DNA of 64,000 bases from contig OU015568.1 in NCBI GenBank assembly GCA_907165135.1, positions 5,518,001 to 5,582,000 on the forward strand. The letters are read 5' to 3'. Below the pieces are notes generated by a model. The model worked only from the letters and a program-made list of their open reading frames with translations, had not been told where the DNA came from and did no database searches. This document shows positions 1 through 64,000 of this stretch, piece after piece. The translations under genes and the position numbers were made by a program. The DNA is from Oikopleura dioica. Lineage: Eukaryota; Animalia; Chordata. Every line of letters begins with the position of its first letter. Position 1 is the first letter of the stretch.

Positions 1-327
1 AATCACGCTCAATCCATACAAAAGCTTCATGGAAATGAGAAAAAAATGAAGTTTTTTAAAATTCCGGAATTGATAAAATTTTGCGGATTTTGTGAAAACT
101 CGGAGTTTTCGCTTGAGCGCCATCTAGACGAAAAATAGCGCGGAAACCAGTGCGTGAAATTGAACGATTTTGAGGGGAACGGAATGAGTTTTCCTGGCGT
201 TGAGATGTTTTTATGATTTCAGAAATGCCTGAATGGATATCTGAATGATATAATCAGGATGATGATATGAGGTTGATGTATATGAGAGTATTTTGCGGCT
301 TCGTTTATTAAAAAATGGTAACTGGTT

Positions 328-445
328 ATATCGCCGAATGTCGCCGAATGTAGCGACATGATAAATTAAAAAGGCGACATTTGCCGACATTCAGCGGCAT
401 TCGTCGACATTTGGCGACATCTGACGACATTTAGCGACATTCGCA
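328..445. repeat. Array of CGCCGAATGT / GCGACATT motifs in opposite orientations (MITE-like subterminal repeats; same family as 62559-62930)
   Basis: atcgccgaatgtcgccgaatgt followed by repeated (g/c)gacatt units; the same motifs flank the element at 62559-62930. Confidence 0.6.
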
Positions 446-447
446 GT

Positions 448-641
448 AGAACTATTCTGCAAAAAATAGAACTATTCTGTAAAAAATGGAACTATTCTGC
501 GTTTCGCAGAACTATTCTGCCGAGTGCAAAACTATTCTCCAAATGTAGAACTATTCTGCAAAATACAGAACTATTCTTCACGGATGCAGAACTATTCTTT
601 ATATCCAGAACTATTCTGCAATATAAAGAACTATTCTGCAT
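448..641 (+). repeat. Minisatellite, about 10 units of ~20 bp with a conserved AGAACTATTCT core and variable spacers
   Basis: (a/g)gaactattct recurs every 19-21 nt; the intervening bases differ between units. Confidence 0.9.
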
Positions 642-1649
642 TTCGTGAATTAAGCAGGCGACAGGCCTTCGGCCCTTACGCGCGTATTTTCTGGTAGGAA
701 ACTCATTGGTTCATTCGTTTATATGTAAAAAAGACAAAAATTCAGGGCATCAGAAAAACCTACAACGCGTAAAATTGAAACGGACGAAATGTGCAGATAA
801 GACATTTTAGAACATGGAAATTCAAATTTGCGGCGGCGCTCGGGGAAAATTTCCCTCATCTTTTTAGTTCCAGAACTTATTCTTTTTAACGCTTTTGCTG
901 GTAAAAGGGGGCGCGATAAAAGGAAAAAGTGATGATTTTTGAACGTCAATATTTATAAACGGACTGATTTGGAGGCTTTTAGAGCGAGACTGAGTCTGCT
1001 CTTTTAATTGAAGTGAAATGGAAACTTGTCATCATTAAAATTTTAACAAAACGATTTATTATAAAAGATAAGCCGTGAACTTTTTTTCTCCGGAAAAACA
1101 AAAAGCTAAAAATGAATTTATTTTTCAATTTTTTCGTTTTGGCGAATTCTTTGTCGATTTTCAGATTGAATGAGATTTTCAACAAATGTCTTATTGGTAC
1201 GAAAAAAGGATGAAATATTTTATCAAAAATTATATTATTTTTTACAGTAAATTTTATCAGGAGATGGCATGAATTGACAAAAATCATGATAACTTTGACC
1301 AAAATTCTGGTCAAATTTTAAACCAATCAGATATTTGTATTTAGCCTGTGGGCCAGTCAGATTTCAGAAAAAAAATTTGAAAAAATTCGACTTGTTTTTT
1401 TCATTCTTTCGTCAATTCTTTCAACCAACCTGTATTTATATTTTGATTTTATTCTATTTTAGACATTTATGGAACACTCGAGTTTGACCAGTCGCCTTGG
1501 GATGGGTACCATTCTGCTGAAGAAAAGTGCGATAATATGATCAAGCTTCGGATCGTCAAAGATGGAGTCAATTTGCAAAAATCTTGATTCTGAATTGGAG
1601 AGTTTTAACAAAATTCATTGTTAGAAAAAAAAACTCACAGCAAATAAAT

Positions 1650-2330
1650 GTTTATTTATCAGAAAAAGACTTGTCGAAGTTCTCAATGATATCAAGGATG
1701 AACTCGAGTCTGCGGATGAAAACAAAGGCGGCTCTGATGATCAGGGTTCTAAATCTGAGCGGAAAATCAGAAGTCGAGTCGAGTCGAGTCGAAAGCGTTT
1801 TTGAAAATCGCTAGTCGAGTCGAGTCGAGTCGAGTCGACTTAATCGACTTCTTAGTCAAAAAGTCAAAAAACTGGAAAAATATATAAATTTAGTCGAAAA
1901 AGTCGAAATTTAGTCGAAAGTCGAAAGAAAAGTCGAAAAGTCGAAAGCAAAATAGTGATTATTTTCGATTTTTTCGACTAGATTTTCGACTTTTTCGACT
2001 AGATTTTTCGACTTTCTCCATTGCTCTCGACATTGCTCTCGACTTTTTCGACTAGTCGACAATCTAGTTGACTCATAGGCTCAAGTCGAGTCGAGTCGAG
2101 TCGACTTATTTTCCCAACCAGTCTAGTCGAGTCGAGCTAGTCTTTTCGACTAAGACTCGACTCGACTTCGACTAGTCGATTAAGAACCCTGCTAATGATT
2201 TCTTCATCCTCCTCACCTTCGGGTAGATTGAGCATATTTCTCAGCATCTCGATACAGTCGCTTTCCGAGTTCAGCATTGAAAAGTCGAAGCCTTCTTCAA
2301 TCATTTTCCAAAGAAAAAGCTTACTTTTCT
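1650..2330 (-). CDS. Probable coding exon of an unknown gene, split by the hAT MITE at 1742-2191
   Basis: Removing the element plus one TSD gives a ~70-codon open minus-strand frame KSKLFLWKMIEEGFDFSMLNSESDCIEMLRNMLNLPEGEEDEEII|RAAFVFIRRLEFILDIIENFDKSFS; no family recognised. Confidence 0.4.
1742..2191. mobile_element. hAT-type MITE (family H) with internal AGTCG pentamer arrays
   Basis: TIR cagggttct(a)aatc / gattaagaaccctg; 8-bp TSD ctgatgat (1734-1741) / ctaatgat (2192-2199); agtcg/cgact repeats in opposite orientation on the two halves. Confidence 0.85.
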
Positions 2331-2732
2331 GTCAGAAAAGCTTTCTTTTATACTTTCTTCTTACTACGCCACCAAGTTAAAAATATCAAAAATTAAATGA
2401 AGCCGATAAAAATAACTCTGAAGCTTCGATTTTTGAAGCGTCGAATAGACGAGACATTCCCTTTTGTTTCATAAAAAAAAGCTTCGAATTTAGAAACACT
2501 TCCAGGTGGCCATCTTATGACGTCTGACACGTCACGTCTCAAATCTACCTAAAAATGACGTCATTTTCTTTTTTGAGCAAGAAATCTTAGTCTACTGTTA
2601 TTGACAAAAATCATCGATTTTGAAGAAAATAATCAAGCAAGAACCCAACCGCGCCTGGGGCTATTTCGCGTTGACTGAAAACTCGGCGGGATTCTAGTGC
2701 TTGCTCATCATAAGTAAACTCTAACTTTGATC

Positions 2733-5102
2733 ATGCAAAAATTCTTCATTCTAATAGTCCTTTCCGTGTTTTTGTCGAGCCTCGTTTTCTTCAAGCTCTA
2801 CAAAATTGATGAACTCAAAAAAGAGGCGACGCAGATTTTAATTTCGAACTTTGCAGAGAATAATCAAAATGAAAAAGAAGAAAGGAGAAGTTTTCGAAAA
2901 AGTATTTATATTTCAGGAAAAATGCTCAAAAAGATTTTCATCGGCCAAGATTGTCAATACAAATTCAGAAATTCAGAATCAAGATTGAATTTCGCCTATG
3001 AATTTCGATGTCGTGTAGACATTGTCTAGTAGACAGTCCTTATTATTGGCGATAGACAAATTCGGTAGGGTTGGAGTTTCTCGTTTTTGATTGGCTACCG
3101 AGCGAAAATACCGGCTTTTGATTGGCTTATGCGAAAAATACTGTCTTTTGATTGGCTAAAGTGAAAAATACCGGTTTTTGATTTGCCAACGCGAAAAATA
3201 CTGGTTTTTGATTGGCTAACAGGAGAAATACCGGCTTTTCATTCGCTTACGCGAAAAATACTCGCATTTGATTGGCTTAAATGACAAAAAAACCACCTTC
3301 ATTGTATCTGACTGTATTGACTAAACTAAGGAACTAACGTAAAATGAAATAAATTTGAGCACAGGAAAAGCTGCATTTCGATCTGGCTCCTCAATGCTGG
3401 GCACTCTACTCGACAAGAATCCAAATTTGATTTACTATTTTGAACCGCTGACTGGTTTCATTGGTCCAAATGGCGACAACGTCACTGAAAAATGTAAATT
3501 CGCCATTTTTCCTCCTTGATTTCAAGTCAAAATTTTCAGCTCAAGAAACGCAAATGGATCTTTTGGCGATGGCGTTTGAGTGCAAATTGCCAAGAAAAAC
3601 GCCAGAAATGAAGGCCGAAATGCAGATTTCAAAGGGTTGCGATAAAAGCAGGGATGAAAATGGAGCGAAGAAGTTCTATTGCGAGTCGTCGCAGTTTTTG
3701 AGAGAGACGGTAGCGCAGTACTACGGATCGTCGAGGTTTTGTCAGAAGCCATTTTGTGATAAGGAAGATCAGTTCAGGTAAAAAATAATGAGATTTCACG
3801 AAAAAAAATGAGATTTCAGGAAAAAAAATGAGATTTCATGAAAAAAATGAAATTTTACGAAAAATAAAATTTCATGAAAAAAATGAAATTTTACGAAAAA
3901 ATGAAATTTTGAGAAAAAAAAATGAGATTTCATGAAAAAAAATGAGATTTCACGAAAAAAAAAATGCCAATTTTCTTTTTCAGTAAAAAAAATCGAGCTG
4001 GCGATTGCAAACGCCTCTGCAAAGACCCCTTCAAAATCGAATCCAATCCCGATGCTCTGAAAAACCAACAATTTTTCGAAGAAAAATGCCAAAACAGCTT
4101 AGGGGTTGCAATCAAAGAGCTGCGGATTGATACGTTATCTCGTTTCAAGCGGCTTTACGAGGAACCGGAGAAATTTGGAGAATTTAAGTTTGTGCACCTT
4201 GTCAGGGATCCGAGAAGCATGCTGGCGTCGAGGATCAAGCTGGCGCAGAATTATGATAAATTGAAATGGGGAAATATGTGGCCAATGACGCTAGAAAGAA
4301 GCATGGAAAAACACTGCGATAAGGATGTCAGGATCTTTAGGAAAAGGCTCAATTAATACTTTTAGCCAGAGAAATCATGAGATTTCACGCACGAAAACCT
4401 GTGTTAAAACCTGAGACTCAGGTCCTGAGTCAGGGTTTTCTGCAAATTTCTGGTAAAGCTGCTTTGCGGCTTTATTTTGAAAAAGCCGCAACGCGGCTTT
4501 TCATTTCAGCTCATTCAGACCCTGACTCAGGTTTTCAACTCAGGTTGCCTTACCGCGCCAACAGCAAAAACACACATTTTGAGCCTTTTGATTCAGGGAA
4601 ATTCAAAACAACCCAGAAATCCGAAAACGTACAATAATCATTCGCTACGAAGATATGAGCATGCATCCGTGGGAGAAAGCAACTGAAATTTACGACTTTC
4701 TAGGGCTCGAATTTGATGATGAAACAAGGGCTCAATTTGAAGAAGCGACTGGAATTCATCGAAGACGAAAAAGAAGGTCTGAAAAGGAAGCTCAAGGCCC
4801 TGTGTAAGTTTTCAAACGAATTCGAGGTTTTTGAAAAAATTTCTTTTTAGAAAAGTTGTCGATTCTCATATCGATATCTTTGGAGTTTCAAAAACAAAAT
4901 CGTCCTCAGAACTCCTCGAAGGCTGGAGAAAAATATCGGCCACGAGCTGGGCAGTACTCTTCGATATTTACTGCTGGAAAGAAGTTGTCGAACGATGATG
5001 GATCTGTATGGCTACAGAAGAGTCATGCAGTACAAAAATGATGGAAAAGTTAATTTAGTTGGGGAACATTCTTTGAATACTTCTTGGGTTCCCCAATTGT
5101 AA
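2733..5102 (+). CDS. Golgi carbohydrate sulfotransferase (GlcNAc6ST/CHST1-like), multi-exon, type II membrane anchor
   Basis: N-terminal TM MQKFFILIVLSVFLSSLVFF; 5'-PSB motif FRSGSSMLG..YYFEP (~3380-3450); 3'-PB HLVRDPR (~4195); RYED (~4645); C-terminal CRTMMDLYGY; an apparent 1-nt frame break near 4970. Confidence 0.88.
3095..3285 (+). repeat. Intronic ~30-bp tandem repeat, most units containing TTGATTGGCT (CCAAT box on the minus strand)
   Basis: Units like cgaaaaataccggcttttgattggctt, about 6-7 copies. Confidence 0.8.
3790..3965 (+). repeat. Intronic minisatellite AAAAAAATGAGATTTCA(C/G/T)G, ~18-19 bp unit
   Basis: Direct repeats inside the sulfotransferase intron; explains the Phe-rich ORF 3796..4092. 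Confidence 0.85.
4395..4550. mobile_element. Degenerate family A MITE in a sulfotransferase intron
   Basis: aaacctgtgttaaaacctgag...gaccctgactcaggttttcaactcaggttgcc with internal aagccgc/gcggctt. Confidence 0.7.
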
Positions 5103-5437
5103 ATTTTCTTGAAAATAAATATTCCAAAAAGATGATCATTAAGCCCTCTTTCTATTTAAAAAAAAACAATAAGTGAGCATATTTATCGGAAAAAAGCGCT
5201 TGTCAGGGCAAATTCAAAAGCAGTTTCGTGTGAAAAATGACAGGAGTCACCCGAGTTTGTATATAAAATCGACCTTATCCGGCTTTTGCCAACAGAGGGT
5301 TCTTCGGAACGCAAAAACGTCACAATAGAGCGCCACCGTGGTAAATCCGTTTTTCGTCCGCAGCGCATAAAAGCACCGGTCAGTTGCTTTCACGAGCAGA
5401 CTTAGATGAACCTTAAAATCTGAAAAAAAAAGAGAAA

Positions 5438-5915
5438 ATGAAGCTTTTCGGAATCGTTTTTGCTAGCGTCAGTGCTGTGACTTGGGAAAAAATGGACGAG
5501 AGAAGAGCTGAATTTACTGGGTAAGATTTAAACGACTTGCATTGAGACACCCTTAATTTTCTACGATTATCAACAACTTCCTAGTCGACTTGATGCCGAA
5601 GGACGAACCCGTCTTTCAAGCCGATACGATCAATTTCTCCAAAACGCTCTGGATGCTGTCCCCGAGGATAACCTCTCCGTCGACGGGTGCCAGAACGTCT
5701 GGGGCATTGATGACGAGAGCGACGATTCTTTCGACCCCGCGACCGCGACTCACTGCGAATACGGGCGCAAATTGGCTCGCAACTACCTTCGACTTGTCAA
5801 GAAGGACCTCTGCTTGGACGGACTTGAGCGAGGAGGAAAGAGCTTGAGGAACAATATTGAAAAGAAATTCGCTCAGGTGGTCAAGTTCACTCGAGCCAGA
5901 GACTTCTGCCAATAA
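5438..5915 (+). CDS. Small secreted protein, 137 aa, 2 exons (5438-5520, 5585-5915), unknown family
   Basis: Signal-like MKLFGIVFASVSA; GT-AG intron in phase; 414 nt total, open to TAA; aataaa at ~5926. Confidence 0.8.
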
Positions 5916-5938
5916 TTTTTATTCGAATAAAAGCTTTA

Positions 5939-6811
5939 TTAATAACCAACAGACATTTTGAGACCGACAACTGCTTCGTCAAGCGAGTTCAAAAACTCTT
6001 CAAGGCTGACTTTGTGTTTGTCTCCTTCGGTTGTTTCGAGAATAACTCGCTTTGAAATTTGCTTTAGTTGCTTGACATCAACATCCTTTCCGACCATCAA
6101 AAGGAGAATATCGAAAACATGAGTGTGGTCGATTTCGTACGTCTCGCCCAAATCTGAAATTTTTTTGAGAAAAAGACGAATTGTTGAGGAAAATCTTATC
6201 TTCCAAGAATATAAAAATGGGGTGCCCTTGTTCATCCCGTAACTAACTGCAGGTGTCCCCTTGTTCATCCTTGGGCCACGTAGCCTTTCTCCCTTTTTCA
6301 AGAACCGAAAAGGATCAGTTTTTTGAGGCTACGTGGCCCAAGGATGAACAAGGGGACACCTGCAGTAATTTTGGGGATGAACAAGGGCACTTTTTTTTTG
6401 AAAACGACTTACCAAAGAGTTGATAAAGAAGAGTTGCCTTTTTCCGCGGCGAATTAATCGCATCTGGTGGCGTGTTCTTGTCGCATGGCTGAAAAACTGC
6501 GATCAATTTGCAGAACGATTCGAAATCGCAGTGACCAGTCGAGTCCAAGAAGAGGGCGATAATCCTCTCAGAAAGGGGGTTCAAATGAAAAGCGTGAATT
6601 TCATCGAAATCATCTGCATCGAGTTTTCCTTTATTATCCTTGTCCAGCTCGCAAAATCTCTTCCACAAACGATGAACGGTCTTTACCGGCAATCTTGAAA
6701 AAAAAATAAATTATTGGAATTTTTTTTCTTTAAAAAAACTTACTCGCAAGTTTCAGCAATTTCATTAACATCAACACTTTTCGAAATACTTCTTGATTCT
6801 CCCGCTCCCAT
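5939..6811 (-). CDS. CHP: Calcineurin B homologous protein (CHP/tescalcin-like EF-hand protein), 3 exons
   Basis: MGAGESRS myristoylation-type start; RLWKRFCELDKDNKGKLDADDF..LNPLSERIIALF matches CHP1 RLYSRFTSLDKGENGTLSREDF..INPLGDRIINAF; LLLMVGKDVD..QLKQISKRVILE..VSLEEF. Confidence 0.85.
6222..6390. mobile_element. Palindromic MITE-like element in CHP intron 2
   Basis: gtgcccttgttcatcc...ggccacgtagcc / ggctacgtggccc...ggatgaacaagggcac long inverted repeat. Confidence 0.75.
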
Positions 6812-7559
6812 CGTTTTTTCTCGATGTTTTGACAGAATTAAAGAGCGCATTTCTCAAGATAATAAAGCCTTAATTTTACGATCAGTCGTCATTCAGAATC
6901 AGAACGCCCAAGTAAATCTTATTATAAGACCAATAGCAAATTATAAAAACTGATTTTATTCGAATACAGGTCTGTTTAGCTGACTGTAACTGGCAATTTC
7001 AGGTTCAGAAAGTTCATGATTGAAGAAAATATTACCACTTCGTTTCAAATTTCTCCATTCTGAGGGGTCAAGGAAGTCGATTTTGAAAGAACAGAGACCT
7101 TAAAATAAAGAGGAACAAATGAAAAAGCTTCTTACCTTGTAAAAAGAGAAAAATCTTCATGTTTTTTTTTTCTTTTTGACTTCAAATGAACCTGTTGAGT
7201 TCGACTCATCAAAGTTTTTATACGAGGTCTTGATTAAAAATTCGCCGCAGACTCGTGCCAACGAGCGAGTATCTCCTGCATTTGTCGGTTTTTGAGTAAA
7301 TTAAGAAGTTATTAAGCTGAATATTGAATGATTCGGGGCATATTTGGGAGGTTGATTTTGTTTATTGTTCTTGGAAAAGATTCCAGAGTCGATTCAGGAT
7401 GAGCCGAACTCGTTTGAGCTCCGTCATCTTCAAAATCTTCTTCAAAATCTCAAGTGTCCGGTCAGTTTTTCTTTGGCCACGCAGAGTTACGCAGCATACC
7501 GGACATGAAATCCTCTTCATTTTAGCCATTTTGCCTCGTTTTCCCCGAAATTCGAAAAG

Positions 7560-8191
7560 ATGCGGTTGCTTCTTTTTCTCGTAGCAGCATGCAACTTCGA
7601 AATTGTCCACTGCCAAATTTATAAAGGAATGAGAGCTGCTGACTATGCCAAAATGACCAAGGGCCCGTCACAGTTTGGGAAACTGAGGACGAGAGGAAAG
7701 ACGTTGCCACCGCCAGTGGAAGAGACCATGATTTTCGGCGCCTGGCTTCAGGGAAATATGAAGAGTACCAAATGGGTAACGCTCTTTCTTTTGATTTTCG
7801 AGCCTCATTTTGACCCCTAGCTCCATCTTTTTCAACACCACGAAATCAAGCTCTGGCACAATTTCGAATACAAAGAAACAAGTAAGTCCAACCTTCAATT
7901 TTGCCCTCTGGAATCGAATAAATCATTTTTAAGACTCCGAAAAGCTCGAAATCGTCTTCCATAATTACTACAAAAAACCGCTGGTGACAATGGATATCAC
8001 CAAATATTCACAAGAGGTGATTTCTATTCATCATCTTTATCCTCAACCGCTTTCTCTAGAAATTGATAAAATTGCTGAAACACCAAGGATTTTACCGACG
8101 ACGATATCAGTTTGAAAAAATGAACGAGGACCAAGCAGAAGCGCCATTCATCAAGTACAAGTGGGAACCTGGCAAGATGGAACTCCGATAA
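7560..8191 (+). CDS. Secreted SelM/Sep15-family thioredoxin-like protein lacking the CxxU motif, 163 aa, 4 exons (7560-7775, 7821-7881, 7934-8016, 8060-8191)
   Basis: All three GT-AG introns are in phase; EIKLWHNFEYK..EIVF..MDITKYSQEKLIKLLKHQGFYRR resembles SelM DIPFYHNLVMK..ELVL..IPLSEMTREEINALVQELGFYRK (alignment from memory). Confidence 0.7.
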
Positions 8192-8712
8192 TTGAATTGC
8201 TTCTTTTCTGAATCTTATTGAAAAAATAAATAATCCAATCAAAACCATTTGATATCACCATGACGGAAATAATCCTCTAAGCTTCATTTTCTGACGGAGC
8301 ATTGAGGATATACCGTATTGAATTACAGTCAATTCTGCCTTTATAAACCGAGTTTTTCCGGCTCAAAAATTCTAGGGGAAATAATGAAGATTTTACCATT
8401 CACGCTCGGGGTCGAAAAAATACATGCTTTTTCTAGAGAGAGCTTTTTTCATCCTTCAGAAAGAGCCGCAAGAATCGTAAGTAAAAGCGTTCATTTTTGA
8501 ACCGATTTCAAAACAAGATGAACTGCCCTTCCCTGGCGGCTGACAAATGCTCAGATTGCGGTTCAAAAAGCCGCATCTTATCATTTTATCCGCAGCTCAT
8601 CCCGTGGAAATTTCGCATCTGGTTTTTTTTCTGATAAGAAGGTCTATAAAACTTCGGAAAAATAAATAAAAATAAGAAAGAGAAATTAAATTCAAATTGA
8701 ATTTTTTCTTCG

Positions 8713-11703
8713 ATGAGGGTTTCAAGTCTCGTTCTCGGGGCTTTTGTCCACGCTGTAAGTTCCTGAGAGATGATTTTGATTGGAGGATTTTCAACCTTTT
8801 TTTCTAGAACGAGGATGCAGGAGATGACATCATCTACACCGGTTGCCAAGCCGTCGCGCTCCGGAGCCAACCTGGCTGGGAAAACGTCGAGCTCAAGACC
8901 GACGGGAGCAAGTGCGTGGCAGGCAAGGGCAGGGCCGTGACGACTTCTCAGCGATGGGATCAGCACCGAAACGAAACGACGGGCAAGTGGATCGTCCCCT
9001 ATTACTTCAGCGAAGGGTACGAGAACCTCTCCCACGGGGGCCACAGCGGCGTCGACTCCATGAATGGAATCCGCGACCATCTTCGACACTTCGAAGAGCT
9101 CACCTGCATCCAGATGAAAGAACTGACGACGTCGGAGGACTTCAACACGTACACCAATCGAATTCGCGTTTTCTGGAGCACGAGCGAAAGTTCCAACTGC
9201 GCCAGCTACATCGGGCGAGTTTTCGGCGGAGACCAGACGATGTGGATGCGACCAGATTGCTACACCTGGAACGGCGGAACCACAACGAACCACGAGTTCA
9301 TGCATGCCCTTGGCTTCAAGCACGAACACGTCCGGCCTGATCGAGATAATCACGTGGTCATTCATTCGAGCCTCGCTTCGAATGGCAATTACGTCAAGAT
9401 GTCAACGAGCCAATGGCAGGATGTCAGCTCTCCTTACGATTTCAACTCGATTCTTCACTACTACTCCAGCTGGCAAGGCGATGGATATTCCATCGGTCTC
9501 CCTCCAGATGGCCAACAAGCTGCTCCAGTGAGCCGAACCTATCCATTCTCTGAGCAGGATATCGCCCAGTTGAGAGCTGTCTACCCATGCGACGATGTCG
9601 ACCCTTGCGATCCGAACCCATGCCCTTCTGGACAAATCTGCAGTGCCGGCACAACTGGCCAAGCAGTTTGCAAGTGCCCTCAAGGCTCCGTCCTCAACGC
9701 TGCTGGAGGATGTCAGGTCGTCGGTGGCATCGTTGTGGAAGAAAATTCCGATGTCGTCAATTTTGCCGGAATCAAAGTCCGCCGCAGCCCGATGGTAAAC
9801 ATCTACGATGCTGATGGAAACGACATCGATCTCGGCAGCAACTACGACATCGCTGCTGTTGCAGAAGTCGAAGAGTGCGGCGAATCCATGACCGACAACA
9901 ACTGCACCATTTGGAACAACTACGGATATTTTTACGGTACTTCCGCGTCGATGAATTACTTGACTTTCGGCGACGAAGGCAATTACCGACTTCGATACTT
10001 CCTCGACGACAATGGACAGGACTCGTTCCCAGACGCTTGGGTCATTTCTGACGAGTACGAAGTCAAGAGCTGGTACGAAGCACCTGGCTCGATTGCGTGG
10101 CATCGGGATCATTCCACGAAGCACTTCGGCGTCCCGCTCAACATCGAAGCTGCTCTTCGAGATGCCAATGGAAGCGTCATTGATTTCGGCCCAGGACCGA
10201 GAGATATTCAGGCGTGTCTTTGGCTTGCCGAGCCCGGAACTGCCGGAACTTTGAACGCTGTTGACCGAAATGATCTCTTCTATGATTGCGTCAGCGCAGA
10301 TCAATTTGGAAATTTTGACCTAAGCAACATCACGCTCTATGAAGCGGAAGGTGCGAGACTTCATGACTACAATAACACCGCCGTTCCTCCTGGCGACTAT
10401 TTCTTCCGTCTCCAGGTCGCCGTCATCGACAGCTGGCAGCACTGGGACAGCTGGATGCTCGACAAGTGGAATGACGATTCTATCTTCGATTCTGGAATTT
10501 TCACGCTGGCTCCTCTCTGTTACGAAGAATGCCACAAAAATGGGTTCTGTAATGCTACTGCGACGGTTTTCATGACCCCTGATTGCCAATGCAACGATGG
10601 ATACGAAGGCGACGGTGTCGACTACTGCATCAGGGTCATCGACGAATGCGCTTTCGGTGGCGTCTGTCCTGCTGGTCAAATCTGTGTTGACAAGCTCATC
10701 GGCTACGATTGCGTCTGCGAGCCCGGATTTGTCAAACACCCGGCTTTGATGGGCTGCGTTGATGTAGACGAGTGCGCTACTGCTATGCACGCTTGCAACG
10801 TCGGAACCAGCTGCGAAAACACCGATGGCGGATACCTTTGCAATCCCGATTTCACTGGCGTCACCTGCGATCCTGAATGCGAAGATGGTTACTTCTGCGA
10901 TGAGCTGACCGGAACATGCGAGGATGTTAACGAGTGCACGGCCGGAACTCACGATTGCAAGGACTTTGAATCGTGCAGAAATGTCAAGGGAAAGTTCATA
11001 TGCGACTTTGACAACTCCCAGTGCCGCGCTGATTTGCCAAGACCAGAGTGGAAAGGGGTAGGCCTTCTCAATCAGTATTCTCATTTTATATCGACTCGTA
11101 TTTATTTATTCAAAAATAGGGGAAAATTAATCGTCTAAAAAGCGAAATGGCATGCGATACGTCTTTGAATCTTCGACCGGCGCGGTCATGGCGATGAAGC
11201 TCAAGAACAAGTTCAAAAAGGTCAACGTCCGAAACGAACTCTACACCGGCGTGATCATGTTCACCAAGGACGTCTGCGGTGTCGATTTCCTCCGAGCGCT
11301 CCAAGACGGGCGGGTTCAAATTGAACTTGTCGATTCTTTCGCTTTGTATCAAATTCACGACTTCCACTACAAAAACAAGCAGAAGTATACTGCTATTGGC
11401 TTTACTTTTGATCTTTTGAGCGTGGAAACTAAGGATATGCCCTGGGCTTTCAAGGTAAAACTGGCAAGAAATTGAGATACAATCTCTTTTCAGTCTGGTG
11501 TTCCAACCAAAAACATGGGCTCCGACGATGTCTACATCTCTTTCACCGGCCTTGAGCTCGTCAACTGGCTGACCAACCAGGACAACTGTCTTCTACTCGG
11601 CGCTCAAGCTGCTCTCCCTTACGAAGATTTCTCCGAACTCGATCGAGCCTGCTTCGTTGATTTGAAGACCTTCTGGCAGACTCCACCTCTTCCCAATCCT
11701 TGA
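8713..11703 (+). CDS. Secreted astacin (M12A) metalloprotease with EGF and calcium-binding EGF repeats and two unassigned domains; 4 exons
   Basis: Signal exon MRVSSLVLGAFVHA; HEFMHALGFKHEHVRPDRD zinc motif; YDFNSILHY; EGF units DECAF, DVDECAT, DVNECTAG; in-frame joins at 11057/11143 and ~11454/11494. Confidence 0.92.
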
Positions 11704-12849
11704 AAATTGGAAGACTCATTTTTGTGGAAAACTGACTTGGCCCTGATCTGACTACGAGTTGTTTGAATACAATAAATTTCCTTATTTTTCTTGCATCAAA
11801 ATTTGAGTCGTTTACATGTATATTTTAAGTATAATATGTATATTTGGTGATGTTTATGTAACACAAAAGGAGTGATTTTGAAGTCAGTACATTTGATTAG
11901 GGATTTGTGGGCCCGGTTGAGTGACTACAGCAGACTGAGTTGGAACAACGATGAGGGAAGGATGAGTCTGAAGCTCGTGTTGGACCATAGCGCAGATTTG
12001 ACAGCATAAAATCGCGAGACAATCACTTGAAAAACGTAAGAATTGCATGTTTTTTTAACTACTTACACAAACTGATCTCTTTTCAAGCTATGTTTTTCCT
12101 GAATTTGTCGTCGATGTCGATAAACCAACACTTTTTCCATCTAAAAAACGGACAAAAATTGGCCAACTTCTGTTGATCCGGAACTAACACACCAATCAAG
12201 AGAACAACAACACCATCCAATCATGCTACTTTGATCTGTAGCAATAAGCTGGGGTGCATACAGAACAACCCAAAGTCTCCAAAACACACCAGCAAGGAAG
12301 ATTATCTCACCAGAACAGAAAAGTGCTGTAAGAGGTCTTGCTTTCGACTCGTCCAAAACTTTTTGGGTGGAGTAAAATGTCAGAAATGAGCAAAAATACG
12401 TTTTTAAGCAAATTCCAGCATCGCAGTGGAAGAGTGAATGATTGAAATCAGGTTTTTGAATCATTATTGGCTGTATCTGGCTGTCAATTTATTTGTTAAA
12501 TAATAATTTTTGCGCTCAAACTGAGTTTTTTGAAAGCAATTCCTGTCCACTTGCAGGGACCATCCGACTGGGCTCAGAAATAACGGGCTCCTTGTTGTCA
12601 AACATCTTCAAAAATGTAAAATGAAAACTAACGAAAACAAGGAGAAAAAATGCAGTAGATCAACAAAGCACAGACAGTTCTAGAGATAGCGTTTTAGGAG
12701 AAAATCCCGATCGAATGAAATCAACAATGAGAATCTGTAAAACATACATTTTCGTTGATTATTTGCTTGTTTTCCAATTTATTTGCTCAAAATTTCAAAA
12801 GCAAAAACAAGGCCGGCTCTGAATACAAGTCAAAGTAAAGAGAAAAAAC

Positions 12850-13498
12850 ATGAAGCTTTCCGGGCTCTTTTGCCTAATTTCTTCGGCATTGTAAGGCTTG
12901 AACTCTTAATCCCTTTCTTAATTATTCTTCTTAGCGCTGGAACATGCAACTTTCCGGACAAAACCGGGGTTCTTCCTGAAGGCGGTTGTCCCAGCACCTG
13001 CGCCATCTACAAGAGAATCGAAGAAGTCGAAAGACTGGTCAATGAAGAATGGACGAAAGTCAAGGTCAACTTCGAAGGAAGCTACGACAAGAGCGGCGAG
13101 TACAGCAGCAGCAGGGAAATCCTCGAGCAGCTGTTGATCCGACTCCAGAAAATCAAAAAATCGAGCATGTCCGAAGCCGAGAAGTTCCGAGCCTACCTCA
13201 ATGAGTACAACAACGCTAACGTCCCAGCCGTAAGAGCCCTTTTCCAATCCCTCTTTTTCTTCTATTCCTAGATCATTGCCGACCAAGAAAAACGAACTGC
13301 ACAACTTGAGGAGCGCCGCGGAAATCTTCACTCTCAATACATTCGTAAGGCTCAACCCTCCATTTCCCTTGTTAAAAAAGCATTCTAGAGGACAAGACCG
13401 AATTCATCCAGCTCACGACTTTCTGCCTCCTGAACTTCAAAGAATACGGCGAGCATATTTGCGACGTCCGAAGCTTCGCCGACGGCCTCAATCTCTAA
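12850..13498 (+). CDS. Secreted helical/coiled-coil protein of unknown family, 4 exons
   Basis: MKLSGLFCLISSAFA signal; GT-AG introns in phase; ends FADGLNL*. Confidence 0.78.
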
Positions 13499-13631
13499 GA
13501 TGTCCGATTTTTTGATCTGATTCGAAATAAATTTTCGCCAAAACGGGTCTTTTTTCATTGAATTTATCAAAGTTTATTCGCTTGGAAACATTTTGATATG
13601 AATGCTGAACAGGGAAAGAAGCGCGCGGAAA

Positions 13632-14541
13632 TTAGCAAGATCCAGCTCGGTTCTTTCGGAACTTCCATTCGCCGATGACGTTCTTGGGCTTGTTGGACTC
13701 TCGGTAGCAGCTGGTGACGGTGTTGGGCTTGGCCTTCTCGGTGCCGGCGGCGTTGCATCGGGCGGCGCAGACGAGCTTCTTGCCCTTTCTCTTCGATCGG
13801 CAGGACTTGGATGGGTAGTCATCGAGTGGGGCGTCCTCGGTGACGCATGGGTCGACATCGGTGGGGCCAGCGCCGCATGGGCAGATGTTGGTCCAGGCGT
13901 GGATGTTGAGGAGACCGGGTCGCTTGAACTCGATGTTGGAGTCGATTCGTCGGTCACCGAACTCGTGGTTGGCCTAAAATTGTTTTTAATAATTGCTTAT
14001 GATTTTGGTCAAAATTTTTGACCAAGAATATATACCCAAAATTTCTACCAAAAATTTCGCCCAAAATTTTCGATCAAAAAATTTGGGCAAAATTTCGACC
14101 AAAATTTTTCGATCAAATATTTTGACCGAAAATGTCGATGAAAAATTTTGACCCGAAAATTTTGACCCAAAATTTTGACCAAAAATTTAATGAAAATTTT
14201 TCATTACTTCTTTTTCCCCTCTCTCTCTTTCTACTTACGATGAAGTCGATCTGGTAGATGTGAGCTCCGTCGTTCTCGCCCCAGTAGGTGACGTCATCGA
14301 CTGGTCCGGCGGCCTTGATGAAGTTGACTTCATCGTCGAAGGCGACGTAGACGGAGTCCTTGTTGGAGAACCAGTTTCCATCAGCGACGTGGTTGAGATC
14401 GGCCTGGACTCGGACGTTGAAGCAATCCTTGCATGTCCAGCTGTTGGTCACCGTGGTGGTGGCGCTGATATCAGTGCAGTAGGTCTTCCATTTGCAGGTC
14501 TTGGCGGCGGAGGCGGCGGCGATGAGGGAAAAAATCTTCAT
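13632..14541 (-). CDS. Secreted Cys-rich protein, 214 aa, 2 exons (14541-14239, 13973-13632); N-terminal beta-rich domain loosely CBM2-like
   Basis: MKIFSLIAAASA signal; phase-0 GT-AG intron; exon 2 in the correct frame reads ANHEFGDRRIDSNIEFKRPG...KNRAGSC* (not the frames in the ORF track). Confidence 0.8.
14003..14198. repeat. Intronic low-complexity repeat AAAATTTT(C)GACC
   Basis: Repeated aaaattt(t)tgacc(a/c) units. Confidence 0.75.
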
Positions 14542-15708
14542 TTTTTTAATGAATTCAAATCCTTTTTCGGTTTTGAGCTGAGTTCTTGAAACAACTGCGC
14601 GGTTAAATAGTACTCCGCGGGGTTACGATTCCTCAGGTGGCGCGCGCGAGCGAAAAAAAATGAAAAGAGAGAGAGAGGGAAAGAGATCGAGGTACCAGGA
14701 GACATGAGTTTTAGAAAGACGCCGCGAAATTGCTACGTTTGCTTGTAATGAAAAATAACTTTGCGATCTGTAATTAACTTCTGTATTTTTCGTCGTAACA
14801 TTTTAGAAGATATTGAACTTTGGAATTCCCGAAAAAGAAAAGGGCATCATTCCAAAGTCATGCTGAAAAATTCGTGAAAAATCTTGTTTTGCGATGTCTA
14901 CACCCTTAATTTTCAACATGATAAAATTCTTGAGATGGCAAGCTTGATAGCCCTCTTTTCAATATTTGATCCGTCTCAAACAATAACTCTGTTGAAAAAT
15001 ACACAAAGGTCAATTATCCATCTCGCCCATCCCAAGATCTCAAGACCTCTCTTGCTGGTCTAGTACTGTTTGTTCAAATCACGTGATCGTCTTTTTCTCC
15101 CCTGTCTCGAGCTTGGTACTGTCGTTATCGCGGGTCTAGTGACCAAAATCATCAAAACAAGTCCCTTTTTTATCCTCCTTTCCGTCCACGGGTTAAATCA
15201 AGAAACGGGTTAATTAAGGTCACGTAAAAGAAATCTTTTGCCGCCCAATTAGCTCCATAAAACGGCCATGATTCCGGCCTAGTTTCTAAAAGTTTCATAA
15301 AATCGTAAAAAAAAGGCGATGATTCATTAGAAAAACAGACTCTCTCATTCAAACAGAATCATGAATTGAGACAGCCAAAATTTGATCGAGTTCAAAATTG
15401 AAACTGAAACAGAAAAATTTTCGCTTTTCATTTTGGAGCTTTTGTGAAAAAATAAAGAGCGCTTTGAATTGATATTATTGAAAAGGGCAATTTACAAAGC
15501 GGCGGGGAGGCCAAGCGCGAGCTTTTTTACACTGAAATCTGCCAGAGACGATTTTTCTAGCGAAGATTTGGAAAAAAAGAGAAATATTGAATGAAGAGTT
15601 CCATCATGAAAAATGAAGATTAATGAAGAAAAGTATTTTTTCTAGCCAAATACGGAGTACTTATTTATGACGTTGCGTAAAAGGTAACTATTATATCTAA
15701 TAACTTAA

Positions 15709-16100
15709 GGGGGGGGTCGACGAGAATCGGGATTTTTTCAACCAAAATTCCGGAAAAACCCGCTTTGAATCGAAAATTCTGATTGGTCAGGTGACTAGAA
15801 AAGGGTTTGAAAAATACAGCGGCGAAAACTAGAAAAAATTTTGACCAGAAAAAATGGGCGTAATCGTGGCTCAAAGTGGACCCAAAATTGCAATTTCGGC
15901 AATTTTCCGATTTTTTCGCTATTTTTTTTCTGCCAAATTTGGTAATGAAGTGCACGAAATTCCTGCAAAAACTCGTGAAACTCATTGCCGCTGTATTCGA
16001 AATACCCTCCTGTTCTCACCTGATAAGTCAAAATATATTTACCGAATCGGGTTTTTCGGGAAAATTGGTTTAAAAATTCTGATTCTCGTCGACCTCCCCC
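15709..16100. mobile_element. MITE with G-rich TIRs and TTAA flanks (Kolobok-like, family C)
   Basis: TTAA|ggggggggtcgacgagaatc ... gattctcgtcgacctccccc|TTAA. Confidence 0.85.
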
Positions 16101-16276
16101 TTAAACTCTTTAAAATATTCATAAATTTAAATGATTCCCTTTGACTTGAATTAATTCACTATCATTAAATGATTATATTTATTACTGTTAAGGACCTCCC
16201 CCACGGTTTCTGCCGAAATCGGCCTCGCGCGAATCAAAATTATGAGAAACCTGTATTTTTTAAAGTCTTATATTAA

Positions 16277-16566
16277 GGGGGGGTCGACGAGGATCGGGAT
16301 TTTTGCAACCGAAAATCCGGGAAAACCTGATTAGATAGGTAAAATGAGAATATATTGGTAAAAAGAGAAGAGTTGAAAAAATTTGGCTAGAAAAGTCGGT
16401 CAAAAATCCCGTCAAAGTAGGACCATTTTCGCGAAAATGCACCAAAAATGGTCATTTTTTATAATTTACCCCCTAAATCTCGCTTTTGTCAAATGATTTA
16501 GGGCTCATTTCGATTCGTACAAGCGAAATAACGTTCATCCCTGAAAAATTCACGTCGACACCCCCT
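16277..16566. mobile_element. Second family C MITE (shorter)
   Basis: TTAA|gggggggtcgacgaggatc ... cacgtcgacaccccct|TTAA. Confidence 0.75.
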
Positions 16567-16734
16567 TTAAGCTATTTCCCTCTACTTTGGGAATAGTTTT
16601 TCATTATGGGTTTTTGAAAGAAACTCTCGCAGATTTACTTTATTTGATCGACCCCAAAATTTTTGAAAAGCCCACATTTTGAATGATTTTAGACAAGTAA
16701 TAATTTTTCTAGTTTACGATATCCATGCCGAATC

Positions 16735-17199
16735 GTGATTTTCCTGAGCTTCATCGTCATATTCATCGATTGGGGTCTTCTGCTCAGATTCAGCGATGAG
16801 CAAAACCCTTGCACGGATGAAACAAACTTAACCCTCTTCGGCGCTGGGTGTCTTTTTGGATACGTTCCGATTCTCACCTCCGTGGCGATTTTGAAACAAC
16901 ACATGGCCAGAAAAGGCCTTCTACTCGCCTCGGCTGTTTCGTCCGTGATTTTGTCAATTTACGATTTTTCCCAGTCGAGTCAGTTGAAATGCAACGTGGC
17001 GCTTGGAGTGCTGCTGATTTTGCAGGGAGCGGCGGCGGGAGTGATCGTCATCTTATCTGGATACATGTGGTTCTTCCTCGGCCGGCCGGGCGAACGTTTA
17101 TCCCCGGAGGAAGAGAACTCGCCAGAGGTCACCGGCCAAAATGACCTCCCGCCTGATTATGATCGCGCTGTTAGAGGTAATTTTAGACTTGAAGAATAA
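16735..17199 (+). CDS. Exon of a multi-pass (about 4 TM) membrane protein with a C-terminal PPxY motif
   Basis: Four hydrophobic segments then NDLPPDYDRA; gene start not resolved. Confidence 0.7.
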   Translation: MIFLSFIVIFIDWGLLLRFSDEQNPCTDETNLTLFGAGCLFGYVPILTSVAILKQHMARKGLLLASAVSSVILSIYDFSQSSQLKCNVALGVLLILQGAAAGVIVILSGYMWFFLGRPGERLSPEEENSPEVTGQNDLPPDYDRAVRGNFRLEE

Positions 17200-17935
17200 T
17201 GGAAAATGGATAAATATTTGCATTTTAAATTTTTAAAGGAAAAGACACATTTTTACTTCAAGAAATTACGTCTTCAAGATCATAAAAGAGGAGTTGAAAG
17301 CATTTTTAGATAGTGATACCCTTAATTAAAAGGCTAAAAGGCATTTTTCTTGGAAAATAAAGCTGATTTTTAGCACAAAACTGATAATTATCCAAGAATT
17401 ATGGCCAATTTAACGCTCAAAATAGTCATTTTGATTTAAACTATTCCAGTAATTGCTTGATTAAAGTAGGGATACCCTTATTTAATAATTTTTTATAGAA
17501 AAAAAGCTCTTATCATATTTTAAAATCATCGTTATACATTCATATTACTTATGAAAATGACGATAAAAATTCGAAAAGACCTTATTTTTTCTATAAAAAA
17601 TAGAATAAGGGTATCACTTTGAAAACTAAGTGTTTTAAAATAAGCTTGAAAATCTCGTTCTTTGATGCTTCTTTCTTTCTTTTTCGTCAAAAAAGGAATG
17701 TTTATGCTTGTTCGCTTAAATATTTTTTTAAGCCGAGAGTCACATAATATATCGAGTCCAAACAAAATGGGAAAGTTTGGTGTTTCGCTTAAAACAGCGC
17801 ATTTGTTACGAAACGCTCCGCACGCCACTCGTCGTTTCAGGAACTGAGCTTCTAAAAATACACGAGCAGTGTTTTTCCGTTTTCCGGAACTGATTCGCTG
17901 GAGCCCGGGTTCAAGGTGCAAATCTGGACAGAATC

Positions 17936-20232
17936 ATGGTCGGTATTTCCACAACAACGATTTGCATCGTCGTCATGCAAGTTATACTTGAAGTCGTCAG
18001 GGTTTCCGCCAGGCACTTTTCGGTGGAAATGAGCGCTAATGGTAATGTTTCTTGGACGCTTTGCCAAGGGTTCAAATTAAAGAAATATTTATGAAAAATT
18101 AAGGGGGTGTCTGGAGCCGACAAAAATCTCGACAAATTTTGCGTGGGCGGCTACTCGGCTCGTGATTGGCTTGTTCGCCGAACCCAGGCTTCGGATTGGT
18201 TGAAAATTTCCACGCAAAATTTTTCGAAATTTTAGTCGGTTCCAGGCACCTCCCCGGTATATCATATACCGTATATCATATACGGTATATGCCTTGCTCG
18301 GCAACATGTGTAGAAAACCTGAGTCAGGTTCCAAAAGCTAAAATGAAAAGCCGCGTAGCGGCTTTTAAAAGCGAAGCCGCTTGATTAAATATTTAGCTGA
18401 GCGGCTTCTGTTTTAGAAAAGCCGCGACGCTGCTTTTTATTTTAGCTCTTCTGAAACTAACTCAGGTTTTCTACACAGGTTGGCGAGACAAGAGCTATCT
18501 GTTTAAATTTTGGCCGATTTTGGCCAATCAAAGAAACTCATCGAAACGCCGCTTGCGGCTTCGGAAATAACAAAATTGAAGCCGTGCAACGCGCGGCTTT
18601 TTTTATTGTCCTCGAAGCCGCAAGCGGCTTTTTCATGAAAATCTTGCATAAAGGAGTCTGCATGTCTTACTTTCTATTGAATTAAAACGATTGCTTTAAA
18701 AAAAGCATCGCAATGAGTTTGTATTGAAAACGCAGATTACACGAAAGGCGAAATGAACGCAAAATAGAAATGACGTCTCTTTTTTCTTACTTTTTAAATA
18801 CTGAATTAAAAATTGAACCCTTCGAAAGGTGCAACGAAGAAATCCCAATCTCGTGCATTTGCGGGCTGGGCTACTTCACCACGCTGCCGTCGTTCATTTT
18901 GATCATGCTGGGAGTGCAATTCCGCCGCACCCGGAGCGGAGTGAAAATTCCTGGCCTCACGTCGGTGCTCTACTTGGCCACCACATTCTTGACATTCTTG
19001 GCGTTGACCGCGCTTGCCATGCTTGACTTGGTCATTTTGCTAAGCGGCTTCAAAACCAAAAATTTCTCCCAGAATAACTGAAAATCTACCTTAATTTTAC
19101 AAAAAAAAGTCAATTTCAAGTGACTTGATGACTCTGATTATCAATTTTTGGCCAAATTAAATTTTCCTTTTTTATAGATTTTCAAGATTTTTAAGCCGAA
19201 ATTAGATAGGACAAGCTGCTTTCAACAATAAACCGCTTTCGCCAAATACTCATCGTGGAAATACTCTTCTGGTTTCAGGTAAGTCTTATGAAAAAAGGAA
19301 GCGCCATAATCATTGTCAGAATCTAAAGCTCCCAAATTTTATTTATGAGACTTACTTGACTTCAAAAATTCATCTATATTATCCAGAATTGGAATTCCAT
19401 TTGTCGAGATCCTATTGCTTTTATAAAACTCATCATTTTCTGTAGCTGAGGCATTGACTTCCCTTCAATCACTAATGTCCATCGCCGGCGCTGCTTTGGC
19501 GATGGTGGCGTTCTATGTGATGGCCAACAACTTGTACCTCAAGCTGGAGCGCCACTCGGCCGACACTCAAAACTCTTCAGCGCAAAATTCGAATACGCGG
19601 CGCCGGACGTCGTCAGATGCACTCTCGCCGGAAGATGTCGAAACGCAGGAAACAATTGTTGGAATAGAGTAAGTTTCCTTTCAAAGAGAGCCAATCGATG
19701 GCCTTCAAGAGAAAGAAGAATGTCGAGAAGTTGCTTGCGGCTTCGAGCAGAACAAAATTTAAGCCGCGCAAAGCGCGGCTATTTTATTCTATCTCTCAAA
19801 GCCGCAAGCGGCTTTTCGACTTTCTTCTTTCTCTCAAAGGTCTCTTGATTGGCTCTAGAAAACGCAAGAATTGTCAAATTCTGAATTGCGGCTCAGAAAA
19901 AATGACAAATTATTTGAATTCTTGCGGTTTTGTCCAGCAAAATTAAGTTACGTCAGCCCTTCATTCTTTCAATTCTCAACTCAAAAGTTCTTGAAATATT
20001 TTTTTTTTCTAGCAACGAGGCGTTTACACAAGAAGAGCACGATTCCAAGCTGCCCTCTTACGACATGGCTCGTGGAATGGGGCGCAGGAGGCAGAGCCTT
20101 CCGGATCTTTCAAAGCGCTCAAAATATCTTCAACTTCCCGGCACTTCCCAAACACGCCCTTCTATCCGAAGGAGCAATTCCTTTAATCTGGAAGAGCGTG
20201 GCATCGACGAACCACCACCTTATCGAACTTGA
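17936..20232 (+). CDS. Multi-exon multi-pass membrane protein with cytosolic LPSY and PPPY motifs
   Basis: Hydrophobic exons at ~17936, 18829-19030 and 19450-19530; final exon ...SKLPSYDMARG...IDEPPPYRT*; exon joins only partly resolved. Confidence 0.6.
18103..18255. mobile_element. Family B palindromic MITE (~155 bp); further copies at 34340-34509, 38094-38261, 48163-48305, 48808-48965, 56194-56350 and 56708-56867
   Basis: TIR ggg(a/g)ggtgtctggaaccgacaaaaa...tttttgtcggttccagacacc(t)ccc; the core carries two ctgattgg boxes 30 bp apart. Confidence 0.9.
18294..18491. mobile_element. Family A hAT-type MITE; further non-exonic copies at 20269-20439, 24383-24425 (partial), 32290-32595 (cluster), 34508-34617, 35144-35236, 41084-41198 and 41824-42139
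   Basis: TIR y(a/t)gggctcggcaacctgtgtagaaaacctgagtcagg; 8-bp TSDs visible at e.g. tactgatc/aactgacc (41824-42139) and gctagaaa/gctagaat (35144-35236); variable internal aagccgc/gcggctt arrays. Confidence 0.9.
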
Positions 20233-20757
20233 TCTTATCTGCTTATTTCTTTGTCACTTTAACTCAGCCGGGGCCGAAAACCTGTGTAAAAACCTGAGTC
20301 AGGAAAAAAACAGGAAAATAATTGTTAAATTTCCGCCAAAGCCGGTTTGTGGCTTCGATTAAAAATAGCCGCTCTGCGGCTTTTCGCTCGAGATTTTTCA
20401 AACCCTGACTCAGGTTTTCTACACAGGGTTCCGAGCCTAAAACTCACCTCAAAATCTTCAAAATATCAAAAAGTTACAAGTAGTTCAAAAACCTTTTTTT
20501 TGTAAAAAGAAGCTGTTCAAAAATAAACACAAAAAAAGAAGCTCTTCGGAAAATTATGCAGCACTTTGTCGCAGCACTTGAAAAAGGCATGTTAGACAAC
20601 TAAAAAAGACAGCGGAGAGGCACGTTACTTTTGTGTTATTTTTCTGATGCTTGGACACTTTTCAAAATTATAGTTTATTTGGGTTAATAAAGGGACAAAA
20701 TTCAATTTAAAAAGCAAAATCACGAGGAATTAAAATTTAGCCTTATTTTTTTTTGGC

Positions 20758-22330
20758 TCAAAAGAGTTTTCGGACTTGGTTCATACTGAAGGGCTTCCTG
20801 CAGCTTGGACAGTTCTTCGGATTGACGGAATTGAGACACGAATAGCAGAAGGTATGGAAGCAGGATATGATGCAAGATTGGTGATGTTGGTTCTTGTCGA
20901 ATGGAGAAAAACAAATTTTGCAGCAATTTTCGTTCGCGGACTCTAAAAAAGATTGATTTTTATTTTTTTCAAAAAAGAACCTTGATTTGAGGGTTGAGCT
21001 GGTCTCTTTCGGGCTCGTTTTTCTTTTTCAGTCACTGATTTGAGCTTCTTCTCGAGATCGTTCTTGTCTTTTGTTAGCCTTTCGTTGTCTTGAAGAAGAT
21101 TTTCGATTTTTGATGAATTATCGTCGATCTTCTTTTGGACGTTGTCGAGTTGCTCGGAAATTGATTTCTTCTCGAGTAAGATTTTTTCAAATTCCACCCA
21201 TCCATCCAAACGAGGCTGACCAGAAGAAGAGCATCCACGGTGTTGATAGTGCTCGAAAAACTGGCTGAAGGAAAGAGAAGCGCGGCATTCCAAGAAAAAG
21301 CATTTGAAGCGAATTTTTCTCAAATTATATGAAAAATCTTTTTGATAATCCAAGACTCTACAATAGCAATTTTGCTTATGAACAAAAGTCTGCTCTGAAT
21401 AACAATCCATACCAAAGTTGTACATTTAGCAAAATTTTCTCGTAGCGGAGATAGCGGAGCTGACCTGAGAATTAAGCGGAGCGTAGCGGAGCTTACGAAA
21501 AAAATTTTCCCCGTAGCGGAGCGGAGCGGAGCTGACTCAAATATTTTTCTCCGTAGCTAAGCGTAGCGGAGCTGATCAATTTTTTGTAACCCGTAGCGGA
21601 GCTGACGAAAAAGAAATTTTCCCGTAGCGGAGCTGGGTGGAGTTTTAGCTAAGATAGCTAAGCTAAGCTGAAATAGCTGAAAAAGCCCAGGGGCGTTATT
21701 GACACTGATCGAGGACATATTTTACTCAGAAAAGGCCCTAATTTTACAAAGAAAGGGCCTCATTTTACACGGGGCATCATTAAAGAGTGTCCTGCCGAAT
21801 TTATTGAGCCTTAAATCATTTGATAAAAAATAAGTTTTATGGGGTGATATTAAGAAAATAGAGAAAATGGAGCTGGCAAAAAAAAATTTCACCGTAGCTG
21901 AGCGTAGCGGAGCTGATCAATTTTTTTTCCCTCGTAGCTAAGCGTAGCGGAGCTAACTAAGATATATTTGGCCGTAGCTGAGCGTAGCGGAGCTGGTAGA
22001 AAATTTCTTCACTGAAGCTGAGCGGAGCGGAGCCGTCAGCTCCGCTATCTCCGCTACGCAAATGTACAACTCTGATCCATACAAAATATAATATTGCCAT
22101 TTTCATCATCGCTGCAAAAATTCCTGTAGAATTTCCCAGGAACAACTGTTTAAAAAAACTTTTGATGCAAATATTTCAAGCTAAACTTACGAGCAGATTC
22201 TGCATTTTCTAACGTATATTTTCGAACTACTACTATCATATTCTCCGGAAAAATAGTAATTTCCTTCATCCAAATATTTTGCCGGAATCTCTCGTTTTTC
22301 AACGCTTATTTTTCCCTCTTTTTGTCGCAT
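20758..22330 (-). pseudogene. RING array copy 1, exon 2 interrupted by a 662-bp hAT MITE
   Basis: MRQKEGKISVEKREIPAKYLD exon 1; MDCYSEQ...CFFLEC...; C-terminal CKICFSPF..CFHTFCYSC..CPSCRKPF; insertion at 21413-22074 with an in-frame stop just upstream of the TIR-derived ATG. Confidence 0.75.
21413..22074. mobile_element. hAT-type MITE (family F) with CGTAGCGGAGC arrays
   Basis: TIR caaagttgtacattt / aaatgtacaactctg; perfect 8-bp TSD atccatac (21405-21412, 22075-22082). Confidence 0.92.
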
Positions 22331-22920
22331 CTCCTCGCCAAAAATAGAAATGAATTCTGAAAAATGAGGAAAAATGATTTTTTAAGACACTCTACTCATT
22401 TTATGGCCGGTGTAGAGACTCACCAACTCCGATCACCGCCGATTCAGAACTTAAGAATTTTGAAAATTTAAGAAATATTATTTCTGAGAAAATTCTTTAA
22501 GGACCCCCGCGTCAACAATTTTTCTCAAAAAGTCGAAAATTTCAAAACAGCCGTATTTTGGCTTCTAAGTGTTCCTGGAAATTCAATTTATCATAAAAAC
22601 TTGTTCGGAGAACTTTTTGACCAGGATAAATCTGAAATTTTAGCAAAATTGGGGCTTTTTCGTCATTTTTCGTCAAAAAGTCCAATTTTCATTCTTAGTG
22701 TGGAAAATTATGCTGCATAATTTATGCAGCACTTTGTCGCAACACTTGAAAAGGCATGTTAGACACCAAAAAAAAAGACTTTTGTGTTTTTTTTTCTGAC
22801 GATTTTGCACTTTTGAAAAATTATTGTTTTAATTTTAGTTTATTTGGGTTAATAAAGAGACAACTTTAATCAAAAAAGGAGAATCATAAAGAATCAAAAT
22901 TTAGCCAAATTTCTTTTGGC

Positions 22921-24260
22921 TCAGAAGAGTTTTCGCACTTGGTTCAAATTGATAGGCTCCCTGCAGATAGGACAGTTCTTTGGAGCGACCGAGTTGAGAC
23001 AGGAAAAGCAAATAATGTGGCCGCAGGAGGTGATGCAAGAGAGGTGGTGCTGGTTTTTGTCGAAGGGAGAGAAACACACCTTGCAGCAGTTCTCGTCAGC
23101 GGGCTCTTAAAAAAGTCGATGAATGTCTTTTTTCAACAAAAGAACCTTGATTCGAGGATTGAGCTGGACTCTCTCGGATTCGTTTTTCTTTTTCAGTTAT
23201 TGACATTAATTTCTTCTCAAGATCATTCTTGTCACGTGTCAGCCGCTCGTTTTCTTCGAGAAGATTTTCGATCTTTGAGGAGTTGTCGTTGATCTTCTTT
23301 TGGATGTTGTTGAGCTGATCGGAGATTGTTTTCTTTTCGACGAAGATTTTTTTCGAATTCCTTCCTCATTGATTGCACTTCGTTTTCTCGGGCATCGAGG
23401 TCTCTTTGAATGTCGGCGGGGAGATGCACCTGACGAGAAGGAGCTGTTCTGGATTTTGTTTCGTTTTCGGGAAAACGAGGTTGACCAGAGGACGAGCATC
23501 GGCGTTGTTGATAATGCTCGAAAAACTCGTTGAAGGAAAGAGAAGCTTGGCATTCCAGGAAAAAGCATTTGAACCGAGTTTTACTAAAATTTCTAGGACC
23601 AAGATCTGTTTGATAATCATAGACTACACAAAAGCAGTCTTGCTTATGAACAAAAGTCTGCTCTGAATAACAATCCATACAAAATATACGATTGCCATTT
23701 TGATTATCGCTAGGCCTCGGACGTAAAAAAGACGATTTTCACCATCCGGTCATCGTACGGGAACAGGAGTGGGCTCATTCGAAAGCTCTTGATAAGGGCT
23801 TTCTATTTGACCGATAAAAAAACTGGGCCCTCCCTTTCTGTTTCGAGTAATTATGAAAAATAATTTTCGAAGCTTACCTTCAAAATCAAATATCTCGAAA
23901 AAGGAGGACAGGGCCCAGTTTTTTTATAAGCCCAAAAGAAAGCCCTGTTCAAGAGCTTTCGAATGAGCCTACTCTTGTTACCGTACGACGACCGGCTGGT
24001 GGTGATGATTTTTAACGTCCGAGGCCTAATTATCGCTGCAAAAATGTAAGTAGAATTTCCCCGGAACAACTCTTAAAAAAGCTCAATAATTTTTGATGCA
24101 ATTTTTCAAAAACGATGACTTACGAGCAGATTCTGCATTTATAAATAAATATTTTAGAATTATCATATTTTCAGAGATCAAAATTGTAATTTCCTCCATC
24201 CAAATATTTTGCCGGAATCTCTCGTTTTTCAACGCTTATTTTTCCCTCTTTGCGTGGCAT
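22921..24260 (-). pseudogene. RING array copy 2, with a hAT insertion in exon 2 and a +1 homopolymer frameshift at 23347-23353
   Basis: Homologous to copies 3 and 5; T7 run where the sibling-type GAA AAA ATC codons need T6; element at 23711-24028. Confidence 0.75.
23711..24028. mobile_element. hAT-type MITE (family G); a partial copy starts at ~44937
   Basis: TIR taggcctcggacgt / acgtccgaggccta; perfect 8-bp TSD attatcgc (23703-23710, 24029-24036). Confidence 0.92.
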
Positions 24261-24555
24261 ATCCACGGCAAAAAATAGAAATGAATTCTGAAAAATGAGG
24301 TAAAATGAATTTTTATAAGATCGTGTAATATTTACCCAGTGAGTTCTGCCCAGTAGTCCTCTTTCTTTATATTAAGATCTGTCAGACCCTGACTCAGGTT
24401 TTTAACTCGAGTTTCTAAGCCTTTGTTCTTATTCAGAAATGAAATAACTGTGTTGTATTTATCTTTTATTATTAAATTTTTCATTTAAATCTAATATAAT
24501 CAACATGAGAGTAAAATATCCAATCAGAAATTATAAATAATGCAAGAATCAGTTT

Positions 24556-25478
24556 TCAGAAGATTTTTCGAACATCGTTCATCTGAAACGGCTCTCGACA
24601 GCTTGGACAGATTTTTGGTCGGAGAGCATTGAGACAGGAAAAGCAAAAAGAATGAAAGCATATTGTTATGCAAGATCGATGATGCTCATTTCGGTAAAAA
24701 GGGGAGAAGCAGATCTGGCAAATTTCGCGAAGACGGTTTTCTCTTTCCGTCGCTGACTTGAGCTTCTTCTCGAGATCGACGTTGGCTTTTCTGAGCCGCT
24801 CGTTTTCTTGAAGAAGATTTTCAATTATCGACGAGTTATCGTTGATAATCTTTTTGGCATTGTTGAGTTGCTCGGAAAATGACTTCTTCTGGATGAAGAT
24901 TTTTTCGAATTTGTTCCTCATTGATTGCACTTCGTTTTCTCGCGCATCGAGGTCTCTTTCAATGTCGGCGGGGAGATGCACAGGACGAGAAGGAGGAGCT
25001 CTGGTTTTTGTATTGTTTCCGGGAAAACGAGGTTGACCAGAGAAAGAGAACCGGCTTTGTTGATAGTGCTCGAAAAACTCGCTGAAGGTCAGAGAATCTT
25101 GGCATTCCAAGAAAAAGCATTTGAAGCGAATTTTACTCAAACGATTAGGAAGATCTTCTTCATAATCCCAGACTTTACAATTGCAGTATTGCTTATGAAC
25201 AAAAGTTTTCTCTGAATAACAATCAATACAAAATGAAATACTGCCATTTTGATCATCGCTGCAATCATGCCAGTAGAATTTCCCCGGAACAATTCTTAAA
25301 AAAGATCAAATACTTTTGATGCAAAAATTTCAATGACTTACGAGCAGATTCTGCATTTATAAACAAATACTTTAGAATTATCATATTTTCGGAGATCAAA
25401 ATTGTAATTTCCTCCATCCAAATATTTTGCCGGAATCTCTCGTTTTTCAACGCTTACTTTTCCCTCTTTTTGATGCAT
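24556..25478 (-). CDS. RING array copy 3, intact, 291 aa, 2 exons (25478-25342, 25294-24556)
   Basis: 876 nt in frame; CRIC..H.C..FCIDC, CFFLEC..EH, coiled coil, C3HC4 RING CQICF..CFHSFCFSC..CPSCREPF. Confidence 0.88.
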
Positions 25479-25749
25479 TTTCACGGCAAAAAAATAGAAC
25501 TGAGTTCTGAAAAATGAGGGAAAATGAGTTATCGCTTCATATTTACTCACTGAGTGATACTCAGCAAATCTAGCGCAGCAAGTCCTTCTCTCAAACATTA
25601 TTGCTACACTTTTATATTAAAAAATATTTTCATTGGGACTCAAATACAATAAATTGGTAACCCTCCTTAGGAATTTTTAACAGACCTTTTCCCGATAAAA
25701 AGATTCTCTTTTTTTCTGAATTATTTTTATTGTTTTTATTTATTTTTAA

Positions 25750-25862
25750 TCAGAGTTGCAAATTTGTTGAGCTGAATGAGCTGAGCAGTTGCTCACTCAG
25801 CTCAGCTCAGCTCAATGACCTCTGAAAAAGGGCAGCTCAGCTCAGCTCAGCTAAGTGAGCTC
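25750..25862. mobile_element. Partial family E hAT MITE (GCTGA/TCAGC arrays)
   Basis: cagagttgcaaatttg end followed by gagct repeats. Confidence 0.7.
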
Positions 25863-26053
25863 CGTTGTTAATCATCAAAAAAGACAGGAGAGAGGCACGT
25901 TACTTTTGTGTTTTTTTCTGACGATTCGACACTTTTGAAAAATTTTTTTTTTTTTAACTTTAGTTTATTAGGGTTAATAAAGGGAGAAGTCTCAATCAGA
26001 AAAAGGAGAATCACGGAGAATCAAAATAAAACTAAATGACTGAATTTTGTTCC

Positions 26054-27377
26054 TCAGAAGAGTTTTCGAACTTTATTCATATTGAATGGCTTCCTGCAGC
26101 TTGGACATTTCTTCGGATTCACAGACTTGAGACAAGAATAGCAGAAGGTATGGAAGCATGATGTGATGCAAGATCGGTGATGTTGGTTTTTGTCGAAGGG
26201 AGAGAAACAAATTTTGCAGCAATTTTCGTCCGCGGGCTCTAGAAAAGATAAGTATTTCCTTTTAGTATTTATTTTATTGAGAAAAAGAACCTTGATTCGA
26301 GGATCGAGCTGGTCTCTTTCGGGCTCGTTTTTCTCTTTCAGTCACTGATTTGAGCTTCTTCTCGAGATCGTTCTTGTCTTTTGTTAGCCTTTCGTTGTCT
26401 TGAAGAAGATTTTCGATTTTTGATGAATTGTCGTCGATCTTCTTTTGGACGTTGTCGAGTTGCTCGGAAATTGATTTCTTCTCGAGTAAGATTTTCTCGA
26501 ATTCCATCCATCCATCCAAACGAGGTTGACCAGAGGAAGAGCATCGGCGATGTTGATAATGCTCGAAAAACTGGCTGAAGGAAAGCGATGCTTTGCATTC
26601 CAAGAGAAAGCATTTGAAGCGAATTTTTCTCAAATTATAAGAAAAATCTTTTTGATAATCCAAGACTCTACACCTGCAGCAGAGTCGCAAATTTGGCTTT
26701 ATTTTCGTTGAGCTGAACTGAGCTGACCTATTTCGGAGCTCACTGAGCTGAGCTGAGCTGGCAATTTTTAGAGGTCATTGAGCTGAGCTGAGCAGACCCT
26801 AATTTGAGCTGAGCTGAGCTGAGTGAGCTGGGTTGAGCTGTTTTTTTTTCTGTTTTTTAGTAGTGAAATTGTGTTAGAATCATTGAGCTGAGCTGAGCTG
26901 AGCTGAGCTGAATGATATTTGTCTGAGCTGAGCTGAGCTGAGCAGAGCAGATCATGTTCGAGAATAATTGAGCTGAGCTGAGCTGAGCAGATAAATTCAT
27001 TTTCGAAAAACCGTGAGCTGAGCTGACCAGCCAGCTCAGCTCACTCAGCTCACCAAATTTGCAACTCTGATCCGCAGTTTTGCTTATGAACAAAAGTCTG
27101 CTCTGAGTAACAATCCATACAAAATATAATATTGCCATTTTCATCATCGCTGCAAAAGTGCCTGTAGTATTTCCCCGGAACAACTCTTAAAAAAAACAAT
27201 AACTTTTGATGCAAATATTTCAAAAGCGATATCTTACGAGCAAATTCTGCATTTTCGAACGTATATTTTCGAACTACCACTATCATATTCTCCGGAAAAA
27301 TAGTAATTTCCTCCATCCAAATATTTTGCCGGAATCTCTCGTTTTTCAACGCTTATTTTTCCCTCTTTTTGTCGCAT
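26054..27377 (-). CDS. RING array copy 4; exon 2 contains a 390-bp hAT MITE that must be spliced out for the gene to be intact
   Basis: Near-identical to copy 1 (shared QPRLDGWxEFEK deletion); both flanks of the insert are open and in register. Confidence 0.65.
26680..27069. mobile_element. hAT-type MITE (family E)
   Basis: TIR cagagtcgcaaatttgg / ccaaatttgcaactctg; TSD acctgcag / atccgcag (6/8); gctga arrays. Confidence 0.88.
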
Positions 27378-27665
27378 CATCACGCCAAAAATAAAAATGA
27401 ATTCTGAAAAATGAGAAAAAATGATTATTGAAGACCATCTACTCATTTTATGGCCGGCGTAGAGACTCACCGATTCCGATAGCCGCCGATTCAGAACTTA
27501 AGAATTTTGAAAATTTTAGAAATATTTTCTCTGAGAAAATTCTTTCAATGAATTGTTATAATGATTTTATTTGCAAAAATAAAGGATAAACAGTCAAAGA
27601 AGGAGAATCTAGAGGAATCAAAATTTAACTAAAACTGATTTTTTTTTTTCGTCGAAACTTTTGAC

Positions 27666-28727
27666 TCAGAAGAGTTTTTGCACTTGGCTCATATTGAAGG
27701 GCTTCCTGCAGCTGGGACAGTTCTTTGGGTTGACCGAATTGAGACAGGAAGAGCAGAAGGTATGGAAACAGCCCATAATGAAGGATCGATGGCGGAGATT
27801 TCTATCGAAGATGGAAAAACAGACTTGGCAAGAGTTGTCGTCAGCTGGCTCTAGAAAAGAAAATATAAGAATGATTTTGGATAATTTCATAAACGAATCA
27901 TCTGAAATAAATTTCAATCTTATTTTTAAAAAATAAATTTGAACCTTGATTAGACGATGGAGCAGGTCTCTCTCTGGCTCGTTTTTCTTTTTCCGTTATT
28001 GATTTCAATTTCTCTTTAAGATTGTTCTTGTCTCGAGTGAGCTGCTCGTTTTCTTGGAGAAGATTCTCAATTTTCGAGGAGTTGTCGTCGATCTTCTTTT
28101 GGACAATCTTGAGTTCGTCTGAGATTGATTTTTTCTCGATGAAGATTTTTTCAAATTCCTTCCTCATGGATTGCACTTCGATTTCTCGGGCATCGAGGTC
28201 TCTTTCAATGTCATCTGGGAGACGCACCTGACGAGGAGGAGAAGCTCTGGTTTTTGTTCGGTCTACGGGAAAACGAGTTTGACCAGAGGAAGAGCAGCGG
28301 CGTTGTTGAAAGTGCTCGAAAAACTCGCTGAAGGAGAGAGAATCTTGGCATTCTAAAAAAAAGCACTTGAAGCGAATTTTTTTCAAATCATCAGCAAGAT
28401 CTTTTTGATAATCATAGACTTTACAATTGCAGTTTTGCTTATGAACAAAAGTCTGTTCTGAATAACAATCCATACAAAATGAAATACTGCCATTTTCATC
28501 ATCGCTGCAAACATGGTAGTAGAATTTCCCCGGAACAACTCTTAAAAAGGCTCAATAACTTTTGATGCAATCTCATTAGCGATAACTTACGAGCAGATTC
28601 TGCATTTTGCAACGAATATTTTAGAACGGTAAGATGTTCGGAAATGAAAATAGTAATTTTCACCATCCAAATATTTCGCCGGAATCTCTTGTTTTTCAAT
28701 ACTTATTTTTCCCTCTTTTCTTGGCAT
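27666..28727 (-). CDS. RING array copy 5, intact, 305 aa, 3 exons (28727-28591, 28540-27945, 27850-27666)
   Basis: 918 nt in frame with GT-AG introns; RING CQVCF..CFHTFCSSC..CPSCRKPF. Confidence 0.88.
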
Positions 28728-29374
28728 TTTCGCAGCAGAAAAAAAAAAGAAATGAATTCAGAAAAATGAGGGAAAATGAATTTTTTTAAGATCGTCTACT
28801 ATTTACCCAGCAAATCTAACACAGCAAGTCCTTTTTTGAAACATTCAAATATATTAAAAAATATTATTCTTTTGACTCAAAATCCGTTAAATTGGTGACC
28901 CTCCTGAGGAATTTTTCAACAGACATTTTTCCGTTAAAAATTATTCTCTTTTTTAATGGCCCTTGAAATAGATTGTTAAAATAAATTTGGGCACATGCGT
29001 TTTGTCGCAGGAAACGCCAACAAAGAAAGAGTGGAGCAGTAGTAAGTATATCCCTTTGTCAACAGATCTGATCGTTCCGCTTGGATTGGCTAAAGTCGGC
29101 CGATTGAGCACAATAAATTTTATGGCCGGCGTAGAGACTCTCCAATTCCGATTGCCGCCGAAATAGAACTTTACGGAAATTTAATCCAGTACTCTTTTTT
29201 TCTCCTCAAAAAAAGAGAGTCTACCATTTCTATAAAGAATAGATAGAATAAGAAGAGCTCAGAAGTCGTTTTTGACCCATAACAAAAGGTAATTCAAAAC
29301 TTTGTCTTTGAAAAAAGGCGCTAGAACTCAACTAATTTTTAAATTTCATAACGCTTTTTTTAATAAATTCTCTC

Positions 29375-29550
29375 AAGGGTCTGGATTTTGGCCAAAAATG
29401 AAAAGTAAAAGCGAAATTTTTTCAAAAATTTAAAGCGAAAGCGAAGCGAAGCGAATCAAAATTTTAAAAGCGAAAAAAAGCGAAGCGAAATGAAATTACA
29501 AAAAGTGAAAGCGAAGCGAAGCGAATTCGCTAAGCGAATCCAGACCCCTG
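29375..29550. mobile_element. Short hAT-like MITE with AGCGA arrays
   Basis: (c)aagggtctggatt / aatccagacccctg ends; attctc direct repeat on both sides. Confidence 0.7.
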
Positions 29551-29693
29551 ATTCTCATCTATGTTTTCATCGCAAAAAATTATGCCCTAATCATTGCTTT
29601 TTTATTAAAAATTGACGTAAAAACGATTCTCTGAGAAAAACTCCGATGAGAATCTGAACAGAGTGATCTGATAAAAAGCAGACGCCGGGCGAA

Positions 29694-30157
29694 ATGACGA
29701 TCATTTTTCGTTTCATTATCATCTTATTCTTTTTCGTTTTTTGCAAAGCTTGGTGGATCGATGGCCCAATCGAAATGCAAGCGGGAATTAATGACGGAGT
29801 TTAGCTTTTCCAATCCGTCTTAAAAACCCTTTCTTTTCTTTGTTTTTCAAGAAAGAAATTGATCCGAGATTATTCTTTTTTAACTTTTTCTCAAAGAGAG
29901 AAGCCGGAAAAATGGGGCACGGAAAAAGAAGCGAAGAAATCAAAATGGACGGCGCGGAACCTTTGAGGTCAGCTGCGGCGAGAACAGTGTCCAGATCGAT
30001 GCATGGTGATACTCCAGTAAGTGTTTGTTTTTTACAGTCACGTTTGTTATGCAGTTTGTCATACAGTCATGCTCGAGTCCTTGAACTGCCAAACAATCAT
30101 TCTTTCAATCATCAGAGCTTCAGAGTATTTTCAAGTTTTGTTTGCTGTTTTCGTTGA
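29694..30157 (+). CDS. Small secreted protein with prohormone-like cleavage sites
   Basis: MTIIFRFIIILFFFVFCKA signal; phase-0 intron 29799-29851; ...PR-LFFFNFFS-KR-EAGKMGH-GKR...; 3' end uncertain. Confidence 0.5.
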
Positions 30158-31530
30158 TGCTCTGGAATTTTACGAAGGAATTATTTTTTCTTTTTTTTCG
30201 TTAAAAAAATTTGAAACCATTTTTTTCCAGTTCTAATAATTTTTTGATAATTTAAAATGATTTTTAAAGCCATTAGGTAATATGAAGATTTAAGCGAGTG
30301 ATACCCTTATTTTATTCACCAACCATTGTTGAACATCTAAACTTTATTTTCACAAAACAAAATAAGGGTATCAACGTGATATTTCTGGGAGAAAAGACGC
30401 CTTGAAAGACATTTTTAGCAAGTGATACCCTTATTCTATTATTGAGCAAAAATTTAATATCATCAATTACGATTTATAGGCTATAAATTATAGCCTTATT
30501 TTCGGGAAGAAGAATAAGGGTATCGCTTTCTTTAAAAAATGAGATACAAAAGAATTTTGCTCTGGCAGCAAAAATTTCTGTGAATTTATCTAACGAGTCG
30601 TTTTGCAAAGTTCACGCCCGCGATATTCTATTTTCTCTCTTTTTTTTCCAAGTTCTTCTCCTAAAAAAATCCGTTCCAAAGAGAAACTAAAAAAGAAAAA
30701 GCAAAAAAATGGCTTCACAGGATTTTGGCTAGCGATTTTTCTTTTCAGAAAAGCGAGTTCAATTTTGAATGAAAAGACATATAAATTATTATTTGAGCAA
30801 AGAGCGCGACAGATTGCGCTGCACAACCTTATTAATTCTTCCATCCGCTCATGTCACTTAGAGCCGCGCAGAAAGATACAGTCAGATTCAGCCCTAATAT
30901 TGAGTTTCTTCATTTTTTCAAACCCTTCTGCTTCAATTCAAATTAACCTTTTTTTTTATTATGCAGAATAAGAGTTCAAAAAAGATGTCAAGAGCGAAAT
31001 CGCCCTAAAATACCCCAATCTCCTGGATGTTCTTGAAAATTAAGGGCTTCCCCACCTTAATTTTTTATTGAAAAAATCAGAGAAAAATCAAAGAACTCAA
31101 GAAAAGGCCTCAAAAAGCTGTCAATTTTCCCTTCTTCCTCCAAGTTCTCCTAATGCTAGGCTCGGTTTATTCATTCAGTACAGTACTTACAGTATTATAC
31201 AATAAAAGAACCGAAAAACAGATGTTCAACATTGAATTATGAACGATAAACAATCCATTTTTGGGTTAAACCAACTTATTGAAGTGATTTTATGGCTCCC
31301 GCTTTTGATTGGCCGGTGGGCCAAATACAGCAATCGTATTGGTTATTCAAAAATACACTTTCATAAATTGGTTTAGTCCACATTTTCCGACATTTATTTA
31401 AGTTATTTTTTGTCTATCTTTTTTCAAAGAAAAAAATTCCTCGGCGCGCTACTCAACCAGGCAAATAAAATAAGTCCATTATTGTTGGATTCATAAATTT
31501 TCTCTATTGTAATTCTTAATTGTCTCTACA

Positions 31531-32078
31531 GCCAATGGTTCGCGCCCTAGCCAACGAAAGTCCGCCTATCGTCAGCTAATGATGAAAAAAGCCGCCGCGG
31601 CCGGGGAGCTTAATGTTGGCGCCGCGGCTGAGAGAAAAGCCGACGCAGGGAGCTTCCGCCGCGCTTCAATTTCGGTCCTACAAGAGGACAACAAGCGGCC
31701 CAGGAAGCCATCAAGATCGGACAAAAGTTCCGTCAAGTCGCCGCTGTCGACGTCGAATAATTCCAACCCGCGAAGTCTGGGCTCGGCAACTTGTGTTGAG
31801 AACCTGAGTCAGGGTCATTGAAGATCTTTCTGACCCTGACTCAGGTTTTCAACGCAGGTTGCCGAGCCCTGTCCAAAGTCCGCTGGCTTCGTTGACGATT
31901 TCGAATGACTCTGAGGATTGTTTTTACTCAAGGACTCGAGCTGACAACTCATTTTTTCCTCATTCTTTTATCCCATTTTTCATTTTTTCCCTAGCAATCG
32001 TTTACCCACCCATCTTACACATCCACGCAAGACAGTAACAAACAGCGATCCTTGAGGATATCAGTCAGCTCTAACAGT
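31531..32078 (+). CDS. Probable 5' Ser-rich exons of the AHCYL1/IRBIT gene, containing a family A MITE at 31777-31871
   Basis: Open frame ...KSPLSTSNNSNPRS|PLASLTISNDSED across the excised element; later exon KQRSLRISVSSN|gtaag; the link to AHCYL1 is inferred. Confidence 0.4.
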
Positions 32079-33109
32079 AAGTACCCTTTATTCTTCGAAA
32101 AGTCTAGAATTTGTAAGAAATATTGTGCATTCTCAAATGTCGTTTGATCTGATTTTTGAGCAGTTCATCTGTGTTGTAGGAAAAGTGGTGATTTCGGCCA
32201 TATTGGTGGTAGAGCCTTAAATTAAGATTATCGGATTAGCAAAAAAAACAGAAAGAATAATCTTGGATTAGATTTTCAACAGAAGGAAATGCTCTTAGAA
32301 AACCTGAGTCAGGGTCCTGAGACAGCTTTAATAAAAAGACGCCTTTTTCCAGGGCTCAGGAGCCTGAGTCAGGGTCCTGGAGCGCCATTGTTAAAAGCCC
32401 AAAAGACTTTTTCTGTTCTAGCAACCTGTGTAGAAACCTGAGTCAGGGTTTTTCAAAATTCTTTATTTTGAACTTTCTCAGGACCCTGACTCAGGTTTCT
32501 GCACAGGCTGCGGAGCACAGGAATTGCCTTTCGAAGTTTCTTCTATTAAATCTGTTTCAGGGCCCTGACTCAGGGTTGAACACAGGCTGCCCAGCCGAGG
32601 AAAAAGCCTTTTTGGTCCTTTTTGGGACACTTTTTCTTTTTTACCTATTATTAGCAAGTCTGTTCACTCCGAGTAAATCTCCATTTGCGAAAGAAAATAT
32701 CAGAAAGAAACTGAAAAACAAAAGTTGCATGTTTATGTTTTTTTTTCTCCCTGAATAAATCTGGGATGGATCAGTTTTTATAGCTGGCTAATTATTCGAG
32801 ACTCAGAATAATTATTTGATTTCGAAACATGCCAAGATTATCATATTACCTTGAATATGAGCTGTCAATGTCGCGGATTTGGGAAAAAATTGACACGGGT
32901 CATGGCGTTCCAAGCTCGCATTACAGTCAGACTACAGTAGTCTGACAGCGTATTTCATAATTTACAGGAGAAACCGGAGTAAACAAGTTTCAAAGAGGAA
33001 TCAGGGTCAAAGATGACGATTTTTGTTCTAAAATAACGTTTTTTTTCTCGATAATGACGACTTTTGACCGAAAAATGCGATTTTATAACCAAAAATTTTG
33101 ATTTATTGT

Positions 33110-33753
33110 GATAATTTCAAAAAATTTTTTGCGGGTCTGGAAATCGTAAAAAATCTAAAAGTGCAGTTTTCTTCAGCTCGTTGAGACGAGTCGAATGGTG
33201 TGTCAAACTCTTGATAACTCCAAGAATTGACCGGTTAACCGGCTGGTTACCGGAAAATATGTTTCCGGTCGCCCTTTTCGTTCTAGAAATGCTTGAATGA
33301 CGATTGAACCCGGAAACTGATCCTTATGGTTAGTTTTACTGTGGGCAAAAAGATATCGGTCAAATATATAACGCAACCTTGATAAACGATTAAAATTATA
33401 ATTTGTGTATGTATTTTGTTGTTGCTGCACCTTCCTAATTTTCGGTCCCATTTTCATGTGAAAATACAAATTTGGTGATACGCATGTCATGGTAAGAGAT
33501 ATGATTTTCATTTTTCGCCCACATAAGAACTAACTTTAAGGATCAGTTTTAAGGTTCAATCGTTATTCTAGCATTTCTAGATCAAAAACGGCGAGCGGAA
33601 ACGTATTTTCCGGTAACCAGCCGGTTAACCGGTCAATTCTTGGAGTAGTCAAGAGTTTGACACACCATTCGACTCGTCTCAACGAGCTGAAGAAAACTGC
33701 ACTTTTAGATTTTTTACGATTTCCAGACCTGCAAAATTTTTTTTGAAATTATC
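33110..33753. mobile_element. Foldback-type element with ~155-bp near-perfect TIRs
   Basis: 33110-33267 is the reverse complement of 33596-33753 (gacgagtcgaatggtgtgtcaaactcttg..ccggttaaccggctggttaccggaaaat). Confidence 0.85.
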
Positions 33754-35329
33754 TGTTGAAAAATGACCTTTTTCAGTGGAAAAATCGGAATTTTTTTATC
33801 AAAACAAACTATTTTTCGTTTTAAACTGGTAAAATTTGGTCAGAAAAAGTATTTTTTGGTCAAAAATACCAATTTCTGATAAAAATGACCAATTTTATTG
33901 TAACAATTGGGCTTTAAGGGACCCCCCAGCAGTATTTTGAGTAATTTGATGGGTCAAAAATAGGATTATTTGAAGAATTATTGCATCTGCGGCTGAAATA
34001 ATCTCCTGATCTCGGTCGATTCCGCATTTTCTCTTCATCCAAAAATTGAACGATTTTTTTCTTCTTCCTCTTCGAAGAAAATGAATTTGGAGAAAAAACC
34101 AATCTTGGAAAGGAAAAATACTTTTATAACAATTCAAGAGATAAGAAGAGTTTCTGCTGAAACGAGACAGTCAATTTTGAGAAATCAGTCCATAGGAAAA
34201 CGGCTTTTTCTTTATTTTAAAAGCCTCATTTTTCAATAAAAAAAATTAATTTGATAGGCACACCCTTATTAAACTCGCCATTAAAAATTAACAGAATTTT
34301 TAAATATGGTATTGATACCCTTAATCTCGAGTCGGCGACGGGAGGTTTCTGGAACCGACAAAAAACTTTCGACAAATTTTTCTTGGAAATTTTCAACCAA
34401 TCAGAAGCTGGCATTCGGCTATAAGCCGAGTTAAACTGGCCAATTAGCAGCCGAGTAGCCGCCCACGCAATATTTGTCGAAATTTTGTCTTGGTTCCAGA
34501 CACAATCCCTCGGCAACCTGTTTGCAAAACCTGAGTCAGGGTCTGAAAGACTTTTTGTAAAAGATTTTTCAGACCCTCAGTCAGTGACTCAGGTTTTCTA
34601 CACAGGTTGGTGAGCAAATTATCAGCAGAAAAGTGAGCCGTTTTTAAGATTCTTCATGTGAGTCCAAAAAATCAATCAAAACTTTTCACTCAAATTATTC
34701 AGTTAATCCTCTATCCGCCTGTTTGATTTTTGCCAAAATTTCCATTGTACCGAAATCAGAAATTCGCGCACTGACCTCTCTTTCAAATCAATTTTCAGCG
34801 TCGATGCCAAGAACACGCAATTTTAAGATTTTTTGTCGATGTCCCTTAAACTCTCGCAGAGAATTCAAGCAGGAAGCATCTTGCGACTGTAATAACGGTT
34901 TAATTAACGGTTACTATGATTCATCTTTTTGACAGTTGCTATTCTTCGCCAGAGCCAAAGAGGAGCTTCGTCAAAAGTACGGCCAGTCTTCTCCTTAATT
35001 ATCCCCGGCTCAAAGCTAATTAAAACCCTCAAAAGAATCTGTTGAATCTAATTTCTTCAGTCCTCCTTGATTTTGAGCCCCTTTTTCGCGAAAAAAATGA
35101 GCATTCCAATGAATATTTATGTCTGGCGGAAACATGCTAGAAAATTGGCTCGGAAACCTGTGTGGAAAACCTGAGTCAGGGCTTGAAAGATCTTTCAGAC
35201 CCTGACTCAGGTTTTCTGCACAGGTTTCCGAGACAAGCTAGAATGTCTTTTAACTCGACTCTTCTTGGAGAGGATTTTTCAGCATCCAGTTCTAGAGATT
35301 TCCATTTTCACGTGACTAACAATTTTCAG

Positions 35330-37442
<2,113 letters not shown>

Positions 37443-37572
37443 AATAAATTATTTTTCTAAATCCTCATCCCTCTCTCTCTTTCTGACTTGTGCAAGTACT
37501 AGAATTTGCCTCGAGGCAAAGTGGAATCTTTGGAAGCTCAATTAAGCCCTCTCATCAGAAATTCTAAGCAAA

Positions 37573-38440
37573 ATGAAAACAATTTTTATCCTAGCAAATT
37601 TTCCCTTCAATCAAGCATGTTTTTTCGGATCATCTAAGCAAGAAATTCAAGAGACATCTAGTTCCATATCCCCTACTAGAGCGCCAGTTCCAGTGCGTTC
37701 AAGACCAAAACCACCGCAAAAACGACCAAAAACTCGGCCAAAACTCGATTATGACCCGAAAGAGGTAGAAAAACGCCGAATTTTCTCGTCAGAACCGAGT
37801 ACAAGATGCGAAGCTCCGGGGGCAGAAGGCAAACCATGCAGGTAAGGAGCGCTTGAAGGTATAGAAAAGGAATGAATACTGAAGTTATACGATGAATGTT
37901 GGGCAAGATTGCGAAGAAAAACAGTGGTGGAGTGACAATGGTTGGACAATTTATCGATCAAAGAAAGAGTTTCATTTTTTTGAAAGAATGAAAAAGCGAT
38001 GAGCCACCCTAAGAAAAAATTTTTGAATTGGTGCAATGAAACTGCTCGGAACTTGCTTTTTTTCTTCATTAAGGGTATCACCGTGCTATTTTTGGGATGG
38101 TGCCTGGAAGTTCCAGGCTGGACCCAACAAAAAATCGACAAATTTTGCGTGGGCGGCCACTCAGCTGGTGATTGGCCGGTGAGCCGAATCCAGCCTTCTG
38201 ATTGGTTGAAAATTTCCACGCAAAATTTGTCGAAATTTTTGTCGGTTTCAGACACCTCCCCCTATTTTTTCGACAAAAAATTCTAGTGAAGGTTCGCTTC
38301 TGCACTCCTTGCTCCTCAAGAATATTCAAAAACTCTTCGAAAGTGCATGAAATCACCGAAAGACCCGCGATTTACTCTCCGAGAAACGCTAATTCAAACT
38401 TGTTCCTACGGAAAATGCCATGCTGGAGGCGGTTCTGGAT
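37573..38440 (+). CDS. Unknown multi-exon gene, Pro/Lys-rich N-terminal exon
   Basis: ORF 37573-37845 ends at a gtaag donor; possible later exons near 37880 and 38287; joins unresolved. Confidence 0.35.
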
Positions 38441-38596
38441 GAAGAGGACAAAACTCGCGATCAATTTTTGTAAACAGTTTATTAGTTTTTACTTTGACAG
38501 AACGAATAAACTCGCTGGAGGCAGGAGAGAATAAATAATAATCGACCAGACTCGCCCAATCCCCTATCAACGGCTGGTCGAGGTGTTTTTCTTCGC

Positions 38597-39899
38597 TTAT
38601 TTGCCAAGCAGCGAGGTGGAAGACTTTTTCGTCATTGACGATCGTCGGGCGTTGTCCTTGTGGCTCTGGAAGTTGACTTTGAAGCGGTTGTCGAGGGCTT
38701 CGGCGAAATCGGCGCCGGTTTGAGCGTTTCCTGCGCTTCGCGAGTCACGTGTCCATATGCTGATCTACAAAAAAACGATTCCCAATTTCCTAATTTTCTA
38801 GAGAGCTTCTCACCTTATCAGCTTTTCTGCGATTCTGCACGACGCAGCCGTTGATATTCTCGTGGTCAGCGAATTCTTCGTTCACCAGGATTAGCAACGT
38901 CTCGAGCCAGGTCGAGTTCAAGAATGAGTTTCTGTCTTTTTTCGTTATTTCGACGACGAATCTCCCGCCCTCGATGTTGTCTTCCGTTTCCCATTGAGGC
39001 TCGATCCCGCTGGAAAAAAAAACATTTTTATAATCATTATATAGATACTATAGAATAATGCTTATATTAAAGCCGCTTGCGGCTTCGACAGAAATTCTAC
39101 CTAGAATGGTGATCCTGCGAAGCCGCTTCGCGGCTTCGTTTGAAAAAGCCGCTGCGCGGCTTTTCATTCAAAATTTCGGGAAGAAAAGCCGCAAGCGGCT
39201 TTCGAGATTTTCACCAATAATAACCAAAATTTTAATGCGGCTTAAGTTTGACGAAGCCGCAAGCGGCTTTGCTCAGAAATAAAGACCTTTTGTTTACCTT
39301 CTGAAAACGTAGTAATCGTGATGATATCTCAAGTAGCTCGGCAGCTTCAAATGTTGGTAAATCGCCCAAAATTGCGCGACGGAATTGAAGCTTGCAATTT
39401 TGACGAGCTTGTCCGCCCATTCAGTCGCTTCGGGTCGAGTGGTGTAGACGTCCCAGGAGGAGTTCAGAGGAAAGTCGTGCTTCAGCAGTTCTTCTTCGAG
39501 CGTCAAAGCAGGGGTTTCCTGGGGAGCTTGGAGACTCTCGAGTAGGGTCGATTCGTCAGGGTTTGAAAAGCCTGGAATAGATACCATTAAGTACCGGTAG
39601 CGAAAACAAGGGCGGGAAAAAAGGAGGGCAAAAACAAGTTGAGAAAGAAAACTGAATTTGAAAAGAAAAACTTTTGCTCTCATTTGTTTCATAAATAACG
39701 ATTCTAGAAAGTGAGATTTCAACTTACTGTCGGAAATGCCAGAATCATCGATTCCCTCTTCTTCCGGAATCTTCGGCAGGTCGATTCCTCCCTCTTTGAA
39801 AGCTGGAGGTTCCTCTTCATTTCGCTCGAGATTGTCCTCCATGACTTCAATCAGCTTGGCGATGAAGGTCTCTCGAATCGACTTGACTTTGTGCACGCT
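38597..39899 (-). CDS. EIF4E: Cap-binding translation initiation factor eIF4E with an acidic N-terminal extension (first exon(s) further right, unresolved)
   Basis: HDFPLNSSW..TEWADKL..FNSVAQFWAIY..DYYVFR|SGIEPQWE..GGRF..TWLETLL..RRKADK|ISIWT..QSHKD; GT-AG introns in phase. Confidence 0.93.
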
Positions 39900-40084
39900 G
39901 AGTAATGGGTGGGAAAAAATGGGTTTGTGGGTTAGTCTGTTTTTAGGACGGCTGTGAATAAAAATAACGAGACGAAAGAAGGTTAACGATCAATAAAAAT
40001 AAAGGCGTTGTTCTAGCGAGAATCTGCTTGGCTATTCATCTTTTGAGAGTTATCTAGAATTTTAGGAGTAAACCAAAAAATTGA

Positions 40085-40290
40085 AGTGCATTTTCAGGTA
40101 ACCATTAAGATTGCTGTATCTGGCCTACCGGCCAATCAAATCCCTGATCCTTAAAATCACTTCCATATTTTGGTTCAGCCCAGAATTTCGGAGTGGAATC
40201 AAGTTTTCGAAGAGATTTTTATGGAAAGGGTTTTGATTGGCCGGTAGGCCAAATACAGCAATCTTATTGGTAATCCAAAAACTCACTTCC
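40085..40290. mobile_element. Palindromic MITE-like element with CCAAT boxes; partial copy at ~31305-31350
   Basis: gattgctgtatctggcctaccggccaatcaaa / tttgattggccggtaggccaaatacagcaatc. Confidence 0.75.
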
Positions 40291-40812
40291 AAACATTGGT
40301 TTTGTCCGAATTTCGAAGCTTTTTGTGTCTTTTTTTCTGTTGTTTATTGTAAAAAAGTGTAAGATTAAAGAACAATTATCACCCTTTTCCTGTAAGTAGG
40401 ATTGGAAAGCCTAGAGTTGACATGTTTGGTGGAAGTGTAATTAATCCTTGCGAACATTCAAAAAGTTTCTCTCGCTCTCCCTCTTTTGTCTCCTTCTCTT
40501 TGCCAAAATCTATTTGCCAATCTCAAATCTCAAATTTGCAGATCTGTCTTTTTCTTTCGTTTTTGAATTTGTCTCTCCGCCCTTCTTTTTTCAAAAAAAT
40601 CGATATTCTTCCTTGATTTCTTTTTCTTGACACTCTTTTTTGAGCGTTCTTTGCTGCAATTTTTTGTTTTTTGAAAGTTGAAAATTGCTCTTTTGTATTT
40701 TTTATTTTCGTGGTCGATGAGACCAGCTCGCCTCAGAGCGCGGCCAAAGATTACGCCCTGCCATGTTGCGCGGGGAAAAAGAACGTTCGGGAAGAATTTT
40801 TAGACCGAGTGT

Positions 40813-40825
40813 CACGTGATGACGT
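40813..40825. promoter_or_regulatory. Adjacent E-box (CACGTG) and CRE-like TGACGT upstream of eIF4E
   Basis: gtcacgtgatgacgtaat in a GC-richer island 5' of the gene; motif match only. Confidence 0.25.
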
Positions 40826-41209
40826 AATCTTGCGTTAGGCTTATTTCTGGTTACCACTGTAGCTGAACCTTCTATTTGAATAATGAAAGCCCATAAATAT
40901 AGTTCACCGAGGTTGTTTTTTGGGAAATCTGATTTTTGATCTTGGGTTCAAAGGTCAAGGGGGGCAAGAATCTTTTCAGGCAAGGAAAAAGGGGGCGTAA
41001 GGAGACAAAGTTGAAAGGGATCATGGAAGAGTTTTTCTATGGAAATTTCCTTTTCAGCGGATTTTTTAGACAATGGACAAAATTTGGGCCGAACAACCTG
41101 TGTAGAAAACCTGAGTCAGGGTTTGAAAAATCGGCTTTTCATTACCGTAGGGATTGGTCAGACCCTGACTCAGGTTTTCTTCACAGGTTGCAGTGGCCAG
41201 GACAAAATT

Positions 41210-43066
41210 ACTGAAATACTGTAGTTTGACCTTTATAACAATTTAATGTTTTCAAAGAAAGATAAATTGGTTGACACGATCTGTCAAAAAGAGTGAAACC
41301 AGAATGGAAAAGAAAATGAAAGAGGAAGATTCTCGCGATGCTCCATTTGTCGGAATCGGCTCGGGAAATTTCGGCCCGGAAAATGGCTTGTTTGAAGGAT
41401 TTTGACCTCTTTTCGGTGATTGTTTGCAAATTGCGAATGACTTTTCCTAAAAAAAACCAGTTATCGTTACCAAAAGAGTTTTTTCTAACCGAAAAGGGAG
41501 AGATCCACCAAGGCCCGACTTTTTCGACGGTTTCTTTCGTCCAGAGAAGTGCGTAAGGGTAGCTCCTCCAGCTTTCATCAACCTTTCCAAGCGACCGGTC
41601 GGGGCGTTCGTACTCTAAAAGGGCTTAAAATTAATAGGGGAATAAAAACCATACTGTGGACTAAATCAAAGACTTCGTAAAAAAGTCCGGCGCTGAAAAA
41701 ATTCGCTCTTCCATCAGCATCAGTTATCACAGCTCGTTCTTTTTCAATGGACATGTCGCATCTTCTAGCGAAAGGAGCGCAGCCAAACTAGAATGAACAT
41801 TTTCAGAAACAAAAATACTGATCCAGGTCTCGGCAACCTGCGTTAAAAACCTGAGTCAGGTTCTGAAAGAGCTTATTTTGAAAAGCCGCGTTTTTTGCGG
41901 CTGCTTTTTTAAGCCGCGTTTTTTTGCGGCTTATTTTTAAAAAAGGCCGCGTTTTTTTGCGGCTTTCTTTGAAAAAGCCGCGTTTTTTGCGGCTTCCTTT
42001 GTAAAAGCCGCGTTTTTTGCGGCTTCTTTAAAAAAGGCCGCGTTTTTGCGGCTTCCTTTGAAAAAGCCCCATTTTTTAAGGCTTCTCAATGCTCTCTCAG
42101 ACCCTGACTCAGGTTTTCTACACAGGTTGCCGAGCTCAGAACTGACCCCCTTATTTGATCAAAACCAAACCTTTGATTCAATAAAAAGTGAAAAAATCTT
42201 CGCATAAATGAGATCAGTAAAGGGCAGAATTTCCATTCCCCTTGAAACACAAAAAGAAGCAGCATCTTCGATCGTTAGATTTTTTCCCAAAACAATGTTT
42301 GAATTATTCGCAATTACACCCAAATTATCGCTGATGGGAATACAGACGACATAAAATCTCGATGAAGGGTTGAAATTCGCTGTTGATTCAAAAATGACAT
42401 TTCGCATCGTCTGAGGGACGTTTCCATCGACTTTGAGGCGGAGAACTGGAGATGAGGGCATTTTCTTGCTGTCATCGCTGCTGGAGAGCATCGGCAAATC
42501 CTTGTTTTGCTGATGATTCGCCCAGAAATGGTACTTTGGAAAAGCAACTTGAGATCCACTAGTGTGGTGCCTCATCTTGATGTATTTTCGATGAAGCAAA
42601 ATGCCCAAATTTTCCAAGTCATTCAAATTGAAAACGTCTTCCGGGGAGACCAAAAATCCTTTCATTCTGACCCCTGGGCTCGGCAACCTGTGTCGAAAAC
42701 CTGACTCAGGATTTGAATAAGCCGCAAAGCCTGACTCAGGTTTTCCACACAGGTTGCCGAGCCCAATCTGAGACAGTATTCCTTCGCATCATATGAGTTC
42801 AGCAATCCGGGAAAACTGAAGTATTCTGGGAAATTCTTGAACAAGATAATGTTCGACGCCTGTGTCTCTAGAATCTCCCGAAGTCTTATTTTTGCCTCGA
42901 AAGAAGCATCGAACGTTTTTGATCCGTTTATGTTGAATCGCTCGAATTCGAATTCAAGATCATGAAAGTCAGCTTCTTCTTTTGATTCGACAATCGGGTT
43001 TTCATTGATAAAATCCTGGAAACTGGCAAAAACAGCTGAAAAAAGTAAAAACACACTCAGCCCCAT
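41210..43066 (-). CDS. Secreted C-type-lectin-like protein (two degenerate CTLD starts), multi-exon; 3' end approximate
   Basis: MGLSVFLLFSAVFA signal; YDAKEYCLR|MKGFLVS and IEDAASFCVSRGMEIL match the CTLD A..yC...gg.L start. Confidence 0.6.
42674..42766. mobile_element. Family A MITE at a coding junction of the lectin-like gene
   Basis: TSD tctgaccc / tctgagac; removing 101 nt joins ORF 42662..43108 to ORF 42159..42686 in frame. Confidence 0.9.
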
Positions 43067-43248
43067 CTGAAATGATGAAAAAATGAAGAAATGGAAGGGA
43101 GCTGGCATAAAATATAGCCCTTATCAGTCGATAGTTTCGCTTGAATTTTCCTCTGCGCGGTTTACTGATAAGGATCAAAGGGATCAAAAGTTTTTTGTTT
43201 GAAACTTCTTTTTTATATAGAATTTATATTTTAATTTCTTCTACTGAA

Positions 43249-43695
43249 CAGAGTATTAAGTTTGTTGAGCTGAGTGAGCTGAGCTGGCTGAGTGAGCTGA
43301 GCAGTCGCTCAGCTCAGCTCAGTAATTTTCTAAAATGATCTGATCTGCTCAGCTCAGCTCAGCTCAATAATTTTTGAACTTGATCAGTTCTGCTCAGCTC
43401 AGCTCAGCTCAGACAAGTATCACTTAGCTCAGCTCAGCTCAGCTCAGACAAATATCGGTTAGCTCAGCTCAGCTAAGCTCAATGATTTTAACTTAATTTT
43501 ACTACTAAAATACAGTAAAAACAGCTCAGTTCAGCTCACTTAGCTCAGCTCAGCTCAGCTCAACTACCTAAAAAAAGGTCTGCTCAGCTCGGCTCATCTC
43601 AATGACCTATGAAAAAGGCCAGCTCAGCTCATAAAATTTTTTACGAAGCTCAGCTGAGCTCAGCTCAGCAAAATAAACCAGAATTTGCAACTCTG
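43249..43695. mobile_element. Family E hAT MITE
   Basis: cagagt...tttg start, agaatttgcaactctg end, gctga/tcagc arrays. Confidence 0.8.
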
Positions 43696-43825
43696 CTATT
43701 TTAGCTCATTGAATTTTTTGCGATGAGAAGTCACAGTGCGACTTCTCATCGTCTGTAAATATTAAACGATATTAAAAAAATTCAAGCTCTCCTATGAGCT
43801 CATTTTGTATTTGTTGTACCTCGAT

Positions 43826-44703
43826 ATGTCGCGGAAAAAGGGGAAAATAAGTGCTGAAAAACGAGAGATTCCGGCAAAATATTTGACGAAAAATGGGGAC
43901 TACTGTTTTTCAATGGCTTCAAGAAAGAAAATTTGGGTTCCGAAATGTAAAATATGCTCGTAAGTAATCATCTTAGAAAAATGGTATATTTTTATTCATT
44001 GGTCATTTTCAGCATTGTTCCGGGGAAATTCTACGAATTTCGGTGCGGAATTAGTACAAATGAGATCACAAGATTGAAAAACAACACACTTTGTATGGAT
44101 TGTTTTTCATTCCAGAATTTCATTCATTTGCCAACCTGCCGATGTGTGGTTCGTGATTTTGATCATCAACGAGATTCAGAAAATATTCGCTTCAATTGCT
44201 TTTACCGTAAGTGCTCGGCTCCTCTGACTTTCAACGAATTTTTCAACCACTATGAACGCTGCCAGTTCTCTTCATCTGGTCGAGCCCGTTTTCCCGAAGA
44301 CGAAATGCAGCGAATTCTGCAAGAAGAAAAGATAAAAACAGAGCGACTCAAGAATCTTCAAAAAAAGAAGCTCGAAAACACAAAATCGAAGAATGAAAAA
44401 ATCGCCCAAGAAGAGGCTCAAATAGAAAAAGAACTCGAGTCTTTGGCGAAAAGAAAACAAAAAACACGTCGGCGAATCAAGGTACTCAAAATCAATTTTC
44501 AAATATATTTTTCTTTCTATTTATTCTATTAAGGCGATGCTGACGAAAATTGCTCCAAGGTCTGTTTTTCTCCATTCGACAAGAACCAGCATCACCAATC
44601 CTGCATCACTTCATGCTCCTCCTGTCTCAATTCCTTCAACCCGAAAAACTGCCCGAGCTGCAGGAAGCCCTTCAACATGTCCGAAGTCAGAAAACTCAAC
44701 TAA
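43826..44703 (+). CDS. RING family copy 6, 3 exons
   Basis: MSRKKGKISAEKREIPAKYL..CKICS|IVPGKFY..LCMDC..CFYRKC..; RING CSKVCFSPF..CFHHFMLLLC-type segment ending CPSCRKPF. Confidence 0.8.
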
Positions 44704-45276
44704 GATATTTTTTGATCGCATTGATTCTCCATTATTTTTTGATTTATTTCCCTTGACCACTTAATAAATTGAAAAAAGCGACAATAACAAGCTTTTTATT
44801 TTTCTTTTTTAATTCTATATTTATTCATAAAATATAATTTTTTGAATTAAAATCTCATTTTAAAACCGAACACTTTGAAAATAACAGAGCATTAAGAGTT
44901 TTTAAGCATCCCATTTGGTAGTCATTGAATCAACATTAGGCCTCGAACGTAAAAATGGACGATTTTCACCAGCCGGTCGTCGTACGGGAACAAGAAGAGG
45001 CTCATCCGAAAGCTCTTGAAAAGGTATAAGGCTGATAAAAAAAACTGTATCCGAGTTATTTCGAAATATATTTTTTCAAGCTTACCTTTCAATTCAAAAG
45101 TCAAATACATATATTTTAATATTATTTTTATTTATATTTTAAGTTCTACCATTGAAGCTTTTAGAATTTTCTGCAATAAGGAGTCACAGCGCGTCTTTTC
45201 GTCTGCAAATATTACACGGTATTAAAAAATTCAAGCTCTGTCTTATGAACTCAATTCTGATTTCTTTTACTTCGAG

Positions 45277-46272
45277 ATGTCACAGAAAGAGGGGAAAATA
45301 AGTGCTGAAAAACGAGAGATTCCGGCAAAATATTTGACAGGTGGGAAGTATTGTTTTGGGGGCGGTTCTGTAAGAGGAACATGGGTTCCGAAATGTAAAA
45401 TATGCTCGTAAGTTATCTTATTAGAAGAAAGTCATATTTTTACTCATTTTCAGCATTGTTCCGGAGAAATTCTACGAGTTTTGCTGCAGCTTCGATTTGT
45501 TGGAAAGCAACACATTTTGTATGGATTGTTCTTCAGTCCAGAATTTCAGTCATAACCAAAACTGCTCTTGTGAGGTTCGTCATTTTCATAATCGACGAGA
45601 TTCACAATATATTCGCTTCAATTGCTTTTACCGTGAATGCTCGGCTTCTCTCTCTTTCAACGAATTTTTCAACCACTATGAACGCTGCCAGTTCTCTTCA
45701 TATGGTCACGCTCGTTTTCCCGAAGACCTTTCTTCAATTTCCGTCCACCTCCCTGATGATTTCGAAAGAAACCTCAATTTCCGCGAAAACGAGATTCACT
45801 CTCTCCGAAATGAAATGCAGCAAATTTTGATTGAAGAAAAAAACGATATGCAACGATCTTATGCTATTCAGCAAACGATGAATGAGAACTCGAAGAAAAT
45901 TAATCGACTACAAAAGGAAAATGAAAGACTTGCTCGGGATAAAATGCAGATCGACAGGAACCTCGAGGCCTTATCGAGAAGAAAACAAATCGCAAGAGAA
46001 AAACGACCATGTGTTCGAATCAGGGTGCACCATCTCTTCATAGTATCATAATTTTTGTTATTAATATGATTTGATTTTAATTTTTAGAAGAGTCTGATGA
46101 CAATTCTTGTCAAGTCTGCTTCTGTTCCTTCGATAAGAACCAACACCATCGATCCGTCATAACCAGATGCTTCCATTCATTCTGCTTTTCCTGTTTGAAT
46201 TCTCTGAATCCGAGAAGCTGCCCTAGCTGCCGGGAGTCTTTCCAAATGACCGATGTTCGAAAAATCTTTTGA
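45277..46272 (+). CDS. RING family copy 7, 3 exons
   Basis: MSQKEGKISAEKREIPAKYL..; RING CQVCFCSF..CFHSFCFSC..CPSCRESF. Confidence 0.8.
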
Positions 46273-47222
46273 GACCAAAGAAATTATTTCTCAAGTTTTT
46301 TTTCGATGATTTGACTTTTCCTTTGATTTTTCCTCCTTGATTCGTATCTGTCCCTTTTTATTCAAATAAATTTGAAAAATGAATGAAAATTTAAGGTTAT
46401 GACTCATAACTTATGAGTTTAAATTTCATATTCGATAGAAGATGGACACAAATAAGGGTGTCAATCTGTCAAATCTTCTTACTCAATCGAGGTTGATTAA
46501 GGGCATCCCTTTAGGTAATTTTTGAATCAACATTTTTTCTCAATTAATTTCTTATTTATTAAAATGTCGCACAAAAAAGCACTTTGGAATGAATTTGTGC
46601 TCTTGAGTCGGTGCTTCGATTCTCGATTAAAAAATCATCTCCCCGTGTGAAGTTCTAATCAGCTGCACCAGCCGAAAAAGCACTTCCTCAAACCAACCGC
46701 TTCAATTATTCAAACGAGTGCTCCCGCCATCAGCTTCAGTACTTCACTAGAACTTTCGCCTTTTACACAACTTGACGCAAATTTGCAAAAAAAAAACTAT
46801 CAAAGGATAAAGAGGGATGATGATCGAGAGATTTCAGAAGCATAGAATACAGTATTAGAGCTCTTGTGACTGTAAAAATGAAGAAGAAACCGATCTTACT
46901 GTACATTTGCCTGTTACAATGTCTCTTTACCCAGGTAAGCAGCTGATCTGGTGAAGGATCGATCAAATCCTTTATAAATTCGCATCATGAAGAAGTTCTT
47001 CAATTTTTCCGAAAACTAACCACCACTTTCCTTGTCAATATCTAACCTTATTAGTCAACAAACGAGCCCATGAAGGTAAAAAACGCATCTTTGCTCGCTT
47101 TTACGGAAATCCAGAAAAGCAAACTATCCATTTTTTGTCGAATTTGCAATTCCCCGATGCAAATTTACGCATCGTCGTAATCATTATCGTTTCATAATGT
47201 TATCAGTAGCGCTATTGCATCA

Positions 47223-47294
47223 TCCGTGTTAGTATAGTGGTGAGTATTCCCGCCTGTCACGCGGGCGACCGGGGTTCGATTCCCCGACACGGAG
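47223..47294 (+). tRNA. trnD-GUC: tRNA-Asp(GUC)
   Basis: TCCGTGTTAGTATAGTGG..CCCGC-CTGTCAC-GCGGG..GGTTCGATTCC..CACGGAG, 72 nt, then a T7 terminator. Confidence 0.97.
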
Positions 47295-47328
47295 CGTTTT
47301 TTTCGCCCTTTTTTCAGCCCTTTTTAGG

Positions 47329-50300
47329 TGTTGGGCCAGGATGGCGACCGCCAAGAAGTGGTCGGGGGAATGCTTAGCTCGGAACTGGAAGTGGTCGATA
47401 ATGGATACAGGCATTTAAACGTGATTATTTCTTCGAAAATCCAACAAGAAGAAATTTGCGAAGACGAGGAAAAACGACTGAATTGCAAAAGAACTTTCAA
47501 ATTTATCGAAAAAGTCAAGGATTTCATCAAACTGTAAGAGTCCCCAGTACAGTCAGATTCACCCTTATTTTGTCAAGCTTGTCAAAATCGATTTACGAAG
47601 CTTCCAGGGGTCATTTTTACATCGAAAGCTGCAATATCATCATGCCCAAATCGTGGGACGCGCCACCAGGTTGTCGAAAAACCGAGGGGTAGAGCCTTAA
47701 TCCCTCTTTTCAGCGAACGAAACAGAAGCGCTGAACTTTGGCGGGACCATTTCCTACATTGACTTTGACGCAATTCCGATTCGGATTTACCCCGACATGG
47801 TAAAAACCACTCCTTCCAAATTGGAAGCTCCAATCAAAATTGAATCAAAATTGCATGAATAATCAAAAATTCCATAATCTGCGTAGGGCGAATCAGGCTT
47901 TTCAGAGTACAAAGCGGGGCCAGTGTCACGTGACTTGATTTCAGTCAATGTTTGGAATAAGAACAGAAGATCCATGGTCTGGCTTATTCTCCTCCTTGAT
48001 TTCAAATGTTCTCATTGTTTCTTTTTTTAGCAAAATAAATTGACGGGAGAAAAACTTGTCCGGCGACCATATGCGGTAAAAGCGACCCCTTGTGGATACC
48101 AAGGGTCGTATCTAAGGCTGGGCTCGGCAACCTGTGTAGAAAACCTGACTCAGGGTTCTGAAGGGGATTTTTCTGGAACCGACAAAAAAATTTCGACAAA
48201 TTTTGCGTAGGCGGCTACTCAACTGCTGATCAGCTGGTTTGCCGAATCCAGGCTTCTGATTGGTTGAAATTTTCCACGCAAAATTTGTCGGTTCCAGACA
48301 CCTCCACTTTTTCTGAAGGGCGGTTTTTTATCAAAGGCCTTTCAGAAGCCTGACTCAGGTTTCTACACAGGTTTCTGAGCCCTAATCTCAGAATGTCGCA
48401 AGCATTCATCGAAGACCCCCAAAGCCTGAACTTCACGGCCTATGGAAACCCCGAGAAAATCCTCGCTGGAGAATGGGCAAAGTTCCGCTGGGGCGTTTTC
48501 GACGAAACCCCTCCGCCAAACAAGGGCCACGAGTTTTACCTCGCCTCGAATTCGAGAATCGAAGCAAGTCGATGCTCGTTGAAAGTCGAGGGCGATTTGA
48601 TCTTGAAGGAAGATACTGAAGATGGGAGGATCAAGGGCGATGAGTGTATGCGGATGGAGGCGTTTCAGTCGAGAAATTTATGCGAATTTGTCCCGAAAAA
48701 GCAGCAGAAACAATCTGGACTGGGGAGCTTGCTGTTTTCGAGGCATTTGGATGATGTTACGGAGTACTGTGATAATGGTAACGGAATAATTATTGGTTAA
48801 GCCTTTAGGTAGGTGTCTGGAACCGACAAAAAAATTTCGACAAATTTCTCGTGGAAATTTTCGACCAATCAGAAGCCTGGATTTTGCAAACCGGCCAATC
48901 AGCAGCCGAGTAGCCGCTCACGCAAAATTTGTCGAATTTTTTTTGTCGGTTCCAGACATCGCCCCAAAATTTTACCAATAGAAAAAATTCTAGAATAGAT
49001 TTTCCGGGAAAATTGAAGAAACCATATATCCTTTTAAAAATCTTTGTTTAAATATGTTTATATTTACAACTACCTTGATGAATTATCACAAATATCTCGA
49101 TGTAATGCGTAGTGATGGCATGCTATTCATAAAATTTAATTATAAAATTTTATTAAGATCCCGAGAAGAAATTAACCTTCCACAACCGCGACGCCAAAAC
49201 GCGCCACAACGAAGTCTGCGACACAAAATCCATCTGGGAAGTAATCCGCGCGCACGATGATTTCATCAAGGGCGCCAAAGGAAAACCAGTCCGCGACTTT
49301 GACTCGACCAACAAAGGTCTTTGGATGAACACCAAATTCACCGTCATGCGACAAAACAACACGAAAACGGTCCTAACCATCGACACTTCTACCTCCATGG
49401 GCGTCGGGAAAAGATGGGAAAATGTGAAAAAAGCGGCGTCGCAATATCTCTCCGCGCTGCCGCACGATGCTCACGTGGGAATCGTCTTTTTCGCCAGACG
49501 AGCGTATCAGCGAACAAGAGGCCTGATTCAAATTGAAAACGGCGATTCCAGCGAGCTTCTTCGGCGAAGATTGGAATCTGTCCCGCTCAATTTGGGCACT
49601 TCAATCGGCCACGCTCTTCAGGAAGCGATGAAAATGCTCAAGACTTCTGGTCCAATGGATTCGCGGGATTCTGGCGGCTCGATCATTCTCCTATCTGATG
49701 GTGCTGAAAGTAATGCGCCGTTCATTGATGAGGATTTGATTCAAGAGCTGATTGATAACAGAGTTACAGTCAATACAATCGCTTTTGGAAAAGACGCCAG
49801 CCCAAAGCTTGAAGAAGTCAGTAAGCGGACAAAGGAACGGGCTCGGAAAACTGTGTAGAAAACCTGAGTCAGGGTCTAAAGAGCTTAAATAACCTGTTTA
49901 AGACCCTGACTCAGGTTTTCTACGCAGTTTCTTGAGCCCAGAAAAGGGATCATCATACTTTTCCGACCCAGAAAACCCAAGTTCCATCCTTCAAGACGCC
50001 TTCATCGCCGAGTTGCAAAAAGATGGCTCCAACGCCCACCCAATCGTTTCGGTAAAACGAGCGATAAACGCTGGCTCGACGGAGGAATTCGACTTCAAGA
50101 TCGATCAAACAATCGGAAAGGATACGAAAATAACGATTTCCTACGAAACGAATGCGGAAAAGGACAACCGGCCTGAGATCAAGATCAACACTCCCGGCTA
50201 TCCGAGGCCGATTATTGCTGATATGCAGGAAAAGGGCTTATTTTTTCATTCGGTTTATTTGCAGAATATAATTTTATAATTAAGTTTTTTCAGAAAATTT

Positions 50301-53300
50301 TGTATAGTTTTCGATTCAGACAGTGATAATGATGATATCGTTTTCATTTTAGCAGTGATTATTGAAAAGCTCTATTTTGAGTTGAATTTAGTTGAAAAAG
50401 TTGATGGTATGGGTTTCGTTTTCATTTTAAAATTTTTGAGCTTAGCGGGTATCATCGTTATTTTATCGAAAAATCTGACCAAAAGAGGGCGCTAGCTGAT
50501 TCGTGTTCAAGATGGTTAGTCTTCTTGTGAACTCCCGCTGAGATTGAACCAGTCAATCGAACCACCAAGAAAATGACCGTCCTCTTTTCGAGATTGTTAT
50601 GGAAGAAATTTCATCAATAAAAAGCCCTTCTTAGAACAAAGTCTCTGAATCAATCAATCCTGAAACTGGTGAACCAGCTTATACAGTCGCCTGGCGAGAA
50701 AACCTCGAAGACGGCCTGATCACTGTCGATTTGACGGGCAAAGCTGACAATGGAACCTACACGATTTACGTCAAAAACGACCACTCGAGCCCCGCTTCTG
50801 TCCACATCAACGTCGTCAGTTACGCCAGAGAGCCGGATCGTGAGCCAGTGACGCTGACCCCGACGATTATTCAGAAAAAGATCGCTCCGAGCAACACGGA
50901 CATTGTCGTCATCTACGCTGCCTTTGCCCAAGGAGAGTTTCCGATTCTTTTCGCCGATCTTTGGGCGGAAGTCACTTTTCCTCTCGAGCGAAACGGGACG
51001 ATCATGACGACCGAGACGGTCATTTTGACTGATGATGGCAAGCACGATGACGTCATCGCCAACGACGGGATTTACACGGGCATTTTCACGAACATCTTTG
51101 AAACGGGGAGATACAGTATCAAAGTGAGAGCGAATGGGGATAACGGAAAAGCTGTGGTTTCAAAAGGACACATGCTGGGAATCGGAGAACTGGACGACGC
51201 GGAATATGAAGTCGTGGAAAACGCGGTGCACAAAGAAGTCTGGCAGACGACGCGAAGACGGAAGAGGCGAAATGTCAGAACGACGAGGGATAGGCGGCAA
51301 TCTGATGGAGAAGAAGATTATGAATACGACGATGGAGAAGAGGGGGTAGAGGAAGAACCGCCAAAGCGAGTGGAAATACCGGTTATTTCGCTAAAAGAAC
51401 CGGCAACGAATCAAGATCGAGTTGAGCTCAACAGTAAGTTTGACCGGAACAGATATGTTTTCATCATTTTTCTAGAGCAACTGGAAGCCCAAAAACTAGC
51501 TCGACTAACTCGAGTCTCCGCGCAAGATACTGAGCGAGTGACAAATCTGGACACGATAGTTATTGAAGCCTCAGAGACAGATCTTTGCGACGAGGGCTTC
51601 TTTCATTTCGACGGGTTTTGCTACTTTATTTCCAGGGATGTGCAAGAGCAAAAGAACTTCAAAGAAGCGGAAGACGCCTGCGCCGAAATGGGCGCCGAAC
51701 TCATCGACATCCGAACTCTCCAAGTCGCCCAATACTTTCTCGTCACCCTGCGAGCTCGCATCAAAGACTTCTGGGCGAGCGACGTCAACGACAAGATCGT
51801 CAATCACATCCCCCTGCTCATCGACAACATCTACTCCGTCACGGAAGTCCAGGCAATCCTCGACGGGCTCCTGGGCCGAGTTGCCAAAGAATTTTACTTG
51901 CGAAAAAAGGATCAAGAAAATTCTTTCGCCCGAATGGCCAGTATAAGACAGCATAGAGATCCAGACTTTGATAGGGATATCAGACGGCTTTACGAAGATT
52001 TGACAAAGAATATTCAAGTGCCAATGACTTATCTCCAGCGCCGTATTTTCGAAAAGCATAAAAAGACGGTCGACGAGTTGTCTCAAGAAGAAATCGAAGA
52101 AATCAAAAACGAATGGAAAGGAAAACAGCTTCAAAAGCTGGATCATTTCAAAGAGCAACTAATCGACAGGGAAAAATTCGAATTCCGGTCGCCCCGATTT
52201 CTCGCTTCTTTCGAAAGAGCAAAGAGAGAAATCGACTCGCTTCAATTTGGACCGTGTCGGTACAAGGACATTTTTCATCGTTATCGAAAAAATCGAAAGT
52301 TCGCGATTTGCCATTCCGAAAAACCGGTCATTTGCCAGCTAATTTCTCCGAAAAACGCGCACAATCGAAACTGCCCCGGGAACTGGACCGATTTTGAAGG
52401 ACATTTTGACAGCTCAGACATTTGCTATCATTTCAACGAAACAAAACGAAACTTTTTCGAGGCCGAAAAGTACTGTCAGGAAAAAGGAGGAACATTGCTC
52501 CGAATAAACTGCGCGAATAAAGAAGTTTTCGAAATCAAGGAAGAAAAAATCGACACTTTTTGGATCTCAAACATGGATACTTCCGGACTCAACGATCTCC
52601 AGTGCTCGAAGATGTCTGAAGAAATCATCAGGAAGGCAGAGGTAAGAGACAAAAAAAACCAAAAAGCCCTCCCGAACCGGGAATCGAACCCGGGCCGCCG
52701 GAGTGAGAATCCGGAATCCTAACCCCTAGACCATTCGGGACCGGATGCGGAGGGAAATCTTCGATTCTACAAATGATTGAATATTCCTTTCTAGAGTACG
52801 ATTCCAGAGCCAGAAGAGCCGACAGCGAGTGGGATGCAGATGGATGTCTTTGTGAACAAACCCGTCTTTACATTTGGAAAAACCGGTGCCAACGCATTTG
52901 CTCGATCAGAAGTTGTTGAGGATGAAGAGGGAGCATCAACAACTACCACTTCAGCAACAACAACAAGCACGACGATTACAACTTCGACAACATCAACAGA
53001 AATGCCATCTTCGACTACGACCTCCGACCCGTTGGATTCTGAAGAGAACGATCCAGCGGAGGGAGAAGAAATCGACGATGGAGTTTACGATGACGATGAC
53101 GATAACGAAGAGGACGATGATGATGATGTTGAGGAAGATGAGTACAATTCAAACGACGTGTACGAAGAAATGATCAATCAAAACCCCACCGAAGTCCCCA
53201 TCGTCGATGTCGAAGGTGAAACGTACTGTATGTGGTTCGATGGCCAGCTGCGCGAAGTCACCAACGATTTTCTCTGCAAGAACTTGAAGAAAAACTACAT

Positions 53301-56300
53301 CTGCCAAAAACCAAAGAACGATCTTCTCGCTCCAGCGAGGATTAAAGACCTCGATGTTCAACACTTTACTTCTGGTTCCGAAAAAGACCCCTTGGGCTCC
53401 TTCCACATCGGCTTCACCGCAACTGGAAATGACGATTCCCAAGGAAGAGCTGATCGTTATGAAGTCCGAATGGTCGCGACAGAAAAAGGCAAAGAAGCGC
53501 TCCGAGATGATTTTGACAAAGGATACCACTTGCAATACAGCGATTTTAGCAATGAAATCACTAGTCGGCCAGATAGTCCGCAAAAGGTCGGGTATTATGA
53601 GCGGTTGACCATTCGTTTTGAACATCTTGCTGGCTGCCCGAGAAATCAGCTGATGGATTTGTTGGTCTTGGTCGATACGACTCAGGAATCAGATTTGAAA
53701 AATCCGCCCGCACGGTGGCGCCTTTTCCCTAAACGGCGAAAAATCGACCTCCTCGGTAGAAAATCGCTCATAAAGGCAATTTTCTTCCTAGAAAAAAATG
53801 TGGAGATGCGGGGGATTGAACCCCGGGCCTTTCACATGCAAAGCGAACGCTCTACCACTGAGCTACATCCCCGTGATCATCGGTCCGAGATCAGTAAGAG
53901 TGTATTCAAATCTAAAAATCAGGGAAATCAAACTGCTGGAATCGAGCTCTATCTACCAGCCCATACGCTCAAGATTTTGACCTATATTGGCAATGTTTAT
54001 AATATAGGACCGGCTCCTTTCATATTGTGATTAAGGGTGTCCCCTAGCCTAAATCCTTCCTCGTAAAAAGCCGCGAAAAAGGCCCTTGGGCGGCTCGTAT
54101 CGGCTTCGGAACATGGGATGGTCGAGAAATCAGGACGGAAATTTATCCCGATGAAGTTGGAACAAAACACAAACAAAGCTACGAAGAAACAAAGCAAGAA
54201 ATGAACGAGACGATTTCCAAATTTTACCCAAAAAGCGACAATAAGTTTGATCAAAATTTGAAGAGTTTTGCTCCGTCGAATATTCCTGTAAGTTTTATTA
54301 ATATTTTCGGACAAAATGGTGGCTAAGCCAGTTGATTGGATGAAAACCCTTGTTTTGCGGCGCGATTCCGGCAACTTCCAAATTTCGCTCTAGAATTATT
54401 TTTTCTGCCAATCAAAGCCCGTTATTTCGTACCTTTTAGAATCTTAGCTTGATCTTCTTCAAGCTTTTTTCGCTCTTTTTCTTCGTGCTCTTTTTCCTTC
54501 GTTTCGCGCAATTTCTCGCGGTGCATTCGTTTGAAATACTCTTTTCGTTCCTCGAACATTTTTTGCGTCACGATTCCAGTCGGCATTTCCGGGTAGAATC
54601 GATCGTTGATGAGATGGGCTTTCGGAGTCATAATCATTTCCTTTGAGTAGTGCATGCAAGTTTTTGTTTTTACGCTGAAAAGGAGAGGATAAAAGGATTG
54701 ATTGTCACGACTGTCACGAATCTCACAAAGATCACGACTCATTTATCCCGAACAAAGTCAATATCGATTTTATTTGAACAAAAAATAGATAATGCTAGAA
54801 TGGCTGTTTTGAAAATCGTGACATTCGTGACATTTTTATCTGTCACGATTCGTGACTCACGAAATGCCAGATGACAATCAGAAAAGAGGAAAAAATACTT
54901 AATAAAAGGCAATTTTCGTTGTTTTTTATTATTTTTTCCGTGAATCGTGACATTTTTTGCAATTCGTGACGCTCGTGACATTTCTAAGTGGTCATTTTTT
55001 ATTTAAAAAAGCGCAAAAATCGTCACGAAACGAGAAGAATTCTGAGATGAAAGGCGAATTTCGATTTTTTGAGTGAGTCGTGATATTTTTGCAATTCGTG
55101 ACAATCGTGACAAAAATCCCAATTTCATCTCACCTTTTTTGATAACCAGAAGTGGAGGTAAACTCAGAAATCGTTCTTGTAAAATCTTGAAGATTGTTCA
55201 CCCCGGCTTTTTCTCTCAAAATTCCTAAACTATTCTTGAAATCAAGGAAGAAAGAACTAATCGACCTGTAAAGTAAATGTCCTCAATTCTAAAATCTCCT
55301 AGGTACGTTTTTCCGACTTGCTCTCCAATCGCTTCCAAAGACTTTCGATTCATGACCGCGCATTGCCCATTGCAGTAGTCGGGGTATTTGTATTTTGGCG
55401 GGAACATTTCATACGTGACATTGTATTTGCCCCAGTAGATGGCGCCGTGGTTCCGGCCAGTGTGCCTGAGACACATGATCATTGGTTCCTCTTCCGTCAT
55501 TGGTCGATGGTAGCAGCTTTCTTTGGGCTCGGCAACCTGTGTCAGAACCTGAGTCAGGGTTCGAAAAGTCTTTTCAGGGTCTTTTCAGGACCCTGACTCA
55601 GGTTTTTACTCAGGTTGCCGAGCCCAAATCGTTGATCATCGTCTTCCAGGTCGTTGCAAGCTCTATTGTAGTTCTCGTCCATTTCTTCTTCCCTCATCGA
55701 GTTCCGGACGAGTTTTTCGATGTCGCCATGAATCAAAGTATCGGAATCGTGAAAGTAATACTGCGAAATCTTTTCCGAGCAAAATCGAAGAGCGAATTCG
55801 TACAAGCTCTTTGTTTTCAGCGGCAAGTTATTGTATGTATCCGGAAAATCCGCGATCACGATGTCGTTGAATTTGTTGAACTCGTCTTCCAGGAAATCTC
55901 CTTCTTCCCAAGGTTGGCCGGAAGGAGAAGTTCCGAGGAAGAAGATGTAGTTTTTGATTGCAAGGCCGTTTTGGCGGAAATATCGGCGGATTCGGAAACG
56001 TTCTTCTACTGCGTTTCGGGCTGTCTGAAATTTTAGTCAAAAAATAGAAAATTTTAGGCGCCATAAAAAAAAATCGATATTATTACCTTAGTTTTCAGAA
56101 ATCTAATAAAATTATGAAAATAAAATTTTTATTGAAATAATAAAAAAAATCATTAATAAAAATAATTTTTTTGAAATTTCTGGCAATTTTTTTGGATGGT
56201 GTCCGGAACCGACAAAAAATTTCGACAAATTCTGCGTGGAAATTTTCAACCAATCAGAAGCCTGGATTTGCCTTAACGGCCAATCAGCAGCCGAGTAGCC

Positions 56301-59300
56301 GCCCACGCAAAATTTGTCGAAAATTTTTTGTCGGTTCCAGACACCATCCCAATTTTCTCAAGCTAAAATACAAATCTTACTTTTAGCATGTAGAGAGCCT
56401 TATTCCCAATCTGATCACATTGATACTTCTCCACAAACTCGACCGGATATTTGAGAAACCCATTGAACTCCTGTTTCATATCAAATTTGTAAATTGGCGG
56501 AATATCATCGCTTTGAAAAGTGAGCGAAATATTCATAGCTTGGGTGTTTGACGGGAGTTCTCGCCCGTAAAACTTTTGGAATCGGTCTTCAGTTTGGGAA
56601 ATAACAACGGGTGGTAGGATCAGTGGTCGAAGAGAAGCTTCCCATTGGTGTCTTGTAGACTGGGCTTGGCAACCTGTGTAGAAAACCTGAGTCAGGGTCC
56701 TTAAAAAGGGGAGGTGTCTGGAACCGACAAAAAAAATTTCGACAAATTTTGCGTGGGCGGCTACTCGGCTGCTGATTGGCCGGTTCGCCGAATCGAGGGT
56801 TCTGATTGGTTGAAATTTTCCACGCAGAATTTTTCGTTATTTTTTTGTCGGTTCCAGACACCTCCCCTTAAAGAGCTTTTGCGGGGGTTCGAGCTTCCTT
56901 CAGAACCCTGACTCAGGCTTTTACACAGGTCGCCAAGCCAAGCTTGTGAAGGCGAGTTTTGCCATGCGTTTCGGAAAGTCCAGAAACAGGGTCGATCGAT
57001 GCACGTCCTTTTCTTCCTCGATGAGGGCTAGAACATCTTTTCCGTGGAAAACCAGACCGACTTTTGGCGACCCGAGGATTCCGAAAATCCCCGCTTTGAT
57101 ATTCGCCCTGATTTTCTTTAGCATTTCTTCGTCCAATTGAATCACCGGATTAGCAAGGCTGATGTAGATGTTTTTCTTGGCTCCTTTGTCCTTTTCCACG
57201 GCGATGAGGTTGTCAAGAACTGGGTTGTCGAAAGTCCGGAGGCCGTTTTGGACAAGCACGTGATCCATCGAGTGCATCCCCATTTCGACGTAGAGCAGCT
57301 TGGTTTCTTTGGACAATTTGTGGGAGATTGTTATTTCTTGATCGATGATGAAGGTCGGTGAAATCGGAAAACCGAGATTCGTCTCGAGCCGTTTGAACTC
57401 GTATCTCATCACGCTCATGTACGGCTCGCCAAGCATATTCAACGCGTCCAAATTTCGGTGAAAAGGGACCAAAACCTTCACTTCCCCAATTTCCATCTCG
57501 CGTTTCATCCTTTCCCGAGCATTGTCGAGCTCAATTTTACTCTGTAACCAGCCGTAGAAGACGATCAAAAAGCAAATGATATTATTCATTCTTGAAAAAA
57601 CATATCTTCGCAGCTCGAACATCGCAAAAATGAGCTGTTTTTGACGCAAAAAAGTTTGGAGCGCCGGTGATTTTTATCGCGATTTTTGGCAAAAAAAAGG
57701 GTGGAAATTTGAAATTTGTTGATTATTTTTTTCTTTTCAGGGGCAACAGAGAAAAGCGCTGAAATTTGATGATGTTCTTGGATGGAAAGACGATTTGGCG
57801 GAAAAAGGTCATTTGAGAGATGAAGGAAAGGATTCGATTGCTGATTTTGAAGACCAAAAAATCAGGCTTTGATTCCTAAAAAAGTCAAAACCGTTGTCCT
57901 CTTCATCACTACCCGTGGCGAACAGTGCTGCTCGCCTCTTTCTCTCGCCGAAAAAGCTAGAATTCCTGAGCTTGAATTCGTCTCCCTCGCCATCGGAAAC
58001 CAACCACCAAAGAATTGGCAAGAAGCGTTCAAATTCGTCCCCGAAACAGACGAAGAACGACTTGATCGACTTCTTGGAACGAAAAGTGAGTCTTCCTTGA
58101 TTTCAACCATCAATTCTCTCTTTTTCTAGCGTCTTCGACAACAGAAACAGTCGTCGAAACAGCAGAAACAGAATCAGAAAGCCCCGAAATCGCAGCTCGA
58201 AAAAGGAGGCGCCGAAGTTCCGAAATCGTCGAACAAGAAAATGAACGGACCAAACGAGCTGGGCAGATTTATGCCAGGAGAAATGCGCTTGATTACAAAG
58301 AGGATGAAAAGGTCGACTTTTTCTATCAAATGGAAGATTTGAACACGACTTATCACCATCGAATGTCCAAAGTTACCCAGCTTATTTGCCATGCGAAAGA
58401 AACTGAGGTTTGCAATAGAATTATAATTGACACCCTAATAGGGTGACACTATTGTTACTTATGATTGGTTAATTTTCACTGAAATCCAAAAATAAAAACA
58501 AAAATCAGAAAATAGAATTTAAAACAGAAATCTGCTAAAAATCGAGAAGCCGCTTGCGGCTTCGAGTATTTAAAATAATTAAGCCGCGCGAAGCGCGGCT
58601 TTTTTGCTTTTTCTACTCGAAACTGCAAGCGACTTCTCGATTTTTAGCAGATTTCTGTTTTAAATTCTGTTTTCTGATTTTTGTTTTCATTTTTTTGGAA
58701 TTTCAGTGAAAATTATCCAATCAGATTTCGAAATTTATTATACTATTCTTTTTCTTTTAGAGAATGAAATATCGAATCTATCTTTTATTCCCTTTTCAGA
58801 CTCGTTATTTCTCAATCCGTGCCTGCGACAAAGCCGGCAACTGTGGCATCCCCTCTCCGCTCGCCCCAGTTCGAGTCACCCTCTACTACGATTCCAGTCT
58901 GAGAAACATGGTAGGCTTGATAAACAGTCTCCCAAGGACATGTTCAACGAACTAATCAAACTTGCCAATATTACCAGATCTGTAATAGACTTTGCTCGAT
59001 CCGGATCCATTCGGGCTAATAACAGTAGTATTAAATATGAGAGTTAATACCGACAGAAACTGGGTATCAACGCGAAAAACTGAAAATTACCGAATAAATG
59101 CCGGCTTTTTCAGTCAAAAATAAAAACGCGAAAGCACGCCTTTTTTGATCGCTGATAATTTTTGAATTCACAAATTATCGGATTCTGGTTGAACCAAATT
59201 CAAGCTCCTTCAAAGCTATTCAAAAACTTCAAGGCGAGTTTCAAGCTCAAAAATGAAAATAAAATATTTGTCTGTTGTCCGCTTCCGCTTTCTCTCCCAT

Positions 59301-61124
59301 TTTTGCTATGCGTTTTTTAATAATCACTAACAACCAAATTAACAATCTGAAAAAAAAAACAGTGAGAAACTCGAAAAAAGACGATTTCAATACGCTGATA
59401 AGGTCTTGGAGATCAATTTTTCTTCCTTGATTTCGATTGAAAATTCTAGAGAAAAAGACATTTCTTTAAAAATCTACAGAGAGCTTGCTTGATAACGAAA
59501 TTTTCATCGAGCTTTCTCATTGGTCGATTTTTTAAAGAAAAATCCCTTGAACAGATTTCGACCAATAGGAAGGCTTGATGAAATATTTCGTTATCGTGGT
59601 AGCAAGCTGTAGACATTTGAATTAAGAGTTTTAATTCGATATTTTTTGATGAGTCATCGAATATATTTTTCTTTTGAAATTTACAGAGTTGATAACGAAA
59701 TTTTCATCGAGCCTTCTCATTGGTCGACTTTTTAAAAAAAATCCCCTCTTCAATTTTCGACCAATAGGAAGGCCCGATGAAATATTTCGTTATCAATGCA
59801 GCAAGCTGTAGATATTTGATGACTGAGTTTTTGAAACACAATTTATGATGAGTCATCGAAAATTTGTTTCTTTCATGATTTTCGATCTCCAAAAAAGACC
59901 CACTCAAAAAGAAATCGAGCAATTTATTTACCAAGCAAAATTTCTTCTGAAAAAGGAAAAAGAAGAGCACCCAATCAAAGACTTAATTTTGAACCCTGGC
60001 GTTGTCGAAAACCAGCGTCAAAAAGCGCTAGAACAGATGGAACAGCTTTGGTCTCTCTTTTTAAACAAGAATATTTTGCGAAAATAAGGGTGATCGGAAA
60101 AAAGCGCATAGCACGAGAAGCAGCGGCACAGGCGGAGAGGATTTTTGATGCTCATTTCAGCGTTTATGGCATAATTGTGAGTTTTGGAATTCCAACTCAC
60201 CAAATCTTAATTTGGCCTGATTAAACAAATCATTTTTCTAGCCCGAACTTCCGCAGAAGAACGAACTCACTGGTGGAGACAAGGATAAACAACAACAAAC
60301 TGGTGGTGGTGCAGTTATTGGTGCTTCCCTTGGTGCTATTGGCATCATTTTGTGACGGGTTAAAAATTGTTCAAAACGGGCCAAAAATGGTCGATGCTGT
60401 TTTAACCCGGAAAAGGTGGCCTTAGTTGTAGTGGCCTTCCTCTTCGGTTCGAGGAAAAAGAAAAATCAGGGCAAATCAAAAGGTGCCTCCAAAGCTGGTT
60501 CTCGCCATGGATCTGCTGGGAGGTAAGCAAAAAGAATTTGGCTATTTTAAAATTTTAGAAAAAAACTTGCATCTGCGAGAAAATCTATCTCGGCCGCGCC
60601 CAAGAGGTTAAAACGCGCCAAAATTTTGGTCACGCGACTGTTTTTATATTCGTTTTACTGGGGTTAAAGACTGTTACCCCCTTATTTGGAGCCTAAGGGC
60701 TTCCCTTTTTCTTACAGTGTGAATCATACGGTATTTGAGGCAGTTGAATCAATTGCTAAACAAATTAGATTTTTTGATACTAAAAAGTTTTTAGGAAAGC
60801 GTCGACTGGGAAGGACAATTCTGACAGAAGATCGATCCGCTCTGGAAAATCAACTGGAAACTCAGTCTCTGCTGTCAAGGCAAAACAACGGCTGGCAAGT
60901 AGAAGTGGCGGAGCCGGTGCTCAAGTCAAAGTAAGAAAAAAGAGTTGAGACAATTCTTTTTTCGCTAGAAGATCACTTTTAATCGATATTATTCTTTTTA
61001 GGGTCGAAAACAGTCGATAGCTTCAAACACTTCAAGCAACAAAAGTGGCGTAAGAAGAGGGCCAAAAGCAAGTACAGTCAAGCTCAAGGCGAAGAAGCGA
61101 AACCAATCGACGCTAAACAAGTAG
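47329..61124 (+). CDS. CLCA: CLCA-like type I membrane protein: CLCA N-domain, vWA, beta-sheet domain, C-type lectin-like domains, Thr/acidic linker, FN3 split by a second vWA, TM, basic tail (start exon unresolved)
   Basis: NGYRHLNV, YEASRGHFY, GEWAKFRWGVFDE, DTSTS MIDAS, LTDDGKHDDVIANDGIYTG, PARIKDL..FTATGNDDSQGRADRY, CPRNQLMDLLVLVDT..KTVVLFITT..LIC, TRYFSIRACDKAGNC, GAVIGASLGAIVVVAFLFGSRKKK; some internal joins inferred. Confidence 0.85.
48118..48384. mobile_element. Family A MITE (with nested family B) forming the CLCA intron 48117-48391
   Basis: TSD atctaagg / atctcaga; GC-AG removal gives ..QGSYLR|MSQAFI.. in frame. Confidence 0.92.
49837..49941. mobile_element. Family A MITE forming the CLCA vWA intron 49835-49946
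   Basis: Flanking repeats acaaagga / aaaaggga; GA-AG removal gives EEVSKRTK|GSSYFSD in frame. Confidence 0.88.
52669..52740 (-). tRNA. trnE-CUC: tRNA-Glu(CUC) inside the 153-nt CLCA intron 52642-52794
   Basis: TCCCGAATGGTCTAGGGGTTAGGATTCCGGATTCTCACTCCGGCGGCCCGGGTTCGATTCCCGGTTCGGGAG, then T-runs. Confidence 0.97.
53801..53872 (-). tRNA. trnA-UGC: tRNA-Ala(UGC) inside a short CLCA intron (~53756-53922)
   Basis: GGGGATGTAGCTCAGTGGTAGAGCGTTCGCTTTGCATGTGAAAGGCCCGGGGTTCAATCCCCCGCATCTCCA, then T7. Confidence 0.97.
54298..57649 (-). CDS. GT31 family beta-1,3-glycosyltransferase (B3GALT/B3GNT-like) with a long N-terminal stem, nested antisense in a CLCA intron
   Basis: LYMLK|TARNAVEERFRIR, YIFFLG, FNDIVIADFPDTYNNLPLKT, FHDSD (DxD), YPDYCNGQC, EDIYFTG|ILREKAG; stop at 54298-54300. 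Confidence 0.9.
54700..55112. repeat. Intronic TCACGA/TCGTGA motif array in opposite orientations (MITE-like)
   Basis: Many gtcacga and tcgtgac units. Confidence 0.65.
55523..55627. mobile_element. Family A MITE at a coding junction of the GT31 gene
   Basis: Full TIRs; removing 113 nt joins DLEDDDQ.. to ..SCYHRPMTEEE in frame; TSD only 4/8. Confidence 0.85.
56660..56942. mobile_element. Family A MITE with nested family B at a coding junction of the GT31 gene
   Basis: TSD cttgtaga / cttgtgaa; upstream ..AKLAFT, downstream STRHQWEASLRP.. open. Confidence 0.88.
58463..58722. mobile_element. Palindromic element with central AAGCCGC/GCGGCTT hairpins in a CLCA intron
   Basis: About 90-bp inverted arms (gattggttaattttcactgaaatcc.. 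/ ..ggaatttcagtgaaaattatccaatc). Confidence 0.75.
59490..59815. repeat. Two copies, ~200 bp apart, of a ~105-bp hairpin unit
   Basis: gataacgaaattttcatcgag..cattggtcga...tcgaccaataggaagg..gatgaaatatttcgttatc repeated at ~59490 and ~59691. Confidence 0.75.
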
Positions 61125-61321
61125 TTCAAAACTCATTTCAAAAGTTCAGTCCAATAAATGTAAAGAAAAAAGAAATGGATTTTATTTCACAAATTGATGA
61201 GCGCGTAAGTGATGGAGAATAATTGATTTGAGAAGGAATTTTGCAGGCTTATAATTTTCTGAAAAGACAAATAAATGAGTTATTTTTTTAAAATGCCTTA
61301 CCGTCAGTTGTTTTTTCATTT

Positions 61322-64000
61322 TTACTCTTCTTTTGGGGTCAATGTGATGGAGTAAGCTTCAAGACAGAGATACCACGTTCCTTTCTTCATGTGAATTGTT
61401 TCGTGAATTAACTTGCTTGTGTTATTGCCATCACTGTAAACATAATCTCCGAATTCTTTCAAGCAATGAGAAATCTTTTTCTCAACGACATAGTATCGTT
61501 GGTTGATGGGAATTCTGATTTCAGCGCCGAAATGTTCGATTAATGTGTTCTGGATAACGTATTCGGATTTAATTTGGTCGATTCGGTCAACGACCATTTG
61601 GTGAAAAAAAACTTTATATATTTTGTCTGTCGGACAAAAATCATAAATAGCGCCGGTAACTGTCAGTGGACGATCAATTTTATCCATTTGATGGTGAAGA
61701 AACACTTAAGAATATATCAAAAATAAAGATCATACTTATACTGTTAAAATTTTACCAGTTTCAAAATTGAAATCAGCTTTCACATAACTTTTTTTTGTTA
61801 GAATCTCCCATCCACTGTCATTCAAATATGTTTTGAATTTGAGTCTCTTGAGAAGCGTTTCGACTGGAGTGTATTGAAATTTTTGTTCTCCTTCTTTCGG
61901 ATTTAGATTCAATCCAGTCATGCTTCGTGGATAAATGACCATCGTTATTGTAGTGAAAATTCTTTCCATCGAAAAACGGTCTTTCATAATTGCTTCAGAA
62001 ACACTTTTCAAGTCATGTTTGAGTGCCCATCTCAGAAGAGTAGTGACCGAGATCGGCACACACAGATTTGTGTCTTTTTGGTTAACGACATTTTTCGTCA
62101 GATTTTCGAAGTTGAGGTTCATTTGTTTTGTGAGATTTTCTTTCATATTTGACATTGCAGAAGATTTCCCAAGATATGGATCGTTTTGAACGTCATATGA
62201 TGATGCATGCTTTAAAGAAATAACCTTTGAAACACCTTCGATTCCCCCAGCTGGAATCTGACCCCAAGACTTGTGGAACCATCCAGCACGAAATTCCTTA
62301 ATTATTAACAAGTGTTCTTTCTTATGCTTGAATACCGTTAATTCTTTTTTAATCTGATCTCTATCAGCGTCTGTCTCTATTGGTTTGAACAAAAGATACC
62401 AGGCGGTATTCCAATCGCATAAAGTCCACACGTGCACTGGGAATTCGACGTCCATTATAAAATTGTTTGCACCGGTATCCACCAACTGAACAATAGTCGA
62501 AAATGCAGGTGTGCCCGCATCTAAAAGAAAAGTTTGTCTTACGAGTATTTATGGCTGACACTGACTATGTCGCCGAATGTCGCCGAATGTCGCCAAAAAA
62601 AAACAAAAACACCATGTTCTAGAAAACTTCGATTCCTGGTCATAAAATCGTTTTCTTATAGAAAATACTATTATGATCGTTAAAAATGTAATTTTAACAG
62701 AAATTAGCATAAAATTAGCCATATGAAACCTAAACTAAACATCCCGTCAAGAAATCTTTGTGCGCTTCGCGCCTGGATAGAAGGAAACTCAAAGAGTGAG
62801 TCTGTCAATTTTTGCGCCTCCGTCATTTTCTAGAACGATTTTATTTTGATACCGAGACGTTTTTTTTTTATTTTGAGGCTATTTTCAACAAAATGGCGAC
62901 ATTCAGCGACATTCGGCGACATAGTCAGTGCGTCCCGTATTTATCGTTCTTACGTATATATCTGAGTTGTTCATATCTACTCCCTCTCGGTGAATAACCC
63001 ATTTCTTCATAGCTCTTTTTTCGTCTAATTCTTTGAATGACTCCGAAATCGCTCCACTTTGGAACGTCGCCAACAAGAAGAACGTTCGCCGGTTTGGCGT
63101 CTAATTGTTTGATCCCAACGCGATCTAAATATTTGAATCCTGCTTCGATTTCAGGGAGCATATTTTTCCTCTTTTCTATGCTCAAAGGTTTAGCATCAGT
63201 CAGTCGGTCTTTCAAGTTGCCATCGCATTTCTCCATGATCGTTATGCATCCCAAACAGTCAACTTTCATTTTATCATTTTGTAGGAAAATTTCAATATTG
63301 GAGTAGTGTTTCACTACATTTCTGTGAAATGGGATCGCATTTTTGCTTTTATAGGATTCAGCGATTTCGTAATCTGAATGTCAATTTGATACCAATTTGA
63401 GCTTCTTAATTTGATTGACAAAATTACCTTTAGAAAGATTGATTTTAAAATGCAGCTCCTCATCCTTCAGGGCCTTCGTAAACAGCGCTGGATCAAAACA
63501 TTGAACTCTAACGGCAACTTTAAGGTCTCCAAAACTTTCATCGAAAACTATTGCTTCTCCTCCCGCTGAAATGATTTCTTCTTTACGCAAATCAAGGTTC
63601 CAGTTTCCATTTTCAGCTTTTAAATTTGATCGTTGAATTTTGATTTTTGCCTTGGAAAATCCCCACATATTCTTTTTTGTATATTCTGCATTTTCCGAAA
63701 GAATTTTTTTTTGCAGCTCCGTAGCCGGCCAACTTCTGTAACCGGTTGTAATTTTGGTGGGAAAACCTCTGATTTTATCATAGTGATAGATTTTAAATTC
63801 TATTTTGCCTTTTCCATTCTCAAAAATCACCTCTGACCATCCAGGTATTTTTCTTAATTCATCATTTTCACCTTCGAGCTCCATTCTCTCGACGGACAAG
63901 ATCAGTCTATCCAAATCATTCCTTGTCGTTTCTCTCTTCAAATTCTTTTTAAAACCCTCAAGCCATTCCTCAATCGCTTCTTTTGTCAATTCTTTTGGAT
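61322..64000 (-). CDS. Atypical protein kinase-like domain fused to a C-terminal papain-like cysteine protease domain (5' end outside the window)
   Basis: ISAGGEAIVF..KVAVR, HRNVVKHY, IMEKCDGNL, QLDAKPANVLL, WSDFG, HAGTPAF; then QKDTNLCVPIS, FFHQMVVD, EYVIQNT; three GT-AG introns in phase. Confidence 0.8.
62559..62930. mobile_element. MITE with CACTG...CAGTG ends in the kinase gene intron (CACTA/CMC-like ends, tentative)
   Basis: cactgactatgtcgccgaatgtcgcc / ggcgacattcagcgacattcggcgacatagtcagtg. Confidence 0.75.

Follow-up and report, generated by a model that had tools for sequence, protein, structure and literature searches.

Introduction

Exonic Ds/dSpm insertions in maize are removed from the mRNA via cryptic splice sites near the element ends, often with a few codons left or lost; they are single mutant alleles with leaky function, whereas the elements described here, family A, occupy many loci in genes under purifying selection. 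Among animals, Oikopleura is the textbook example of runaway intron turnover, and how its introns are gained has been an open question since 2004–2010. Introners derived from DNA transposons have been described in Micromonas and Aureococcus (Huff, Zilberman and Roy 2016; survey in Gozashti et al. 2022, PMC9860276); the text of the latter survey does not mention Oikopleura. Like family A, introners are multi-copy, non-autonomous, lineage-specific DNA elements in exons of unrelated genes, in which the element plus TSD becomes the intron and the TSD supplies or completes one splice site. Family A differs from these in its animal (chordate) host, its 8-bp TSD and its long perfect TIRs, and in that its predicted splice sites vary between copies, with no built-in GT...AG and with splicing itself a prediction.

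Within the appendicularians, Fritillaria borealis has MITE-derived non-canonical introns (Henriet et al. 2019, as related in PMC11282704 and PMC13326754). As far as these secondary accounts go, the Fritillaria introns share with our case the appendicularian host, the TIRs and TSDs, the species-specific positions and a tolerance of non-GT donors; they are mostly AG-AC or AG-AT with an exonic TAC before them, whereas the introns predicted for family A end in AG, have GA, GC, GG or uncertain donors, and come from a different element family. Yenerall and Zhou 2012 (PMC3443670, Table 1) list Denoeud et al. 2010 for intron gain by transposon insertion in O. dioica. Going by that table entry, the species complex and the proposed mechanism are the same as here, and the lineage here is the Okinawa one. 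The genome studied then was reportedly that from Bergen. The kind of system is already known; for family A itself we found no description in the literature. Here, we report family A copies as a concrete candidate source for the fast intron gain of O. dioica, with their splicing predicted.

Family A in the Okinawa genome

The window, by which we mean the whole stretch of DNA analysed, is OU015568.1:5518001-5582000 of Oikopleura dioica OKI2018_I69 (Okinawa), 64 kb, and matches that record with 100% identity. It holds ~15 copies of family A, a genuine MITE family (Table 1). The TIR is 38 nt long with the consensus C(T/A)GGGCTCGGCAACCTGTGTAGAAAACCTGAGTCAGGG, and in the short copies the left and right arms agree at 32–35 of the 38 positions. 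Copies have no coding capacity and span 93–314 bp in two size classes, short ones of 93–105 bp and ones of 267–314 bp with a nested second MITE. The TSD is 8 bp, perfect at copy 41084 and matching at 4–6 of 8 positions in 10 other copies, against a chance expectation of ~2/8. The earlier note had described a family with TIRs and degenerate 8-bp TSDs, which is borne out, and its coordinates for copies a to f are correct to within 1–2 nt. Contig ends of DNA run X6 stack by the hundreds at the family A element edge; in the relatives' orthologous contigs (~21 kb sampled), family A was not found.

Table 1. Family A copies and host genes, in window positions, with TSD copies and their match.
Feature	Position	Strand	TSD (match)	Description
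Family-A-like element (seventh case)	4341..4596	+		sulfotransferase-like gene; outside the 31777-56942 range
Family A copy a	31777..31871	+	CGCGAAGT / TCCAAAGT (5/8)	95 bp, N-terminal (IRBIT-like) coding region of annotated AdoHcyase/AHCYL gene; probable exon insertion
Two family A copies	34505-34618, 35145-35236	+		non-coding, in 3.3-kb stretch between AHCYL exons (~32035-35320)
Family A copy	41084-41199	.	8/8	directly 3' of g9942 stop codon (41252); flanks duplicated without mismatch (GGACAAAATT), 10/10 nt including the TSD
Family A copy (contrast)	41825..42138	-		314 bp, within GT-AG intron 42170-41786 of g9942 (P0007 exon mapping)
Family A copy b	42674..42766	-	GTCTCAGA / GGGTCAGA (6/8)	93 bp, inside C-type-lectin-like domain of secreted protein gene
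CLCA-like gene	46878..54030	+		annotated product 1648 aa, end beyond 52575; hosts copies c, d
Family A copy c	48118..48384	+	ATCTAAGG / ATCTCAGA (6/8)	267 bp, nested family B MITE 48187-48319; CLCA N-terminal domain
Family A copy d	49837..49941	+	6/8	105 bp, end of VWA domain in CLCA-like gene
Beta-1,3-galactosyltransferase-like (GT31) gene	54083..57622	-		collinear with L003; hosts copies e, f
Galactosyltransferase exons	57622-56943, 56660-56379, 56034-55628, 55522-55266, 55224-55155, more to ~54083	-		
Family A copy e	55523..55627	-	TCAACGAT / AGAAAGCT (4/8)	105 bp, in Galactosyl_T (GT31) domain
Family A copy f	56660..56942	-	TTCACAAG / TCTACAAG (6/8)	283 bp, nested family B MITE 56733-56865; stem region

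Family A had been assigned to hAT. It shares with hAT MITEs the 8-bp TSD, a short non-coding body, TIRs and CAGGG/TAGGG/CTGGG-type ends. The hallmarks of hAT are a terminal YARNG motif and the target consensus nTnnnnAn, and 8-bp TSDs are also made by P and Merlin elements. Unlike in typical hAT MITEs, the second terminal base of family A is mostly T, not A (CTGGG/TTGGG in most copies, CAGGG/TAGGG in few), and the TSDs show no consistent fit to nTnnnnAn. TSD length and ends speak for the assignment; a transposase domain was not found in the window, where Pfam scans of the long ORFs gave host genes only (astacin, IF4E, CLCA, VWA, lectin, sulfotransferase), and an autonomous partner element inside the window was rejected on the same ground. 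Judged by its TSD length and termini, family A is a candidate hAT-type family.

The short copies form near-perfect hairpins (-72 to -80 kcal/mol; z-scores -11 to -13), which could hide internal splice signals. Selection for a pre-mRNA hairpin was rejected, since the sense strand is the more stable in 4/7 exon copies and the antisense strand in 3/7.

Insertions into continuous coding exons

Each of copies a to f has an open frame on either side on the gene strand. In five of the six, element and TSD together have a length that 3 does not divide, and read-through or exonisation was rejected, since each copy brings TIR stops (..GTG TAG / TAA) or a frame change. Six sites in four genes (48118, 49837, 55523, 56660, 42674 and 4341) were tested against relatives; at these the exon ends are separated by exactly the element and one TSD, whose excision gives a protein of the relative's length in 6/6. 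In the relatives (L001, L002, L003/L004, L006, L007 and L008) the orthologous sites are empty and contain the TSD sequence once. The exons on either side of each tested element have pN/pS of ~0.05–0.4 against relatives, with substitutions mainly at third codon positions. The earlier claim that five copies sit between open exon frames, with the protein restored on removal, holds true, the relatives' exons being continuous and of equal length. A search for empty sites in related lineages had been proposed as a check, and such sites were found for five of the six listed copies. That the insertions are old and tolerated, and the genes probably functional, was likewise suggested, and it agrees with the TSD matches and the strong purifying selection on the flanking exons.

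The CLCA-like gene contains three nested tRNA genes besides copies c and d. Public RNA-seq-guided annotation gives a single CLCA model, with Pfam CLCA and VWA domains flanking the two elements. At copy c, L001 has an uninterrupted GSYLRMSQAF where the window, with element and one TSD removed, reads GSYLR|MSQAF; an exact-length GC-AG intron is predicted at 48117-48391. At copy d, L001 and L002, which are only 79% alike and represent two lineages, are both continuous (SKRTKGSSYF; window SKRTK|GSSYF), and the exact-length prediction is a GA-AG intron at 49835-49946 in the context AG|GAA. An attempt to use the 1648 aa of the model to place its annotated splice sites was dropped, because the three tRNA genes and further introns in the long ORFs leave the exon chain non-unique.

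In the galactosyltransferase gene, the copy e site is continuous in L003/L004 (P0003, 87% identical), with DDDQRCYH against DDDQR|CYH in the window. The copy f site is continuous in L003 and L007, measuring 10 nt in L003 versus 301 nt in the window, and the relative's KLAHVRHQW aligns with window KLAFT|RHQW. The representative search with the galactosyltransferase led to P0010/L007, a third lineage, and gave no self-hit for the public galactosyltransferase model.

The site of copy b in the C-lectin-like gene g9942 is continuous in the relative L006/P0008 (EYCLRLKGKMVSP), and the window reads EYCLR|MKGFLVSP. The same gene offers a contrast in copy 41825, on either side of which 32 and 39 nt of the host intron's own sequence remain; the P0008 ORF in the relative leaves frame at the same position, so this GT-AG intron predates the insertion. 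Exon-inserted copies, unlike copy 41825, have no own-intron sequence around them. It may be argued that the other MITEs also entered old introns, which the relatives later lost precisely: copy 41825 does occupy an old intron, intron turnover in O. dioica is high (the window has a 41-nt intron at 55225-55265 that L003 lacks), and the empty-site relatives might all be one sister clade, so that presence and absence alone carry no polarity of gain versus loss. The polarity of gain comes instead from the TSD and TIR footprint. The six tested sites hold only the element and one 8-bp exon repeat, single-copy in the relatives, with no other intron sequence, which is the footprint of an insertion into an uninterrupted exon. 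Precise loss would demand six exact events and original introns of zero length, and we consider it extremely improbable.

Copy a is probably an exon insertion as well: with element and TSD removed, two open frames come into register (..NSNPRS|PLASLTISNDSEDCFYS), and the annotated AHCYL CDS range spans the copy; the metagenome scan gave no relatives of the AHCYL N-terminal exon at this site. The seventh case has element ends AAGGCTC...GAGCCTT and a predicted 256-nt GA-AG intron (AG|GAA); L008 is continuous there (DVRIYRELQDNPEI) versus DVRIFR|EIQNNPEI in the window. Sister lineages have other insertions a few nt from the tested sites.

The elements might also be unspliced, gene-breaking insertions that have turned the genes into null alleles or young pseudogenes, with paralogs perhaps standing in for them. 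The galactosyltransferase group does include B3GalT-like paralogs (P0004-P0006), the public model g9942 (P0007) begins at 42575, downstream of element 42674 and without bridging it, which could mean that a supported junction is absent, and four sites are missing an exact-length GN-AG solution. RNA runs X11, X12 and X14 over 51750-57749 gave no junction at 55523 or 56660, with reads mostly <90% alike and from another cryptic lineage. Against this stand the flanking exons, all of which are open, including >1000 CLCA codons downstream of c and d, and which are constrained on both sides of each element. Differences between the window and X6 also fall at third codon positions (9/10 listed fixed differences in the CLCA exons downstream of both elements), and X6, 90–97% alike, shares insertion 55523 with the element and both flanks and junctions. 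The diverged TIRs and TSDs mean that the insertions are not fresh, yet the exons have no frameshifts or stops, and 6–7 independent knock-outs of conserved genes in 64 kb are implausible. We therefore regard gene breakage as very unlikely, and favor lineage-specific introns.

Splice signals

Canonical GT-AG introns prevail in the genes of the window, and O. dioica accepts GA, GC and GG donors. Its GA-AG introns have a GA donor with an exonic AG upstream and an A downstream (PMC7072748), a context that the GA donors predicted from sequence at 49834|49835 (AAAG|GAAC) and 4340|4341 (TTAG|GAAA) fit. An exact-length GC/GA-AG solution exists in only three of the seven cases, 48118 (GC-AG), 49837 (GA-AG) and 4341 (GA-AG). 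Exact-length excision ending in AG would require the donors TC (31777), AT (42674), AT (55523) and CT (56660), which are outside the documented O. dioica types, and the G-donor solutions at these four sites give proteins that differ by -1 to +8 codons. The rule proposed in the earlier note, a G[A/C/T] donor with an AG acceptor, gives exact length at two of its six copies (48118, 49837); the other four would need AT, CT or TC donors or a change of 1 to 8 codons. Its suggestion that a GAGCCC-AG element end serves as the acceptor fits half of the copies, with ...CCCAG at the 3' end of 42674, 49837 and 56660. The 3' arm of every family A element, in either orientation, contains CTGAC, the pyrimidine tract TTTTCTACAC and AGs. 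TSDs containing AG were considered as a sign of selection and rejected, as they occur in 6/7 exon copies but also in 3/4 non-coding ones, which is indistinguishable from target preference.

Splicing may alternatively take place inside the TIRs rather than at the edges, such that 16 nt of element and the 8-nt TSD stay in the mRNA as eight in-frame codons, either by GG-AG via YT|GGGCTC...CACAG|GTTGCC or by GT-AG via AACCT|GTGTAG...CCCAG|. The consensus bears out the arithmetic (2+14+8 = 16+0+8 = 24, in frame for any phase or orientation), copies a, b, c and e give frames free of stops, as do d and f once shifted by one nt, the downstream open frames reach into the 3' TIR (..LPSPGVRMKG, ..FLSPNLRMSQAF, ..VAEPKESCYH), and CACAG is the first well-placed AG past the CTGAC branch-like motif. 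However, an in-frame remainder has a 1-in-3 chance and is not significant alone, copies c, d and f are without the register or the required AG/GG, and eight residues would be added within conserved domains (the C-lectin fold just past a Cys, VWA, GT31). The exact-length match to relatives at 6/6 sites would then be coincidence. Splicing within the TIRs is, in our judgment, unlikely, and the reading with whole element and one TSD removed is preferred.

A proposed route from insertion to intron

Family A is a non-autonomous DNA transposon, probably moved by a hAT-type transposase encoded elsewhere, that would have expanded in the Okinawa-type O. dioica lineage after its split from the sampled lineages. 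At least five window copies, or seven counting 31777 and 4341, have entered continuous coding exons of unrelated genes (CLCA-like, GT31 galactosyltransferase, C-lectin-like, sulfotransferase and probably AHCYL). The whole intron body would be the element plus one TSD copy, presumably removed by the spliceosome. A weak site at the upstream TSD/TIR junction is the likely donor, and the likely acceptor is the AG of the downstream TSD or of the ...CCCAG element end, whose use the TTTTCTACAC tract and the CTGAC, which resembles a branch point, probably aid.

With the insertions, empty sites, restored lengths and constraint shown, and splicing predicted, the elements at coding junctions are probably lineage-specific introns derived from transposon insertion. 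The proposal that family A has been creating introns is upheld in part, strongly for the insertions at coding junctions, with five sites empty in relatives, and not for the donor/acceptor rule, which fits 2/6. A wider reading, possible but doubtful, would make family A and allied MITEs a main engine of massive lineage-specific intron gain in O. dioica, i.e., an ongoing chordate introner burst with thousands of exon insertions fixed in the ~25 million years since the cryptic-species split; a large share of the GA/GC/GG-AG introns would be insertion scars, and the palindromic ends would be pre-adapted, with signals in both orientations and a remainder of 16 nt + 8-nt TSD always in frame.

At the six relative-checked sites, repeat plus TSD would account for the whole intron, and the ancestral uninterrupted exon is kept in sister lineages. 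These sites make it possible to address the share of MITE-made introns, the splice sites that are used first and the evolution of a TSD into a splice site, and they bear on whether the relaxed 5' splice-site rule arose in step with transposon load. Public gene models are liable to truncation at MITE introns, e.g., g9942, whose model misses the signal peptide and half of the lectin domain.

Family A copies and their host exons

Repeat finding and pattern scans gave about 15 copies of the MITE family A in the 64-kb window. The ends of the family are 38-nt inverted repeats with the consensus C(T/A)GGGCTCGGCAACCTGTGTAGAAAACCTGAGTCAGGG, and the 3' arm reads CTGAC, then TTTTCTACACAG, then a terminal AG. 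Short copies (93-116 bp) hold little beyond the two arms and fold into near-perfect hairpins (-72 to -80 kcal/mol, z-scores -11 to -13), and copies 48118 (267 bp) and 56660 (283 bp) have a second, different MITE (family B) nested within them, whose TIRs read GGTGTCTGGAACCGACAAAAAAATTTCGACAAATTT. No transposase was found encoded in the window by Pfam scans of the long ORFs. A separate tandem array of five diverged repeats, each about 1.6-2.2 kb (repeat families D1-D7), occupies 20943-28750.

Six copies lie at coding junctions, that of site a probably (sites a-f in the table). All six are flanked by two open frames on the same strand and interrupt translation, in agreement with the earlier note, which had placed five of them, and probably the sixth, between open exon frames. 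Their TSDs match at 5, 6, 6, 6, 4 and 6 of 8 positions (sites a to f); several non-coding copies also have 8-bp flanks matching at 6/8, and the flanks of copy 41084 are identical. A seventh interval, site g, starts with GA in an AG/GAA context (the slash marking the splice boundary here and below) and ends with AG; it is missing in L008, a relative's contig whose protein is continuous and of equal length.

Family A sites, family B copies and public gene models (window coordinates; for sites a-g, the coordinates and termini are those of the predicted exact-length intron, and the G-donor alternatives are likewise predicted)
Feature	Host gene or context	Strand	Coordinates	Termini	G-donor alternatives
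Site a, copy 31777	AdoHcyase-like (IRBIT-type) gene, Ser-rich N-terminal region		31776-31878	TC-AG	31779-31878 (GG-AG, +1 codon)
Site b, copy 42674	secreted C-lectin-like protein gene	minus	42767-42667	AT-AG	42768-42674 (GA-AG, +2 codons); 42764-42667 (GG-AG, +1 codon)
Site c, copy 48118	CLCA-like gene, within CLCA N-terminal domain		48117-48391	GC-AG	
Site d, copy 49837	CLCA-like gene, end of VWA domain		49835-49946	GA-AG	
Site e, copy 55523	GT31 beta-1,3-galactosyltransferase-like gene, collinear with relative's contig L003; homologs assigned PF01762	minus	55629-55517	AT-AG	55630-55521 (GA-AG, +1 codon)
Site f, copy 56660	same gene as site e	minus	56942-56652	CT-AG	56939-56652 (GG-AG, +1 codon); 56953-56660 (GC-AG, -1 codon)
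Site g, degenerate copy near 4383-4556	sulfotransferase-like gene; 256-nt interval, ends AAGGCTC...GAGCCTT		4341-4596	GA-AG	
Family B, nested	inside family A copies 48118 and 56660		48187-48319; 56733-56865		
Family B, standalone	one within old GT-AG CLCA intron 48776-49152		18123-18255; 38129-38261; 48810-48960		
CLCA-like gene	public annotation, 1648 aa	plus	46878 to beyond 52575		
g9942	public annotation	minus	42575-41252		
IF4E gene	public annotation		40457-38597		
AdoHcyase-family gene	public annotation	plus	start before 31252, end 37442		

Empty sites in relatives

Protein searches with the flanking exons retrieved relatives with ORFs 70-88% identical, in one Logan assembly and in metagenomes of seawater; since these ORFs meet introns at other places, the contigs are genomic. 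In each comparison the relatives' DNA is uninterrupted at the window's insertion site and the sequence duplicated in the window is single-copy, so that ortholog comparison finds sites b, c, d, e and f empty. Site d is empty in both L001 and L002, which are continuous across 49833/49943 and only 79% alike; in L001 the insertion point of site c is uninterrupted as well (48104/48412). L003/L004 are continuous across 55628/55515 (site e), and at site f they have 10 nt across 56952/56650 vs 301 nt in the window. The site f copy is also missing in a third lineage, L007, and the site b copy is missing in L006. The earlier note had claimed that removal of the element plus one TSD restores a sensible protein; in-silico removal yields, for each compared junction (b, c, d, e and f), a protein exactly as long as that of the relative.

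The contrast is provided by the family A copy at 41825-42138. Its host, an annotated GT-AG intron (42170-41786), is shared by a relative and retains 32 + 39 nt of intron sequence on the two sides of the copy. The exon copies are without any such surrounding intron sequence. The direction of the events, insertion into formerly uninterrupted exons, follows from this footprint and not from presence or absence by itself.

About 21 kb of contig sequence from the relatives yielded no family A copy, and other insertions and intron differences do occur there. In L001 the same CLCA exon has been hit, 25 nt downstream of site c, by a different AT-rich element of 95 bp (about 843-937) whose ends read GGGCTC...GAGCCC; this exon insertion, in another lineage, is independent of the window's. 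L007 has a (GCTGA)n-type repeat element (1610-1750, the contig ending within it) in the galactosyltransferase exon, 4 nt upstream of where site e (55523) lies in the window. Repeats of the (GCTGA)n type are also seen in the window itself at 21.5-22.0, 25.8, 26.7-27.0 and 43.3-43.6 kb. The CLCA-like intron after ..PGYPRP (50250-50635) is present in the window and L001 and missing in L002 (667-670), which is further intron turnover among lineages; a non-MITE 41-nt GT-AG galactosyltransferase intron (55225-55265, minus strand) is missing in L003/L004.

Predicted splice sites

On the sequence, excision of exactly the element plus TSD can be given an AG end in 7/7 cases. The proposal of the earlier note that the element end supplies the acceptor AG holds for three of the six copies; its G[A/C/T] donors stand at exact length for sites c (GC) and d (GA), and not for a, b, e and f, whose exact-length donors are TC, AT, AT and CT. 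For these four, in-frame G-donor solutions are predicted with a protein change of -1 to +2 codons. Both predicted GA donors (49835 and 4341) are in AG/GAA context, the published context of the abundant O. dioica GA-AG introns (PMC7072748). TIR-internal splicing is a further candidate at any site, as YT/GGGCTC...CACAG/GTTGCC or AACCT/GTGTAG...CCCAG/; it would retain 16 nt of element and the 8-nt TSD in the mRNA, and these 24 nt would stay in frame whatever the phase or orientation and are stop-free in the copies checked. On the sequence, the exact-length, G-donor and TIR-internal solutions are all candidates.

Condition and annotation of the host genes

In comparison with the relatives, pN is 0.04-0.20 and pS 0.5-0.96 in the exons that flank each element on either side, with substitutions concentrated at third codon positions, and the CLCA-like gene has an open frame of >1000 codons downstream of both its insertions. 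The DNA run X6, which bears the same species label and matches the window at 90-97% in unique sequence, contains the insertion at 55523 together with its two junctions, and 9/10 of its listed fixed differences from the window in the CLCA exons are at third codon positions. With 3-6 of 38 positions mismatched in the TIR arms and 2-4 of 8 in the TSDs, the insertions are not recent, and despite this age the host genes have no frameshifts and no stops. The earlier reading of old, tolerated insertions in probably functional genes agrees with this divergence, the low pN relative to pS and the intact frames. Together with the sharing by X6 and a single public CLCA model that covers both c and d, the constraint, the long open frames and the diverged TIRs and TSDs make a good indirect case for removal of the elements from the mRNA. 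In the RNA runs X11, X12 and X14, labelled as this species and mapped over 51750-57749 with reads mostly <90% alike and from a diverged cryptic lineage, no junctions were seen at 55523 or 56660.

Depth spikes in that mapping come from tRNA genes within the CLCA gene, of which there are three: Asp-GTC 47223-47295 (+), Glu-CTC 52669-52740 (-) and Ala-TGC 53800-53872 (-). Two of the three fall in long open frames, and the real CLCA exons are accordingly shorter than the ORFs. Elsewhere, a long open frame at 8916-11138 (+) codes for a protein in which calcium-binding EGF domains come after an astacin metalloprotease domain.

A protein search showed the frame 42162-42788 (minus strand) to be 100% identical to P0007, the annotated OKI2018_I69 protein of g9942, whose public locus (L005) is identical to the window; the window thus corresponds to OU015568.1:5518001-5582000 of assembly GCA_907165135.1, on the PAR scaffold. 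The public g9942 model begins with Met 42575, which lies downstream of element 42674, and the signal peptide and first half of the lectin domain are missing from it; therefore the annotators' pipeline found no usable intron there. The exon upstream of 42674 (within 42575-43120, minus strand) is conserved in P0008, the ORF of the relative L006, and is in no gene model among those examined.

Relation to known systems

Introners, i.e., transposon-made introns, are established in algae, fungi, dinoflagellates and others (PMC9860276, PMC11282704), and the appendicularian Fritillaria borealis has MITE-derived introns with AG-AC or AG-AT ends (as summarised in PMC11282704, PMC13326754). Oikopleura is one of the species for which a 2012 review (PMC3443670) lists intron gain by transposon insertion, with the 2010 genome paper as its source. 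The mechanism is expected from these known systems. The O. dioica genome literature that we searched reports high intron turnover, 11-12% non-canonical introns and MITE screening, with no description of a MITE family acting as introns. The novelty, as far as checked, lies in family A itself, in how densely it has struck exons (six to seven insertions in 64 kb) and in the clean ancestral states.

What the first reader, a model, noticed from the sequence alone, without database searches (positions are those of the whole stretch)
61322..63989. Kinase-like domain fused to a papain-like protease with an apparent Cys-His-Asn triad
Seen: after the kinase fold come Q-K-D-T-N-L-C (Q-x5-C, as papain Q19/C25; Cys codon 62060-62062), FFHQMVVD (His 61601-61603, followed by a hydrophobic strand as in papain HAV.iVG) and EYVIQNT (Asn 61547-61549, as YWIVKNSW). 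No signal peptide is evident in the visible part, so it may be cytosolic. I know no characterised eukaryotic protein with this fusion. A phosphorylation- or nucleotide-gated protease, possibly in defence signalling, is an inference.
Basis: partly seen in the sequence, partly recalled or inferred. Interest (0 to 1): 0.76.

Follow-up and report, generated by a model that had tools for sequence, protein, structure and literature searches.

The report
Atypical kinase fused to papain-fold protease
This gene of the tunicate Oikopleura dioica joins an unusual protein-kinase-like part to a very divergent papain-type cysteine protease in one chain; it is one of about a hundred such genes in this genome, the family is unstudied and its function untested, and this copy may have lost its start codon.

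Summary
On the minus strand lies a four-exon gene (61322 to beyond 64000). It encodes an N-terminal domain of unknown fold, a divergent protein-kinase domain and a C-terminal domain of about 270 residues.

An AlphaFold2 model was made of a paralog whose C-terminal domain lies in a single exon. All 50 best matches in an exhaustive PDB comparison were papain-like cysteine peptidases (best Z 9.1). ESM Atlas shape and language-model searches also pointed to C39, C10 and Mac-1 peptidases.

Among 156 family representatives from public databases, Gln is kept in 59/61, Cys in 57/60, His in 59/61 and Asn in 73/85. No Pfam peptidase model detects the domain. One exon encodes both the kinase C-lobe and the protease Cys motif, so the fusion is real.

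The kinase keeps the HxD Asp, the Asn and DFG, but always has Arg in place of the beta3 Lys.

The genome is O. dioica OKI2018_I69. It holds about 100 copies. Every named relative is from O. dioica, annotated only as "protein kinase domain-containing".

In this copy the conserved ATG is out of frame, and no RNA reads were recovered. Protease activity, gating by the kinase and a defence role are all untested. The scan had already found this family on other DNA of this genome (s1-342394, s1-400277).

The parts
63428..64000 (-). Exon 1; it runs past the window end. It encodes the N-terminal domain of about 135 aa with no known fold, then the kinase N-lobe strands. These carry the invariant G-G-E-A loop and an Arg (codon 63509-63507) where kinases have the beta3 Lys.
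   Evidence: Translation. Paralog alignment A2. Arg in 26/26 paralogs. AF2 model pLDDT 82, best PDB Z only 4.6. The conserved ATG lies just beyond the window and is out of frame.
63374..63427 (-). Intron 1 (54 nt, GT..AG, phase 1).
   Evidence: Read from the sequence. The junction gives ...NLSK-D-YEIAE..., collinear with annotated homologs.
62954..63373 (-). Exon 2: the kinase core from helix C to the activation segment. Catalytic-loop Asp at 63101-63099, DFG Asp at 63050-63048.
   Evidence: Pfam Pkinase E 2.2e-9. Asp, Lys and Asn of the catalytic loop in 30/30 paralogs and DFG Asp and Gly in 29/29. Weak PDB kinase matches.
62521..62953 (-). Intron 2 (433 nt, GT..AG, phase 1), enlarged by a MITE-like element at 62559-62930.
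   Evidence: Sequence. 37-nt inverted repeats, 97% complementary.
61756..62520 (-). Exon 3: the kinase C-lobe (G-T-P-x-F, D-W-x-T-A-W), a linker, then the helical half of the papain-fold domain with Gln (62080-62078) and Cys (62062-62060). The fusion lies inside this single exon.
   Evidence: 254-codon open frame. Profile positions 1-85 overlap the Pfam kinase C-lobe in homolog P0127. Cys helix in the model.
61705..61755 (-). Intron 3 (51 nt, GT..AG, phase 1). It is absent in paralog L024.
   Evidence: Sequence. L024 has a continuous 357-aa frame across this point.
61322..61704 (-). Exon 4 with the stop codon (61324-61322): the beta-sheet half of the papain-fold domain, with His (61603-61601) and Asn (61549-61547).
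   Evidence: Translation. 103 matches in the own genome, 95 without stops. His in 59/61 and Asn in 73/85 representatives.

Best explanation
SHOWN: This is a member of a gene family of about 100 copies in Oikopleura dioica. Each protein is a single cytosolic chain of about 700 aa with three parts. The first is a conserved N-terminal alpha/beta domain without a recognisable fold. The second is a highly divergent protein-kinase domain. It keeps the catalytic-loop Asp, Lys and Asn and the DFG motif, but always has Arg at the beta3-Lys position. The third is a C-terminal domain with the papain-like cysteine-peptidase fold. It keeps the oxyanion Gln six residues before the nucleophile Cys, plus the His and the Asn. 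INFERRED: The C-terminal domain is most likely an active cysteine (iso)peptidase, because four catalytic positions are held at 86-97% across paralogs that share only 25-60% identity overall. It is too divergent for any curated peptidase family, so it is best treated as a new family of the papain fold. The kinase module most likely works as a nucleotide-binding or low-activity switch. It has a conserved R-R-G-S-K motif in the activation segment that could be phosphorylated, and it may control or target the protease in cis. That coupling, and a role in defence or genetic conflict suggested by the large, clustered, fast-diverging family, are conjecture (about 0.25). The window copy has all four exons open and all four protease residues, but no in-frame ATG at the conserved start.
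For: Gene structure and collinearity with full-length homologs. The fusion lies in one exon and in independent annotations (CBY proteins of 690-720 aa). Kinase: Pfam hits and motif tallies. Papain fold: AF2 model; VIA-align exhaustive search with all top-50 papain-like and best Z 9.1; Foldseek PDB list dominated by C10/C47/C66/C70/C39/C1 entries, though none significant; Atlas shape search; language-model neighbours. Catalytic residues conserved; their placement on secondary structure. Family size. Organism and annotation.
Against: No sequence-level link to any peptidase family: Pfam on members, C39/C39_2/C1 HMMs on the genome, a PDB profile search and hhalign against O. dioica cathepsins, probability 0.15%. 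The best Z of 9.1 is only modestly above the tool's stated background of 7-8; the argument rests on all 50 rows being one fold. The model is of a paralog, not of the window protein, and triad distances were not measurable. An Arg for the beta3 Lys is the classic kinase-dead change. No RNA read was laid on the gene, which is uninformative because the organism was not shown to be present in those runs. The window copy lacks an in-frame start and departs from the family at 8 of 109 highly conserved columns. The domain-docking test gave no answer.
Confidence: 0.72

Rival explanations
1. This particular copy is a young pseudogene or a silent copy, although the family itself is functional.
For: The ATG that begins the paralogs (M-K-I-S-T-H-P-K-E-L in L024) is present but out of frame here. 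It is separated from the frame by 11 extra bases, and there is no other in-frame ATG after the upstream stop. The copy has substitutions at 8 of 109 columns that are at least 90% conserved, including the His of HxD (to Gln) and an Arg in the activation segment (to Pro). No reads were laid in four RNA runs.
Against: About 707 codons across four exons are free of stops and all splice sites are intact. A deviation rate of 7% is within the range of other divergent paralogs. The frameshift lies beside an A-run in a Nanopore-based assembly and could be an assembly error. The RNA runs were not shown to contain this population.
Confidence: 0.35
2. The C-terminal domain is a papain-fold enzyme but not a general endopeptidase. 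It could be a ubiquitin-like-modifier isopeptidase, a leader-peptide (double-glycine) type processing enzyme, or an amidase or acyl-transferase.
For: Structural neighbours within about 1-3 Z units of the top include C39 leader peptidases, ATG4, UfSP and ZUFSP. The Atlas neighbours are mostly C39-like. The protein is cytosolic, with no signal peptide and no pro-domain of the cathepsin type.
Against: Nothing separates these options. C1 peptidases score highest (Z 9.1 against 8.0 for C39), but rows within 1 Z are ties. No ubiquitin-binding features were tested.
Confidence: 0.3
3. Both enzymatic modules are dead scaffolds, a pseudokinase plus a pseudoprotease, that act by binding.
For: The beta3 Lys is replaced by Arg in 26/26 paralogs. 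A few paralogs have lost Cys (L017/L019, Ser) or His (L036).
Against: Gln, Cys, His and Asn are among the best-kept columns of a fast-diverging family. The kinase catalytic-loop Asp, Lys and Asn and the DFG Asp are invariant. Such conservation is hard to explain without catalysis or at least nucleotide binding.
Confidence: 0.1
4. The fusion is a gene-model artefact: two neighbouring genes, a kinase and a protease.
For: The region has stops in every frame and had to be spliced by eye. The joined protein was not searched as one sequence.
Against: A single uninterrupted exon carries both the kinase C-lobe and the protease Gln/Cys motif. Paralog L024 has the kinase C-lobe and the whole protease in one exon. 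At least 10 independent annotated proteins have the full architecture.
Confidence: 0.02

Closest known systems
Papain-family (C1A) cysteine peptidases, e.g. Der p 1, cathepsin B, falcipain
   Same: Same two-lobed fold in the model (Z 9.1-8.5, 142-157 residues aligned at 3.3-4.1 A). Gln six residues before the nucleophile Cys, which sits at the start of a helix. His in a beta-strand followed by a hydrophobic run. Asn just after the next strand. From memory, papain has Gln19/Cys25/His159/Asn175.
   Different: No detectable sequence relationship: Pfam PF00112 finds the genome's true cathepsins but none of the family loci, and hhalign gives probability 0.15%. There is no signal peptide, no pro-region and no disulfide pattern. 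The protein is cytosolic and fused behind a kinase. It has family-specific invariant motifs (Y-P-R-S, S-G-W, W-Y-L-L-P).
Peptidase C39 / C39_2 (bacteriocin leader, double-glycine peptidase domains of PCAT/ABC exporters)
   Same: Compact cytosolic papain-fold domain attached to another module (Z 8.0-7.0). Most ESM Atlas shape and feature neighbours carry these Pfam families.
   Different: The PF03412 and PF13529 HMMs find nothing in this genome. The domain here is about 100 residues larger. C39 domains are bacterial and use Cys-His-Asp (from memory), whereas this family keeps Asn.
KSR-type pseudokinases (from memory: mammalian KSR1/2 carry Arg in place of the beta3 Lys yet keep the fold and bind ATP)
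   Same: Arg at the beta3-Lys position while the catalytic loop and DFG are retained.
   Different: No specific sequence similarity was found. The best PDB kinase hits are generic (MAP2K-like, Chk1, DAPK at E 3e-4 to 1e-2). KSR has no protease domain.

Membership tests
Protein kinase superfamily (Pfam PF00069) | Profile match above the curated cut-off | tested here: met
   Window exon 2 alone scores 37.5 bits against a cut-off of 31.7, E 2.2e-9. Full-length homologs score 35-49 bits.
Protein kinase superfamily (Pfam PF00069) | Catalytic-loop Asp and Asn (HRDxKxxN) and DFG Asp | tested here: met
   Asp, Lys and Asn in 30/30 paralogs; DFG Asp and Gly in 29/29. The window has D-A-K-P-A-N and D-F-G.
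Protein kinase superfamily (Pfam PF00069) | Beta3 (VAIK) lysine that positions ATP | tested here: not met
   Arg in 26/26 paralogs and in the window (V-A-V-R-V, codon 63509-63507). The domain is therefore an atypical kinase or pseudokinase by the sequence definition.
Papain-like cysteine peptidase fold (clan CA type) | Two-lobed fold: a helical lobe carrying Cys and a beta-sheet lobe carrying His | tested here: met
   AF2 model of paralog L024. All top-50 VIA-align PDB matches are papain-like, Z 9.1-5.0. Atlas shape and feature neighbours agree. Tested on a paralog, not on the window protein.
Papain-like cysteine peptidase fold (clan CA type) | Nucleophile Cys at a helix N-terminus with an oxyanion Gln upstream; general-base His; orienting Asn or Asp | tested here: met
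   Positions on the model's secondary structure. Conservation: Gln 59/61, Cys 57/60, His 59/61, Asn 73/85. All four are present in the window.
Papain-like cysteine peptidase fold (clan CA type) | Cys-His-Asn within bonding geometry; peptidase activity | not testable with these tools
Peptidase C1 (PF00112) | Sequence-profile membership | tested here: not met
   No Pfam hit on any member. The genome scan finds about 8 cathepsin loci and none in the family. hhalign probability 0.15%.
Peptidase C39 / C39_2 (PF03412, PF13529) | Sequence-profile membership | tested here: not met
   Neither HMM matches anywhere in the genome, while both match control genomes.

The most novel reading that the evidence does not exclude
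The family could be a single-chain 'switch plus executioner' system. The Arg-type kinase module would sense a signal (nucleotide, phosphorylation or a foreign protein) and release the cysteine protease. The roughly 100 fast-diverging, clustered copies would then serve as an innate-immune or genetic-conflict repertoire, possibly of the toxin-antidote kind, in a chordate with a much reduced set of conventional immune genes.
Probability: 0.15. Interest if true: 0.85.

Novelty: new variant of a known kind. Interest (0 to 1): 0.55.

Why it matters
Both domains belong to known folds. The combination of a kinase and a papain-fold protease in one cytosolic chain is not among characterised proteins that I know of or could find. 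The protease part escapes every curated peptidase model. In databases these proteins are labelled only "protein kinase domain-containing" or "uncharacterized".

The family takes up roughly one gene in 170-200 of a very compact chordate genome. It seems confined to Oikopleura and some unassigned marine metagenome contigs. That pattern marks it as a lineage-specific invention worth a functional test. It would also add a new family to the papain-fold peptidases and another case of a conserved Arg-for-Lys kinase.

Tried and rejected
**Searches that found nothing or nothing significant**
- Word-based protein search with a paralog ORF, region 400-635: no hit. This was probably a limit of word matching and query choice, because a later search with P0004 found 46 relatives.
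- PDB sequence-profile search: only chance coiled-coil matches.
- Foldseek against the PDB: nothing at E <= 1e-3, although the list is full of papain-like entries.
- Foldseek against viral models (BFVD): nothing meaningful.
- hhalign of the family profile against O. dioica's own cathepsins: not significant. The only aligned stretch is the Gln...Cys helix.
- Pfam C39, C39_2 and C1 HMMs on the genome: no family locus hit.
- Fold search with the N-terminal domain model: best Z 4.6, so no assignment.
- Literature: two full-text searches found nothing on this family.

**Tests that gave no usable answer**
- RNA evidence: three bulk runs and one single-cell run gave 0-1 reads on the gene. This is uninformative, because the runs were chosen by species label only and may come from another, strongly diverged population.
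- Complex prediction with the N-terminal-plus-kinase part against the protease part of P0176: "no answer". The alignments were not used and the partner's fold was uncertain, so this is no evidence either way.

- The joined protein was never built or submitted.

Full report
**Organism and locus**

The window is G000:C1:5518001-5582000 of a 64.28-Mb assembly in 19 contigs. Database relatives carry names such as Oidioi.mRNA.OKI2018_I69.chr2..., and their contig lengths equal those of C5, C2 and C4. Other relatives are "unnamed protein product [Oikopleura dioica]". The genome is therefore Oikopleura dioica, Okinawa assembly OKI2018_I69.

**Gene structure**

The stretch 61322-63989 is not one ORF. 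Read on the minus strand, it resolves into four exons joined by GT..AG, phase-1 introns.
- Exon 1 runs from beyond 64000 to 63428.
- Intron 1 is 63427-63374 (54 nt).
- Exon 2 is 63373-62954.
- Intron 2 is 62953-62521 (433 nt).
- Exon 3 is 62520-61756.
- Intron 3 is 61755-61705 (51 nt).
- Exon 4 is 61704-61325, with the stop at 61324-61322.

I did not build or search the joined protein; each exon was used by reference. The four exon translations match full-length annotated homologs in order and without overlap. On P0176 (707 aa) they cover 37-199, 213-335, 343-562 and 582-705. This supports the splice model.

**The observation**

Gln (62080-62078) lies six residues before Cys.

**Kinase part**

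Exon 2 alone passes the Pfam Pkinase threshold. Similarity to solved kinases is weak and generic. Tallies across 26-30 paralogs give the following.
- The glycine loop is an invariant G-G-E-A.
- The beta3 Lys is Arg in 26/26.
- The catalytic-loop Asp, Lys and Asn are in 30/30.
- The DFG Asp and Gly are in 29/29.
- The activation segment carries a conserved M-G-Y-x-R-R-G-S-K-Y/F motif.

By the usual sequence definition this is an atypical kinase or pseudokinase that nevertheless preserves the phosphotransfer residues.

The first 85 or so residues of exon 3 are the kinase C-lobe. In the divergent homolog P0127 the same residues are covered both by Pfam Pkinase positions 93-258 and by positions 1-85 of my family profile.

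**Protease part**

No Pfam family matches it in the window, in paralogs or in database homologs.

Because the catalytic Cys and His lie in different exons here, I looked for a paralog without intron 3. L024 (G000:C10) encodes the kinase C-lobe and the whole C-terminal domain in one 357-aa frame. With an alignment of 50 paralog pieces (A1), AlphaFold2 gave mean pLDDT 70.6 and pTM 0.72, with pLDDT 81-92 over the core.

In the model, Cys133 opens helix 133-148, His254 lies in strand 250-262, and Asn272 follows strand 267-270. This is the papain arrangement.

The structure searches gave the following.
- Foldseek against the PDB gave no significant E-value, but its list is dominated by papain-like enzymes.
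- The exhaustive VIA-align search gave 50 rows that are all papain-like cysteine peptidases. The top rows are Der p 1/Der f 1 (Z 9.1), calotropain (8.9), cathepsin B (8.5), falcipain-3 (8.5), xylellain (8.5) and the PCAT1 C39 domain (8.0). Staphopain, IdeS, ATG4, UfSP and ZUFSP follow. The tool warns that Z 7-8 is common background, so the weight lies in all 50 rows sharing one fold and covering residues 117-350.
- The ESM Atlas shape search (C39_2, C39, C70, C10) and the language-model neighbours (C39-like, Mac-1; score 0.93) agree.

At the sequence level there is no link.
- The PDB profile search found nothing.
- The C39, C39_2 and C1 HMMs hit none of the family loci.
- hhalign against the genome's own cathepsins was insignificant; its single aligned stretch is the Gln...Cys helix.

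**Conservation**

A profile search of 1.84 billion representatives found 286 proteins at E <= 1e-3 and 158 at E <= 1e-10. Many are single-exon ORF fragments. Aligned to the profile, the columns hold Gln 59/61, Cys 57/60, His 59/61 and Asn 73/85 plus 3 Asp. Further near-invariant motifs are the Pro of Y-P-R-S (66/66), G-W (65/67, 64/66) and W-Y (58/62, 61/62). Divergent relatives show the textbook H-A-V ... K-N-S pattern (P0100, P0122).

**The fusion is real**

Exon 3 carries both parts. L024 does so as well, in one exon. At least ten annotated Norwegian O. dioica proteins of 690-720 aa have the N-terminal domain, the kinase and a protease part with Cys, His, Asn and the C-terminal W-Y motif.

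**Family size and range**

The own genome gives 152 six-frame matches to exon 3. It gives 103 matches to exon 4, of which 95 have no stop. The matches cluster on C1 (5.49-5.97 and 15.4-16.6 Mb) and C2 (11.6-12.7 Mb) and are scattered on C4 and C5.

Every named database relative is from O. dioica. More distant ones sit on unassigned metagenome contigs. One of these has a protease - partial kinase - protease arrangement.

**N-terminal domain**

The model of exon 1 is confident (pLDDT 82), but it has no convincing structural neighbour (best Z 4.6).

**State of this copy**

The paralogs start M-K-I-S-T-H-P-K-E-L. Here the matching ATG lies just past the window end, but 11 extra bases put it out of frame, and no in-frame ATG follows the upstream stop.

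The copy differs from the family at 8 of 109 columns that are at least 90% conserved. These include the His of HxD (Gln here) and an Arg in the activation segment (Pro here). That rate is high but within the range of divergent members. All exons are open and all four protease residues are intact.

RNA runs gave no usable reads. I put the chance that this copy is a young pseudogene or silent at about 0.35. An assembly error in the A-run is the main alternative.

**Mechanism**

What is shown is the architecture, the fold and the conservation. It is inferred that the C-terminal domain is an active cysteine (iso)peptidase, and that the kinase module binds nucleotide and acts as a switch or targeting device in cis. 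A defence or conflict role is conjecture, based only on copy number, clustering and divergence. A docking test of the two halves returned no answer.

**Earlier notes of this scan**

The same family was reported on other DNA of this genome (s1-342394, s1-400277) and on this stretch in an overlapping window (s1-342478). My independent tests reach the same reading.

Noticed in passing
window 62559-62930 (inside intron 2): A MITE-like element of 372 bp with 37-nt terminal inverted repeats, 97% complementary. It makes this intron 433 nt long, where the other two introns are 51 and 54 nt.
   Followed up: partly
L020:2990-3030 (just beyond window position 64000): The family's conserved start ATG is present but out of frame with exon 1: there are 11 extra bases compared with paralog L024, next to an A-run. 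This is either a real frameshift or an assembly error.
   Followed up: partly
L037:1395-3455 (metagenome contig ENA ERZ508537 NODE_12221): A distant relative (P0100, 686 aa) has a papain-fold domain, then a partial kinase, then a second papain-fold domain in one open frame, with canonical H-A-V...K-N-S motifs. A kinase ORF lies just upstream. The source organism is unknown; GC is 36%.
   Followed up: partly
L017 and L019 (G000:C4 about 3.23 and 3.285 Mb): Two near-identical paralogs have Ser in place of the catalytic Cys (R-E-R-F-L-S-V-P) while keeping His and Asn. They may be pseudoprotease members.
   Followed up: no
window 63429-63989 (exon 1, first 135 or so residues): The N-terminal domain is strongly conserved. 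Its first 40 residues are the most conserved DNA of the gene, about 83% identical between copies. It is confidently modelled but has no PDB neighbour above Z 4.6.
   Followed up: partly
window 62990-63000 region (exon 2, activation segment): The family has a conserved M-G-Y-x-R-R-G-S-K-Y/F motif, a basophilic-kinase-like R-R-x-S site, in the activation segment. The window copy reads S-P-R-G-S-R-Y.
   Followed up: no
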